Shown: in pieces, positions 1 through 64,000 of the stretch | How positions within the stretch are numbered: position 1 is the stretch's first letter | Layout of the letters: each line of letters begins with the position of its first letter | From: Lama guanicoe | Taxonomy: Eukaryota | Reading direction: 5' to 3' | Assembly: GCA_013239625.1 (NCBI GenBank) | Contig: MU053597.1 | Location: forward strand, 1,664 to 65,663 | DNA length: 64,000 nt | Translations under genes and position numbers: made by a program | Notes under the pieces: model-generated | What the model was told of the DNA's origin: nothing | Seen by the model: only the letters and a program-made list of their open reading frames with translations | Database searches by the model: none

Positions 1-95
1 CTGTGATGCTTAAATGAAAAGCTATGCAAAGTGTCTGGCAGTTCCCTGCACAAACTAACAGCTCAATAACTGTTAGGTAATATTATTATTGTTAC
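1..95 (+). mobile_element. MIR SINE 3' fragment
   Basis: TAAATGA...GCAAAGTG...CTGGCA...GCTCAATAA...TATTATTATT, typical of the MIR 3' end. Confidence 0.6.
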
Positions 96-290
96 CGTTA
101 CTCTTTTACAAAGACAACATCTCAATGAAGTAGAATGATAGTCTTATCTACTCTGTTGCTGCAAGGATGAGAGAGAACACTGTACTTCAATGATTCTAAC
201 ATGCTCATTGTCTCACACTTCAACATCTCTGACGTGGGAATGCAATTTAAAATTCTTGTCTTACAACCATAGCTGGCAGCTCCTCCCAGG

Positions 291-318
291 CCCGCCCCGC
301 CCCGCCCCGCCCCGCCCC
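291..318. repeat. (CCCGC)n run at the start of intron 1 of the ankyrin gene
   Basis: cccgccccgccccgccccgccccgcccc; G-rich on the minus (sense) strand just after the donor site. Confidence 0.9.
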
Positions 319-324
319 TGTTAC

Positions 325-539
325 CTGTTCCTCCTGTCTCTGCTGTCTACGACATTGTTTTTACGTGACAGCAACTCCTGCACTTCACGCCTGTAACCTA
401 AATATGCGGCTCTGTGGAACTCCTTCAGCTCACCACTGTGGACGTAATACCCAGGCACGGAGTTCTCACGATTCCTGAGCTCTCTCAGATGGATGGTGAA
501 GCCCACCCATCTCGCTAACTTAACAAGTCCCTTCTTCAT
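325..539 (-). CDS. First coding exon of an ANKRD26/POTE/ANKRD7-family ankyrin-repeat gene; continues beyond the left edge
   Basis: ATG at 539, open frame MKKGLVK...PGYYVHSGELKEFHRAAYLGYRREVQELLSRKNNVVDSRDRRN, ending AAC AG|GTAAC (donor 323-324). Matches recalled ANKRD26 exon 1 (MKK...[44 protein letters not shown]|T) including the intron position. The exact paralogue cannot be assigned. Confidence 0.85.
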
Positions 540-589
540 CTGGCTTATCGCCTTCCGACACCGCTCACTTCCCTCCTGGCCTCTTGCCG

Positions 590-740
590 CCTTCCGGTCT
601 CAGCGCGGGCGCTACAGAAGAGCCACAGAGGTCTCGCTGCCACACCTTGGCTGCGAAGCTCAGCGGCTTGGAATGTTTGGTTCGGAACACTCGTGGCCTA
701 GCAACAGCACTGACCCTCAACTGTCCCTCAACTGTCCCTC
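590..740 (-). promoter_or_regulatory. Putative promoter/5'UTR of the ankyrin gene
   Basis: Local CpG enrichment upstream of the ATG; RFX-like GTGGCCTAGCAAC (693-705); ETS core CTTCCGG (591-597). Confidence 0.45.
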
Positions 741-2327
741 CAGAGCCAGTGTCCCTGTGAGCGCGCACAGAGGTCCGGAGGCCCAATGTGCCCAGTGAGC
801 ATATGGGAGCCTAAGGCATTTCAAATCTCTGCAATTGCTTGTGGGCCATTTTGGATTCCCTTCAAATGTTGGTGCTAGGTGGCCGAGTGTTTCAGGGTAT
901 TTCCTGAAGTGAGGCTTGCCCCTGAGAAAGCCATGTTTGTATGCAACTGTGGTTACAGTGGGGTGGAACCACAGGATGCTGAAGGCCCAGTCCCCCAGAG
1001 AGCTCCCCACCAGACATCTCTACATCGCCTTATCCCTCCGTTCATTCCTTTCCACATCCCTCTGGGCCCCAGCCAGTCTCCAGGGAATTTAGTGGATGCA
1101 AACAGCAGAAAGCTGTTTTCATGGTTTCAGAGACTGTGGCAATATGTCTCATTAAGTACAAACTTGAGAAACCAATACACGCTCTCCAGAAGAAATGAAA
1201 ATGTGTTTCCCCACGTCTGCTGACCCTGCTCTGTGGCTCAGCCTTATGTTTACACGCTTTCTTCACTTCGTTTCATTTTTTGCTTTTATTTCCAACCAGT
1301 TAAGTCTTTATAATCAACCCAAGGTTTATTTGGGAACATGGTATATAACATTTGAGAATTTTTAATCACATAACACTATGAAGACACCATGTCAGTTACT
1401 CAGCGAGGCCAGGCTGCTGGCTGACCACTTGCAGGAGGGGCGGAAGGCAGGTCAGGCCTCTTCTTCCTGCCCACCTCCATCCTTCCTCCCTCAGCTGGCT
1501 AATTATGGCTTCCGGCCCTGCCAGGATCAAAACTGCAGGGGGCGGCAGAGTTCCTAAGTGGCTGACACTCCTGGGAGCTGGTCTTGAGCGGACTGGACCT
1601 GGCAAGTGTTTTGAAGCTGACTCTCTCAGGGGCATTTCTGGGCCCACACCTGCCCTCACCTGCAACTCCCCTGACCTAAGTGAATGTGGTGTTACTAATT
1701 GACCCTTTTAACCTATCTTTTCTATTAGCATACACCGTCATTTCCCTCATCGTAATAAAAAAAAAAAAAAAAAAAGATGCGTCCACCCTCCAGCTGCAGC
1801 CCCATCTCTCTGCTCTCCGGCACACACGCCCCCTGCCCCTGCAAGGGAGCTCTTCCCATTCGCTTCCTCTGATTCCTCTCATTTTCCATCCAAGCAAACG
1901 TGTCCACTCCCTGCAACTGCTCACGACAGGGTCCCCCACCACCCACCAGGTGCTCACTTCACGGGGAGCTCTCAGTCCTCTCCTCGCACGGCCCGGCAGC
2001 CACGCTTCCCACTGTTGCTCTCCCCGACTTCCTCAAGCCCTTTCCTCACGGGGCTTCCCAGCTCTCAGGCTGCTCTGGTTTCCTCCCACGGCCCTGGCCA
2101 CTCTTCTCAGTCCCAGCCCGAGTGCTGGCACACAGCACCCCTGAGGCTCAGTCTTCCGGCCTCTGCTACTTTCTCCTGCCACCCCCACCAGCCTTAGGGC
2201 TTTATGTATTCTCGACGAGTTCACAACTTCCAAACTGCTATTTCCAATCCAGACCTCCCTCCTGTATTCCAGACTCAAATACCCACTGCCTCTCAACGTC
2301 ATCTCTTGGAAGTTTAACAGGACTTCT

Positions 2328-2622
2328 CCTGGGCCGGCCCTCTCCTGGTCCTGCCCTCACCTCGTCCTGCCCTCTCCTGTTTCTGCGCTCACTTGGGTCT
2401 GCCCTCAGGTTTGTCTGCCCACCCCTGGGCCTGCCCTCTTCTGGTCCTTCCCTCTCCTGGTCCTACCCTGTATCTACTTGGCCTCCCCTCACATGGCCTG
2501 CCCGCATCTGGGCCTCCCCTCTCATGGGGCTGCACCCTACTGGGCCTACCCTCACCTGGGCCTGTCATGTCCTTTGCCTGCCCTACCCTGGGCCTGCCCT
2601 CTCCTCTTCTTGCCCTCTCTCT
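2328..2622. repeat. Degenerate ~16-bp minisatellite (CCTGGGCCTGCCCTCT/A)
   Basis: About 18 diverged units visible by eye; explains the Pro/Leu-rich spurious ORFs here. Confidence 0.8.
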
Positions 2623-2625
2623 CCG

Positions 2626-3018
2626 GGGGAAGCAAGCCAGAAAGAGAAAGAAAAATACCACGTGAGATGATTCATATGCGGAATCTTAAAAAAAACACAA
2701 AATATAAATGCAAAACAGTAACAGACTCATACACACAGAATACAAACTTGTGGTTGACAAGGGGGTGTGGGGTGGGAAAGGACAGACTGGGAGTTCGAAA
2801 TTTGCAGATACTGACAGGCATATGCAGAATAGAGAAACAAGATTACACTGTATAGCACAGGGAAATATATACAAGATCTTATGGTAGCTCAGAACGAGAG
2901 TGAATGTGACAATGAAAATATGTATGTTCATGTGTAAGTGAAAAATTGTGCTCTACACTGGAAATTGACACAAGATTTTAAACTGACCATAACTCAACAA
3001 AAAAAAGTGTTAAAAAAA
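2626..3018 (+). mobile_element. L1 3' end (cetartiodactyl/camelid type), 5'-truncated
   Basis: AAGCCAGAAAGAGAAAGAAAAATACCA...GGAATCT...TGTATAGCACAGGGAA...GAAATTGACACA followed by an A-rich tail. Confidence 0.85.
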
Positions 3019-3434
3019 GGTGCTCCATTCAGAGCTATGGTTACATGCTGATCTTTCAGGGACAGAGACTAGGTTGGAACCTAAATGTACAGACTGGGAG
3101 AGAAAGGGATTTCAGCTACTCTGACCACTTCGTGTTGAATGAAACAGAGAGGCCAAGCCCTCACATTTCAAAAGTGCCCAGTTGGTGGGGCAGGAGAAGG
3201 GAAGAAACCTCCTTAACAAAGGTCCCAGATGAGAAAATGGCCCAGTGACACTCACTCAGCCCAGACGGCCTTCAGCCTGAATGTGAACGTGGGGAACCCG
3301 GGCAGAAGTAGGCGTGAGGCCTCCCCTCACCTGCGCAAGGTGGAGACAGCTCTCAGCACCCCCCTCACCACCCGCCTGTCCAGCCTTCCTCACTGAGTCA
3401 CAAGGGAACTGGGTGGAAAGAATTTCAGTCTCAT

Positions 3435-3563
3435 GCGTTTGGCCCTGGGCGGGGCTGGGACTCCCCTTCCATCTGAGTGGAGGGCAGTGATGTCCCCGGA
3501 ATAGGGTGTGTCTGGAATCAGCTGCTCCAAGTGCCCCGTGTGGGTGTTTCCTGGCACCACAAT
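3435..3563 (-). pseudogene. COL12A1: COL12A1 FN3 exon remnant (third of three)
   Basis: [42 protein letters not shown] vs recalled [43 protein letters not shown]; 1-nt deletion, acceptor AG>TG, donor GT>AT. Confidence 0.9.
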
Positions 3564-4006
3564 CAAGAGGGGAGGACCTGACAAATTCTGTCTGATGACA
3601 ATCCAAATGCTTACCGAGTCTTTTATTAGCCAGTATTACAACGTTTATAGTAAAGGGCTGAGCCCAGACACAGCAGAAGTCAACCTCTGCGCTACCTCGT
3701 GAGATCTGCCCAGGCCACAGCATTGGATGTAATTTACTCTCATAAATTCCCTCTCCATTAAATGTGAGCTCACACTTGACCCTTAGCTACTTCAACAACC
3801 TCCCATTTAGGTTCCTGGGGAAGGTTCTCACATACAACATCCAGGGCTTATGATAGTGACCCCAAAACATCCCAAAAGATAAGAGCAGTCAGAACACGTC
3901 CTGCCACACACAGGATGCAGGTCAACATTCGGACAGGCTCAAGCTGTGTTTATCTTTGTTCATGGTCCCTGCCTCTTTTTGTAAAGTCTTGTAAGTTTAG
4001 TTTATT

Positions 4007-4183
4007 NNNNNNNNNNNNNNNNNNNNNNNNNNNNNNNNNNNNNNNNNNNNNNNNNNNNNNNNNNNNNNNNNNNNNNNNNNNNNNNNNNNNNNNNNNNNNN
4101 NNNNNNNNNNNNNNNNNNNNNNNNNNNNNNNNNNNNNNNNNNNNNNNNNNNNNNNNNNNNNNNNNNNNNNNNNNNNNNNNNNN
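4007..4183. other. Assembly gap (N run)
   Basis: Run of N; left flank GTAAGTTTAGTTTATT resembles a reversed SINE tail. Confidence 0.98.
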
Positions 4184-4537
4184 GTGTGTTACAAGCCCAT
4201 ATTGACAAGGTCTATGAACGATTTGGATTTACTTCTGGGGTTTTTTAACTCATATATAGCTAACTTGCATTTTCCCCAAATTCATTTTTGCTTACTAACC
4301 CTACCCTACATACCCTTATGATTTACTTCATCAAAAGCAATCACTTAAGCATTGTACGCGGGCATGTTTGTGGCCTGTATTCTCAAAGGCTGCCAAGCAC
4401 GACACATCAGGAAATGAGTGTACACCTGACCCAGGGCCACACCAACTCATCTACTGCCCTGTGCCACAACCACAGCAGGAGGCACCATAAAATCTACAAA
4501 ATTCTTCTGCCAGCTCTGAGCTGACAACAGTACTTAC

Positions 4538-4674
4538 GGGTTCCGGGGGCCTTGTGCCAGCCAGGGGAGCGCACACATGCGGCGCTGTTGCACCGGCCAG
4601 GGGCGGGGTCCAGCCAACGTCCCCGCTGTTTGGCGGACTGTACACTTGGACATTTTTGGCCAGTCCTCTCACCA
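4538..4674 (-). pseudogene. COL12A1: COL12A1 FN3 exon remnant (second of three)
   Basis: TTTTCTCAG|TG GTG AGA...GAA CCC|GTAAGT; VRGLAKNVQVYSPPNSGDVGW...APLAGTRPPEP vs recalled [47 protein letters not shown]. Confidence 0.92.
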
Positions 4675-5882
4675 CTGAGAAAAGAAAAGGCAACACATAT
4701 TTCTTATGTCTATTTACACATGTCAAGCTATCACTTATCCCGAACTTCTGCTCTGTAGTAGGAGAAATACTGACTTCCTTAAACTTTGGATTATCTACAC
4801 ACAAAAGCAGATGACAACTCTCCAAATACAAATTTAGCCAAACTTAGCCAACTAGGGCCTTGGTCTCTACGGGAGCTAAGTTGGTGCCAATAAAAACAAG
4901 CTAGTAAAGGCAGTAGTACTGGGTTGGCCATAAAAGGACAAGGGACAAGGGCAAGAAATCAGAAAAGAAGCTTCAGCTTTCCAGCACAGGTCATGGAGAG
5001 AGAGACAAGAGGATTCTATCATCTCCACCTCTAAATGAGAACTGACAACACCGAGGACTTCCATCTAATCTGGGCGGCTAGGTTAGACGGTTTCAATCAT
5101 TCATTTTTTCTCATTCAACAGACAGACACTGAATGTCTTCTGTGATTAAAGGAAAAGGCAAAGAATGAGAAATTAAAGATACACTCAGTTCTCAATTAAC
5201 TACCCAAGTAGGGACTTAGAAAGACATGCAAATTAAATCCATGTATTAACCCCAAACTCCAGTTTAGCCAATAACATCATTTTTCTAGACTACTAACCTT
5301 TTGCCAAGAGAAGTCATCCACACTTGCTTTCTTTTAGCCATCAGCACGTGTATTTTTAAGCCAAAAAAAACTTTAGAGGTATGCACCAAAGCCTTTAAAC
5401 AATACTACGAAGAACTGTAAAACCACTCTGAACTGGTTTCTCAACATGTTAACAGCAAATGAAAGCACACAGATTTTCAACGCCAAAAGTACTTCATCAG
5501 CAAATAGAGAAATGTGCTATCAGGTAATGTGACCAATAGATTTCAACAACTGACACTGAAAGCCAGTGACAAAATACTGCTTCACATAAATTTATCAAGC
5601 ACAAAACAAAACCCATTAAAACTTTTGTCGGTCAAAGAGAATACTCATAACTGTATACACACAAATCCTGAGGTTATCATTTCAGAAGAATGTCATAAAT
5701 TTTTTATTTCATACACTAAAATATTAACTGATGAGGGTTGGGAGGTAAACTATGGGCAATTGTTACATTTTTCTTCCATCATTATGAATGTCCCTAATTT
5801 TCTTTAACAGGCCTATATGGCCTTTATACTGAAAAGCAAAACGCCTCATGAAAAAACTAAAATTTTCTGCCTTCTTACTTCC

Positions 5883-5955
5883 ATGTCCTTCCAGTGTCTG
5901 CTGTACGCTCTCCATCGCCCTCAGTATAAACGGGAACCACTGTAACGGTGTATGG
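5883..5955 (-). pseudogene. COL12A1: COL12A1 FN3 exon remnant (first of three, 5'-truncated)
   Basis: [24 protein letters not shown] vs recalled [24 protein letters not shown]; donor GT>GG; truncated by the junction to GC-rich ADGRB1-derived DNA. Confidence 0.92.
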
Positions 5956-8379
5956 AGAGGAGGGGTCAGATCAGGAGAGGCCAGGCAGGGGCCACTGGCT
6001 CAGAGGACAGACTGACCCCGAGGCCTAGACATGACCCTGGTCACACACTGAGCCTTGATCTGCATCACAGACTGACTTTTGATCCTGGACACAGGGTGCC
6101 TGGCTCCCATCACAGACAAGCCCTGATCCAGGTCACAGACTGCACCCCGATCTTGGCTGCACTTCCATCACAGAGGGGCACTCAGCGAGTGGTGGCTGCT
6201 CCCCATCTCGTACTGAGCCCTGATCCAGGTCACAGGTTGCCCCGACCTTGGCCGCGCTCCCACCACGGAGGGGCACTCAGCGAGCGGTGGCTTCTATTTC
6301 TGTTATCGTTGTTGTACCTTTAACGTTGTGTCCCACTCACAGTTGACCCGACAAATGATATTCAGGCCAATGCACCTACAACCGGGGGAGTCCCCGCAAG
6401 GACTCCTGGGGCCCGCAGTGCTCAGCAGAGGCTCCCAGGACCCCCTTTGCTGGGTGGCCACAGGGCTCCTGGGCTGGGTGGGCTGTGAGGGGGCAGCAGA
6501 GGAGTGGACAAGGCTATGGGGTGGGCTGCCCCTCCAGGCCCAGAAAGAAGCAGCCATTCTTCCCTGGCTCAATGCCCCCTCTGTCTGGAAGCCTCGTTTA
6601 CGTCTCATTACAGGATGAATAGAGCCAATTAATGGTGGCCAGGCAGCCTTGGCCACCCAGGAGAGATGGCACATGGTGAGAGGGCTCCCAGCTTCCTTCC
6701 ACCCTGGCGCCCCAGCCTGGAGGCTGTGGCCTCCCTGGTCCCTGTGGCCCCAGTGGGCCGGGATGAGGGCCCTGGGAGAGACCCGCATCCTGCTAGGCCT
6801 TCCTACTCCCTGGGCAGAGCTCTCCCCAGCACAGCAGGTGGGGCAGCAGAGGCAGTGGGGCAACCCCTGTCCATTCCTGCCCTGCCCTCACCCACCAGGC
6901 TGGTTCCCCAGGCATCCAGGGCGTGGTCCAGGGACTCTGAATTTATGGCTTGTCCTGGGGCATGGGAGTTCCTCCTCAGCCCCTTGTGTGGATGTCCAAA
7001 TGAGGACCACAGGGGACAGGACAGCTCTCTTAATTCCCCCACCAAGTCCCCAGTCCCTCCCACCCCAGCACCCATGGGTCCTGACTTGGCCCATCTGGCC
7101 AGGGGTAGGAAAATGCACAAAAGACTACCATAAGAGGGAGAGGGACACAGAACTGAGAGGCCGGGGGAGCAGGAGGGCAGCTGCAGAGGGGCCCCCGGGT
7201 AGGGGTGGAGATGGAGGAGAGGGGACAGTTGCTCTGGCCAGAGAAACACTTGCCAGACAGACATGTGATGTGGCCACGTGGCATTTGGACAGGCCGGGTG
7301 GTGGCAGGGCTAAAAACAGGCCACGTGTTGGCCTGGGCCTCTCTTGCTGACTCCCAGCTTGGCTGGGGATGGAGGAACACAGGTGACACAGCCTCCCCTA
7401 GGCAGTGTGAGGGGCGAAGCTCCCTGGCACAGGCTCAGACAGCAAGAACTGGGACAAGCACCTGCCTAGCTCAGCTGTGTGTCTTCTGAATGACTGCTGG
7501 ACCTCTCTAGTCTGCATGCCACCCCACCCTGACACACATGCGTGTACACACACACACACACACACACACACTCTCTCCCAGTAGAGTGCTGGGCAGGAGA
7601 CACCCCAGGTGGGACCACCAGCTGACAAGAGCTGACTCTTACCTCTGTCTCTCCTTACAAGCTGTGTGGCCTTGACTGCTGTTTAACCTCTCTGTCCCTC
7701 ATTCCACTACATAAGTATTAATGCAGGCCTGCTGTGTACCGGGTTTCATCAGCCAGCAGGGCAAACTTCCCTGCCCTGTTGGGGGTACATCGTGGAAGAA
7801 CAGAGAATAAGGACACGGGAATTATCCAGTGTTCACAGGCGATGCCATGTGGGAAGAGAAAAAGACACGGCATACAGTGAGAATGCGGCTGGGGCTGCTG
7901 CCACTTGAAGCAGCATGGTCAGGGGCTCAGGGCAGCCAGGGTGCAAGCAAGCTGAGGGAAGGGGCCCCGTGGGCATGTGGGGAAGAGTGTTTCAGCGTGG
8001 GGAACAGCCCATGCAAAGGCCCTGTGCAGGTGGCCACCTGGCTGGGGAGCCAACCCCCGGGCTGCTGGGAGGAGTAAACTGGTTAACAGGTGGTGTTTCC
8101 TGCACAAAGGAGACACTCAGACGCAGCTGCTGTCACCACCACCAAGATGATTTTCATTCCCAAGGTCTCAGAGCATCAAGGCCTTCGGAGTCTCGGGCAC
8201 ACGCATGGGGGTCTGAGCTGACCCTGGGCCCGGGTGACCATGTCCTGTCCTGCAGCCAAGCTCCCCACTTCACACTGTGGCAGCCCCAGCCCTCAGGCCC
8301 TGTGAGCCGTCTTCCTCCAAGGCCCCCAGCCCTGCCACACAGCTCTGACACGTGCTTTGTCACAACTACTGAAATCAGC

Positions 8380-8720
8380 CTACACACGTACTCATACACA
8401 GTGGACACGAGTACCTCCCACGCTCACACACATGCACAGAAGAACCCAATGAACACGTGCACATACCGACATGCTGGAAGGGGGCAGTCATGACCATGTG
8501 CACACACGTGCCCCATGCACTGCACACATGCAAACACACCCCTTGAGCACACAATATATGCTGGCAATGCACATGTGAATGCACACACACATGCCGTGTA
8601 CACGCACAACAGTACTTGTAAACATGGATGCGTGAAGACAGACATGCTTGCACAACACACAGCACACACACACACACGTGGATGCAGGAGCACAAGTACG
8701 TGCACACACACACACACAGG
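8380..8720. repeat. CA-rich low-complexity tract; a pure (CA)n also lies at ~7546-7571
   Basis: Repeated CACACATG/CACACACG units. Confidence 0.85.
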
Positions 8721-10431
8721 CACAGTTCTGCCCGCCCCCTTCCAGCACCACTCCCCAGCATTCCCATTCTCAGAATCTCTGCGCGCGGCCATGGTACCCA
8801 TCCCCATCTCCTAACCTCCCTCTCCCTGCCCCAGCCCTCCAGATTCCCTACCAGATAATGAACAAAGATACAGGCGACTTTTCATCAGTAACACTGCTTA
8901 GAAACAATCTCATTCCTCAAACAAGGAAAAAGATGTTTTTACTCTCAGTTTTAAAGACGAGGGGTCTGAGGGGATGGAGGAGCTGATGGGTTGGGCCCAG
9001 GGACACTCACTGTGTGCGTGCGTCAGGTCAGGCTATGCCCCAGCCAAGGTCACAGTGACCTCTACCTTGCCCAGCCCGAACAGCCCTGGGGGCCTGATCC
9101 CTGATGGGAGATGGGAATTTTCTGATGTGTCCTCGATGCCACACCTGCACCCCCTTCCCGGGGCTCTGGCCACCTCTTCCCTCCTCTCCTGATCCTCTCC
9201 GTCACCTTGCTGCTTCACAGACCCTTCTAATCTGGGGTCCTCAGCCTGGGCCATCAGTAGAAACAGGTCCAGGATAACCAGCTTCCTTTGTGACCCCACT
9301 TAGCTTATTCTGTGCCTCTACAGAGGCTATTCTGTGGAACCCATCAGTGCCACTGGCTCAGGAGAGGCCAAGGGCCCTGGACCATGTCATCTGGCCCTGT
9401 GACGGCCAGGAAGCATGAACGCCCAAGCCTAGCCTGGCACCTGCTGCCCTCCCTGCCCTGGCTAAGGCTCCGGCCTCCTGCAACATCCTGGGCTTTCTGC
9501 AAAGGGGGGCTCCCCACCTGCCCTGCTGCCATGGAGGCCCGGCCGGGGTCCCAGCCCACTGCTCATGCCCTCCTGTAGGGGTGGCCTTCTCACCAAGGAA
9601 ACCAAATGCTAAAAAGACAGACTGCCCCAGCCCCTCCTTGCTGGGACCCGCCCAGCACACAAGTATCCCCGCCTTTGCCTCTGACACCCACAGGGCTTGC
9701 CTACACCTCTTCCAGAATCTTGAACATGGCCCCCTGAACAAGACAGCCATTGACTCCAGATGACACACAGCAGGGACACTCCGACACCAGGGAACCTCCC
9801 CCCTTCACCTGACCCCTGCTTCTTGTGTTTGGCTGTTAACACCTTCCCCCTCCCCCGACCCAGAAGGCAGCTCCAGGACACAAAGGGCTTTCCTTCTGCC
9901 TCTTCACTGCACCTCGTCCCTGGCACCAGAACACTTCACAAGCACTGGGGAACTAGCTGCTTGGTAAGGATTTGTGCAGCCACAACACGTGCAAACCCCA
10001 AAGGACATCTCCTGACCACACTTCCCGACAGCCCACTCTCATTTTTTCTCCCAAGCCCCAGGAGGCCCCTGCAGACCCTGGCCACAGGCCACAGGCCACA
10101 GGCCACGGCAGCCTGCTGGCCCATCAGAATCATCCTACCTGCAAAAGAGGAGGGACCTTTGCCCAGCCGGAAATGAAACACTCCCTTATACCAGGAGAAA
10201 CCAGACCATCCTTCCCTGCACACTCAGCAAGCACCTCCCAGTGTGCCGCACCACGCCTGGCCCTGGGGGCCGAAGGCAGGCACCCCAGGTCCCTATTCTC
10301 ACAGTGCAACTGGCTTCCCCGACGGAGCCCTCAGGGACGGGTGGCCAGGCCACGCCTGAAGAGGACACCCTCTCCCCCTTGCCCTCTGCCCAGAGGGCTG
10401 CCCCCTGGGCCTCTCCCCACCGGTCACTCAC

Positions 10432-11240
10432 CTGGGGCGCATCCCCGCCCCGGTCCTGGGTCAGGCTGGTGAGGCAGTTCTCAGGGCCACCAGCCACGTC
10501 TCTGCAGCTGCGGTTGCCCGTGACCAGGTGCTCCACGGAGAGGTCGTTGTTGGGGTGGGAGGGCCCCACTCTAGGGCCTGCAGTCACTGTCTTGGGGAGG
10601 CTGCTGTCCCTTCATCTGCAGGAACTGCCTGCTGGCCTGCAGGAAGGCCAGGGGCCCCAAAGGGTCACAGAGCCTCAGCACCTCATCACAGCTCTCCCTG
10701 CCCAGGTAGGTGCGCACGGACTCCAGGAAGGAGTCGAACTGGTAGTGTGGATGTGGGCGGGGCTGCTGCAGGCGGTGCCTTGGCCACCCCCATGTAGAGC
10801 TTGTGCTGGTGCGGGTCTGGGTTGCGTAGCATCCAGGAGCAGCGTGAGGTGCTGGAAAGGAACTCAGCAGCCGCCAAGAAGTACCTGAAGAACCTGCCCT
10901 GCATCAGCATGGGACACGGCTCAGCCCCAGGAACGTCTGCCCCCGAGGACACACAAGCCTGGTGTCCCAGAAGCAGCAACAGCAGCGGATGGAAAATCCA
11001 AAGGGCGCCCGGGGCAGCGCCTGGCCCTTCATCCTAGCTGGAGGGGCTGCCGGGGTTCCACAGGCTGGGCAGGAAGGCACGGGCCAGGCCTTGGCATGCC
11101 AGAATGCAGAGGCAAGGCTAGGGCTAGGTCACAGAGACTGAGCCGAGGCAGGAGGAAGAGAGGGCTTCAGATGACCAAGGGGGCAGCACTGACTCCTAAC
11201 ATCCGGGGCCCGGATGCTGGCCTGGGGCTGCCAGCAGCGG
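10432..11240 (-). pseudogene. ADGRB1: ADGRB1 (BAI1) first coding exon, pseudogene copy 1
   Basis: Acceptor TTTCTCTTTCAG|11240, ATG 11032 (MKGQA then -1 frameshift), [64 protein letters not shown], donor CAG|GTGAGT; several frameshifts and an internal deletion. Confidence 0.95.
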
Positions 11241-12665
11241 CTGAAAGAGAAACCAGAAGAGGGGACTGTGAGCACCATGGGGAAGCTGGGATTCGGGCAT
11301 GCTGGGGGCAGTGCCCACCCCGAGCTTGGGGCCCTGACACAGGCTCTGGCCCTGCTCTCAAGCACCTGCTCTGTGCACCTGTCTGCCATCTGCCAGTGTT
11401 GTTCACCTGCAAGGGCAGGGGGTGACAGGAAGCCAGGGGCCTGGCATACCCTCTCCCACCTAGGCCTGGGTGGGAGCAGTGGGCAGCCCAGACCAGGGCC
11501 ACAGGCAACAGTAGCCTTGGCTGTGCCCATCTGGACGGACAGACTGGCATGGCCCCATGGGCTCTGGGCCTGCCTGCAAGCCCCATGGTGGCCATGGGGG
11601 TCATTACCATTCTGGGCCTCTGTGGCCTCTCTGACCTTACCCCTCCCCAACCCCATCTTTCAGGGAAGGATCTACAAACCCAGCCAGAGGAGATGCAGAA
11701 CAGTGGGGCAGAGGAGAAAGGTCATTCCAGGCATCTCCCAGCCTCCCTGCAGCCCCACTCTCTGAACCTGAGCCCATGTCAGTGCAGAGACCCCTCCCAC
11801 CTCTGCCTCCTCACATCAAGAGTGGCCTATTTTTTGGAGGATGAGGATGGGGTCAGACCTCAGTCTCTGGCTGTGACTTGGACATCCAACTGCCTCCTCT
11901 CTGCCCCACCCACCCTGCTGCCTGTCACATGGCCCCTCAGGTGCCCCCCTTCAGTCCCCCACCTGCACTCCTGCTAGGACGCTCCCTTCCTCCCTTAACC
12001 CCTCCAGACTCTCCTGGAGCTAAAGCCTGGACCCACCACTGCCTCCTGCTTTGGCCAGGCTGGCACTGTTACCCTTCCCCCATTTCAAGGTGAAAAAACT
12101 GAGGCTCAGACAGGGTCACAGTGAGGAGGCGGGAGTACCCACCCCTGAACTCACAGACTGACCCCAATCTCATGACCCTGGGATGGCCTGCCCTGCTCAG
12201 GGAAAGGGTGCTGTCCGTGTGCCACCCGCTCACACCCAGGGGAGGGGGCGCTCCTGGCCCAGGTGAGTGGGGATGCAGCAGAGCTGTCCTGGCCTCAGGA
12301 AGCCAGCACCACCCACCCTGGACTTGCCCCCACGTGAATCCTGGGAATTTCCTTCTGCCTCTAACTTCAGTTTTCCCACCCTTCCTAAAGCCCCTGGCTG
12401 GCCATCGCCCCACGCAGAGCTAGGCCACTGGGTGGAGAAGGGAGACTGAAGTCTGCACCCCAGTGCCCGCCCGGCCTCCTGGTGCCAGCACCTCTGCTCT
12501 GCTGTCCGTGCACATGCCGGCCTCCTGCCCACAGGGACTCATTGCTTCTTGCTGCCTGGGCCCAGCAGTGACCCAAGGTCGGTCACTGTTCTGCAGCCCC
12601 CTCCTGGCGTCCTTCCTGACAGGTCTTCTAGGCACAGCAGGAGCTGAGCGTGGGTGGCCTCCTGG

Positions 12666-13343
12666 TTAAGAAGGCACCATGAACATCTCCTTTCTTTTCT
12701 AATAGAAACGCAGTGACTTCATGAAGTTGATACTTCCAGGTAATCTAGGAAATAAAAGATAAACCTTCACAATCCTGTTCCTGGCGTCTGAAGATCCTAG
12801 TAAGATGGGGAAAAAAAAACTTGGTAATAAATAATGAGTTCAAACCCTAGTAGTACGCTACTTTACAGTATCATGTGCAAACATATGACTTTCCACTCTT
12901 GGAGTGGCCCATTTGGGGCACTACTGAACCAGGGTCATTCATTTTTTTCCACTTTTTTATTTTAAAAGTTGTTATGCACCTGAATTATGTGTATACATGA
13001 CACAAAAGGTAATATGAACATATAAAGAACAGTATACACCAGAAATTGACAAGTGTAACTACACACAAAATATTTAGAACAAAATGACAATGACACCACT
13101 AGCTTGTGGAACCTCAATAAAAATTCATAAACTGAGAGTTTCTAGTGAGTAAAGAAGAAATACCCATTAAGCTACGATAGAACAAAAAGTAGTACACAAA
13201 AGAATGTCATAGAAAGAAACAAAAGAGAAACAACAGAAGTTTTAAAAAATCCCCGATTAGTCTCTGAAAAGATTAATAAAGTAGAATACTACTTTCCTGC
13301 TAAGAAAATAGAGAAGCACACATAACATATTAACAGGTTAACA
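12666..13343. repeat. Diverged duplicate of 19573-20268 (gene X intron with micro-exon)
   Basis: Colinear match, e.g. cagtgacttcatgaagttgatactt and ccagaaattgacaagtgtaactacacacaa in both. Confidence 0.92.
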
Positions 13344-13577
13344 CTTTAAGTCAGCCCGTTTATAAATCTCCGCGATCTGTGACGCCTTCCTGTCTGCCCC
13401 TCATCCGCACATTCAGACAAACTATTCATGCTGTTACTTCTACCACCACAGCCGCCCCTTCGCTGTCCAAATCCTGCCTTCCTCATTCCCTTTTATACCA
13501 ACATGAGAGCTCTCTTCAACACAAAGCCAAACACATTGGTCTCACAAAAGCCATCAAAGATGCCTATTTTTTTTTTT

Positions 13578-13749
13578 NNNNNNNNNNNNNNNNNNNNNNN
13601 NNNNNNNNNNNNNNNNNNNNNNNNNNNNNNNNNNNNNNNNNNNNNNNNNNNNNNNNNNNNNNNNNNNNNNNNNNNNNNNNNNNNNNNNNNNNNNNNNNNN
13701 NNNNNNNNNNNNNNNNNNNNNNNNNNNNNNNNNNNNNNNNNNNNNNNNN
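13578..13749. other. Assembly gap (N run)
   Basis: Run of N after a poly-T tract. Confidence 0.98.
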
Positions 13750-14499
13750 CTTCCATGAAATCGGATCCATCAGTTACAAATAATTCCCTAATTTCCTACA
13801 ATCCTTTGCCACTCTCACTGTACCTCTTTTGTAAAACACAATTCTACCTGCATTAGAAGTTTTAATTTACTTTACCTGTCTCCTTCAAGAGACTGCAGTT
13901 CTTTGGGTGATGACTGTGTTTTAGCCATCTGTGTGTAACCCTTAGGAACTAGGACAGTGCCCTGTAATTAGCAAATACTCCAGAACTCTTAAGTATACAG
14001 TCAGAATTGGATCTGACACTAAATGGTAATTACGAGACTATTACTGAGAAATTTATCTTCACTGGAATTCAATGAACTGACTTCTCCAGACATATCACCC
14101 ACAAATCACTACAGTGATCTTGGGGAAGCATTCTTCCTACTTTTCCCTCAATCTTTCATGTAATGTCTGCAGAAATTACGTTCATAACAATAAACTGAAA
14201 AATAAAAATGCAATAAATGCAACAAACCTAACAGCCAAATTGGCTGAACACATACTGACAGTACAAAAATAGTAATTAAGGTTTAGCTGAGCTAAATATC
14301 AAAAAGCCAACCAAGCATTTATGGAAGTTCCAAAAACAAATAATCTACACAGAATTAGGGTAAAGGTATTTAAAGGAATGTGTGGGCTAAGGAGTCCAAG
14401 AAATGCGTCAGTGTGTTCAAAGGGTAAAACAATCTAAAAATCACCTACCAAGTGATTCTCTGAACCTCAGGAGGGCTATTTGAAAACATCAAGTCATAG

Positions 14500-15700
14500 G
14501 AAAACAATCCAATTCAAAAGTGGGCACAGGATTTTAATGGACATTTCTCCAAAGAAGACACACAGATGGCCAATAAGGCCAAGAAAAGATGCTCAGCATC
14601 ACTAATCATTAGGGAAATGCCTATCAAAACTACACTGAGATGCTACCGCACACCCACTAGGCTGGGCACTACCAAGAAAACAGACTATGACAAGCGTTAG
14701 TGAAGACGTAGAGACTTGCAACCCTTTGTGCACTGCTGGCGAGAATGTAAAATGATATACCATTATGGAAAATGATACGGTGGTTCCTTAAAAAATTAAA
14801 AATAGAATTACCACTTAATCCAGCAATCCCACTTCTCAGTGTATACCCAGAAGAACTGAAAGCAGGGACTCAAAAAGATAATTTGCACACTCATGTTTCT
14901 AACAGCATTATTCGCAATAGTCAAAAGGTGGAAGCAACCCACGGATGGATGAATGAAAGGATAAACAAAATGTGGTATATACATAAAATGGATTATTACT
15001 TAACCTTAAAAATGAATAAAATTCATTTACAAAAATGAACTTATTTACAAAACAGAAGAAGACTCACAGACAGAAAACACATTTATGGTTGCCAAGGGGG
15101 AAAAGGGGTGGGAAGGGATAAATTGGGAGTCCAAGACTTGCAGATACTAACTACTCGATAAACAGAATAAATATCAAGATTCTTCTGTATAGCACAGGGA
15201 GCTATATTTGGTATCTTGCAGTAATCTATAATGAAAAAGAATATGAAAAATAATCTATGTATGTATATGTATAACTGAAACATTACGCTATATACCAGAA
15301 ATTGACACAATATTGCACACTGGTTATCTTTCCATTTAAAAAAACAAAAAGGATGAAATTCTGACATATGCCACAACATGGATCAATCTTGAAGACGTAA
15401 TACTAAATGTAATAAGCTAGACAAAAAAGGACAAATATGGCTTGATTCCACTTATACAAGATACATAGAATAATCAAATTCAGAAAGGAGAATGGTTAAC
15501 GGGGCTGAGTCGGGAGGAGGGATGGGGAGTAACAGTCTAACGGGTACAGAGTTTCAGTTTGGGAAGCTGAAATGGTTCTGGAGATGGATGGTGGTGGATT
15601 GCACAACAGTGTGAATGTACTCATTGCCACTGAACTGAATATTTAAAAATGGCTACAATAGTGAATTTTATGTTATGTATATTGTACCACAATTTTATAA
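14500..15700 (+). mobile_element. Old L1 ORF2 end/3'UTR with a nested younger L1 3' fragment (~15025-15345)
   Basis: ACATTTCTCCAAAGAAGA, WFLKKLKIELP..PAIPLL..YP; nested insert flanked by a degenerate TSD AAAAATGAATAAAATTC / AAAAAGGATGAAATTC. Confidence 0.9.
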
Positions 15701-16902
15701 AATCAATAATTTTTTACTGTCAAGGAATGTCACGGAAATTATGTATCTGTGACAAAGATATTTAAAATTCTCAACTCTCAAATTTTGCTGCGTTGTGCTA
15801 AAATTATATAAATTCATACAGAAAAACTGGCTACTACCTACTGATTAGAAGTCCACTTTGCTGTTGTTCAGCACATTATAGTAATTTTTAGGGTGTTAGT
15901 ATGTACCTCATTTATAATAACCGAAACACAAGTACAAAAACATAGCCAAAAAAATTCATCAGGATCAGTGAAGAGCACCTAAGTTCCTGTACAACGACCT
16001 CTCCTGACAATTAGCAGCACAAAATCACAACAGTTTCTTTCACTTTCTACTAGAAGCCCTTGAAAACAAAAACAAAATTGAGATCACTATTAAAGTGGAT
16101 AAACAGTAATTATCAGGTCAGTGTAATTACTGTTTAATAGATACAGTTATTATTCAACATTTTTTAAAACATAAGGTCCATGGAAAAACATTGTCAATTA
16201 TACTCAAGAACTTAATGTTCATCTTGATGTGTTCTCTCTGGAAGCTTGCTTCACAGTCTCTAGGAGGTGAAAGGAACACTTTCTCTCTCTAATCCACCAA
16301 TATCTGAATTAACATATTTTAAAGATAAAACCCAAGAAACAACAAAGTTATTAAGAGTGATCTCTGTCATTTTGATGAGACTTGCTCTGTATACGGAAAG
16401 CATCACTAGCTGCACTGGAACAGATTCAAGATACCAAATATCACCAATTGTGCCCCACTTTCACTTCCGTTGTGTCACCACAGAGTCAATAATGACATTT
16501 TTTAGGCAAAGCAATGAAGATTAGGATTAATATAAACTTACAGTAAGGGAATAAAATTCATACTGGGTTATGAGAAAGAGGGATGGGTGGGAATAAAAAG
16601 GACATGACAAGTCTCACGACAGCATTGTGCACAGCCTCGGGTGTGGCCTCTCCTCAACGCACAGCTGCAGGATCCCCTACCCTTGCTGAATTCTGGACTC
16701 TTACACACCCTTAACTGATGTTCCAAAGGCTTCTTAATACAAGCTGAAGCTGATCTTAATCTATACCTTCTACCCAAATCTGCTCCTTTCCCTGAGGTTC
16801 CTCATAGGCTCACGTTAAGCTGAAGTTCAGAGTCATCATTAACCCCCTCTCCTTCACCCCATACCACATTCAAATGATCAGTAAGTTCTCAAATCCACCT
16901 CC

Positions 16903-17389
16903 TCTCACTCCACGGCCACTGCCACACACAGCTCACGTCCTCACTGAGTCACACCTGTATTACCGCAGGACCCCCCCCCCCAGTGCTCTCTGCTTCCGGT
17001 GTTCCCTCCCCCTTCTCCACCCTCCTCTCATAGATCCTCCTAGGGTCCACAGAGCAGTCTTTAGGAAACACAATATCACATCAGTTCCTTGTTTAAAAAC
17101 CTTCAGTTGATCCTGTGTGAAATCATTACCAGTCCTAATTCTTTACATCTCACTCCACGGCCACTGCCACACACAGCTCACGTCCTCACTGAGTCACACC
17201 TGTATTACCGCAGGACCCCCCCCAGTGCTCTCTGCTTCCGGTGTTCCCTCCCCCTTCTCCATCCTCCTCTCATAGATCCTCCTAGGGTCCACAGAGCAGT
17301 CTTTAGAAAACACAATATCACATCAGTTCCTTGTTTAAAAACCTTCAGTTGATCCTGTGTGAAATCATTACCAGTCCTAATTCTTTACA
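16903..17389. repeat. Near-perfect tandem duplication (16903-17147 / 17148-17389)
   Basis: Units differ only in poly-C length (11 vs 8) and two substitutions seen. Confidence 0.95.
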
Positions 17390-17859
17390 GCACGTCTTAC
17401 AAAATCTTTCCAAATCTGGACCTAACTTCTGTCTCTCGCCTGACCTGCCCATGCATGGACAGTTGCGCCCCCTTAGGGCTGCTGGTTCCTCTCCTACAAG
17501 CTCGTATTTCTTCACATCCCTGTGCCTTTGCAAATGGCCATCTCATTCCCTGGGAGGACCACCCGCTTCTTCACTCCCTATCCATGCCACGAGTACTTTT
17601 ACTTACCCTTTAAAATTAGGCTCATGATGTCATCAACAAAGAAATTGCAAGGGAAAAAAGAGATGTCGGGGCAACGCAGAGACTAAAAGAGGGTAAGAGC
17701 CTACACAAATGCTCCGTGGAATAGTGTTCCTGGCCTGTTTCACAATCATATGGCTAGAAAAAACCAAGAAGCCAATATGAACCATTTTTTAAAATTAAAA
17801 ATAGGACATCCCTAATCTATTCCTAGCTAGGTGACAATGTTTAAAAACTGATACGTAAT

Positions 17860-19450
17860 GCTTCACACCCACGACAATGGCTACCATCAAGAAAACAGGA
17901 AACAACATGTGTTGGTGAGGATGTGGAGAAGCTGAAACCCTGGTGCACTGCCAATGAGAATGTAAAGTGATGCAGCCATTATGGAAAATGGTACGGTGGT
18001 CCTTGAGACAATTAAAAACAGATTTAATCCAGCAATATCATTTCTCAGTATATACCCTGAAGAATTGAAAGTAAGGACTCAAAAAGATATTTGCACACTC
18101 ATGTTCATAGCAGCATTATTCACAAGAGTCAAAAAAGTGCTCTTGGATGGATGAATGGAAAAGCTAAATGTGGTGTATACATAAAGTGGAGTATTACTTA
18201 GCTTTAAAAAATGAATGAAATTCTGTTATGTGCCACAACATGGATAAATCTTGAAGATCTTATGGTTTAAGTGCAATAAGCTAGAAACACAGAGGACAAA
18301 TACTGCAGAGGGCATAGCCCAGTGGCAGAGCACATGCCTAGCGTACACAAGGTCCTGGGTTCAATCTCCAAGACCTTCTTTAAAAATAAATAAATAAACA
18401 AACCTAATTACCTATCACCACCAAAAAAAAAAAGACAAATAGAAACACTGTTCGAATCCTCTTATATGAAGTATCTAGAGTAATCAAATGCACAGAGTCT
18501 AAAGTAGAATGGTGGTTGCCAGGAGCAGGGAAGAATGGGAGTAATTATCTAATGAGTTTGGGAAGTTCAAAAAGATCTGGAGATGGAAGGTGGTGATGGC
18601 TGCAGAACAATGTGAATGTACTTAATGCCACTGAAATGGTAATAAACTTTGTTATTTTCCAACAATTAAAAGAACAGAAAAAATTTTTTTGAAAAACTGA
18701 TAGGACACCAACTGTTGGTGAGAATGCGGAGCAACTACAACTCTCATACATCACTGGTGGAACGTGAAATGCCACAATCACTTTGGAAAAATGCCTGCTA
18801 ATTGCTTACAAAACTGAACCGACGCCTACCCTGCGATATCCCAGCCCTACTCCTTGGCAGTGACTGCAGGGGAAGGAGAGCATTTCTGTACAAGCGTGGT
18901 CACAGCAATTGTACTCGGAATAGTCAGAAGCTGGAACTAGCCCGGGCGTCAGTCACCAGGAGAACGGCGAAGCGGTGGTGTCTTCCTACAGTTAAACAGT
19001 GCGCAGCAGTAACAGGCACAAGGACTGACATGTGCAGTGACAGAGACAAGCCTCAAAACCACTACGCTGAGTGAAAGGAGAATTATATTGGAGTAGCTAC
19101 TGAATGATTCCACTAATATGAATGAATAAAACAGGCAAAACTCATCCACAATGGAAAAAAAATCGGAAGTGTGGTTTTCTCTGGGGGATGGAAGTGGGGA
19201 CTGGCTGTGAAGGGACTTCCTGGGTTGAAGGTGATGTTCTCTATTTTGTTGGGGACTAGGGTTACACAGATGTATGCATTTGTTAAAACTCAATAAATGC
19301 CACAATTAAAACTTGTGCGTTGCGTATGGTTATTTTACCTCAAAAAAAGGCCACAGAGAAAGCAACTCTAGTCAATGACACATGTGATAGAAATATTTAC
19401 AGATAAAATGTACCCTGTCTGCAACTTACTTTGAGACATAAGAAATTAAG
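17860..19450 (+). mobile_element. Two adjacent old L1 3' fragments
   Basis: TGTTGGTGAGGATGTGGAGAA, ATGTTCATAGCAGCATTATTCACAA; second fragment from ~18690 (GTTGGTGAGAATGCGGAGCAACT). Confidence 0.85.
18308..18433 (+). mobile_element. tRNA-derived SINE, camelid Vic-1-like
   Basis: GAGGGCATAGCCCAGTGGCAGAGC (A box), GGTTCAATCTCC (B box), AAATAAATAAACAAACCTAATTACC tail. Confidence 0.85.
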
Positions 19451-20199
19451 ATGGAATGATGAAAACTTACAGTTTTATACATCAAATAAAAAAAGATGGG
19501 ACTGATAAATGGATAGAGGGCTAGACAGAAACATGACAAAGCACACAGTGTAAAATCTTACCTCTAGCATTATTAAAAAGGCACCAAGAATATCTCCTTT
19601 CTTTTCAAATAGTTAGGCAGTGACTTCATGAAGTTGATACTTCTGAGTAATCTAGGGAAAAGGAAATGACAAACCTTCACAAATCTTGTTCACGGAGTCA
19701 GAAGATTCTATTAATAATGGAAAAAAAAAAAACCCGTATAATAAAAAATGAATTAAAACCCTAGAAGTATGCTATTTTACAGTATAATATGCAAATATTT
19801 GACTTTCTAGTCTTGGAGTGGCCCATTGGGGACTCTAACTGAATCAAGGTCATTCATTTTTTTTTTCACTTTTTTATTTTAAAAGTTGTTTGTGCACCTG
19901 AATTATGTGTACCCACTACACAAAAGGTAACATGAATATATAAACAATAATAATATACACCAGAAATTGACAAGTGTAACTACACACAATATATTTAGAA
20001 CAAAATGACAATGAAACCACTACACATTAGCCTGTGGGATCTCAATAAAAATTTGTAAACTAAGTTTCTAGGGAGTAAAGGAGAAATACCAATTAAGCCA
20101 CGATAAAACAAAGAAAATAACTACAGAAAAGAATGCCACAGAATCAACAGAGAAACAACAGAGGCTTTAAAAAATCCCCAATTAGTCTCTGGAAAGACT

Positions 20200-21850
20200 A
20201 ATAAAGTAGAATAATACTTTCTTACTAAGGAAAAAGAGAACCACAAATAACACATGAACAGGTTAACAGATCAAAGAAGGAAAAGATGTGATCATCTCAA
20301 TAAATAGAGAAAAAAATCATTTGATAAAATGCAGCACAGCACCCGTTCTTGACAAAAATAAAAACAATATGAAACACTCTAACTCAAACTGGGAATGGAA
20401 CTTTTGTAATTTAATTTAAAAAAACTATCAAAATTCTACAATAAAAACCATATTTAACATAAAATGTTAGACACACTGACTTTTAAATCAGGAACAACAG
20501 TGCACACTGTCATTGCCTCTTTTCAATAAAACCCCAGAGCTCCTAGACCTCTGCCAGGAGACTGAAAAAAGCATAAGACTGGAAAGGGAAAAACTACCAT
20601 GGTTCTCGCACAAAATATTATGGTTATAATAAAAATCTAGACACTATTTGAATGAAAAAACACTTCAGCCTCGTTGCTAGATATAAAACAACATGCTAAA
20701 CTTAGTAACATGCACCAACAGTAATCAGTAAAAAATGTCATTTCAACAAACATCCTTTAGAATGTTAACAAGAAGTGTAAGTATCTGGGAACAAATTTAA
20801 GAAAATATGCAGGAGACAAGTAAGATATTATATAAAGTGACAAAGCCTCACCAAAGAGCACAAAGGGCATTTTTAAAAGGCAATCATGGTCCTGGATGTG
20901 AAAACAATACCATAACATGTCAATTCTCCTGGAATGAATCTATAAACTCAATGCATTTCTTCATCAAAATCCTAGAAAATGCATTATTTATAAAGGTATG
21001 TGACAATGTGATTCCTAAATTGATATGAATTAGTAAGAGACCAAGAACAGCCAAAGGGTCTTAAAGAAAAAGAATGACGAGGGAAGAATTTTCTTTCAAC
21101 TAACAAATCCTATTCTAAAGCTGTTTTCATTAAAATCTGTGTTATTAGTATAAGAAAAGAAAAACGACCAAAAAAACACAACAGAATCCACAGAAACATC
21201 TACGTATATTTGGGAGTTTGGTGTATGGCAGTAAAAATAAGGGAAGAAAGGACAACAAACTGGCACGTGGACCATCAGTCATCCACATGGAAAAAATATA
21301 TAAATCCCTCTCTTGGTCTGCTTACAAAAATAAGTTCCAGATAAAATGTAAAAAGCCAAACTATAAAACTCATATACAAGGATATCCTTTATGCCATTAA
21401 AGTAGGAATGGAAATAAGTCACACACACAAAACTTTAACTTTAAAGGAAAGTAGTGATAAATTAAAATGGAAATCACTGAAAACGAGTTTAAAAAATACG
21501 CCATAACAGCATGGAAGGAGGCATCTCCAACATAAGAGAGCACTTCGCATTAGAAACCCAGAAATAACAAGAGCTTCGAGAAAAAAGTACAAAGGGCAAA
21601 CCCTCACTAGGAAAACAGGCCAATGATGTGATCAGATAGCTCAGGGAAAAGAAAACCCAACGTGTCATTAAACACATGGAAAGAGATGCAGTGTCACGAG
21701 TGATCAGTGAGAGCCATCAGAACTGGCAGAAATTAAGAAGCCTAAAACAACAAGGCTACGTGTCATGTTCCATCAAATAAAAAAAGACTTAAGTCATCTA
21801 AATATCAAGAACACGCAAGGATGTGGAAAAACAGCAAACTAAAAACACGG
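20200..21850 (+). mobile_element. Degraded ancient L1 ORF2 segment
   Basis: ATCATCTCAATAAATAGAGAAAAA..ATTTGATAAAAT, GTTGCTAGATATAAAA, ATGTCAATTCTCC; A-rich strand bias. Confidence 0.75.
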
Positions 21851-22151
21851 ATGAGGAGAAATTTATCACAGCAATGGAGACCATGCACCATGGAGTCAGA
21901 CTGTCTGGGTTTAATCTCAGGTGCTAGCACTTATCAGGTATAAACTTGAGCAGATAATTTAATATGAGCCTCCCTTTGCTCATTTATACAATGGTGAATG
22001 ATTAAGGGAAGTTGACTCTTGCCTCCTGTACACCATTGGTCTTACCTGTATGGTTTCTTCAAGGCGGCAGCACTCCATGCCTGGCGGCATCTCTATAACC
22101 TGGTTGGGGCTGAACGGACACAACAGCTCAGTGAACGGCTCTGCAACACAC

Positions 22152-24995
22152 GGTATTAAGAAGTTTGGCAGGGAGTATCTTTGAAATAATCATTGACTTT
22201 TTTCGCCCCACATATTTCTTGCCTCTATCTTACTGTCTTAAGAGACAGATCATTCCTTAGAGAACAGAAGTTACAGAAGAATATGAGGAATAACAGAGCT
22301 GTTTATTGCCTATGAGTTTTAAACACTCAGTTTTGTAGGAAACAAAAACAATTCATGGCAGAAAGATTTAAGGAATCTCACGGGGAAAGCCCAGAGCAAT
22401 GAGGTGTACAGGACATGGGCACCATTTCCTGCATAGAAAACAAGGGGAATCAGGAAGCCCTCACAGAACAGCTAACTCGCATCTCTAAGATCGAGCCTGG
22501 TAGAGCCACACATAACTTCTGCACCTCAACGTGGAACAGATCAGGGAAATGGTTCCCATTCAGTCTCAGAATGGAAGGGAAGGAATAACATCACATCCAG
22601 GTCTCAGCAACACTTGTGCAGGCCGGCTCCCCAGGACCAGAGAGCAACCAGGACAGCTCAGCAGGTGCCCAGTGTACGCAGGCTACATAGAGGACCAGGG
22701 AAGTGTCATTCCACATCCCACCACCTCCTAACTCCTTGGCAGCAGAAAACTCCAAAGCACAGACACACTCATGGAGAAAACGGAGAGGTCTTGCATTGCT
22801 ACAAATTTGGGAACAATAAATTAAGTTGTAAATCAAGTGAGTTATTTAAAATTATACACCAGTACCCATCTTACATAAATCAGTTCGTAGACACAGCAGC
22901 ACAAGTATATGGAATACGTGGTCCCCGCACTGTTTTCCTAGACAGTGTTTCATGCTCAAATAGGTTTGGGAAATGCTGTCTTTTCCTTTGGGACATCAAA
23001 ATGCCCATTAACATGTAAAGATGCCCAGTATTTTCCCATTGATTTGACGTGGGAGAGCCTTTTGGAGAAATTGTTGATCAACAATCCTGGGAAGACATCT
23101 TAGTAAGCACTGCTCTCAGCTTATCTTAAGTCATAATTTTACCCTTTCACTCACCTACTCAAAAACCTTCACTGAGTTTCAATGGATCTTTAGATTTGGT
23201 TTTCAGAAACACTTCTTTTTTAAGAGCCTCCGCAATGCAACCTGCCCTAGTCATCAGTCGTCACTGTTTCCCTGAGTAGCTCCTTTCCTTCAGCTACGTC
23301 ACACTCTTCGCTGTCCTGAACAAGATACATTCTTGTCGCTAAGTGTAATTCTCAACTCCCCGTGGTCTCTACACGCCCACAAACGAGGTGGCCATTTGGG
23401 TTCTACTCTCCCAGAAGTGTCACAGAGCTGCCCCTGACCATTCCAGCTCCAACCAGCTGTTCTCTGATAACACACGAGCATGTCACCCACTTACAAGCTG
23501 GCTTCTGTGGTGCTTTGCCACGGCAGGAATGACGCCAGTATGTTTACATATCATTCAACAAATCCAAATTCCGGTGTTGAATGATTGTATTTTGCCTTAG
23601 TTTTATATTACTTTCAGTCGCTGGCTAAATGTCTACCCCTAAAAATGAAGGAACATGTGCATTTTTCTCAGAGAAGAAACTTTACATACATTGGGAACGC
23701 CTGCAAATTTTAAAACAAAAGAGGCAGAACACAGCCCACAGGACTTCAGTGGGCGGCAGCAAGACATCAGTCTAAGTTAGTTTGTTAGAGAGCACATCAC
23801 GGTGTTCATTATTCACAAGTCCTAGGACGTACTATCTCTATTTATCATGTAAAAAGTGTGGTATTGGTGTGATGTATTTGGGAAGAATTGTATGCGTGTG
23901 TGAGATTTCTTTTAAATAGCAAGATTCTATAATTAAAGGGACAAAAACATGGCTGGACAATACACCTGTCAGTTGTTGAGCCAAGACATGCAAAAGTCCC
24001 TCAAATCTGAAAAGGAGACAGAAAGCACAGTAGGTAAAGAAAAGCCGAAGTTCAGCTAATTTGTCCAATGCAACTCCTACAGGATATTCTCGCCATGGGA
24101 AAATAGTCAATAAACGTTCCTTTCACCCTCAGGATACTCAAGCACAATACATCCTTGAAAAAGTCAATGTACTAACTTCATGAAAGATGCTACAAACTGA
24201 TAAACTGTAAAAGGACCAAACTGTCTAATTTAGACTGAAGTTAAGGCAATTACATTTTCCGATAGTGGTCTTTATCACTGCTCCTAAGATCTGTGTAATT
24301 ACCTGTCAACCTGCACTTAGTGGTCTAATTAAGGTTGAACATTTTCAAAATTGTATTCCAGAAAGAAAGCTATTGATAGGCTATCTTTATGTGAGAAAAC
24401 TAACTTTCTCCATGGTCATTAATTACTGTGATATACTGAATGGTATATATAAATGTGTGTGTATATATATATTCCATTTAATACATGTATTCGCATGTTA
24501 TAAAATGTATATTATACATAAGTATATATATGTGTACACATTCAACTTTTTGTTCCATAAAAGCAACATGTAAGATTTTGGGGAGACGGATTATGTAGTT
24601 GTAGAAAAAACCGTCTCTTTCCAGAAAACATTAGGTGATGTCTTTCCTATTTCTCTGTAACTCCCTCTATTCTGGCCAAATGAGCCACTACGGAGTCTAA
24701 AGATCTGTAATGAATGGTGACTGTTTTTCACTTTTATGCTTTTCATGCCAACAGCATAACTGGTGCCAGGAAGAAACTGATTTCTCTTCGGCTCTAGACC
24801 TAAGTGTCAGTATTCATTCGGTTGGCTTAGCCTTTCCAAAGAATAAAACCATTCCTTTGTCACGTGAAAGAAACACTAGCAAACAAAACTGCCAAAAGAG
24901 ATATACTTCCCTAAAATGAAAAAAGAAACTACTTTGTGAGAATGGGAGCTTTTCCAAAACGTAAAGGAATAAGACTAGTTGAGGGGAGGAGGGAC
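22152..24995. repeat. Duplicon paralogous to 54975-57900 (gene X 5' part)
   Basis: Colinear diverged match starting at ggtattaagaagtttgg in both copies. Confidence 0.95.
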
Positions 24996-25628
24996 AATGG
25001 GAGGTGTCGGCACTACCCCCATTCGGCCAGGCCCCGCGGTCAGCCTCCGGGAGGGGGAAAGATAAGCTACCAGGTTGCTCACCACCCACCCCGGCGCCAC
25101 CCCCTCCACACCTGCTGTTCCCTCGCCTGCTCATTTCTTCAGTCAAAGCCACTGAGCTCAGTGGGGTGTAGTGTGACTGCAGTTGGACCTGCCCCAGGGC
25201 AGGGGGAAGGCCTGTGTAGGCTGGGGGCAGCTGGTGTCACTCTGGGGAACAAAGGACTCAACTCAGGGTTTGAGCAGTGACAGGGCAGAGCCTGGGGACT
25301 TGGGAACAGACAGACATTTGAGGAGTGACAGACCATCCTTGCAGCCATCAGGACAAGGCTTCTCACTGCAACGGGCACACCGAAGGCACAGATCTCCAGG
25401 CCAGGTCCCCCAGGCTTTTTTGTGCTGGCGGCACAGACACTGGCAGCGGACCCTGAGGACTTCGAAGTTTCCTCTGCCAGAAGCACACATGCAAGCCCTT
25501 CAGAGGAGCTGAGGCCTCACCTGCCTGTACACCTGGCTGCCTTGGGGAGTGTGGGGAAGGGCAAGGGGGCCAGATTCTGAGGGGATTTGGGAGGGGCAGC
25601 CCCAGGCTTGATGATGGACAAAGCGTCA

Positions 25629-26124
25629 TGCTAACTAAACACTGGCACTTGTCATCTGCCTCTACAAGGACTGGATCACGTTGTCACCTGCCATCTAACT
25701 CTGCTTGGATTAAAGTGTGAGCCACTGCAGCCTCTGACCTCCAACACACCTGAAAGGAGTTCAGGAATGAGGCACTCTGCTCTGGGAAAACTGGTGGAGC
25801 AGGCCTTCAGACAGTTAGATATTTTCCAGAGATATTATGAGCCCAAATTCTTGTGTCTCCTCCAATCTGGAAAAACACTGAATTCATCAACGGTGACAAC
25901 CGCTCCCCCTGACCTGCAACTACCCTCTGCCTAGGTGTGCGCTTCACCGCGCACACAACTCCCTCTTCACTGAAACCACATGTAACACTGAGCTCTCCCC
26001 TGCCTCCTCAGAACAGCTTCTCACAGCTCTCTGGGACACTGTCTCCTGGGCTCTAGTCCTCTTTTTGCCCCCAATAAAACTTAGCCCACAACTCTCACAT
26101 TGTGTCGTTTTATTTTAGTCAACA
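25629..26124 (+). mobile_element. Solo ERV1-like LTR
   Basis: TG...CA ends with inverted termini TGCTAACTAAA / TTTAGTCAACA; AATAAA at ~26073; TSD not clear. Confidence 0.8.
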
Positions 26125-28293
26125 TTCCCTAAACAGACTAAGAAGTGGGGCCCTGGGGCTCCCCAGGCTTATGGCGCCCAGCCCAGGAGACCCCAAGGGA
26201 AGGTAAGGCGGGGAACTGGGTGCCCCCGGGAAGGTGCCCCCTCATCAGGCAGGATTGGTCCCCGTAAAGGTGGAGGGTCAGCAATGTGGACGGGGTGAGT
26301 TCAGTGGAAATGGGAGCAGAAGACGTGCAGACTCCTTAGAGGTCTGCTGCCCTTGCTTTCCGAGGCCCCTCACTCCCTGCCAACCACCTGCCCTACCCGC
26401 TTGATACCACAGTCCCGACTCCCAGCCCCGTTACCTCTCACACAGTCACAGCACCCTGAGTCTGGTCTGCCCCGCACCTGCCACTAGCTCACCCACCCAA
26501 CAAATGGTGCCTGCGATCCTTCACGGAGGCCACTGGGACAAGGACAACTGAGTAACACACATTTCCAAACCATGTAAGAGCTGGGGCTGACAGACGCTGG
26601 GCACAGGGCCAGGGAGCAGGTCCTTGCAGAGGGGTGACCTGCAGGTGGTAGGATGGGCCCCGGGAGTGCGACAGCAAAGGTTATGTGTCAGGAGAGGCTG
26701 AGCTGCAAGCCACATAGGGCCGGCACCTCCACTCCTGGGAACACCCATCCTGGCCACACGGCTGTCACATTCGACAGTCCCCTGCTATCAGGCCACAGTC
26801 CACCCTATGCTTAGGGGACATTCAGCTCCGAGTCCTTAGGGAGGCAAGTGCCTGCACATGGCTGACATCATCCTGGGCATTAGCAGCTGTGAAGGGAGCA
26901 GGTGGGAGCAGCAGTGATGCCTTCTCACAGGTGCCCCTTCCCTACCCGCACTAAGGCACGTCCCAAACACAAACACTGCTCCCCGCCCAGCAGTGGAGAA
27001 GGCGCCATCCTCCCCCGACCTTCACTCTCACTCATTAAGATGTTTGTATGGCCGACCCCAGCAAGGACCGCTCCTGGCCCGGGCCCAGGGCAGAACAGAA
27101 GAGACCTTGCACTTGCACCTGTTGACCACTTCCCAGGCTCGGGTTGGGTGCCCTGGGTTTCCATCCTGCCTGCACCTAACTGCAGGACACCACCCTTCCC
27201 CCTATGGGCTGTGGTCCCCACAAATGGGAGTCCCCAGGGGCTCTGGTCCCCTAGGGTTGTGGCATCCCTGCCCTCTCAGGGGCTGGGTCTGCACCGCTGT
27301 CTCCTGTGGTCCTGCAGTCTGCAGCCCTGGACCCTCCAGAGAACCAGCTGTTCGGGCTGGCAGCCCAGGAGGCGGGCAGCTGCTGGACTCACTCAAAACT
27401 TGCAGGATGGCAACGCAGGCTCTTTGGCCTCGGCCTCTCCCCCATCAAGTGTCCCCCCTGGCTCCGCAGTCTCTGGTGGCGACAAGCAAGGGAGCATGCA
27501 CGGGCTCCTGACCACCAGCACAGGGACAGGAAGCTTCTCCTTGCCCCTTTCCCCATCTCTGTATTACCAGCTTCCCATGCATTTTATCATTTAATCTTAG
27601 AAATAATCCACAGCTCAGCTCTGTAAAGAAAACTGAGGCTCAGAGAGGTGGGAGGATTGCCGGACGCCACACAGCAAGACAGTAGGAGGGCCAGGATTCC
27701 ACTTTTTCTTTGTCTCGCCATCTCACATCCCCTCCACATCGCCAAAGCCTACAGCATTTGAGCAGTGAAATCAGGACTGAGAATCACAGACCTGAAAGGA
27801 ACCCTCAAGGATGCTCTCACACCCAGACCAAATGGAGGGGGGCCTCCCTAAGGCCCATTCAACACGAGGGCGGAGCCTGATCAATGGAGGTCTCCCAGGC
27901 CATTTGCAGAGCCTTCCAGGCTGCCCTGGGCATCAGCCAAGGACTGGCCCCAAGCAGGACATGTGGGTTGTGGTCTCTGACTGGAGGACCCTTAGTTACA
28001 TCTTAGGCACACCCTGACCTGGCAAACGTCAGGGGATCCTTGGCCACCCTCCTTTCAGTTACACCTCTAGGACACATCCTCATATACCCACAACATCTGG
28101 AAGTTCTTCCCCATGTCTGACTGAAATCCTTCCTGCTGCAGAGGACACCTGTTACCATCTCTGCGACACAAGCAGCTCCTTCCTTCCTCGGGCACACAGG
28201 GACTGCTCCCACATGTGGGAGACCATTTGCTGCCTCTTGTCTGAACTTCAGAAACTTGGAATACCTGGGTCATGGATCCAGGCCCCCACTCTT

Positions 28294-29303
28294 GGGCTCA
28301 AACCTGAGGAATCTAGGTCAGTGACATCTGCTCCTCCCCACTCCCCAGGTCCAGGGTGACAGAAGGAGCTGGGGCAGGGGCCCCTCCCAGCACCAGGAGC
28401 TTGGAGCTCCTCCCTGCCTGAGTTGAAGGGGGGTTGTAGGGGGCCCCGGGCCCCTCAAATCAGAGCTCCCAGAGTAGAGGCTGTGCCTCCTCCATCAGAC
28501 CAGGGTCTCCAGGAAGGCCCAGCCACTGCCCACTCCTCTGCAGGCCACCAGTTCCTCACCACAGGCTCCTCCCACCCCACTCTGGCCAAAGCCCCCATGT
28601 CACCAAACCCCAGGGACAACCACCTGTCCCTTTCACTCCACTTCTGAGCTCTTCTTCTGCCCTCAGTCAGCACCTCAGGGCCTGACCCTGAGCTGGGACC
28701 TGAGTTTCCTCTGCTGCTCCCCAGCCCTCGGATCCCTTGGTCAGTCAAGAATACAGCCAGCAACCTCCTTCCACCCCCACACCACCCCCACCCACCCACC
28801 TCACTCCCTGGACAGCAGGGCTCAAACCTGAGGAATCTAGGTCAGTGACATCTGCTCCTCCCCACTCCCCAGGTCCAGGGTGACAGAAGGAGCTGGGGCA
28901 GGGGCCCCTCCCAGCACCAGGAGCTTGGAGCTCCTCCCTGCCTGAGTTGAAGGGGGGTTGTAGGGGGCCCCGGGCCCCTCAAATCAGAGCTCCCAGAGTA
29001 GAGGCTGTGCCTCCTCCATCAGACCAGGGTCTCCAGGAAGGCCCAGCCACTGCCCACTCCTCTGCAGGCCACCAGTTCCTCACCACAGGCTCCTCCCACC
29101 CCACTCTGGCCAAAGCCCCCATGTCACCAAACCCCAGGGACAACCACCTGTCCCTTTCACTCCACTTCTGAGCTCTTCTTCTGCCCTCAGTCAGCACCTC
29201 AGGGCCTGACCCTGAGCTGGGACCTGAGTTTCCTCTGCTGCTCCCCAGCCCTCGGATCCCTTGGTCAGTCAAGAATACAGCCAGCAACCTCCTTCCACCC
29301 CCA
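28294..29303. repeat. Apparently identical 486-bp direct repeat (28294-28779 / 28818-29303) with a 38-bp spacer
   Basis: Offset 524; identical ORF translations at 28423 and 28947. Confidence 0.97.
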
Positions 29304-32301
29304 GCCCCGTTCAGAGACGGCCCACACTCTGTCTATGGCGTGTGTACCTACTTTTACTCTGAGCACCCAACCCCATTCACAGCGTGTCAGGCCAGTCACT
29401 GCCATGGTAAGCTGCCCCTCCGGTGGTGTCCGAGGCCTGCACACCTGCCAGCTGCATACCACCTGCGGGTCCTCCCATCTCTGCCCAGTTCTCCCACCAC
29501 GTGATGGCCTTATTTTCCTGCTGGCATCATCCTCTGGGAGGGCGGGAACAGAATCTGGCTTGCTCACCACGCTGCCTGCACCCCAGTAGGGGCAGAGTGC
29601 CCACCCAAGACTTGCTATGCAGGAACAAGTGAGGCCCCGTGGCCGGACAGCATGGCCCCTCCCTGCCCCTGCAACCTGGCGGCAACCTCCAGGACCCCCC
29701 CTCCTCCCTCCCAATCATACCCACACGCCCATCAGCAACCAGCCTTCATGTCAAAATGCACTGAGACTCTCACTGCTATTTTCCATTCCGTAGCCACCAC
29801 CCCGGTGGGACCCACTGCCAGCCTCCGCCCTGCTTGCCTCTGCCTGTACCCAGCACAGTGCCATCATCGGAAATATGACAGGACACATGCTCTGCTCAAA
29901 ACTTTCCTGCTGTTCCCTCCTCACTCAGAAGAAAGGTCATGCTGCCCTCAGGGACGCCACAGGCCCAAGCAACTGGCCCACCTTCCCTGACCCTCCCCAC
30001 TTCCCCCCTTGAGTACACCCATCCAGCCACACTCAGACAGGGAACCCCAGCTCCCTGCAACCCCGACCTCGGAGACCTGCCTCATTCCGACTTCAGTCCC
30101 TGTGCGGGGCCACAGCCTTATCCTGATGTCTCCTCAGGTGGTCACTAAGAGAAAGCAGCCTGGCTCCTGTCACCAGCTACCAGAGGGCAGTAGCCTGGCA
30201 CCCACCCAGCTCAGAACGCCCCCCAGGGGACCTCCCCTGGGGCCCCGGTGTGTCAGAGCCTGGGAGGAGGCTCAGCCTGCAGCTCCCCTGCCGTCCTGCT
30301 CCCTGCAAAGCTCCCTGCTGGTCCAGCCCAGCCCCATGAGGGGGAACTGGACAGCTGAGGCTACTGCGGGCCACTCAGGGCTGAGCTGCATCCCCTGTGA
30401 AGTAGGCACACATCTTCACCCTGCGTGCTGTTCAGGGAGACAACAGGGATACAGGGCTCAGCACAGGGCCCGGCACGCTCATGGGAGATCAGGGGACAGT
30501 AGCACAGACTGTGCGTGGAGAGCGCAGCCTACCTGCCCGCCCACTGAGCCTGGGCCTTCTCGGCATTCAGGATGCCTCGCGCAGGCCCACAAAGCAGGTG
30601 TTGTTATAGGACTGTGGGCATCAGGGTCCCCTGGGGTTTGATGGGCTAATTCACACTGGAGTGGGAAGGACTCATATCTGTCCTCCCACACAGCACAAAG
30701 AAGCCAGGATGGGTGCAGCTAGCCCCACTGATGGAACAGGGAGCGGGCAAGGTGCCTCTATAGACAGGGGCTTCTAGGAGCCCCTCTAAATGCCTCAGCT
30801 GGGCCTTTGGGCCCCTGAAACCACCCGTGCCAGGTACAAGCGCCGCTAAATCACGCTTCACACGTCCAGAGTGCCAACCTCCCACCTCTGCCTATCGACT
30901 TCCAAGCCACAGACCAAGGCTTCTGCTGTGTTGCCTCCTCCAGGGAACCCACCTGAATGAGCTGTGAGTTCCTGAGCAGTGCACCTGGCTCCTCCAACAG
31001 GTCCTGCCTGGCTGCTGGGCTGGGGCTCCCTGCCTGGGGCCCACCTCCCGCAGCAGCAGGAGATCATCAGGGCTCTCAAGTCCCCCCGCAGTCCCGGCGG
31101 CCCTGCCCACACACACCAGCTGGGATGGAGCTGCTCGGGGCTCAGAACACAGGTGCCCTCTCCTGACTCCAAGTCTTTATCTTGGCCGTTCCCTCTGACC
31201 ATATCCCCTCCTGTCCCCTGGCTGACTCAGCTTCATCCTTTAGGGCTCTCCCGAGGCCCTGCCATCTCCTGGCAGCCTCCTCAACCTCCCACTTTGTGCC
31301 CAGCTCCCATCTGACCACTAGCCTGTGAGAACCCCCCTCCCCGGGCAGGCCAATGTCTGCTTCCCCGGATCAGTGCCATGTCCTCTCTGTTGGACGGTCT
31401 AGGGGCAATGCTTGCGACCCGAGAGAATCCTGCGGGGTGGAGACGTGCCTGACTTTGGTCGTGCTAAGTACGCTGCTGGGTGACAGCCATGCACCCTCAG
31501 GCGTGTTCCTGCCCATGGAGGGCGGGCTCTCCAGGCACTGACGATGTCTAAGGCCCACTTAGCAACCACGGGTCTATGACCAATCTCCTGGCTCCCACGT
31601 GGTGCCGGCCATGCTCTGAGTCAGAGCTTCCAGCCGCTGGCCTGTCCCAAGGGTGGAAACCTGGCCATCCTCAGGGTCTAGTGGCTCTTCATCTGACCCA
31701 CCCCACCCACCAGGGCAGGGCCACAGAGCCAAGGCAGCCTGCCTGGCGGAACAGGAACCCAGCAGAAGGGGGGCCCTGAGCTCCCCAGCCCTCCAAAGAC
31801 GTGGTCTGCACTGTGGGTGCCAGGGTCCCACAACCCCAGGGCACCTGCTGACTCTGCCCAGCTCAGAGGCCTGCACCCCTGCCTGAGCCCTTTGTCCCTC
31901 ACTCAAACCTTCACCTGGTGCACCTCTGGCCCAGCTCTGTCCAGCCAGCCACCTACTCATGCCAGCTGTGGGGCCAGCCCCTCGACACCCACAACCCATC
32001 ACACTCCAACCACTGGCGCAGCTGGACCTCAAGCCAATAGGTCACTCACTCAGCAAGTGCATGCCTGGCCGGCCTGGTCAGGCTGCATGCTGGGTGCTGG
32101 GCACCTGCATGGGCGCCAGTAGATCCCAACCCAAACCTCCTCACCTTCACCAGCCCAGCTCTGTCTCCTCCAAGACACCTTCCCAGACTGCGTGGCCCCA
32201 TGAGCGCTCCCCTCTTCCCTCCCACCCAGCCCCCTCACCTACTCCACCTCATTAATTGCCCCGGGTGTGTCCTGGTTCCCACAAGGAGGGGGGCTTCATA
32301 T

Positions 32302-32857
32302 TGTAACAGAGAACAAATCTGCCTCCACATTGGATGTGCTCCTTCAGTTTTAACCACTGGGCCCTGTTTTCCAGGCTCAGTCTTGCCAGCTCTGCACCTT
32401 TTGGGAAACAATGTTGCCTTTAGCCTGAAATAGACAGGAGAGCCTACTCTCAGGGCTCTGACCTCTAAGGATGCCAGCACTTCTGCACTTCTGCAGAGAT
32501 GGCAAGTTGCAAAACAGAATAACCTTTGCTTTGTTGGAGGTTTACAGGAACACCAGGGCCTGGCCCACATGGACAGCTGCAAGAACAAAGCATTCCTACA
32601 GCAAGAAGTTTGCAACAACGAACCCACCCTCTCTCTCTCTCTCGCGCTCGCTCGCTCGCTCGCTCTCTCTTTTTTTTTTTTTTTATAAAAGAAGCCTGTA
32701 TTCTGACTGGAGCAGGATGGTTCTCCAAGACATTGGTCTGCCATCCTCTTGGCCTCCTGGTTTTCCAAATAAAGTCACTATCCCTTACCCCAACAACTCG
32801 TCTCCCGATTTACTGGCCTGTTGTGCAGCGAGCAGAACGAGTTTGGACTCGGTAACA
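32302..32857 (+). mobile_element. Solo ERV1-like LTR (MER39/LTR39-type ends)
   Basis: TGTAACAG...TTTGGACTCGGTAACA, TATAAAA ~32684, AATAAA ~32768, near-TSD ATAT/ATTT, internal (CT)n(CTCG)n(T)n. Confidence 0.88.
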
Positions 32858-32879
32858 ATTTCCCCCGAATTGCTGAGGC

Positions 32880-33035
32880 AACCCCCAACGCCACCTTAAC
32901 TGTCACCACAGCGTCCACCCTCATGGTCCTCACTGAAACCACCACCAGCACCATCACCACCACCGTTACCACTGCCAGCACCAGCGCCACCAGTATGATG
33001 ACCTCATCACCATCACCACCGCCACCATTACCACT
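32880..33035. repeat. (CCA/CAC)n-rich low-complexity tract
   Basis: accaccagcaccatcaccaccacc... Confidence 0.8.
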
Positions 33036-36000
33036 CCCAGCGCCCTGCAGCTGCCCTGCGCACCCTCCACTAGTGCAGGCATCCTCCCAGAGCTACCCTG
33101 CGCTGTTCCCCAGCCTGTCCGGCAGATCCTGTGAGCTCAGGGCTGTCCACACTCGCTGCTTACCCTGACTGTCAGGCCTCACCCCTGACGCTCAAGTCAC
33201 TTGGGAACACCCCACTCATAGGACTGCATGCCCCTACCACTGACACACACGGGGCCTGCAGGGGTCGGAAAACACAGGGACCAGATGCAGCCAGACGCAG
33301 CCCTGCAGGAGACTCCTGTGCCCTAAACTCCACCCAGGAATGCTCCCCACACCCAGATGCCCCCTGCCCCTGCCACAGCAGTGTATCCCGACCCTCACGC
33401 ACATGTCTGTGGTCCCACCACACAGGACCCCGCCCAGCCCCCTAGACACCAGGGAAACCACTGGCCCAGCAGCCACCAACAGTACCCTTCAGCCAGCACA
33501 GGAGAAATCGGGCTGGGAACTGGCTGGCTCTGACAGTGAGCTGGACACCCTTCCGCTTGCCCCCCCTGGCCTGCCTCTTCACTGCCCTCTCCAAGGAAAC
33601 CAGGGACAGGGATGGGGCAAGGCTGTTAAGGGGCCCAGGACATGCACTTGGGTGAGGACCCCAGGGAGGGGGCTGGGCCTGGGTCCTGAGTGTCCCCCAG
33701 GACAGCAGCAGGGCTGGGGTCGGCCCAGGCAGGGAGAGAGCAGACTGGCATGACCTATGGGGCCACCCTGGGCCTGTCAATGGCACTACGTGCCCCAGTC
33801 TCCTAAGCCAGGCCGGCCTAAAGGTGCCTGGAGTGAGTCAGGTTTTGAGATAGGACCCAAAAGACTGTGCGGGAAGGTCACACCCTCCACCAGCCAGTCC
33901 CAGTGTCTGCTCTGCCAGCTCAGTGAGGGTGCCAAGTGCCCACTAATTAGGGAAACCCCAACCCAACGGTACAGGAGCCACTTAAAGGACTTCTGAGAGC
34001 TTTTGTGGTTGCCGTGCATGTGAACCCAGGAGAACAAGACACGGTGGGTATGAACTCTACCCTTCCTGGCGCCTACGTGGGATTAGCGTCAGGCAGAACA
34101 CCTCCTGAAACGCTGGCATAGCAGGAGGAGCACCGTGGAGGGTGTCTGGCCCAGGCCTGGCCTGTACCGACGTCCCTACGCTGGGCCTCACCTCCACTGT
34201 TTTCAAGGGATGGCACAGCAGGTGATTTCGAAAGATCTTGCCAGCTCTCACTTTTGTGCTCTATGTAACTCTGGGTTATTCATTTTTAAAATGGGAACTG
34301 CACAACACATGCAGCCGCCATGAGTGAAAGACCCAGCGAGCTGTCCGATCAGAACCACAGGAAATGAACTCCCTGGATGTGCTCCTGGCCTTCCTTAACC
34401 CCGGCACCAGTCCATCCTCCTGGGCCCGTCCTCCACCCACCCACCCGAACATCTGGGAATTCTGCAAAGATCCCCTTTCCCTTCCTAATGGCCCTGCTCC
34501 CAAGGCCCTCACTACCATCGGCCAGCCTGGTGAAGGGGTCTTGGGGGGATGGGGACGTGAGCCCTGTTGGGAGAAGTCACCTCATGTGTACAAGTTGAGC
34601 CCGTGTGTGCAAGTGTGTGTGTACAACTGGGGGTGAGACAGGCAGGGGTTTTGTGCTGTGGGTGGAAACCTCTGACTCAGACGTTCCAAGACGAGCATGT
34701 CACATGGCTGACAGTTGCACATGGCTGGAAGAGGGGGGGCCCTCCAAGCACATAACACGTGCATAATTACACACAGACGCACACAAGTGACTGCAGATGA
34801 GACACGGAATCAGGGCTCAATGTGTAACCAGAGTCAAGACTCAGGGTGTGACCAGTGACCAGGACTCAATCTGAGTCCGGAATCTAGGCTCCATCAGTGA
34901 CCAGGGACAGAGTCATGGATCACAGTCTATGGATCAAAACATCAAGTACTACTCAGATGATGGTCACATCACTGACGGTGCTCAGCCTCCAGCGGCCCCC
35001 CAAACACACAAAATTCTGGAGACACGTGAGAATCTTTCTCACCCAAACACACACAAACACAGGCCCATGAAAGCACAGACCCAATCTCTGGACTCACTGG
35101 TGGAAGCCGACCTGGGGTCCTGTCCCTGGTCCCCACTTTAGGAAACACTTGATTCCTCTGAGCCCGTTTATGTGAGGAGTGGCTACTTGGGCATGGAAGG
35201 AGGTTCCGTCCAGCAAAGACCAGAGCAAAGGGGGAAGACTGGGGGAGGGGCAGCGACAGACCCCACCCTCCCCTGCCTAGCCCTGGCCTTTGGCCCCAGG
35301 CTGTCCAGTTCTGGATCAGATACCGCACTCCTCATCCTGAGCTGGACCACGGTCCTTCCTAAGCTTCGGCTTCCCCAGATGTAACATAGTTAGCCAGGCT
35401 CCTAAGGCCGTACCCAGGACTGAACTGGGAGCTTGTGGGCAAAATGTGTTCTGGGGCACCTTCCCGCTGGCCTCAGAGCCCTGGGCCCAGGCACAGAGAC
35501 CCTAACAGTGTCATCTACTCAGAGGTGACCTGGGGTGGGCAGTGGGTGGGCCCCCCACACCTGAGGTGGAGGCCATGGCCAGTGATAAGCACCCCATGGA
35601 CCTGGCTGCAGCCCACTCCCCATCACCTCTCTGACCCCACCTGCAAACAGGCTGACTCTGGTCCCGAGCATGGGAGGCTGAGGCTCCCAGAGGGTGGAAT
35701 CGGCCCCAGGTCACACAGCCCTGGGGACTGCGAACTTCACACTCACTGGGCTGGCCAGACTGCTCACAGCCTGCTGCCCTGGGGGCCAAGGGGCTGGGTC
35801 CACATCTCTGGAAAGAAATTTACCACCAAGATCTTGAAACTCTTCAGGGGACTCAATGCCTAGGGAACAATCAGAAATGTGAGCAGAGCTGTCTTAGCGA
35901 GGGTGCTGGGCCACTGGGTGAATGGGCACCCCCAGGGCACTGCAGGCAGCCGTCGAACAGCCAGTGGGGAGGGTTTCCGGCCTGTGGGGAGGGGCTTGTG

Positions 36001-36675
36001 CTGACATCAGGGGCCAGATTAAACGGACCTGCAGTCACAGTGTAACCTCCCATGATGGCCAGCCTGGGCCCTACAAGCACATGGGCCCTCTTTCTTCCTT
36101 TTTCTTTTTTCAAACTTTTTTGACACTCCACTTTGAACAGAGAGCTTGCACCATGTGCAAAACCCAGAGAAAAGCAGTTGACTGCAACCAAAGCCAGAGA
36201 GCCAGTTTCCCAAGGCTATGGGGTCCGCCCCTGCTCTCCCCCAGCCCAGGCCTCTGCCCCAGCCCATCTTCACAACCGCAGACCCAGAGTTGGAAAGGGC
36301 AGTGGAGTCTGCTATACGGCCCTGGACACTTCCACCACAGGGTCTTTGCACTGCCTGCTCCTTCTGCCAAAATGCTTGTCCCCAGACAGCCACGTGCACA
36401 GTACTGTCAGGCCTCTGCTCAAGCACCACCCCACAGAGGCTTCTGTGAACCTGCCCTGAAAGGCACCTCACCCCACCTGCCACTCGGTATATTAACTCCA
36501 CTTCCTGGCCTGTGCCATGACCTGACAGTTTCACAGGGATCCATACGTTCCCACTTTCCTGTCCCTCCTCACTGGGGATCAAAGGAGGCTGAGGTCTTGA
36601 GTGATTACTGACCACCAACAAGGCAGTCCTCCTAGACCAGTACCTTGTCAGGGGTCAGTAATCACTGAAGACCAG

Positions 36676-36890
36676 ATGGATGGATGGGAGGATATGTGGA
36701 TATGTGGATGGGTGGATGGATGGGTGGGTAGATGGACTGATGGATTGGGGGGCTGGATGGGTGGATGAGTGAGTGAATGGGTGGATAGATAGGTGGGTGG
36801 ATAGCCAAGGGAGAGGATGGATACAAGGTGGGTGGGTGGATACTTGAGCAGGCGGACAGAGAGACAGGTGGATGGAGGATGCATGGATGA
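36676..36890. repeat. Degenerate (TGGA)n simple repeat
   Basis: gatggatggatggg...gtggatggatgggtggg. Confidence 0.9.
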
Positions 36891-38017
36891 TGGTCACATC
36901 CCTCCTGGACAACTTCCATAGTTGCTGACACGTAGCCCTACAAACTGGCCCCACACCCCTTGCAGCCTCCCCCCCGGCACCCATCCATCCTCCTCTCCAA
37001 GGTCGCCTACTCGTCCTGGCCTCACGTTCCTCCTGTACCCTCTAGCTTCCACACCTTTGCTCAAAGTGTGTTTCTGCCTAAAGACCTTCCTCCTCTTCTC
37101 TGACAGAAAAACACATCCTCCTCTAGGGTCAGCCAGTGTGGGAGCCTCCCTGACCTCCCTGACATACCTCCATCACTGTACCACGCTCAGCAGTAGGGAC
37201 TTGCCACACGTACCCCCCGGCCCACAGGTGGGCCTGGGGACCGGTGGAACCAGGGATGAGAGAGGCGGGTGGTGACAACGACATGCAGCTCATACAGACC
37301 CACCCCAATGGACACCAAACCTCTAGGGGGGAGGCCCAGCCACCACCAGGCCCATGTGACACATTGGGACTCGGTCACTAAGTTCTCTCCCACACCCTGT
37401 CACCACAAAGCCCGACCTTCCTCGCTTCTGGATGCTGCCCCCATTATGGGGCTTTTGCACAAACTCTTCTCTGTTACTACGTAGCCCCCCACCTGTCTCT
37501 TTGCTTCCTTGTGTCTGACAGGACACCTGGTTCTGGGCACCCACGCAGGGCCCTGTAACTCTAAATCACTGTCTGGTCAGTCCAGCCCGGTGCCCTATGC
37601 CTCTCGTTCCCCCTGCTGCAGCACCTGGCCTGGGCTGGTGATACCGCCTGACAAGGAACTGGCCAAGGGCACCAGAAGCCACCCCCTCTGCTTCCCATCT
37701 GATCACTCGGGGCCTCACCCTGCTGCGCCAGTCCTTGGCGGTGCTCTTCCAAAGCTACACCACCTGCCTGTAACCTGGCCGGTGTTGGGGGGACCACCAC
37801 ACCCCTCTGGATCCCCAACCGTGGACTTCCCCGGGTGGGGTGGTAATCCAACTGGGAGGGACCCTGCCGCCTTAGACCCTCACCTGGGCAGGGACACCGT
37901 GCAGGACAGAGTGGGGGAGTCAGTGGCCCCCGAACCTGAAGGCAACACCCCTCCGCTGCTAGGTCGGCCTTCCCACAGGCCCACGGCCCTGAGGACACAA
38001 AGCGCAGATGAACCTGC

Positions 38018-38061
38018 AGGTCAGTTTCGGCCCACAGACTACAAGTCTGGTTGGTGGTGCC
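38018..38061 (-). pseudogene. ADGRB1: ADGRB1 GAIN/GPS exon remnant
   Basis: CCCAG|GTTNQTCSLWAETD(L) vs recalled GTTNQTCILWDETDV; 44 nt; donor reads GCAGGT. Confidence 0.9.
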
Positions 38062-38329
38062 CTGGGAGGGAGGGGGAGCTTTCAGGCCACCTGCCGGCCC
38101 TACGGGCTCCAACCAACCATCACTGCAGGGCCCAACCTGTGCCCAGCGCTCTGCCTACCCTCTTCTTGCAGAGTAAGAGTTTGAGGGGGAAGAACTGAGA
38201 CCCAGCATGGGGAAGGGACTGGCTCAGGCCCCCAAGCCCTGCTGTGTGGCCTTGGGCAGCTCCTGTCCCCTCTCGGAGCCCGGATGGGGAGCAGTAGCTA
38301 AAGCCCAGTTCTAGATGCCCCGGTAGCCA

Positions 38330-38404
38330 CTCCAGCACCTGGATCACCTCGGAGACCGCCTCCCCAAGCCGTCCACACTGAGCCTTTGCCAGCTGCTCCT
38401 GGGC
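38330..38404 (-). pseudogene. ADGRB1: ADGRB1 first GAIN exon, 3'-truncated
   Basis: AQEQLAKAQCGRLGEAVSEVIQVLE vs recalled [25 protein letters not shown]; similarity then stops abruptly. Confidence 0.88.
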
Positions 38405-38617
38405 TTGGAAGATCGAAGGGTTGGGTGCCATCACTTGCAGGTACCAAGGACTTCCCATGCCAAGAAAGTCCTCTGCAGTCCCCAGTCATGGCCATGGATG
38501 ACTTACATCCGCACAGTGTGCCACTGGGGACACAGGGTTATGTCAGAGTACAGAGGGCAGAGGAGGACCCTGGAGAGATGGGCTAGGCTGGGTAGGAGAC
38601 CCCTGTCCCAGCCTGAC

Positions 38618-38723
38618 CATTATCTGGATGTTTGGGTAGTCGATAGAGACACAGCGGATGTAGGTGGGGGCTCCCAGTAGGTGATACCCTCCTCGTCCAG
38701 CTCACAGCATCACAGGATGAGGC
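38618..38723 (-). pseudogene. ADGRB1: ADGRB1 hormone-binding-domain exon 2 remnant
   Basis: (G)[33 protein letters not shown] vs recalled [36 protein letters not shown]; one stop and a 1-nt deletion; AG/GT intact. Confidence 0.95.
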
Positions 38724-40078
38724 CTGGGGAGACGGCGGGTCAGCTCTATCTGCCGATTCGCAGGTGGGTGCCCACCTCAAGCACAGGTGTCCCCACCCAT
38801 GGCTCCCAGGCACAAGCCCCTCCAGTTGGAACCCTTAGCGCCAGAAGCAGACACTTGCCCGTGGACACATTACAAATGACCCAGCACAAGGGACAGGCCT
38901 CCCTAGGTTTCTTTCATTCAAAACATTTCTGAGCAAATGCTTCAGGTCGGGCACTGCACCAGGTCCTGGGACATGGCAAGAGCCACACCTTCAGGGACCC
39001 CACCTGCGTGGGGGCAGAGACCTTTCCTATCCAGAGCCCTGGCAAAAACCAATAGCCCGGCAGGTCCTGCTCAGTTCCACCCATGGGGTCAGGGGACCCG
39101 ATGGCCTGGGTGTGCCGCAGCAGGCACTAGGCAGCCTTGGGGCCGACCGACGTCAGGTGTTGACTGCCTTAAACACGGGCACAGCCTGTGACCCAGAACT
39201 TACTCCCAGGGAACCAGGCACAGTTGCACACACACAGCGATGACCCTAGGCAACTGCCACAACCCTGTCACCCAACAGAAGCCACAGGGCAGGATAGGAC
39301 ACCTGCTCCACCGCATGGTACAGAATCAAAACGAGGGGAAATGTGGTCGTACACGCAGACAAAAGGTCAGACAAGTCACACCATCCCGCGACCTGGATTT
39401 TCTTCACTTTACTTCCTTGGATTTGCAATACGCTACCCAGACATGTATTGTTCTGTAAACAAAACACGCCAGGGGGGGCTGCAACCACAGCTGGGAACAC
39501 ACAGCCCCCACTAGGGGGAGGGGCCCTGGGGGGACAGGGAACCCACAATACACGGGTTTTACAGAAAGTAAACAGAGGCTCAGGGAGGGTCACTTCCTGA
39601 ATGTTGCACAGCAAACACAACTCCAAACCTGTGTGCACTCTTCAAATATGAGGGGCAAAGGACATCAACGCTTTGATGTGCCAAGCCCCTTCTGGCAGCG
39701 CTCTCTGCCTTTTCCACACCTCCCATCACTCCACAGGGCTGCACCGGGATGAAGACCACCGCGTTCACAGCCAACTTCCTACTTAGTGGTCCTGCACGCC
39801 AACGGCTACTGTGTTAACGTCTCTGTGCCTCAGTTTCCCACGTGTCAATGGCTAGCTCCCTAGGGCACTGCACTAAATGGCTTCATGCAGGCACTGGCTC
39901 CGGCTGAAAGCTCAGGACACGGTGGTCCTGAGCCCCCGTCCCCTCCCACCTGTACAGCCTCGGCTTCAGGGCACGGGCTGCCTGGGCATGGTCTGGCCAT
40001 GTTACCTGTGCTGACAGCACCTTGGACCAGAATCTCAAGGGCAGGAGTCCCCCACGACACCCAGCCCTCAGTCCTCAC

Positions 40079-40178
40079 CTGTGGCACTGTGAGGACATGG
40101 GACTGCGGCCACCTCTGACCAGGACCTCCTCCCAGAGCACAGCACCGAAGCTGTCCTCATCACAGCTCTCACAGGGCT
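40079..40178 (-). pseudogene. ADGRB1: ADGRB1 hormone-binding-domain exon 1 remnant
   Basis: EPCESCDEDSFGAVLWEE..EVAAVPCPHSAT vs recalled [34 protein letters not shown]; frameshift; AG/GT intact. Confidence 0.93.
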
Positions 40179-40382
40179 CTGCCCAGGGGCTGGGACGTGA
40201 GTGGGGGTGGTGACAGGAAGAGCAGGGGATAGCTGGTAGCAGGGCCAGGAAGGCCAAGACCCCTCCAGGAAATCCACCATCACAAGGGGAAGTCATTTCC
40301 CAGGAGAGCTGAGCCCCACGCCCACCCAGTCTCTCAGGATGCCCCTCCCCAGAGTCCAGCTATGGGGTGGGGGGACCCTCAC

Positions 40383-40542
40383 TGGGACACCGCCGGGTGC
40401 TGCATTGCTGGTGCTCATCTTGGGGGCGCTGGCTGTGTCCCCGAAGAAGGACCCTAAGCAGGCACGCTCCCCCTACTGTGTGCCACCACCGCATGTGACA
40501 CTGCATCTGCTTCCCGACGCCCAGAGTGCCACTTCCCATCCA
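40383..40542 (-). pseudogene. ADGRB1: ADGRB1 TSR5 exon remnant
   Basis: [46 protein letters not shown] vs recalled [54 protein letters not shown]. Confidence 0.93.
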
Positions 40543-40844
40543 CTGTGGGATGCCGCCACGCATAGAGAACAAGGAGGATGCAGGTACTGGAGCCACAGGG
40601 ATGAAAGGGCAGGAAGCCACGAGAAGAAAAAAACTGAGACCCAGAGAGTAGAAGCCAAGCTCAGCTTGATACAGGATAAAACAAATGCCTCACACGCACT
40701 CGTCCCCTCACCATCACCCCACTGCCCCCGGCATCCCCAAGGACACTGCAAGGTCCCACAATGAGATGCCACGCAGTCTCACCCCTCCCTTATGGCTCAT
40801 GCCCACCAGGACCGCACCCACAGGTCCCTCGGCACGGCCCTGAC

Positions 40845-40985
40845 CTGGGCACTGCTGCAGGAAGCAGTCTCGAGTTTCCACTTAGTGGCCCTGGCACTCG
40901 GCGCCCCTGTACCAAGGCCCGTTGCACATCCATGTGCACTGCTGCCGGCCCAGGGAGCAGCTGGCGGAGCATGGGCTCCAACTTG
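40845..40985 (-). pseudogene. ADGRB1: ADGRB1 TSR4 exon remnant, 5'-truncated
   Basis: [51 protein letters not shown] vs recalled [46 protein letters not shown]; TAA at 40882-40884. Confidence 0.95.
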
Positions 40986-43812
40986 TCTTTCAGGGATGAC
41001 CCCTCCCACACACGGATCTGGGACACAGCAGCCCGGCGGTCAGGAGACAAGTGTGGGCCTAGACAGGATTAGTAGTGGGGTGTGATGCAGAGGCCGGGCA
41101 GGGAGGGGCAGAGATGCCAGGGAAGTTGGGGTCCGGTGCCCACCCCACTTCCCCCTGGAGGCTCGGTGCCCTCCAGCTTTGTCTACAGGCAGCTGGGCCA
41201 GGGTCTCCACTGGCTTTGCATCCAGGTCCCCAGTGTGGGGGCTGGAAATGGAGCTGGAGCCCCAGCTAGGTCTAAAGAGTGAATGAGTGAATGAACGAAT
41301 GAACGAAAGACACCCCCGGCCATCCAACACTGCCTTACACAACAGGGTGATGGGGTTGAGCATGGTGCTCGGGCACTCTTTCCTGGGCACAGGTCCTCAG
41401 GCCCCGCTGCCCTCTCCCCGTGGTCCTCGGTCCAGTTTCCTCTGAGCATCAGTCTCCTCCTCATCCTGCTCCTGCCCCAGCCATGACCTGTGAGCTCTTT
41501 CTCCCACGCCCTCCAGGGACAGCAGGAGTGATCAAGCTGTTGCAGCTGCTGGCGGAGCATCAAGCTTAGCCTCCCCCACACCCAGCAGAGACTGGCTGCT
41601 GAGGGCCTCCAGGACCCTCTGGCCACCCTCCTTTAGCTCTCTCCTAGGTCTTCTCCATCCTGGCCCTGTCCCCCCAGCAGTCATGACCTCATGCCCCCAA
41701 AGGCCTGAGCCCCTTAGTAGCCCCAGTGCCACTGAGGACACGATGAGGGACAGCCTCTAAACACTGGGGAGCCATTGAGGAGTGAGGAGTGGAGAGGCCT
41801 CACATCTCAGGCCAGCACTCCAGGCTACGCTGATGGGCTCGGGAAGAGGCTGCTTCACCCAGGCTTTCAGTCCAAAGGCCACACTTAAGTTTCCCAGAAC
41901 ACTCCGTCTGCGAGGGACCCTGATGCCACCATCCTATTTATTCTCAAGGTCGCCCTGAGGCCCCTGACCTCCCAGCAAAGCAGGGTCAGGGCAAACTCAA
42001 CAAGGGCACGGAGCCTCATGAAGCACCTACCGTGGGCCAGGCTCAGACCGGGCCAGGCACCCAGCATGTGCTGACGTGGTACCCATGTACCAGGAACCAA
42101 GGAGATGGCACTGCCAAGGCCCAGCTCTGGGACCCACACTAGATCTGGGCCACTGCCCCACACCACCTACTCCGCCAGGGCTGGAGCAGGGAAGCTGGGC
42201 TGCCTGATGGCAGGTCACACCTGGCCTGGCAAGAGGGTCTCCGGTGCCACTTGGAGCCCAGCTTCTCTGTGGCCCCGGGGAGCAGACCCACCTCCTGGAG
42301 TGAGAATGAGGACTGTGTAGATCCCAGAGGGTGGGCTCTGGAGCCAAAGGGCCAGGGTCACGTGGTGGCCCACCACCCACTGCCATGGGCCCGTCAAGTA
42401 CATCCCACCCTGGCCTCACACCCCTCATCTGAGGACGGACTGATGCCTGAAATGGTAAGAGGTGACAGGTGTGGGCACGTTGCTGGGGTCAGAGCTGATC
42501 CTAGGGAACCCACTTTGATGGCCAGCAGGTTCAGTGTCCAGGCGCTCTGTTCTGAGGAGGGTGGCTGGAGAGGTGCAGAATCCCCTCCCAGTGGTCCCCG
42601 TGCCTGCACTGGGAACTGACCATCAAGGGGGACCTGATGAATGAACTGGAGGCTAGGAAGGGACACCCCTAACTTCCCATATTTGGAAGCCGGGGCTCCT
42701 TCTCCCTGCTGAGTTATGCAGCAACTGAGAATTCCACACCCCCCCCCACGCCCTCGCAGAAACTTTCCTCTCACAGAGCCCACCCTCTCACCGGCCCCAC
42801 TTTCCCCTGAACCCAGAGGCAGAGCCCCTCTGCCAAACAAGGGATAGGTAGGAGGGGTGGCTGCAACCTTACTGGGGTGGGCGTGGACTGTGCTTGATCC
42901 CTGAGTTCCCAGCTGTGCAGCAGAGGCACAAGGAGGGCCACAGGGCAGGGGCAGGGCTGAGCTCTGCATGGACCCTGACTCTGGGGGCTGGGGGGCCGAG
43001 GGGCTGGCTCTGAGCCACATCCTGGGACTGGGCTCAATGCCTTGTGATCCCACAAGGGAGGCCTCTCTGCTCTCAATGTTCAGATGGAAAGACACGAGCC
43101 TGTCCACGTGAAGTGATGCCATTTCCCCCATTGAGGAGGGCCAAGTGGGACTGGGCCCCTAGTTTTCAAAGAAGGTTGCCCTCCCCAAGGTTGGTTCTCT
43201 GGGGAGCACCCTGGGCAAGGAGTCCTGGCTCCCCCCTGCGCCTGGCTCTGTGCTGGTCACCTCAGCACACAGAAGCCTTGAGTCTCAGTCCACCCAGGAA
43301 CCAAATGTTCACTTCACGTACAGCAGAGACAACTGAGGCTCAAAAAGGGGTGGTCCAGACAGCCAGGAGGGTCTGCCCTGGAGACGGTGTGGAGGCCCAA
43401 GTCTCAGAAGACAGGTAAAGCCAGGGTCTCAAGGATATTGCACAAATAGGAGTTCACTTTGAACTGGGAATGTCGTGGAAGAACCCTGGGGGCCGGGGTG
43501 CAGGAGAAGGGGACTAGACCAGGGCCTGAGGGAAGTCAGGGACCCCCAGGACTGCCTCCATGCGCTCGGGAGAGGGCAGGTGAGCGGCTCTAAAGGTATG
43601 ACGGCGGAGGCTACCCAGACATCGGGCCTTCATCACTGCCACTTCGCTCGGGTGACCGCAACAGCTCTGTGACCACGCCCATTTGGCAGATGCAGAGAGA
43701 GGCCAAGTTACCCCCTAGGCTGACAAGGAGAGGAGCTGGGATCAAACCCAGGATCAGATTCCATGTGCTCCGTTCGCTGGCCCCCAGACTAAGGCTGCAT
43801 GCCAAAGTCGAC

Positions 43813-46800
43813 CACAGGGCCCCCTGCTTGGCACTCTAGACCTCAGTGGTTTCCCCTGCTGAGCCATCCCACCCCATCACACTGAGACAAAGGGACAGAG
43901 GCCTGGGGTCCAGGAGACAGGACTGGAAGAAGGGCCAGGGTGGGCATGTCCTGCCCATCCCCCTTTGCTGCCCCAGCCCAGTTGTCAAGTGGAAGCCTGA
44001 GTGACATGGAAACTGGAAAGGGTGGGAAAGAGAGGATGCCCCTTGGTTCCCATGGCAACTGCTGCAGAGCTCAGTCTTTCAGGATAGACTCAGGTTAGGA
44101 CTCAGCTGCTAAAATACCCATTATTTCAGGGCTCGTTACCGTGGTGACCCAGGTGGTGAGGATGTGGTGGGAGGAGGCGGTGGAGAGGAGGGAGGGGTCA
44201 GATCAGGAGAGGCCTGGCAGGAGGCCACCGGCTCAGAGGACAGACTACCCCCGAGCCTAGACATGAACCTGGTCACACACTGAGCCCTGATCTTCATCAC
44301 AGGCTGACTTCTGATCCTGGACACAGGGTGCCTGGCCCCAATAACACACAAGCCCTGATCCTGGTCACAAACCACCCCCCGACCTTGGCCAAGCTTCCAC
44401 CACAGAGGGACACTCAACTACTGGTGGCTGCTCCGCATCACGTATGGACCCCTGACCTTGGCTGTGCTCCCCTCACAGAGGGACAAGCAGCGAATCGTGG
44501 CTTCTACTTGTTATCACTTTTATATCTTTAACGTGTGTCCCACTCACAGCTGACACCTGACAAATGTTATTCAGACTAATGCATCCACAATGGAGGACTG
44601 TCCATAAGGACTCCTGGGGCCCACAGTGCTGGGCAGAGGCTCTCAGGATCCCCTTTGCTGGGTGGCCACAGGGCTCCTGGGCTGGGTGGGCTATGAGGGG
44701 GCAGCAGACAAGTGGGCAAGGCTGGGGGGTGAGCTGCCCCTCCAGGCCCAGAAGGAAGCAGCCATTCTTCCCTGGCTCAATGCCCCCTCTGTCTGGAAGC
44801 CTCGTTTACGTCTCATTACTGGATTAACAGAGCCAACTAATGGTGGCCAGGCAGCCTTGGCCACCCAGGAGAGAGGGTACATGGTGAGGGGGTTCCCAGC
44901 ATCCATCCTACCCTGGCACCCCAGCCTGGAGGCTGTGGCCTCCCTGGTCCCTGTGGGCCGGGATGAGGGCCCTGGGAGAGGCCCGCATCCTGCTGGGCCT
45001 CCCTGCTTCCTGGGGAGAGCTCTCCCCAGCCCAGCAGGTGGGGCAGCAGAGGCAGTGGGTCAGCCCCTGTCCATAACAGGGCCCCCTGCTTGGCACTCTA
45101 GACCTCAGTGGTTTCCCCTGCTGAGCCATCCCACCCCATCACACTGAGACAAAGGGACAGAGGCCTGGGGTCCAGGAGACAGGACTGGAAGAAGGGCCAG
45201 GGTGGGCATGTCCTGCCCATCCCCCTTTGCTGCCCCAGCCCAGTTGTCAAGTGGAAGCCTGAGTGACATGGAAACTGGAAAGGGTGGGAAAGAGAGGATG
45301 CCCCTTGGTTCCCATGGCAACTGCTGCAGAGCTCAGTCTTTCAGGATAGACTCACATTCCTGCCCTGCCCTCGCCCAGGACTGTTGCCCAGGCATTCAGG
45401 GCGTGCTCCAGGGCCTCTGAAGTTAGGGCTTGTCCTGGGGCATGGGAGTTCCTCCTCAGCCCCTTGCATGGATGTCCAAATGAGGACCACAGGGGACAGG
45501 ACAGCTCTCTTAATTCCCCCACCAAGTTCCCAGTCCCTCCCATCCCAGCACTCATGGGTCCTGACTTGGCCCATTTGGCCAAGGGTAGGAAAATGCACAA
45601 AAGACTACCATAAGAGAGAGAGGGATGCAGAACTGAGAGGCCGGGGGAGCGGGAGGCCAGCTGCAGAGGTGTTGCCAGGCGGGGACAGAAGTGGACGACA
45701 GAGGACAGTTGCTCTGGCCCAAGAAACACTTTCCAGCCAGATGCCTGATGTGGCCATTTGGCATTTGGACAGGCCAGGCGGGGGCAGAGCTGAAAACGGC
45801 CCACGTGTTGGCCTGGGCCTCCTGACGACTCCTAGCTGGGCTATGGATGGAGGGATAGAGGTGAACCAGCCTCCCCTAACCACTGCGAGGGGCGAAGTTC
45901 CCTGGCACAGGCTTAGCTGGCAAAATCTGGGATGAGCACCTGCCTGGCTCAGCTGTGTGTCTTCTGAATGACTGCTGGACCTCTCTGGTCTGCATGCCAC
46001 CGCACCGACACACATGCGTACACACACACTCCCCCTCCCAGTAGAGCACGGTGCAGGAGACACCACAGGTGGCACCACCAGGTGACAAGAGCTGGCCCTG
46101 CCCACTGTCTTCCCCCTACAAGCTGTGTGACCCTGGCTCCTGCCTTAACCTCCCTTTGCCTCATTCCACTACGTAGGTATTAATCCAGGGCCTCCTGTGT
46201 GCCGGGTTTCATCAGCCAGCGGGGGAAACTCCTCTGCCCTGTTGGGGACTACATCATGGCAGGACGAAGAATAAGTATACAGGAATTACCCAGTGCTCAC
46301 AGGCGATGCCATGTAGGAGGAGAAAGAGACAGGATGCAGTGAGACTGCGGCTGGGGCTGCTGCCACTTGAAGCAGCATGGTCAGAGGGGTCAGGGTGGCC
46401 AGGGCACGACAAGCTGAGGGAGAGGCCCTGTGGGTGTGCCAGCCCAGGGGACAGCCTGTGCAAAGGCCCTGCACAGGTGGCCGCCTCGCTGAGGAGACAT
46501 CCCCGGGCTGCTGGGAGGAATAAACTGGTTGACAGGTGGTGCTTCCTGCACAAAGAGACACTCAGATGCGGCTGCTGTCACCACCACCAAGATCTTTACT
46601 CCCAAGGTCTCAGAGCATTAAGGAGAAGAAGGGCCAGGGTGGGCATGTCCTGCCCATCCCCCTTTGCTGCCCCAGCCCAGTTGTCAAGTGGAAGCCTGAG
46701 TGACATGGAAACTGGAAAGGGTGGGAAAGAGAGGATGCCCCTTGGTTCCCATGGCAACTGCTGCAGAGCTCAGTCTTTCAGGATAGACTCAGGTTAGGAC

Positions 46801-49039
46801 TCAGCTGCTAAAATACCCATTATTTCAGGGCTCGTTACCGTGGTGACCCAGGTGGTGAGGATGTGGTGGGAGGAGGCGGTGGAGAGGAGGGAGGGGTCAG
46901 ATCAGGAGAGGCCTGGCAGGAGGCCACCGGCTCAGAGGACAGACTACCCCCGAGCCTAGACATGAACCTGGTCACACACTGAGCCCTGATCTTCATCACA
47001 GGCTGACTTCTGATCCTGGACACAGGGTGCCTGGCCCCAATAACACACAAGCCCTGATCCTGGTCACAAACCACCCCCCGACCTTGGCCAAGCTTCCACC
47101 ACAGAGGGACACTCAACTACTGGTGGCTGCTCCGCATCACGTATGGACCCCTGACCTTGGCTGTGCTCCCCTCACAGAGGGACAAGCAGCGAATCGTGGC
47201 TTCTACTTGTTATCACTTTTATATCTTTAACGTGTGTCCCACTCACAGCTGACACCTGACAAATGTTATTCAGACTAATGCATCCACAATGGAGGACTGT
47301 CCATAAGGACTCCTGGGGCCCACAGTGCTGGGCAGAGGCTCTCAGGATCCCCTTTGCTGGGTGGCCACAGGGCTCCTGGGCTGGGTGGGCTATGAGGGGG
47401 CAGCAGACAAGTGGGCAAGGCTGGGGGGTGAGCTGCCCCTCCAGGCCCAGAAGGAAGCAGCCATTCTTCCCTGGCTCAATGCCCCCTCTGTCTGGAAGCC
47501 TCGTTTACGTCTCATTACTGGATTAACAGAGCCAACTAATGGTGGCCAGGCAGCCTTGGCCACCCAGGAGAGAGGGTACATGGCGAGGGGGTTCCCAGCA
47601 TCCATCCTACCCTGGCACCCCAGCCTGGAGGCTGTGGCCTCCCTGGTCCCTGTGGGCCGGGATGAGGGCCCTGGGAGAGGCCCGCATCCTGCTGGGCCTC
47701 CCTTCCTCCTGGGGAGAGCTCTCCCCAGCCCAGCAGGTGGGGCAGCAGAGGCAGTGGGTCAGCCCCTGTCCATTCCTGCCCTGCCCTCGCCCAGGACTGT
47801 TGCCCAGGCATTCAGGGCGTGCTCCAGGGCCTCTGAAGTTAGGGCTTGTCCTGGGGCATGGGAGTTCCTCCTCAGCCCCTTGCATGGATGTCCAAATGAG
47901 GACCACAGGGGACAGGACAGCTCTCTTAATTCCCCCACCAAGTTCCCAGTCCCTCCCATCCCAGCACTCATGGGTCCTGACTTGGCCCATTTGGCCAAGG
48001 GTAGGAAAATGCACAAAAGACTACCATAAGAGAGAGAGGGATGCAGAACTGAGAGGCCGGGGGAGCGGGAGGCCAGCTGCAGAGGTGTTGCCAGGCGGGG
48101 ACAGAAGTGGACGACAGAGGACAGTTGCTCTGGCCCAAGAAACACTTTCCAGCCAGATGCCTGATGTGGCCATTTGGCATTTGGACAGGCCAGGCGGGGG
48201 CAGAGCTGAAAACGGCCCACGTGTTGGCCTGGGCCTCCTGACGACTCCTAGCTGGGCTATGGATGGAGGGATAGAGGTGAACCAGCCTCCCCTAACCACT
48301 GCGAGGGGCGAAGTTCCCTGGCACAGGCTTAGCTGGCAAAATCTGGGATGAGCACCTGCCTGGCTCAGCTGTGTGTCTTCTGAATGACTGCTGGACCTCT
48401 CTGGTCTGCATGCCACCGCACCGACACACATGCGTACACACACACTCCCCCTCCCAGTAGAGCACGGTGCAGGAGACACCACAGGTGGCACCACCAGGTG
48501 ACAAGAGCTGGCCCTGCCCACTGTCTTCCCCCTACAAGCTGTGTGACCCTGGCTCCTGCCTTAACCTCCCTTTGCCTCATTCCACTACGTAGGTATTAAT
48601 CCAGGGCCTCCTGTGTGCCGGGTTTCATCAGCCAGCGGGGGAAACTCCTCTGCCCTGTTGGGGACTACATCATGGCAGGACGAAGAATAAGTATACAGGA
48701 ATTACCCAGTGCTCACAGGCGATGCCATGTAGGAGGAGAAAGAGACAGGATGCAGTGAGACTGCGGCTGGGGCTGCTGCCACTTGAAGCAGCATGGTCAG
48801 AGGGGTCAGGGTGGCCAGGGCACGACAAGCTGAGGGAGAGGCCCTGTGGGTGTGCCAGCCCAGGGGACAGCCTGTGCAAAGGCCCTGCACAGGTGGCCGC
48901 CTCGCTGAGGAGACATCCCCGGGCTGCTGGGAGGAATAAACTGGTTGACAGGTGGTGCTTCCTGCACAAAGAGACACTCAGATGCGGCTGCTGTCACCAC
49001 CACCAAGATCTTTACTCCCAAGGTCTCAGAGCATTAAGG
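43813..49039. repeat. Complex near-identical tandem duplication: ~2.4 kb unit twice, plus a ~280-bp templated insert
   Basis: 43927-46623 vs 46625-49039 (offset 2699, then 2416); 45075-45354 is a copy of ~43813-44092. Confidence 0.95.
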
Positions 49040-50847
49040 CCTTTGGAGTCCGGGGCACGCGCACGGGGGTTTGAGCTGCCTCTGGGCCGGGTGGCCGCGT
49101 CCTGTCCTGCAGCCAAGCTCCCTGCTTCACATCATGGCAGCCCCAGCCCACAGGCCCTGTGAGCCGTCTTCCCTCAAGGGACTGAGCCCTGCCACACAGC
49201 CTCAACACGCGCTTTGTCACAACTGCTGAAATCGGCCTACACACGCACTCACACACGGTGCATGTGAGTACCTCCCACGCTCACACACATGCACAGAAGA
49301 ACGCAATGCACACACACATACGCTGACATGCTGTAAGGGGGCAGGTGTGACCATGTGCACACACATGCGCCATGCACTGAACACATGCACACACACCCCG
49401 TGTGCACACTCCACCCTGAAGGAAGGAGGAAAGCTGCCCCAGCCAAGGTGGCAGTGACCTCCACCTTGCCCAGCCTGAAGATCTGCCCTCAGGCCTCCCA
49501 CCCCAGCGCTGGGGGCCCTGAAACACGGATGCCCTGAAAATCGGGATTTTCTCATGTGTCCTGGATGCCACACCTGCACCCTCTTCCCGGGGTTCTGGCC
49601 ACCTCTTCCCTCCTCTCCTGATCCTCTCCAGCACCTCGCTGCTTCAACACGTTTCTACTCTGGGGTACTCGGACAGGGGCCATGAATAGAAACAGCTCCA
49701 GGATAACCAGCCTCCTCTCTAACCCCACTTAGGCTATTCTGTGCCTCTACAGGTGCTACTCTGTGGCATCCATGAGTGCCACTGGCTCAGGACCACATCA
49801 CCTGCTCCCGTGATGACCTGCTGCCAGGAAAGCCCAGCCCAGACTGGCCCCTGTTGCCCTCCCTGCCCTGGCTAAGGCCGCAGCCTCCCGCAACATCCTG
49901 GGCTTCCTGCAAAGGGGGGTTCCCCTCCAAGTGTCTGCAGGTCTCCCTACCTGTCCTGCTGCCATGGAGGCCCAACCAGGGTCCCAGTCCACTGATTATG
50001 CCCTCCTGCACAGGTTTCCCGCTCACCAAGAAAACCAAACTGCTAAGAAGGTGGACTGTGCCCCAGCCCCTCCTTGCTGGGACCCGCCCAGGACACTGGT
50101 TCAACCGCCTTTCCCTCTGACGGCCACAAGGCTTGCCCGCACCTCTTCCAGAATCTTAAAAACAGGTCCCTGACCAAGTCAGCCCAACTCCAGATGACAT
50201 GCAGTCCCGACACCAGGGACCCCCTCACCCTGCACCTGACACCTGCTTCTTGTGTTTGGGTGTTAGTGCCTCCTCCCTCCCCTGACCTGGAAGGCAGCAC
50301 CAGGACACAAAGGACTTTCCTTGTGCCTCTTCACTGCTCCTCGTCCCTGGAGCAGAACACCTCACAGGAGCTGGGGAACTAGCTGTAGGATAAGGATTTG
50401 TGCGGCCACAACACATGCAACCCCCAAACTGCATCTCCTGACCACACATCCTGACAGCCCAGTCTCCTCATTTTGCCCCCGTGTCCCAGGAGGCCCCTGT
50501 AGACCCTGGCCACAGGCCACAGCAGCCTGCTGGCCTGTCAGAATCGTCCTACCTGCAGAAGAGGAGGGGCCTTCCCCCAGCCAGAAATGAAAAGATCCCT
50601 CATCCTGGGAGAAACCAGACCCATCCTGCCCTGAACACTCAGCAAGCACCTCCCAGAGTGCTGGCACCACGCCTGGCCCTGGGGCCACAGGCAGGCACTC
50701 CAGGCAGGTTCCTATTCTCACAGTGCAACCGGCTTCCCCGATGGAGCCCTGAGGGATGGGTGGCCAGGGTAGGCCTGAAGAGACCCTCTCCCCACTGCCC
50801 TCTGCCCAGGGGGCTGCCACATGGGCCTGTCCCCAACAGTCACTCAC

Positions 50848-51669
50848 CTGGAGCGCATCCCCGCCCTGGTCCTGGGTCAGGCTGGTGAGGCAGTTCTCAG
50901 GGCCGCCAGCGACATCACTGGGGTTGTGGCTGCCCATGACCAGGTGCTCCACGGAGAAGTTGTCGCTGGGGTGGGAGGGCCTCACCCTGGGGCCTGATGT
51001 CATCGTCCGGTGGCAGCTGTCTCTTGATCTGCAGGAACTGCCTGCTGGCCTGCAGGAAGGCTAGGGGACCCGAGGAATTGCACACCTTCAGCACCTCATC
51101 ACAGCTCTCCAGGCCCAAGTAGCTGGGTGTGGACTCCAGGAAGGATTCCAACTGGTAGATGCGGACACGGGAGGGCCTGCTGCAGGTGGGCACCTTGGCC
51201 ACCTTCATGCAGAGCTTGTAGCGGAGCAGGTCCAGGTTGCACGGAGTCCAGGAGGAGTGCAAGGCGTTGGCAGAGAACTCAGCGGCTGCCGAGAAGTACC
51301 CGAAGAACTTGCCCTGCACCAGCATGGGGCACGGCCCACCAAAGGACGCACATCCATCTCCGAAGCCACACTTGGCTGGGGCCCAAGCAGCAGCAGCAGC
51401 AGATGGAAAACCCACAGGGCGCCCGGGGCAGCGGCCTGGCCCCTCATCCTAGCTGGTGGGGCCGCCAGGGTTCCACAGGCTGAGCAGGAAGGCGTGGGCC
51501 AGGCCTTGACATGCCAGGGTCCAGCGGTGAGTAGGGCCAGGCTGGGCTCGGGCCAGGCTGCAGAGCTCTGAGCGGAGGTAGGAAGAAGAGAGGGCTTCAG
51601 GCGACCAAGGAGCAGCAGTGGCTCCTAACATCCGGGGCCTGGATGCCAGCCTGGGGCTGCCAGCAGCAC
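50848..51669 (-). pseudogene. ADGRB1: ADGRB1 (BAI1) first coding exon, pseudogene copy 2
   Basis: Acceptor TTTTCTCTTCCAG|51669; ATG 51447 [22 protein letters not shown]; after a frameshift [20 protein letters not shown]...[34 protein letters not shown]; then [25 protein letters not shown]; donor CAG|GTGAGT. Confidence 0.97.
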
Positions 51670-54008
51670 CTGGAAGAGAAAGCAGAAGAGAGGACTGTGA
51701 ACCCTGTGCGGATGTTGGGACTCGAGTATACTGAGGGCAGTGCTACCCCGAACTTGGGGCCCTGACACAGGCCCTGGGCCCTGCTCTCATGCACTTGCTC
51801 TATTCACCTGTCTGTCACCTGCCAATGTGTTCATCTGCAGGGGCGGGAGGGGCAGGAAGTCAGGGGCCCGGGCATGTCCTTTCCCACCTAGGCCTGGGTG
51901 AGAGTAGTGGGCAGCCCAGGCCAGCGCCACAGGCCACGTGGGCCTCAGATGTGCTCATCTGGACGGACAGACTGGCACGGCCCCTCTGCTCTGGGCCTGC
52001 CTGCAAGCCCCGTGGTGACCATGGGGGTCACTCCCATTCTAGGCCTCTGTGGCCTCTCTGACCTCACCCCTCCCCAGCCCCATCTTTCAGGGAAGGATCT
52101 GTAAACCCAGCCAGAGGGGATGCAGCACAGGGGAGCAGAGGAGAAAGCTCATTCCAGCCATCCCACAGCCTCCCTGCAGCCCTGTTCTCTGACCCTCAGC
52201 CCATGTGGGTGCAAACTCCCCTCCCATCTCTGCCTACTCACATAAAAAGATGACCTATTCTTTGGGGGATGAAGGCAGCGTCAGACCCCGGTCTCTGGCT
52301 GTGACACAGAACTGCCTCCTCTTGGCGCCCCCCTACCCTGCTCCCTATCACAGGGCCACACAGGTGCCCACATCAGCCTCCCATCTGTACTCCTGCCAAA
52401 AAGCTCCCTTCCTCCTTTATGCCCCACCCAGATTCTCCTGCAGCCACTGGGTCCAGGCTTCTGCCTGGACTGACTCCTGCATCCTGCCTTGGTCAGGTCG
52501 GCAAGGTTGCCCTTCCGCCATTTCATGGGGAGGAAACGGAGGCTCAGGCGAAGTCACAGTAAGGAAGGTGGAGTACCCACACCAAACCCCACAGATTGAC
52601 CCAGAACTCGTGACCCTGGGGTCACCTGCCCTGCTCCAGGAGAGGGTGCCGGCTGTGTGACACCCACTCACACCCAGGGGAGGGGGGCAGCTCCTGGTCC
52701 AGGTGAGCGGGGCGCAGCACAGCTGTCCTGGCCTCAGGAAGCCAGCACCACCCTTCCTGGACTTGTCCCCACGTGAACCCTGTGAAGTTCCTTCTGCCTC
52801 CAAGCCTCAGTTTTCCTACCCTTCCCAAAGCCCCTGGCCGTCCATTACCCCACACAGCAACGAGGCCAGTAGGCGGAGGCGGGACACTGCAGTCTGTGCC
52901 CCAGAGCTGGCCCGGCCTCCTAGTGTTGGCACCGCTGCACTCTGGACCATGCACACACTGGCCTGCCCACAGGGACTCCTTGCTTCTTGCTGCCTGGGCC
53001 TAGCTGGCCAGCAACATAAGGTCAGCCACTGCTCCACAGTCCCCTCCTGGCGTCCATCCTAACAGGTCTGTAGGCACGGCAAGAGCTGGGCGTGGCCAGC
53101 CTCCGGCTCTGGGCCAACCACCAACCAGGCCAGGACGGCTGGACTTGGGCTGACCCTCTCATGGCTCCGTGGACTCGGGCCCGGCCCTCACCTCCCAGCC
53201 TTGGTGTCCCCATCTGTAAGGTGGGAGTTAGGCTTCACGCACTCAACATAAGCGTAAGAGCTATACCTGCTGGTTTACCCAGAGAGGGGACCCCAGGGGG
53301 AGAAAGGCTGTTTGGGGATGATGGGTCACTGGGGGCGGCCCTGTGGGGGCTCTTCAGTGGCAAATGTTCATGTTCTCTGAGAAGGCAACTTGCAAATTGC
53401 TCATGCTGCCCCTCTGAGCAGCACTGGGCACACTTGCACTTGACCCCTATCACTGGGAAGCCCGTTCTCCTGCCCTGCCTCTGGACCACTCAGGGGACAG
53501 TCTTGGTGGTGGGCAGAGCTACCTGCTCTGCCCTCCTAATCAGTATCTGGGGACAGAGACTGGGGCCAAGGTCCCACAGCGAATCTCACACCTGGCAAGG
53601 AGCTCACCCAGCAGGGTGGCAGTGGGACCTGAAATCTCACCTGAGCCTCAGCACCAGCTGCAGCACGCCCTTCCCTGTGCCCAACTTGGTACCTAATGCA
53701 GTCACCAGCCCCCACCCCAGGGCCCCAGCCCCGGAACAGACCCTCTTGGATGTCCTGGAAAACCTCAGTAGAAAGTCAAATCACAGTCCAGTGCCTTTCT
53801 CACCACCACCCTACGTGACAGCTGCTTCACTCTGTCCTGTCCCCATTGACCAGGGGGGGTCAAGGCTATTTCAAAACCCAGCACCACCCCCCCGAGGGGC
53901 TTGTATAGTCTGAGATGGTCAAGGCTGGGCCCACACTCTCCCCTCCTCATTCCAGCCCCTGACAGCCCACACCACAGCCCTCCTGTCTGGAATCTTCGAA
54001 TTTGGTGC

Positions 54009-54135
54009 GGCAGGTAATTAGCTTTGTTTGTTTGTATGCTTGTTTGTTTTTTATGTTAATGGAGATACTAGGCCTTGAACCCAGGACCTCGTGGGTGGTA
54101 AGTACGCACTGAACCACTCAGCTATCAGCCTCTCC
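54009..54135 (-). mobile_element. tRNA-derived SINE, camelid Vic-1-like
   Basis: Reverse strand GATAGCTGAGTGGTTCAG...GAGGTCCTGGGTTCAAG...AAACAAAGCTAATTACCT. Confidence 0.8.
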
Positions 54136-56030
54136 CAGTCCCTTTGGAGTTTTGACGTTTTTTGGTTTTATGACATTTATCTCACTACTTTCAGGAAATC
54201 TTTAGGAAAACCTATTTAATCAGGAATTTAGTTGAGTCTAGTACCTGAGAATGTGCTTTACTAAGATAACTGTATTCGAATTCATCAGTGACAACAGGAC
54301 AGCGCCTGGAATCAACGTGAATGAAAGTGGCAGTCATTTACAGAAACGCACAAGGACAGTACGAGGCCAAGCGTCCATCGACCACGGGTCTATGCACATG
54401 CCTGTCCACGATTCTCAAAGTCCCTGAAGAACAAAAATGGCCATGATCACCTTTGACCCTTCCTCTTTTCTATCTTTATTCCTCACATGTTGTTTCACTT
54501 TTCTTCCTCCTCTGTTCTCCATGTTTATATTCATTTAACACAAATGGGTTAGAGAACCACTTTATCTGCTTATGGCCCATGTTAACCCCTTGGTGGAGGC
54601 GCATCGGGGCAGTCTGCATCTCAACTAAGGTCACGGCCGCACCTGCAGTCAGCGGGCAGCTCGGCTGGGGCTGACTCACGTGTCTGCTGCTTGGCGCTGG
54701 CTCTAGGCGGATCCCCATCTCTTCGGCAAGCTAGCCTGGCCCTCTTCATACGGTGGAGGAAGAGTTCCCAACAGCAAGACGCTTTTTGTGAGTCCATGTA
54801 GGGGAGGACTGCACGAAGGACCACAAAGACAATGAGTTATTCGTCACTTACTGAGGGTTATGACTGTCATCGACCACACATGATATTCAAGACTTGAGAT
54901 AGCATTCCTACCACACACCTACTCTTCTTCTTGAGTTGTTAACCCTCCGTTCTTTAGACCAGCATTTTCCATAGGGTATTAAGAAGTTTGGTAGGGGGTA
55001 TCTTTGAAATAATCATTGATTTCTTACCCCCACATATTTCTTGCCTCTATCTTTCTCCCTGTCTTAAGCTGTCTTAAGAGACACATCATTTCCTCAGAGA
55101 ACAGAAGTTACTGAAGAATATGAGGAATAACAGAGCTGTGTGCTGCCTATGAAGTTTAAACACTCAGTTTTGTAGGAAACAAAAACAATTCATGGCAGAA
55201 AGATTTAGGTGGGAATCTCATGCGGAAAGCCCAGAACAATGAGGTGTACAGGACATGGGCACCATTTCCTGCATAGAAAACAAGAGGAATCAGGAAGCCC
55301 TCACATAACAGCTAACTCGCATCTCTAAGACCGAGCCTGGTAGAGCCACACAACTTTCTGCACCTCAACATGGAACAGATCAGGGAAACGATTCCATCAA
55401 TCTGAGAATGGTAGGGGAGGAATAAAGTCACTGGATTTGATCAGACAGATCTCAGCAACACCTGCGCAGGCCGGCTCCCCAGGACCAGACAGCAACTAGG
55501 ACAGCTCAGCAGGCGCCCAGTGTACACAGATGACACAGAGGGCCAGGGAAGCGTCATTCCACATCCCACCACCTCCTAACTCTCTGGCAGTAGAAGACTC
55601 CAAAGCACAGACACACTCATGGAGAAAATGGAGAGACCTAGCATTGCAACAGATTTGGGAACAAAGAATTAAGCTGTAAATCAAGTGAGTTATTTAAAAT
55701 TATAGACCAGCACCCATCTTACAGATATCAGTTTGTAGACAGACTGGCCCAACTATATGGAATTCGTGGTCCATGCCTTATTTTCCTAGAAAGGGTTCCA
55801 CGGTCAAATAGGTTTGAGAAATGCTGTATTTTCCTTTTGGACATCAAAATGCACATTAACATACTGATGTCTTAGGGAAGAATCAGAGTAAAGAAACCCA
55901 GTATTTTCTCCATGATTTGACCTGGGAGATTCTTTTGAAGAAACTCTGTTGATGAATGATCCTGGGAACACATATTAGTCAACACTGCTCTCAATTTATC
56001 TTAAGTCATAGATTTTACTCTTTCACTCAC

Positions 56031-56887
56031 CTACTCAAAAACCTTCACTGAGTTGCCATGGATCTTTAGATTTTCTTTTCAGGGAAATTTCTTTTTTAAG
56101 AGCCTCCACAATGCAGCCTGTCCTAGTCATCAGTTTTCACTATTTCCCTGTGTAGCTCCTTTCCTTGAGCTAGGTCAAACGCTTCACTTTCCTGAACAAG
56201 ACACACTCATGTTTCTAAGTACAATTCTCAACTCCCCTTGGTCTCTATAGACCCACAAACTAGGTGGCCACTTGGGTTCTACTCTCACAGAAATGTCACA
56301 AAGCTGCCCCTGACCATTCCAGCTCAAGTTGGCTGTTCTTTGATAATGCACGAGCAGTTCACCCTGTTAGAAGCTGGTTCCTACGGTGCTTTGCACCATC
56401 AGGAGTTACGCTAGTATGCTCACACACCATTCAACAAAACCAAATTCCTGTGGTAAATGATCGTGTTTGTTAGTTTTATGTTACTTTCAGTGGCTGGCTA
56501 AATGTCTACCCCTAAAAACGGATGAATATGTGCACTTTTCTGAGTGTAGGAACTTTACATACATTGATAACGACTGCAAAGTTTAAAACTAAAGAGGTAG
56601 AACACAGCACACACGGAATTTCAGTGGGGGGCAGTAAGACATCAGTTTCACTAAAGAAGTTTGTTAGCACGTCACAGTATTTACTGTTCACAAGTCCTGG
56701 AATATACTATTTTTATTCATCATGAAAAACATGAGGTATTGGTGTGATATATTCGGGAAGAATTGCATGTGTGTGTGAAATTTCTTTTAAACAGCAACAA
56801 TTCCATAGTTAAAGGGACAAACAACATGGCTGGACTATGCACCTGTCAGTTGTTGAGCCAAGAAAGACATGTTAAAGTCCCTCAAAT
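56031..56887 (-). pseudogene. Gene X copy B exons (56843-56887 and 56031-56511)
   Basis: GAG|ATTTGAGGG..ATG TCT TTC TTG GCT CAA CAA CTG ACA G|GT and TTTTTAG|GGGTAGAC...TGAGTAG|GTGAGT; same boundaries as copy A; many in-frame stops. Confidence 0.6.
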
Positions 56888-57879
56888 CTCAGAAAGAGAT
56901 AAAATACTAGATAAAGAAAAGTTGAAATTCCACTAATTTGTCCAATGCGACGCCTACAGAACATTCTTGCCATGGGAAAATGGTTAATAAATGTTCCTTT
57001 CACCCTCAGGATATTCAAGCACAATACATCATTCAGAAAGCCAATTTACTACTTTTTAGAAAACACCCTTGGAACTGATAAACTGTAAAAAGCCCAAATG
57101 GTCAAACCTAGAATGAATACAAGGCAATTAGACTTTCTGATATCTGTCTTTATCATTGCTGGCAAGATCTGTGTAATCATCAATCAATCAATCAGCACTT
57201 AGTGGTGTAAATAAGGTTAAATATTTTCAAAAGTAAAGCAAACATACTGAGGATGAAAATCTTATTTTATTTATTCCAGAAAGAAAGCTATTCTTAGGCT
57301 ATCTTTATTTGAGAAAACTCATCTTCTCCATGGTCATTAATTACTATGATATATTGAATGGAATATATACATGTTCCATCCAACATATACATACTTACTT
57401 GCTACAAAATATGTATCACACATAAATACATGTATTTACACTCAATTTTATATTCCACAAAAGCAACCTGAAAGAATTTGAAGGATAGAGTACACAGTTG
57501 TACGAAAAGCCACTTTTCAGAACACATTAGGCGATGTCTTTCCTATTTCTCTGTAACTCCTATGCTAGCCAAACAAGCCACTAATCACCCTTAAGATCTG
57601 TAATGAAGGGTGCCTCTGTTTGCTACTTTTATGCTTTTCATGTCCACAACATAATCGGTGCTACGAAGAAACTGATTTCTTTTTGGCTTCGGACCTAAAT
57701 GTCAGTATGCATTTGGTTGGCTTAGCCTTTCCAAGGAATAAAATTATCCCTTCGTCACGTCCGAGAAACTACTAGAAAAGAAAATTGTCAAAGGAAAGCT
57801 ATAATTTCCTATAATGGAAAAAAGAACCTACCTTGTGAGAATGGGAGTTTTTCCAAATTATAAACGAGTGGGATCAGCT

Positions 57880-58670
57880 AGGGGGCGGCGGGGACACAAT
57901 TTTCAGGCCGCGGGAGGGGTGGGGAGCCACAAGGGCTCCAGGGTGCCCCCGGCGCCCACACGGCCGGCGCCCGCCCCGCCAAGGCCCGCGCGGGCTCTCT
58001 CCCCCGCGGGGACCCGGGGCAGCAGCCGTCGCATCCCCCCCCTTCCCGCGCCCCGCGCCCCGCCGCCGCCCACACTCACCTCAGGGGCGCACCCGGCACA
58101 GCCGGCCGTCGGCCTCGTTCCTGCCGAAGCTTCTCAGTGCGGTACTCCCTGCGTGGGCGGGTTCTTCCCCGACGGTCGCAGGGTTGGGGGGGGCGGGGAA
58201 CGGCCGTCACTTGAGCTACGAACCTAAGCGCCGCCTGGTGGCATTTTCCACAGGCCAGCGCCACAGCAGCCGACTTGGGTTCACACAGCCCCCTGCCAAC
58301 CGCAGTTCTTACTGTCTCGCTGAGCCAACAAGCCTGCGCGGAAACAGGAGGGAGCCAAGGTGGGAGACGGCGGCCGGGCAGGGGTGGACGCGAACGCGGT
58401 CCTGCGGGGACTACGCGCATGCGCACCAGCGGGGCGGGACCGCTCCGTGGGGGCCGGCCCCGCCCAGGGGCGCTGGTCCGGCTCAGCCAATCGCGAGCGC
58501 CGGGTATCTCTTGGCGCGGGCGCTTTGAATGGTTCCTGGGCCGCTGAGGCAGCGGCAGGGTGGCCACGCCGCTGCCATTTGGGGAGCTTTTTTGAGACCG
58601 GGAGGGGAACCCGCCCCTCATCCCTTCGCCGGAGCCCCACCCTCGCCCGGCCGAGGGACTGCGGGAAAAA
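57880..58670 (-). promoter_or_regulatory. CpG-island promoter with a first-exon donor on the minus strand
   Basis: Very high CpG density; NRF1 palindrome GCGCATGCGC 58415-58424; GC boxes ~58431 and ~58458; CCAAT ~58487; YY1-like GCCATTT ~58574; donor GAG|GTGAGT with exon end at 58080. Confidence 0.85.
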
Positions 58671-61499
58671 AAAAAAAGTTGGGAAAGTAAAATAAAACAA
58701 CAGTGACTTCAGGATAACGGTTACCTCTTTGGATGGAAGGAAGGGAATGGGATAAAGGAAAGGTGAAAAGGAAACATCACGTATTTGTAGATTTGATTTC
58801 TTAAAAGAAAGATTTTTAAATGCTAACATTTTGCCACAATGCTTCCATTTTTTAAAGAAATAAAATGTTAATAGGTAATTTTATTACATAAATACCCACG
58901 ATATATTCATGAATGTGCACACAGATATACATATTTTATATCTAAACAAAAACATTATTCAATGAATAAAATTATGGAAATTTTCTTTATCATTCAACTT
59001 AATATTCTTTCCCTTAACTTATGGTTACTTCAGGCACGTCAGGGCTCTAGAGCTTGCCAGGAGATGCACATATCCAAGGCCAGTCCCCAGCAGGGAAGCA
59101 GGGTGGAGCCCCAGGTGCACCTAAGCCACTACAGGATGGGGGTGCTGGGGATGGTCCAAGGCAGGCAGGGGGGCTCGAGGTTGGGCAATGGGGAGGGAAG
59201 CATCGGGGTGTATGTGGGGCACAGGTAGGCTAGGGCAGGATGGAGTGAGGGGCACTGTGTGGGACCCAAATAGGAAGGGAGAGGAGGGGTGCTCCAAGAG
59301 CTGGGGTTGGGGTACCCCCTCCCCCCACCTCCTACCACCTCCCAAAGCAGCAGCTGAGTCCCTCCTGAGCTCCCTGTCAGACAGGCCCAGCTTTGGCATC
59401 TACGTCCTTGCCCCAAGTTGCTACACGGCTCCCCTCATCTGGAGCCCCCTGCCACTTTTCTTCCCCACTAGCGAACTGTGCTCAAAGGCCCCACTGTCAG
59501 GGACACCAGACCCAATGCACAGTCCCAGGGACACCAAGGGGATTCCCTTGTTCTGCCCGGACACCTGACACTCTGTCCCTTTTCTGGTCCCTTCCACACC
59601 CACTTGTCAGCTGAGGCCTCTGTCCTGGGTCTCAGCCCTTCTGGGGAAAGCCAGGAGGCCAAGGGGACCAGTGGCCCAGAGCCAGAAGCAGAGGGAACCC
59701 ATCTGACTTCCTGCTCCAGGTGCGAAATGAAAAGCCATCCTGTACAAGGACAAAAAGGCCCCAGGTGAAGTTCAAAACCTGATCTTCACAGCCCTGTGCT
59801 TTGGCTCCAGTGGCACTGGCTGGCTCAGGACTCCTCACCACTTCCCCAAACCAGAGGGTCCCGGGGGATTTCTGAGTCTCTGTGGGCCTGGGTCTCTTGA
59901 CCAGACAAGTAGCTGTTCCTTTTTTCCTTTTACATTTGTAGACAGGTAATACACTCCCGTGGCTTCAAAATAAAAAACCCATGAGCAGGTACACAGGGCG
60001 CCCCGCCACCCTCTGTCCAGCCCCCACCATGAGTAGACAGGTTTAGTCACTTCTAGAATTTGTTTAGATTCTTGCTTTTTCTTGGTTTGCACAAAGAGAC
60101 ACTACTTACAATACAGAGATGTTTCCTCATCGGTACATAAAACAAACGCTGTTAGGGGGCTGTGCATGTTGATCCATTAGGTAGTCGGATTCTTCCTCGG
60201 TGTTAGGAAGAGTAGCCCCTTATTGATCTTTTCTGGAACTTGTGGTTTGTCCTTTTTCACTTACTATATAGCATGCTTTTTCAGAAAAAAACTGTATTTA
60301 ACATTTTTTCTTTTATGGCTTCTGTGTTGTGAGTTAGCATTAGAAAGCCTTCCTTCTGACAAGTTTACAGGGGAATTCATCAGTATTTCCCTTCAACATT
60401 TTATATCTTTGTTTTTCTACATTTAAATCTTATATCCATTGAAGATATATCATGATGAATGGTGTGAGTAAGAATACAACGTTTTGTAGATTGTTTAAAA
60501 TTCTTGTTTTGTCCTAGTAATCCATGAATTTTTAAAGAATATAAAATTCAATCCCTTGTAATTTATCTTACGTACAGCATGAAGTAGGGAGATGGTTTTA
60601 TTATTTTGTTTTTCTCTTTTTCCAAATGACCAACCACTAAAACATATAATGAGAAAGAAAAAACCCTCGCTTTTCCTGTAGGATGCTCCCATGTGTATGT
60701 CTGGTAGAGCATCTTCTTTAAAACAGGACTGCGTCTTTTATCTGTAAGCCTTGTCTGTGTATTTGTAAAACAATAGTAAGTTGTTTTATCTGTAAGCTTT
60801 CAATATGCTAGTGTCATTTTCTTTTATTTAAAGACATATCAAATTTCCAACACTGAATTAATGGTTCTTACTTCACTTTCATAAATAGATTATTTAAAAT
60901 AGCTCGTGTTCATAAGAAAATGTATTTACCTTGAAGTTCCTTTTCTGTAAAGTCCCAGTCTTTCACCTTGCCCCACTTCTTTATTCTGAGATCTTGGTCC
61001 CTATTTGAAGTAGAACTTGGTCTCCTTTAACAAGTGCTGATTGTCTCCCATGGGATTTGGATCATTTGCTTTTCTCATTGATCTATTAGGGGATTTTTTT
61101 GTTAAGTCAATTATCCTCACTAGCGTATTTCTGTTTCTTCTTATTTCTCCTTGGATTTTGCTCTGTAAATGCTCATGTTATGCTATCTGGTGCAAAGATA
61201 ATTATAACAAATGCATTTTGGCTTTTCTTTAATATACTGAATATTTCTTTTTTGGTCTTAATGTATTTTGGCATAAATTCAGCTTTTTCCCATGTAAATA
61301 GTAAAGTCCCTACATTTTTTCACTTGAAACTCCCTCGTTGTCTTTGCCATCGTCTACTCTGAAACCTTCTAAGCTCTTAGTCTTCAGTGCATCTGACTGT
61401 ATACACTGTGGAGCTGGGTTTCCTTCTAATCCAGTCTGAGAGTCTTTTAATAGGTGCGTTTATTCTGTTTACCTTAGATGTGGCAATTGTTCGACCTTT

Positions 61500-61770
61500 A
61501 CTTCACCAAACAGAATATATAAATGGTAAATAGATGATACACAGGAAAAAAGCCAGTATCATTACTCATTACAGAAATTCAAATTAAAACCACTATGCAA
61601 ACAAGATACCACTACTCTCCTATTGGAAAACTAAAATTTTTAAAAATTAAAAACTGACAATATCAAATGCTGCTGAGAATGTGGGGGAACTGGAACCCTC
61701 GTACACTGCTGGTGGGATGGAGGAATAGCACAGCCACTTTGGAAAATGGTTTGGCAGTTTCTGATAGCAA
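61500..61770 (+). mobile_element. Old L1 3' fragment
   Basis: GAAATTCAAATTAAAACCAC...TGCTGAGAATGTGGGGGAACTGGAACCCTC...ACTTTGGAAAATGGTTTGGCAGTTTCT. Confidence 0.8.
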
Positions 61771-62785
61771 CTCATTCTCTGAAGTAAGTCCTGTTTTTCT
61801 GTTTATTTACAGTCATATTCATCCATTTCTAAGGGTCTTACTAAAGGAAATGATGTTCAAAAAGGACCCCAATTGCTCCACAGTAGATGCTGTGTAAATG
61901 GTCATGATCAGCTCACCCGCCCAGGAGGGGACACTTCCTCCTGGCTTTCTGACCGAGCAGGAGACACCTTGGTGTGTGAAGCCAGACATGCTCCTCCTAC
62001 TCTGTTCCATAGCTTGTCCCTGCTCCTAAACTGCTTCCTGTCACTCTCTCAGCCTGGGCTTCAACTTCCCCTCACTTAATTGATGATGGTCACACTTGCC
62101 TCATAAGAATGCCATGAGAAATAAAGATGAACAGATTTTGAATGTTTTAGCACACTCCGTGGGATAATTGTTCATTCGGCACGTCCACCTCCACCACATA
62201 CACACCGAAGGCCATTAACACCTCCAATCGATGTAACGACAAAACGCAAAACTAAACTCACATACATTTTGAAATGCCCCTGGAGATGGGGTACAAATCA
62301 CACCCACTGACTGAGTACCCCTCAGTAAGCAGAAAGAAGGGAGAACAAGAACAGTGGGTAGAAAGCCAAAGAGAGACAATGAGGGAAGCACAAAATTTGA
62401 TGAGGAACCAGCAGAAAAGGGCATCCTTCAGTGAATTTCACCTATCCTCTCAAGTCCCAGGTCCTTAGAAAACAAAGTCCTTCAGAACTCGATCCCGCCC
62501 ATCCTAGCTGCCTCCACTCCAGCCTTCTCCACAAGGTATCCACCCACACCCCCCCTTCCCAGACAACTCCTGGTTTTCCCGACCGGATGTGCCGACCTCA
62601 GACCTCTGTGCCTTGGCATGTGCATTCTGCTCTACCTGGAGTGCACTTCTCAAGGCAAACTCCCAGCACCAAGGTTTAAGAAGCCAGACACAGGCAGCCC
62701 CACGCCACCCCGGCCTCCTGCCCCCACAGCACTCCCCATGGGCCTTCTGTGCTCCCGCCCAACTGCACCCCACTGTCTGGAGCAG

Positions 62786-62933
62786 AAGCTACTGAAGGGC
62801 AGGTGCCCCTTGAGTCCTCGCAGGGAACTGGTGCTCAATGAATTCTAAGGGAATGACCAAAGCTACTGAAGGGCAGGGTCCCCTTGAGGCCCCCGAGGGG
62901 AACTGGTGCTCAATGAATTCTAAGGGAATGACC
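62786..62933. repeat. ~74-bp tandem duplication
   Basis: aagctactgaagggcagg...aattctaagggaatgacc twice (62786-62858, 62860-62933). Confidence 0.93.
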
Positions 62934-64000
62934 TTTCATGAAAGGTTTTTGTAAAAGGCTAAAAAAGCAACCCACGCGGAAAGCAGACAATAGATATTTT
63001 TGACTATGGAAAGCATGTGTTTTCGCAACTCTGATCTTTGGTTGAGTATCACTCAGGTACCAGGCAGAGGTGCTCTATCACTTCCTAGCTCGGTAGCTGT
63101 GGGCAAATTAAGTAACCTCGCTGTGTCTCAAATTCCACTTAACTGAAAGCAACCAGCTCTGCAGTGTGGTTACCAGGACTAATTAATATATGCTTAGAAA
63201 CAAAAGTAACAGAAAGTGTTGACTAAACTGTAGTTCTTACTAGCCTGCCGGAATCACAGACACATTAACAGGACCGGATACTGTACCCTCAGGAATATGA
63301 GCACAACAAAATTTTGGTTAAAACTATGTTTCTTTTAGGAGAGCTGAAAGTCAGAAAATTCAACAGCTTGTCCTCCAGCTGCACTGCTGCTCTCTGCAGT
63401 CCTCAGTACCGATCCCTAGTGAACACTATGTCCCCCGGCTCCGCTGACAATGTGGACTCCCAGGTCTCTGGTCTCTGACCACACCTCCTCCTCTTCTGTA
63501 GCTTGCCCGCTATGGACACCTAAAGTCAAGCATTCCTTCAGCTCAGCTCACACATTTTTTTCTCATCTTTTCCCCTCTCAAGGCTTCCATTAGGATCGCT
63601 ATGGAGATGACCTCACGACCTCTCAGTCACATTCAGAAAATGTTTCAAGCTGAATTTACCCAACACAGATATTTATTTTAAATTAGATCATGAAGCATAC
63701 AGCTTCAACTTCTCTCTTTCATAACATTTTCCCCTTTTTTCCCAATTCTTACACATCTCACCAGTCCTCAACTTCCTCTTCGTTTGCCCACCTCTTAAAA
63801 CTACTTGCTTGCCAAGGTTCCGTCTTTGGTCTTTCTGTTCTGTCTCACTGGTTCTTAACCTCTCTGGAATAATGAACCCTTTGAACATCTAATGAATGCT
63901 ATGCATTACTTACTAAAAAGATAAACACACGGGATATATGCATGCAAATTCACCTAACCAATGATCTCAAATAAAAATCTATGTTCATCCACACCAGACT

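Follow-up and report, generated by a model that had tools for sequence, protein, structure and literature searches.

A 64,000-nt stretch of the guanaco (Lama guanicoe) genome (contig MU053597.1 of assembly GCA_013239625.1; hereafter the window, with coordinates counted from its first letter) carries a mosaic of gene fragments in front of an ANKRD26-like gene; the mosaic is real, old and camelid, and it lies on the minus strand. The best explanation, which we consider likely, is that mosaic pieces in front of the intact ANKRD26-like gene are spliced into chimeric transcripts.

It had initially been annotated as the remains of four unrelated donors, all on the minus strand. All identified exons do lie on that strand, and a fifth donor has to be added at 12666-22151, which we take, from two consecutive exons, to be VPS8. 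The sharp GC/AT transitions at the block joints are there as stated, and AG or GT is present at every splice coordinate that had been listed. What does not hold is the claim that a gene X to ADGRB1 arrangement occurs twice: because the VPS8-like donor occupies 12.7-22.2 kb, the second array runs from gene X through VPS8-like sequence to ADGRB1, and in the first array a block of about 1 kb (block D) separates gene X copy 1 from ADGRB1 copy 1. Self-BLAST pairs 54975-57857 with 22152-24958 (gene X), 46886-53104 with 5954-12662 (ADGRB1) and 12666-13343 with 19573-20268 (VPS8-like), and the K2P distance between these paralogues is 0.16-0.19. The mosaic arose through DNA-level duplications that kept introns, as exons are severed mid-way at junctions 22152 and 12664 and introns are present; a retrocopy (processed pseudogene) is rejected because introns with splice sites still lie between the exons. 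Contiguous intron-bearing DNA from at least two unrelated genes is thus present, ADGRB1 (Pfam, tblastn) and the ANKRD26-like gene having been identified by tools, and the remaining blocks stand apart by their composition and by breakpoints that fall within exons.

None of the borrowed pieces retains an intact donor frame. Splice dinucleotides are intact in 19 of 20 cases where about 16 would be expected (P = 0.10 at 9.5% divergence, range 0.013-0.17), such that splice-site retention exceeds chance only marginally. Co-orientation of five donors has a P of 1/16, or of 1/8 when gene X is set aside. We reject the idea that splice-site retention, open-frame survival or co-orientation proves selection.

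The ADGRB1-like sequence is found in two copies on the minus strand. Copy 1 (38000-53950, the outer limits being approximate and set by GC steps) is an unprocessed pseudogene fragment recognised from Pfam, PDB matches to ADGRB3 and tblastn, with exons at 51669-50848, 41017-40845, 40542-40383, 40178-40079 and 38723-38618 and another starting from 38398. Copy 2 (5954-12662; self-BLAST, Pfam, tblastn) is an older, separate branch with a frameshifted exon at 11240-10432; it shares 60% of its amino acids with copy 1 and 70-71% with true ADGRB1. Horse and goat ADGRB1 used in tblastn place exons at 51.4-50.8, 41.0, 40.5, 40.2, 38.7, 38.4 and 11.0-10.4 kb, and Pfam reports AGRB_N on both large exons and TSP_1 on two small ones. 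The copies differ by about 30% in amino acids from ADGRB1 orthologues that are mutually 94-100% identical. Pfam and tblastn of the window did not find the first three TSP1 exons or the 7TM region in copy 1 and, given also the frameshifts and stops, we reject a functional ADGRB1 paralogue, which would need an open frame with AGRB_N, five TSP1 repeats, GAIN and 7TM. The GC-rich DNA at 24959-37999 (GC ~0.59, CpG o/e 0.24; no strand assigned) is possibly an ADGRB1 intron, and tblastn found no convincing ADGRB1 exon in it.

Gene X is also present twice. Copy 1 (54975-57857) has candidate exons at 57877-57832, 56887-56843 and 56511-56428 with AG and GT present, and copy 2 (22152-24958) is 85% identical to it over aligned columns and, by comparison, lacks 4 nt of the first small exon. 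The minus strand was assigned from splice-like signals together with a weak skew in T; the near-open joint frame of copy 1 is not above chance (P = 0.28). Copy 1 has a homologous stretch in other sequence records, and no donor name came from Pfam, PDB or a representative-sequence search, whose two matches were to one frame spanning intron and exon alike and to low-complexity sequence. A gene X-ADGRB1 fusion protein was considered and rejected, as no ATG in the modelled chain yields one and the longest frame is a 136-aa ADGRB1 remnant. Block D (53950-54974, minus strand) was recognised from tblastn of six models (P0024, P0098-P0101 and P0026), an acceptor and an AATAAA at 54480; it has exons from 54808 and 54423 and, according to gene models, supplies the last exon or exons after ADGRB1-like exons at other camelid loci.

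The VPS8-like sequence, identified from translations and junctions on the minus strand, comprises block 1 (13750-22151), in which exon 22151-22046 has its 5′ end cut by the gene X junction and exon 19651-19562 contains a stop, and block 2 (12666-13343), in which the exon from 12744 is cut mid-exon at the ADGRB1 junction; the self-BLAST pair is 86% identical. For a paralogous VPS8-like exon, Atlas pointed weakly, with no score reaching 0.9, to Vps8/Vps39/clathrin-repeat clusters, and neither Pfam, PDB (one designed protein only) nor paper text confirmed the name.

The block nearest to the ankyrin gene (4184-5953, minus strand) is presumably COL12A1, recognised over two consecutive exons from translations and splice sites: a piece at 5952-5883, cut at its 5′ end and with its donor lost, and a whole exon at 4674-4538. 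This name found no confirmation in Pfam, PDB, Atlas or paper text, and a homologue search among proteins of up to 2,000 aa gave no candidates. It is the whole exon that is borrowed. An ATG at 4653 opens a shifted frame of 38 codons that ends in phase 2, the phase of ankyrin exon 2, and the resulting peptide is identical at 33-36 of 38 residues to the N-termini of seven camelid ANKRD26-like models. The frame is open in 8 of 8 sequences (the seven models and the window), where neutral survival across camelids would be expected in 21-46% of cases under assumed rates. The guanaco window keeps the ATG, the phase, the donor at 4538 and the acceptors at 4674, 2620 and 611; the block structure with its breakpoints, the disrupted frames and the compatible phase can all be read directly in this genome. 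Going from the collagen-like exon towards ankyrin exon 1, one meets an N gap (4007-4183) and then, at 2587-2620 on the minus strand, a cryptic exon (3′ end approximate) that borders a tandem repeat of a GC-rich 16-mer. The latter is used in wild-camel models, three of which (P0025, P0104 and P0105) map by tblastn to about 2636-2587; in guanaco, the acceptor at 2636 is lost and that at 2620 is kept.

The ankyrin piece, initially taken for another fragment, is the first exon of a gene of full length, and the window ends there. Exon 1 and its CpG-rich 5′ end (325-800, minus strand) include an internal acceptor at 611, an ATG at 539 and a donor at 325, and 69 of 71 residues are identical to alpaca XP_072805527.1. 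The gene is predicted to be intact and to encode 1,436 aa; the window itself holds exon 1 only, and the Pfam Ank, CCDC144C coiled-coil and DUF3496 matches are in alpaca proteins P0001 and P0004. Ank_2 starts at residue 41, within exon 1, and the native N-terminus has a computed hydrophobic moment of 0.57 and a charge of +4, as compared with a moment of 0.38-0.39 for the borrowed N-terminus. The exon swap is thus predicted to remove the first ankyrin repeat together with a putative membrane-binding helix, and human ANKRD26 from residue 78 on is reported not to bind membranes (bioRxiv 10.1101/2021.05.19.444897).

That borrowed exons might be spliced into the ankyrin gene had been proposed in the initial annotation, and annotated gene models from four camelid species support this in part. 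Among 22 camelid ANKRD26-like models, 13 start with native exon 1, two start internally and seven have exon 4674-4538, in its shifted frame, replacing exon 1 and joining exon 2: one from alpaca (under four accessions, XP_072805530-33), four from Bactrian camel (XP_074206158/59/62/63) and two from dromedary (XP_064336263/74). An ADGRB1-like exon is followed by the collagen-like exon in four of six cluster members, these being all four wild-camel models (XP_032326993-96); three of the four continue into ankyrin exon 1, and the cryptic exon is included in varying ways. All these RefSeq models already include the borrowed exon, and their names, either 'ANKRD26-like' or 'ADGRB1(-like)' only, give no hint of a chimeric origin. 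The proposed junction 10432>4674 is not the one that the wild-camel models support, since their ADGRB1-like exon has 80% amino acid identity to copy 1 versus 62% to copy 2 and clusters with the former, at 51 kb (support 95/93). As even the identity to copy 1 is just 80%, the wild-camel locus may represent a paralogue or have another structure. It is important to stress that these junctions come from automatic annotation in related species and were read from proteins rather than transcript structures. Annotation runs may share RNA-seq. A search of sequencing runs with 4184-11300 listed 24, of which five are recorded as RNA from reproductive-system samples (shares 0.17-0.19) and six have shares of 0.67-0.81; they are given no weight for the junctions.

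The sequence of events that we favor can be laid out as follows. An old camelid mosaic of intron-bearing duplications would have been assembled before an intact ANKRD26-like gene, its borrowed pieces dead in their donor frames and their splice sites still usable. Transcription reading through from upstream would then splice the ADGRB1-like exon to the collagen-like exon, from which two routes may be taken: joining to ankyrin exon 1 at acceptor 611 would give a long leader rich in upstream ATGs and a normal protein, and joining to ankyrin exon 2 would give a predicted isoform in which 72 N-terminal residues are swapped for 39 out-of-frame residues. From the kept splice sites and phase, we infer that guanaco makes chimeric transcripts as well, and the swapped isoform would presumably lack membrane binding. 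When the collagen exon is preceded by the ADGRB1 exon, 12-14 ATGs lie over both and the useful one is more than 800 nt in, which disfavors translation. It is most probable that chimeric RNAs are a minor product of little function and that the main protein is made from the gene's own start.

Where these transcripts begin is a related question, and a single unit, in which a CpG promoter at 58 kb would be the ankyrin gene's true upstream promoter and transcripts would pass through exons of gene X, ADGRB1 and the collagen-like block on their way to that gene, is quite possible, if not quite probable. The promoter-like island (57870-58670, minus strand) has a CpG o/e of 0.84, as would befit unmethylated DNA amid decayed blocks at 0.24-0.39, as well as NRF1-, CCAAT-, GC-box- and YY1-like motifs and a candidate first exon with a strong donor at 58080 matching 8 of 9 consensus positions; it is the sole strong island upstream of 4674 in the window. 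The wild-camel upstream exon groups with the ADGRB1 copy just below it, and one alpaca protein under four accessions fits several differing untranslated ends. On the other hand, block D lies between the island and ADGRB1 copy 1, and its AATAAA could end transcripts at about 54.5 kb. Peptides of gene X, the CpG exon, the VPS8-like blocks or downstream ADGRB1 exons are found in 0 of 43 camelid models, where untranslated exons would be invisible. Nor is this the only promoter-like start, as had been claimed: a CpG-rich 5′ end (o/e 0.69-0.76) belongs to ankyrin exon 1 itself, and 13 of the 22 models begin with that exon. Overall, the chances that collagen-exon transcripts would start at the 58-kb island appear about even.

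The mosaic might instead be an inert fossil and the chimeric models by-products of annotation, whether through reads misplaced among paralogues or through rare noise, an account that we think unlikely. Four Camelus ADGRB1-like sequences are 95-98% identical in amino acids, which invites mis-mapping, and the broken exons and near-neutral splice-site retention fit as well; however, the same junction appears in three species, with alternative use of the cryptic exon in a fourth, and the collagen-to-ankyrin junction joins unlike sequences, so cross-mapping would not easily be its source. The assembly is imperfect, with two N gaps (4007-4183 and 13578-13749) and repeats of 100% identity at 28.3-29.3 and 43.8-49.0 kb, yet it is very improbable that an assembler joined unlinked pieces, as divergence between blocks and their paralogues is 14-17%, the junctions are sharp to the base and lie clear of the gaps, and models on 20-40 Mb contigs of other camelids show the ADGRB1-like exon, collagen-like exon, cryptic exon and ankyrin exon 1 in the same succession.

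The chimeric splicing that we favor also has a bolder version. A core duplicon of the primate type is a transcribed segment copied to several chromosomes, with recent high-identity expansion and positive selection. The view that this is a camelid duplication hub, put forward initially, is upheld in that the closest proteins are from alpaca and camel and ADGRB1-like exon copies lie on several camelid contigs: two in Bactrian camel (71.1 and 32.1 Mb), two in wild camel (55.7 and 20.3 Mb) and others in dromedary and alpaca, with differing 3′ partners. It is conceivable, and in our view doubtful, that before the camel-llama split an ADGRB1-derived core duplicon seeded chimeric transcripts at several loci, and that the gene thereby gained a working alternative N-terminus from an out-of-frame collagen exon and a borrowed promoter, the product being a translated, selected non-membrane isoform and a natural counterpart of the human AML truncation.

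The locus appears to be a camelid instance of exon accretion through duplication that had not been described before. It is chiefly in primates that interspersed mosaic duplications are known to supply genes with exons, and here we have a candidate outside them, old enough for comparison over four species. With it one could ask whether an exon taken over from another gene and read in a shifted frame may be retained as an N-terminus, and how an ANKRD26-type protein behaves once its membrane helix is gone. It also cautions that a number of camelid models named 'ADGRB1' or 'ANKRD26' are chimeras put together from pseudogene exons.

POTE genes, of the ANKRD26 family, are reportedly associated with duplications. 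The family is found at mammalian breakpoints and duplications and is over-expanded in primates and artiodactyls (PMC4141111, PMC2796684), and the guanaco gene likewise lies within a duplication-rich patchwork; those papers deal with copy number and position, and here it is a 5′ exon gain that is described. The main text of the goat paper (PMC4141111) does not mention camel, alpaca, COL12A1, VPS8 or BAI1, the cattle survey gives tandem clusters as the usual mammalian duplication pattern (PMC2796684), and passages of the literature on ANKRD26, ADGRB1 and segmental duplication in camelids gave no description of the locus. Gene-fragment clusters do occur in camelid genomes, as on alpaca chromosomes 11, 17 and 36, whose pseudogene-rich repetitive blocks (NEK10, ATF5, FMN2 and others) are reportedly missing from Camelus assemblies (PMC13751797); the guanaco mosaic, unlike these, is common to Camelus, and 'ANKRD' does not appear in the text on those blocks.

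The nearest parallels are the chimeric genes and pseudogenes made by human segmental duplications, such as ANAPC1P2 and HYDIN2 (PMC13122177), where intron-bearing pieces of at least two genes are likewise joined at the DNA level and yield spliced chimeric RNA (here, gene models), with a 5′ end that may be borrowed. In contrast to these, the mosaic described here is camelid, much older (K2P ~0.17) and built from at least five donors, and its acceptor is a predicted intact coding gene that has kept its own exon 1. As for the protein, the AML form of human ANKRD26 is N-terminally truncated to residues 78-1710 (bioRxiv 10.1101/2021.05.19.444897), and in the WAC-ANKRD26 fusion, WAC joins exon 10 and the fusion protein is unstable (PMC8056752). 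In these cases, as would hold for the camelid isoform, a foreign upstream exon or promoter or an N-terminal loss removes the amphipathic helix and first repeat; whereas they are disease alleles of the true gene, the camelid form is lineage-wide, belongs to a paralogue, joins exon 2 and would bring its own ATG.

The ANKRD26-like exon 1 at the 3′ end of the minus-strand mosaic (ATG 539, donor 325) was initially annotated as belonging to a gene fragment, but relatives carry the gene intact, encoding 1,436 residues with Ank, CCDC144C and DUF3496 domains. Among the 22 ANKRD26-like proteins listed (all seven members of one cluster and 15 of the 21 in another), 13 begin with this native exon, two begin internally, and seven begin with a different 39-residue start that is followed directly by exon 2 in every case. 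That start maps to 4653-4540, within the borrowed collagen-like exon (4674-4538) but in a shifted frame, with 33–36 of 38 residues identical; it occurs in one alpaca protein (four accessions), four from Bactrian camel and two from dromedary, and the window agrees with these automatic RefSeq models in the ATG, open frame and phase-2 donor of the exon. Models from three species attach a borrowed exon to an intact gene, so the locus appears to be more than a fossil, and the chimeric form is a candidate for, and not yet an established, new functional gene form. The borrowed N-terminus is 87–89% identical to the camel models, about the same divergence as native exon 1; for the ankyrin repeats, identity between alpaca and Bactrian camel is 94%. 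Bactrian camel accessions in one cluster (P0002) form three runs along a single 31.9-Mb contig, which suggests three near-identical ANKRD26-like copies, one or more of them carrying the borrowed exon.

A plausible route is that read-through RNA takes up borrowed exons having strong splice sites: the donors of both large ADGRB1 exons (51669-50848 in copy 1, 11240-10432 in copy 2) score 9/9, and the acceptor of the collagen-like exon is strong. At the ankyrin gene this would yield either a long leader ahead of the normal protein or a replacement of exon 1. Since Pfam Ank_2 begins at residue 41, replacement would cost the first ankyrin repeat, and would also strip a predicted basic amphipathic start (hydrophobic moment 0.57 in the native N-terminus, 0.38–0.39 in the borrowed one). 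The equivalent loss in human ANKRD26 (form 78-1710) is reported to abolish membrane binding (bioRxiv 10.1101/2021.05.19.444897). Counting against function are the 12–14 ATGs in the ADGRB1-plus-collagen leader and the 21–46% neutral survival expected, at assumed rates, for the 38-codon borrowed frame.

A search with the ADGRB1 remnant gave 73 hits of 183 residues or longer, with five short camelid clusters within the top nine; of their 21 proteins, 18 were dissected together and one more separately. In four wild-camel models the collagen-like exon is preceded by a spliced-on ADGRB1-like exon. Three of these four run on to an internal acceptor (611) in ankyrin exon 1, include or skip a cryptic exon near 2.6 kb, and have frames that stop upstream of the ankyrin ATG. 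One of the two acceptors of the cryptic exon is absent in the window genome; a degenerate GC-rich 16-mer tandem repeat lies at 2325-2620, its edge forming this exon in the wild-camel models. In six models the ADGRB1-like exon splices to block D, which acts as a last exon on other camelid contigs, and in further models to another ADGRB1-like exon. Because the ADGRB1-like models are spread over several contigs per species, the exon seems to behave like a mobile hub that has various 3′ partners. Three Camelus models (P0031, P0023, P0103) join two ADGRB1-like exons, and some of them are labelled plain ‘ADGRB1’ though pseudogene-derived; tandem arrays of such exons in Camelus are implied. A junction 10432>4674 had been proposed, but in a 14-row tree of the AGRB_N segment all camelid models cluster with copy 1 (95/93) and copy 2 forms a separate branch, so the wild-camel junction is not 10432>4674 but probably 50848>4674 or that of a Camelus-only copy. 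The wider proposal of splicing through borrowed exons into the ankyrin gene is borne out in automatic models for the collagen-like exon (7/22, plus three in wild camel) but not for gene X, whose exons, like the CpG exon, the VPS8-like exons and the downstream ADGRB1 exons, matched none of 43 camelid models at ≥65% identity.

From 5′ to 3′ on the minus strand, the mosaic comprises a CpG island (58670-57870), copy 1 of the gene denoted X (57857-54975), the ~1-kb block D (53950-54974), ADGRB1 copy 1 (approximately 53950-38000), GC-rich DNA reaching to 24959, gene X copy 2 (24958-22152), a VPS8-like block (22151-13750) and second piece (13343-12666), ADGRB1 copy 2 (12662-5954), a COL12A1-like block (5953-4184) and, after a gap, ankyrin exon 1. 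Exons are severed mid-way at three junctions (22152, 12664 and about 5953) and introns are retained, indicating that the pieces were copied as DNA. The paralogue pairs, defined by self-BLAST, are 83.5–86% identical (K2P 0.16–0.19), which, taking about 2e-9 neutral substitutions per site per year, would make them roughly 35–45 million years old. The camel–llama split is placed at 11–25 million years ago in PMC13751797, and the mosaic duplications would predate it. The window is camelid DNA nearer alpaca than camels: its ankyrin exon shares 97% identity with a protein from Vicugna pacos, compared with 89% for one from Camelus bactrianus.

The assembly of the window has two N gaps, and self-BLAST finds repeats of 100% identity at 28294-29303 and 43814-49039. 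The latter interval, inside ADGRB1 copy 1, holds shuffled 0.2–1.3 kb repeats (99.7–100% identity by self-BLAST) and is either a very young duplication or a mis-assembly; an exact 486-bp direct repeat within 28294-29303 and a 242-bp tandem pair (98% identity, 16903-17389) are possible assembly overlaps. We take 54060-54125 and 18310-18420 to be tRNA-derived SINE copies of a family that looks camelid-specific.

The ADGRB1 identity is supported by Pfam (AGRB_N at E 1e-29 in copy 1 and 6e-13 / 7e-15 in two frames of copy 2; TSP_1 in two small exons) and by tblastn, in which horse and goat ADGRB1 proteins map the exons. Both copies are broken and diverge by about 30% in amino acids from true ADGRB1, whose orthologues are mutually 94–100% alike. 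The COL12A1-like and VPS8-like blocks, each recognised over two consecutive exons, we presume to be COL12A1 and VPS8; none of the tools used returned a match confirming either name, and the Atlas clusters reached from a VPS8-like exon (Vps8, Vps39 and clathrin-repeat, all below 0.9) are a lead only. Three candidate exons of gene X share one frame with a single stop, as random segments do 28% of the time.

Borrowed exons do keep their splice sites, as initially annotated, with intact dinucleotides in 19 of 20 assessed, but about 16 would be expected (P = 0.10 at 9.5% divergence; 0.013–0.17 over the range tried). Co-orientation, for which chance had already been raised as an explanation, has a probability of 1 in 16 for five donors; the figure of 1 in 128 would require independence of all seven junctions, and repeated donors rule that out. 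Neither demonstrates selection.

The 58-kb island (CpG o/e 0.84, with housekeeping-type motifs) is the only strong start candidate in the window for chimeric RNAs, and block D, itself mildly CpG-rich (o/e 0.61), is a candidate for terminating its transcripts early. It is not the single promoter-like start once supposed, as the 5′ end of ankyrin exon 1 is CpG-rich too (o/e 0.69–0.76, against 0.24–0.39 in borrowed blocks); a (CCCGC)5.6 GC-box array lies at 291-318, just within ankyrin intron 1. Insertions at 25640-26110 and 32350-32830, LTR-like by appearance, are possible cryptic promoters. Upstream of the island, 59040-62000 begins with a GC-rich kilobase and then turns AT-rich, with the A/T skew reversed and what we take to be an L1-like piece near 61.6 kb; this stretch may be a further block or a unit on the opposite strand.

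We found no description of this locus in the literature searched on camelid duplications, ANKRD26 or ADGRB1, and its cross-block junctions are already in RefSeq, unlabelled as chimeras. ANKRD26 relatives gather at duplicated breakpoints (PMC4141111) and alpaca has other pseudogene-rich blocks (PMC13751797). PMC13122177 likewise describes chimeric transcripts that arise where duplicated gene pieces lie side by side; the present locus shares that juxtaposition, and its junctions appear in automatic gene models.
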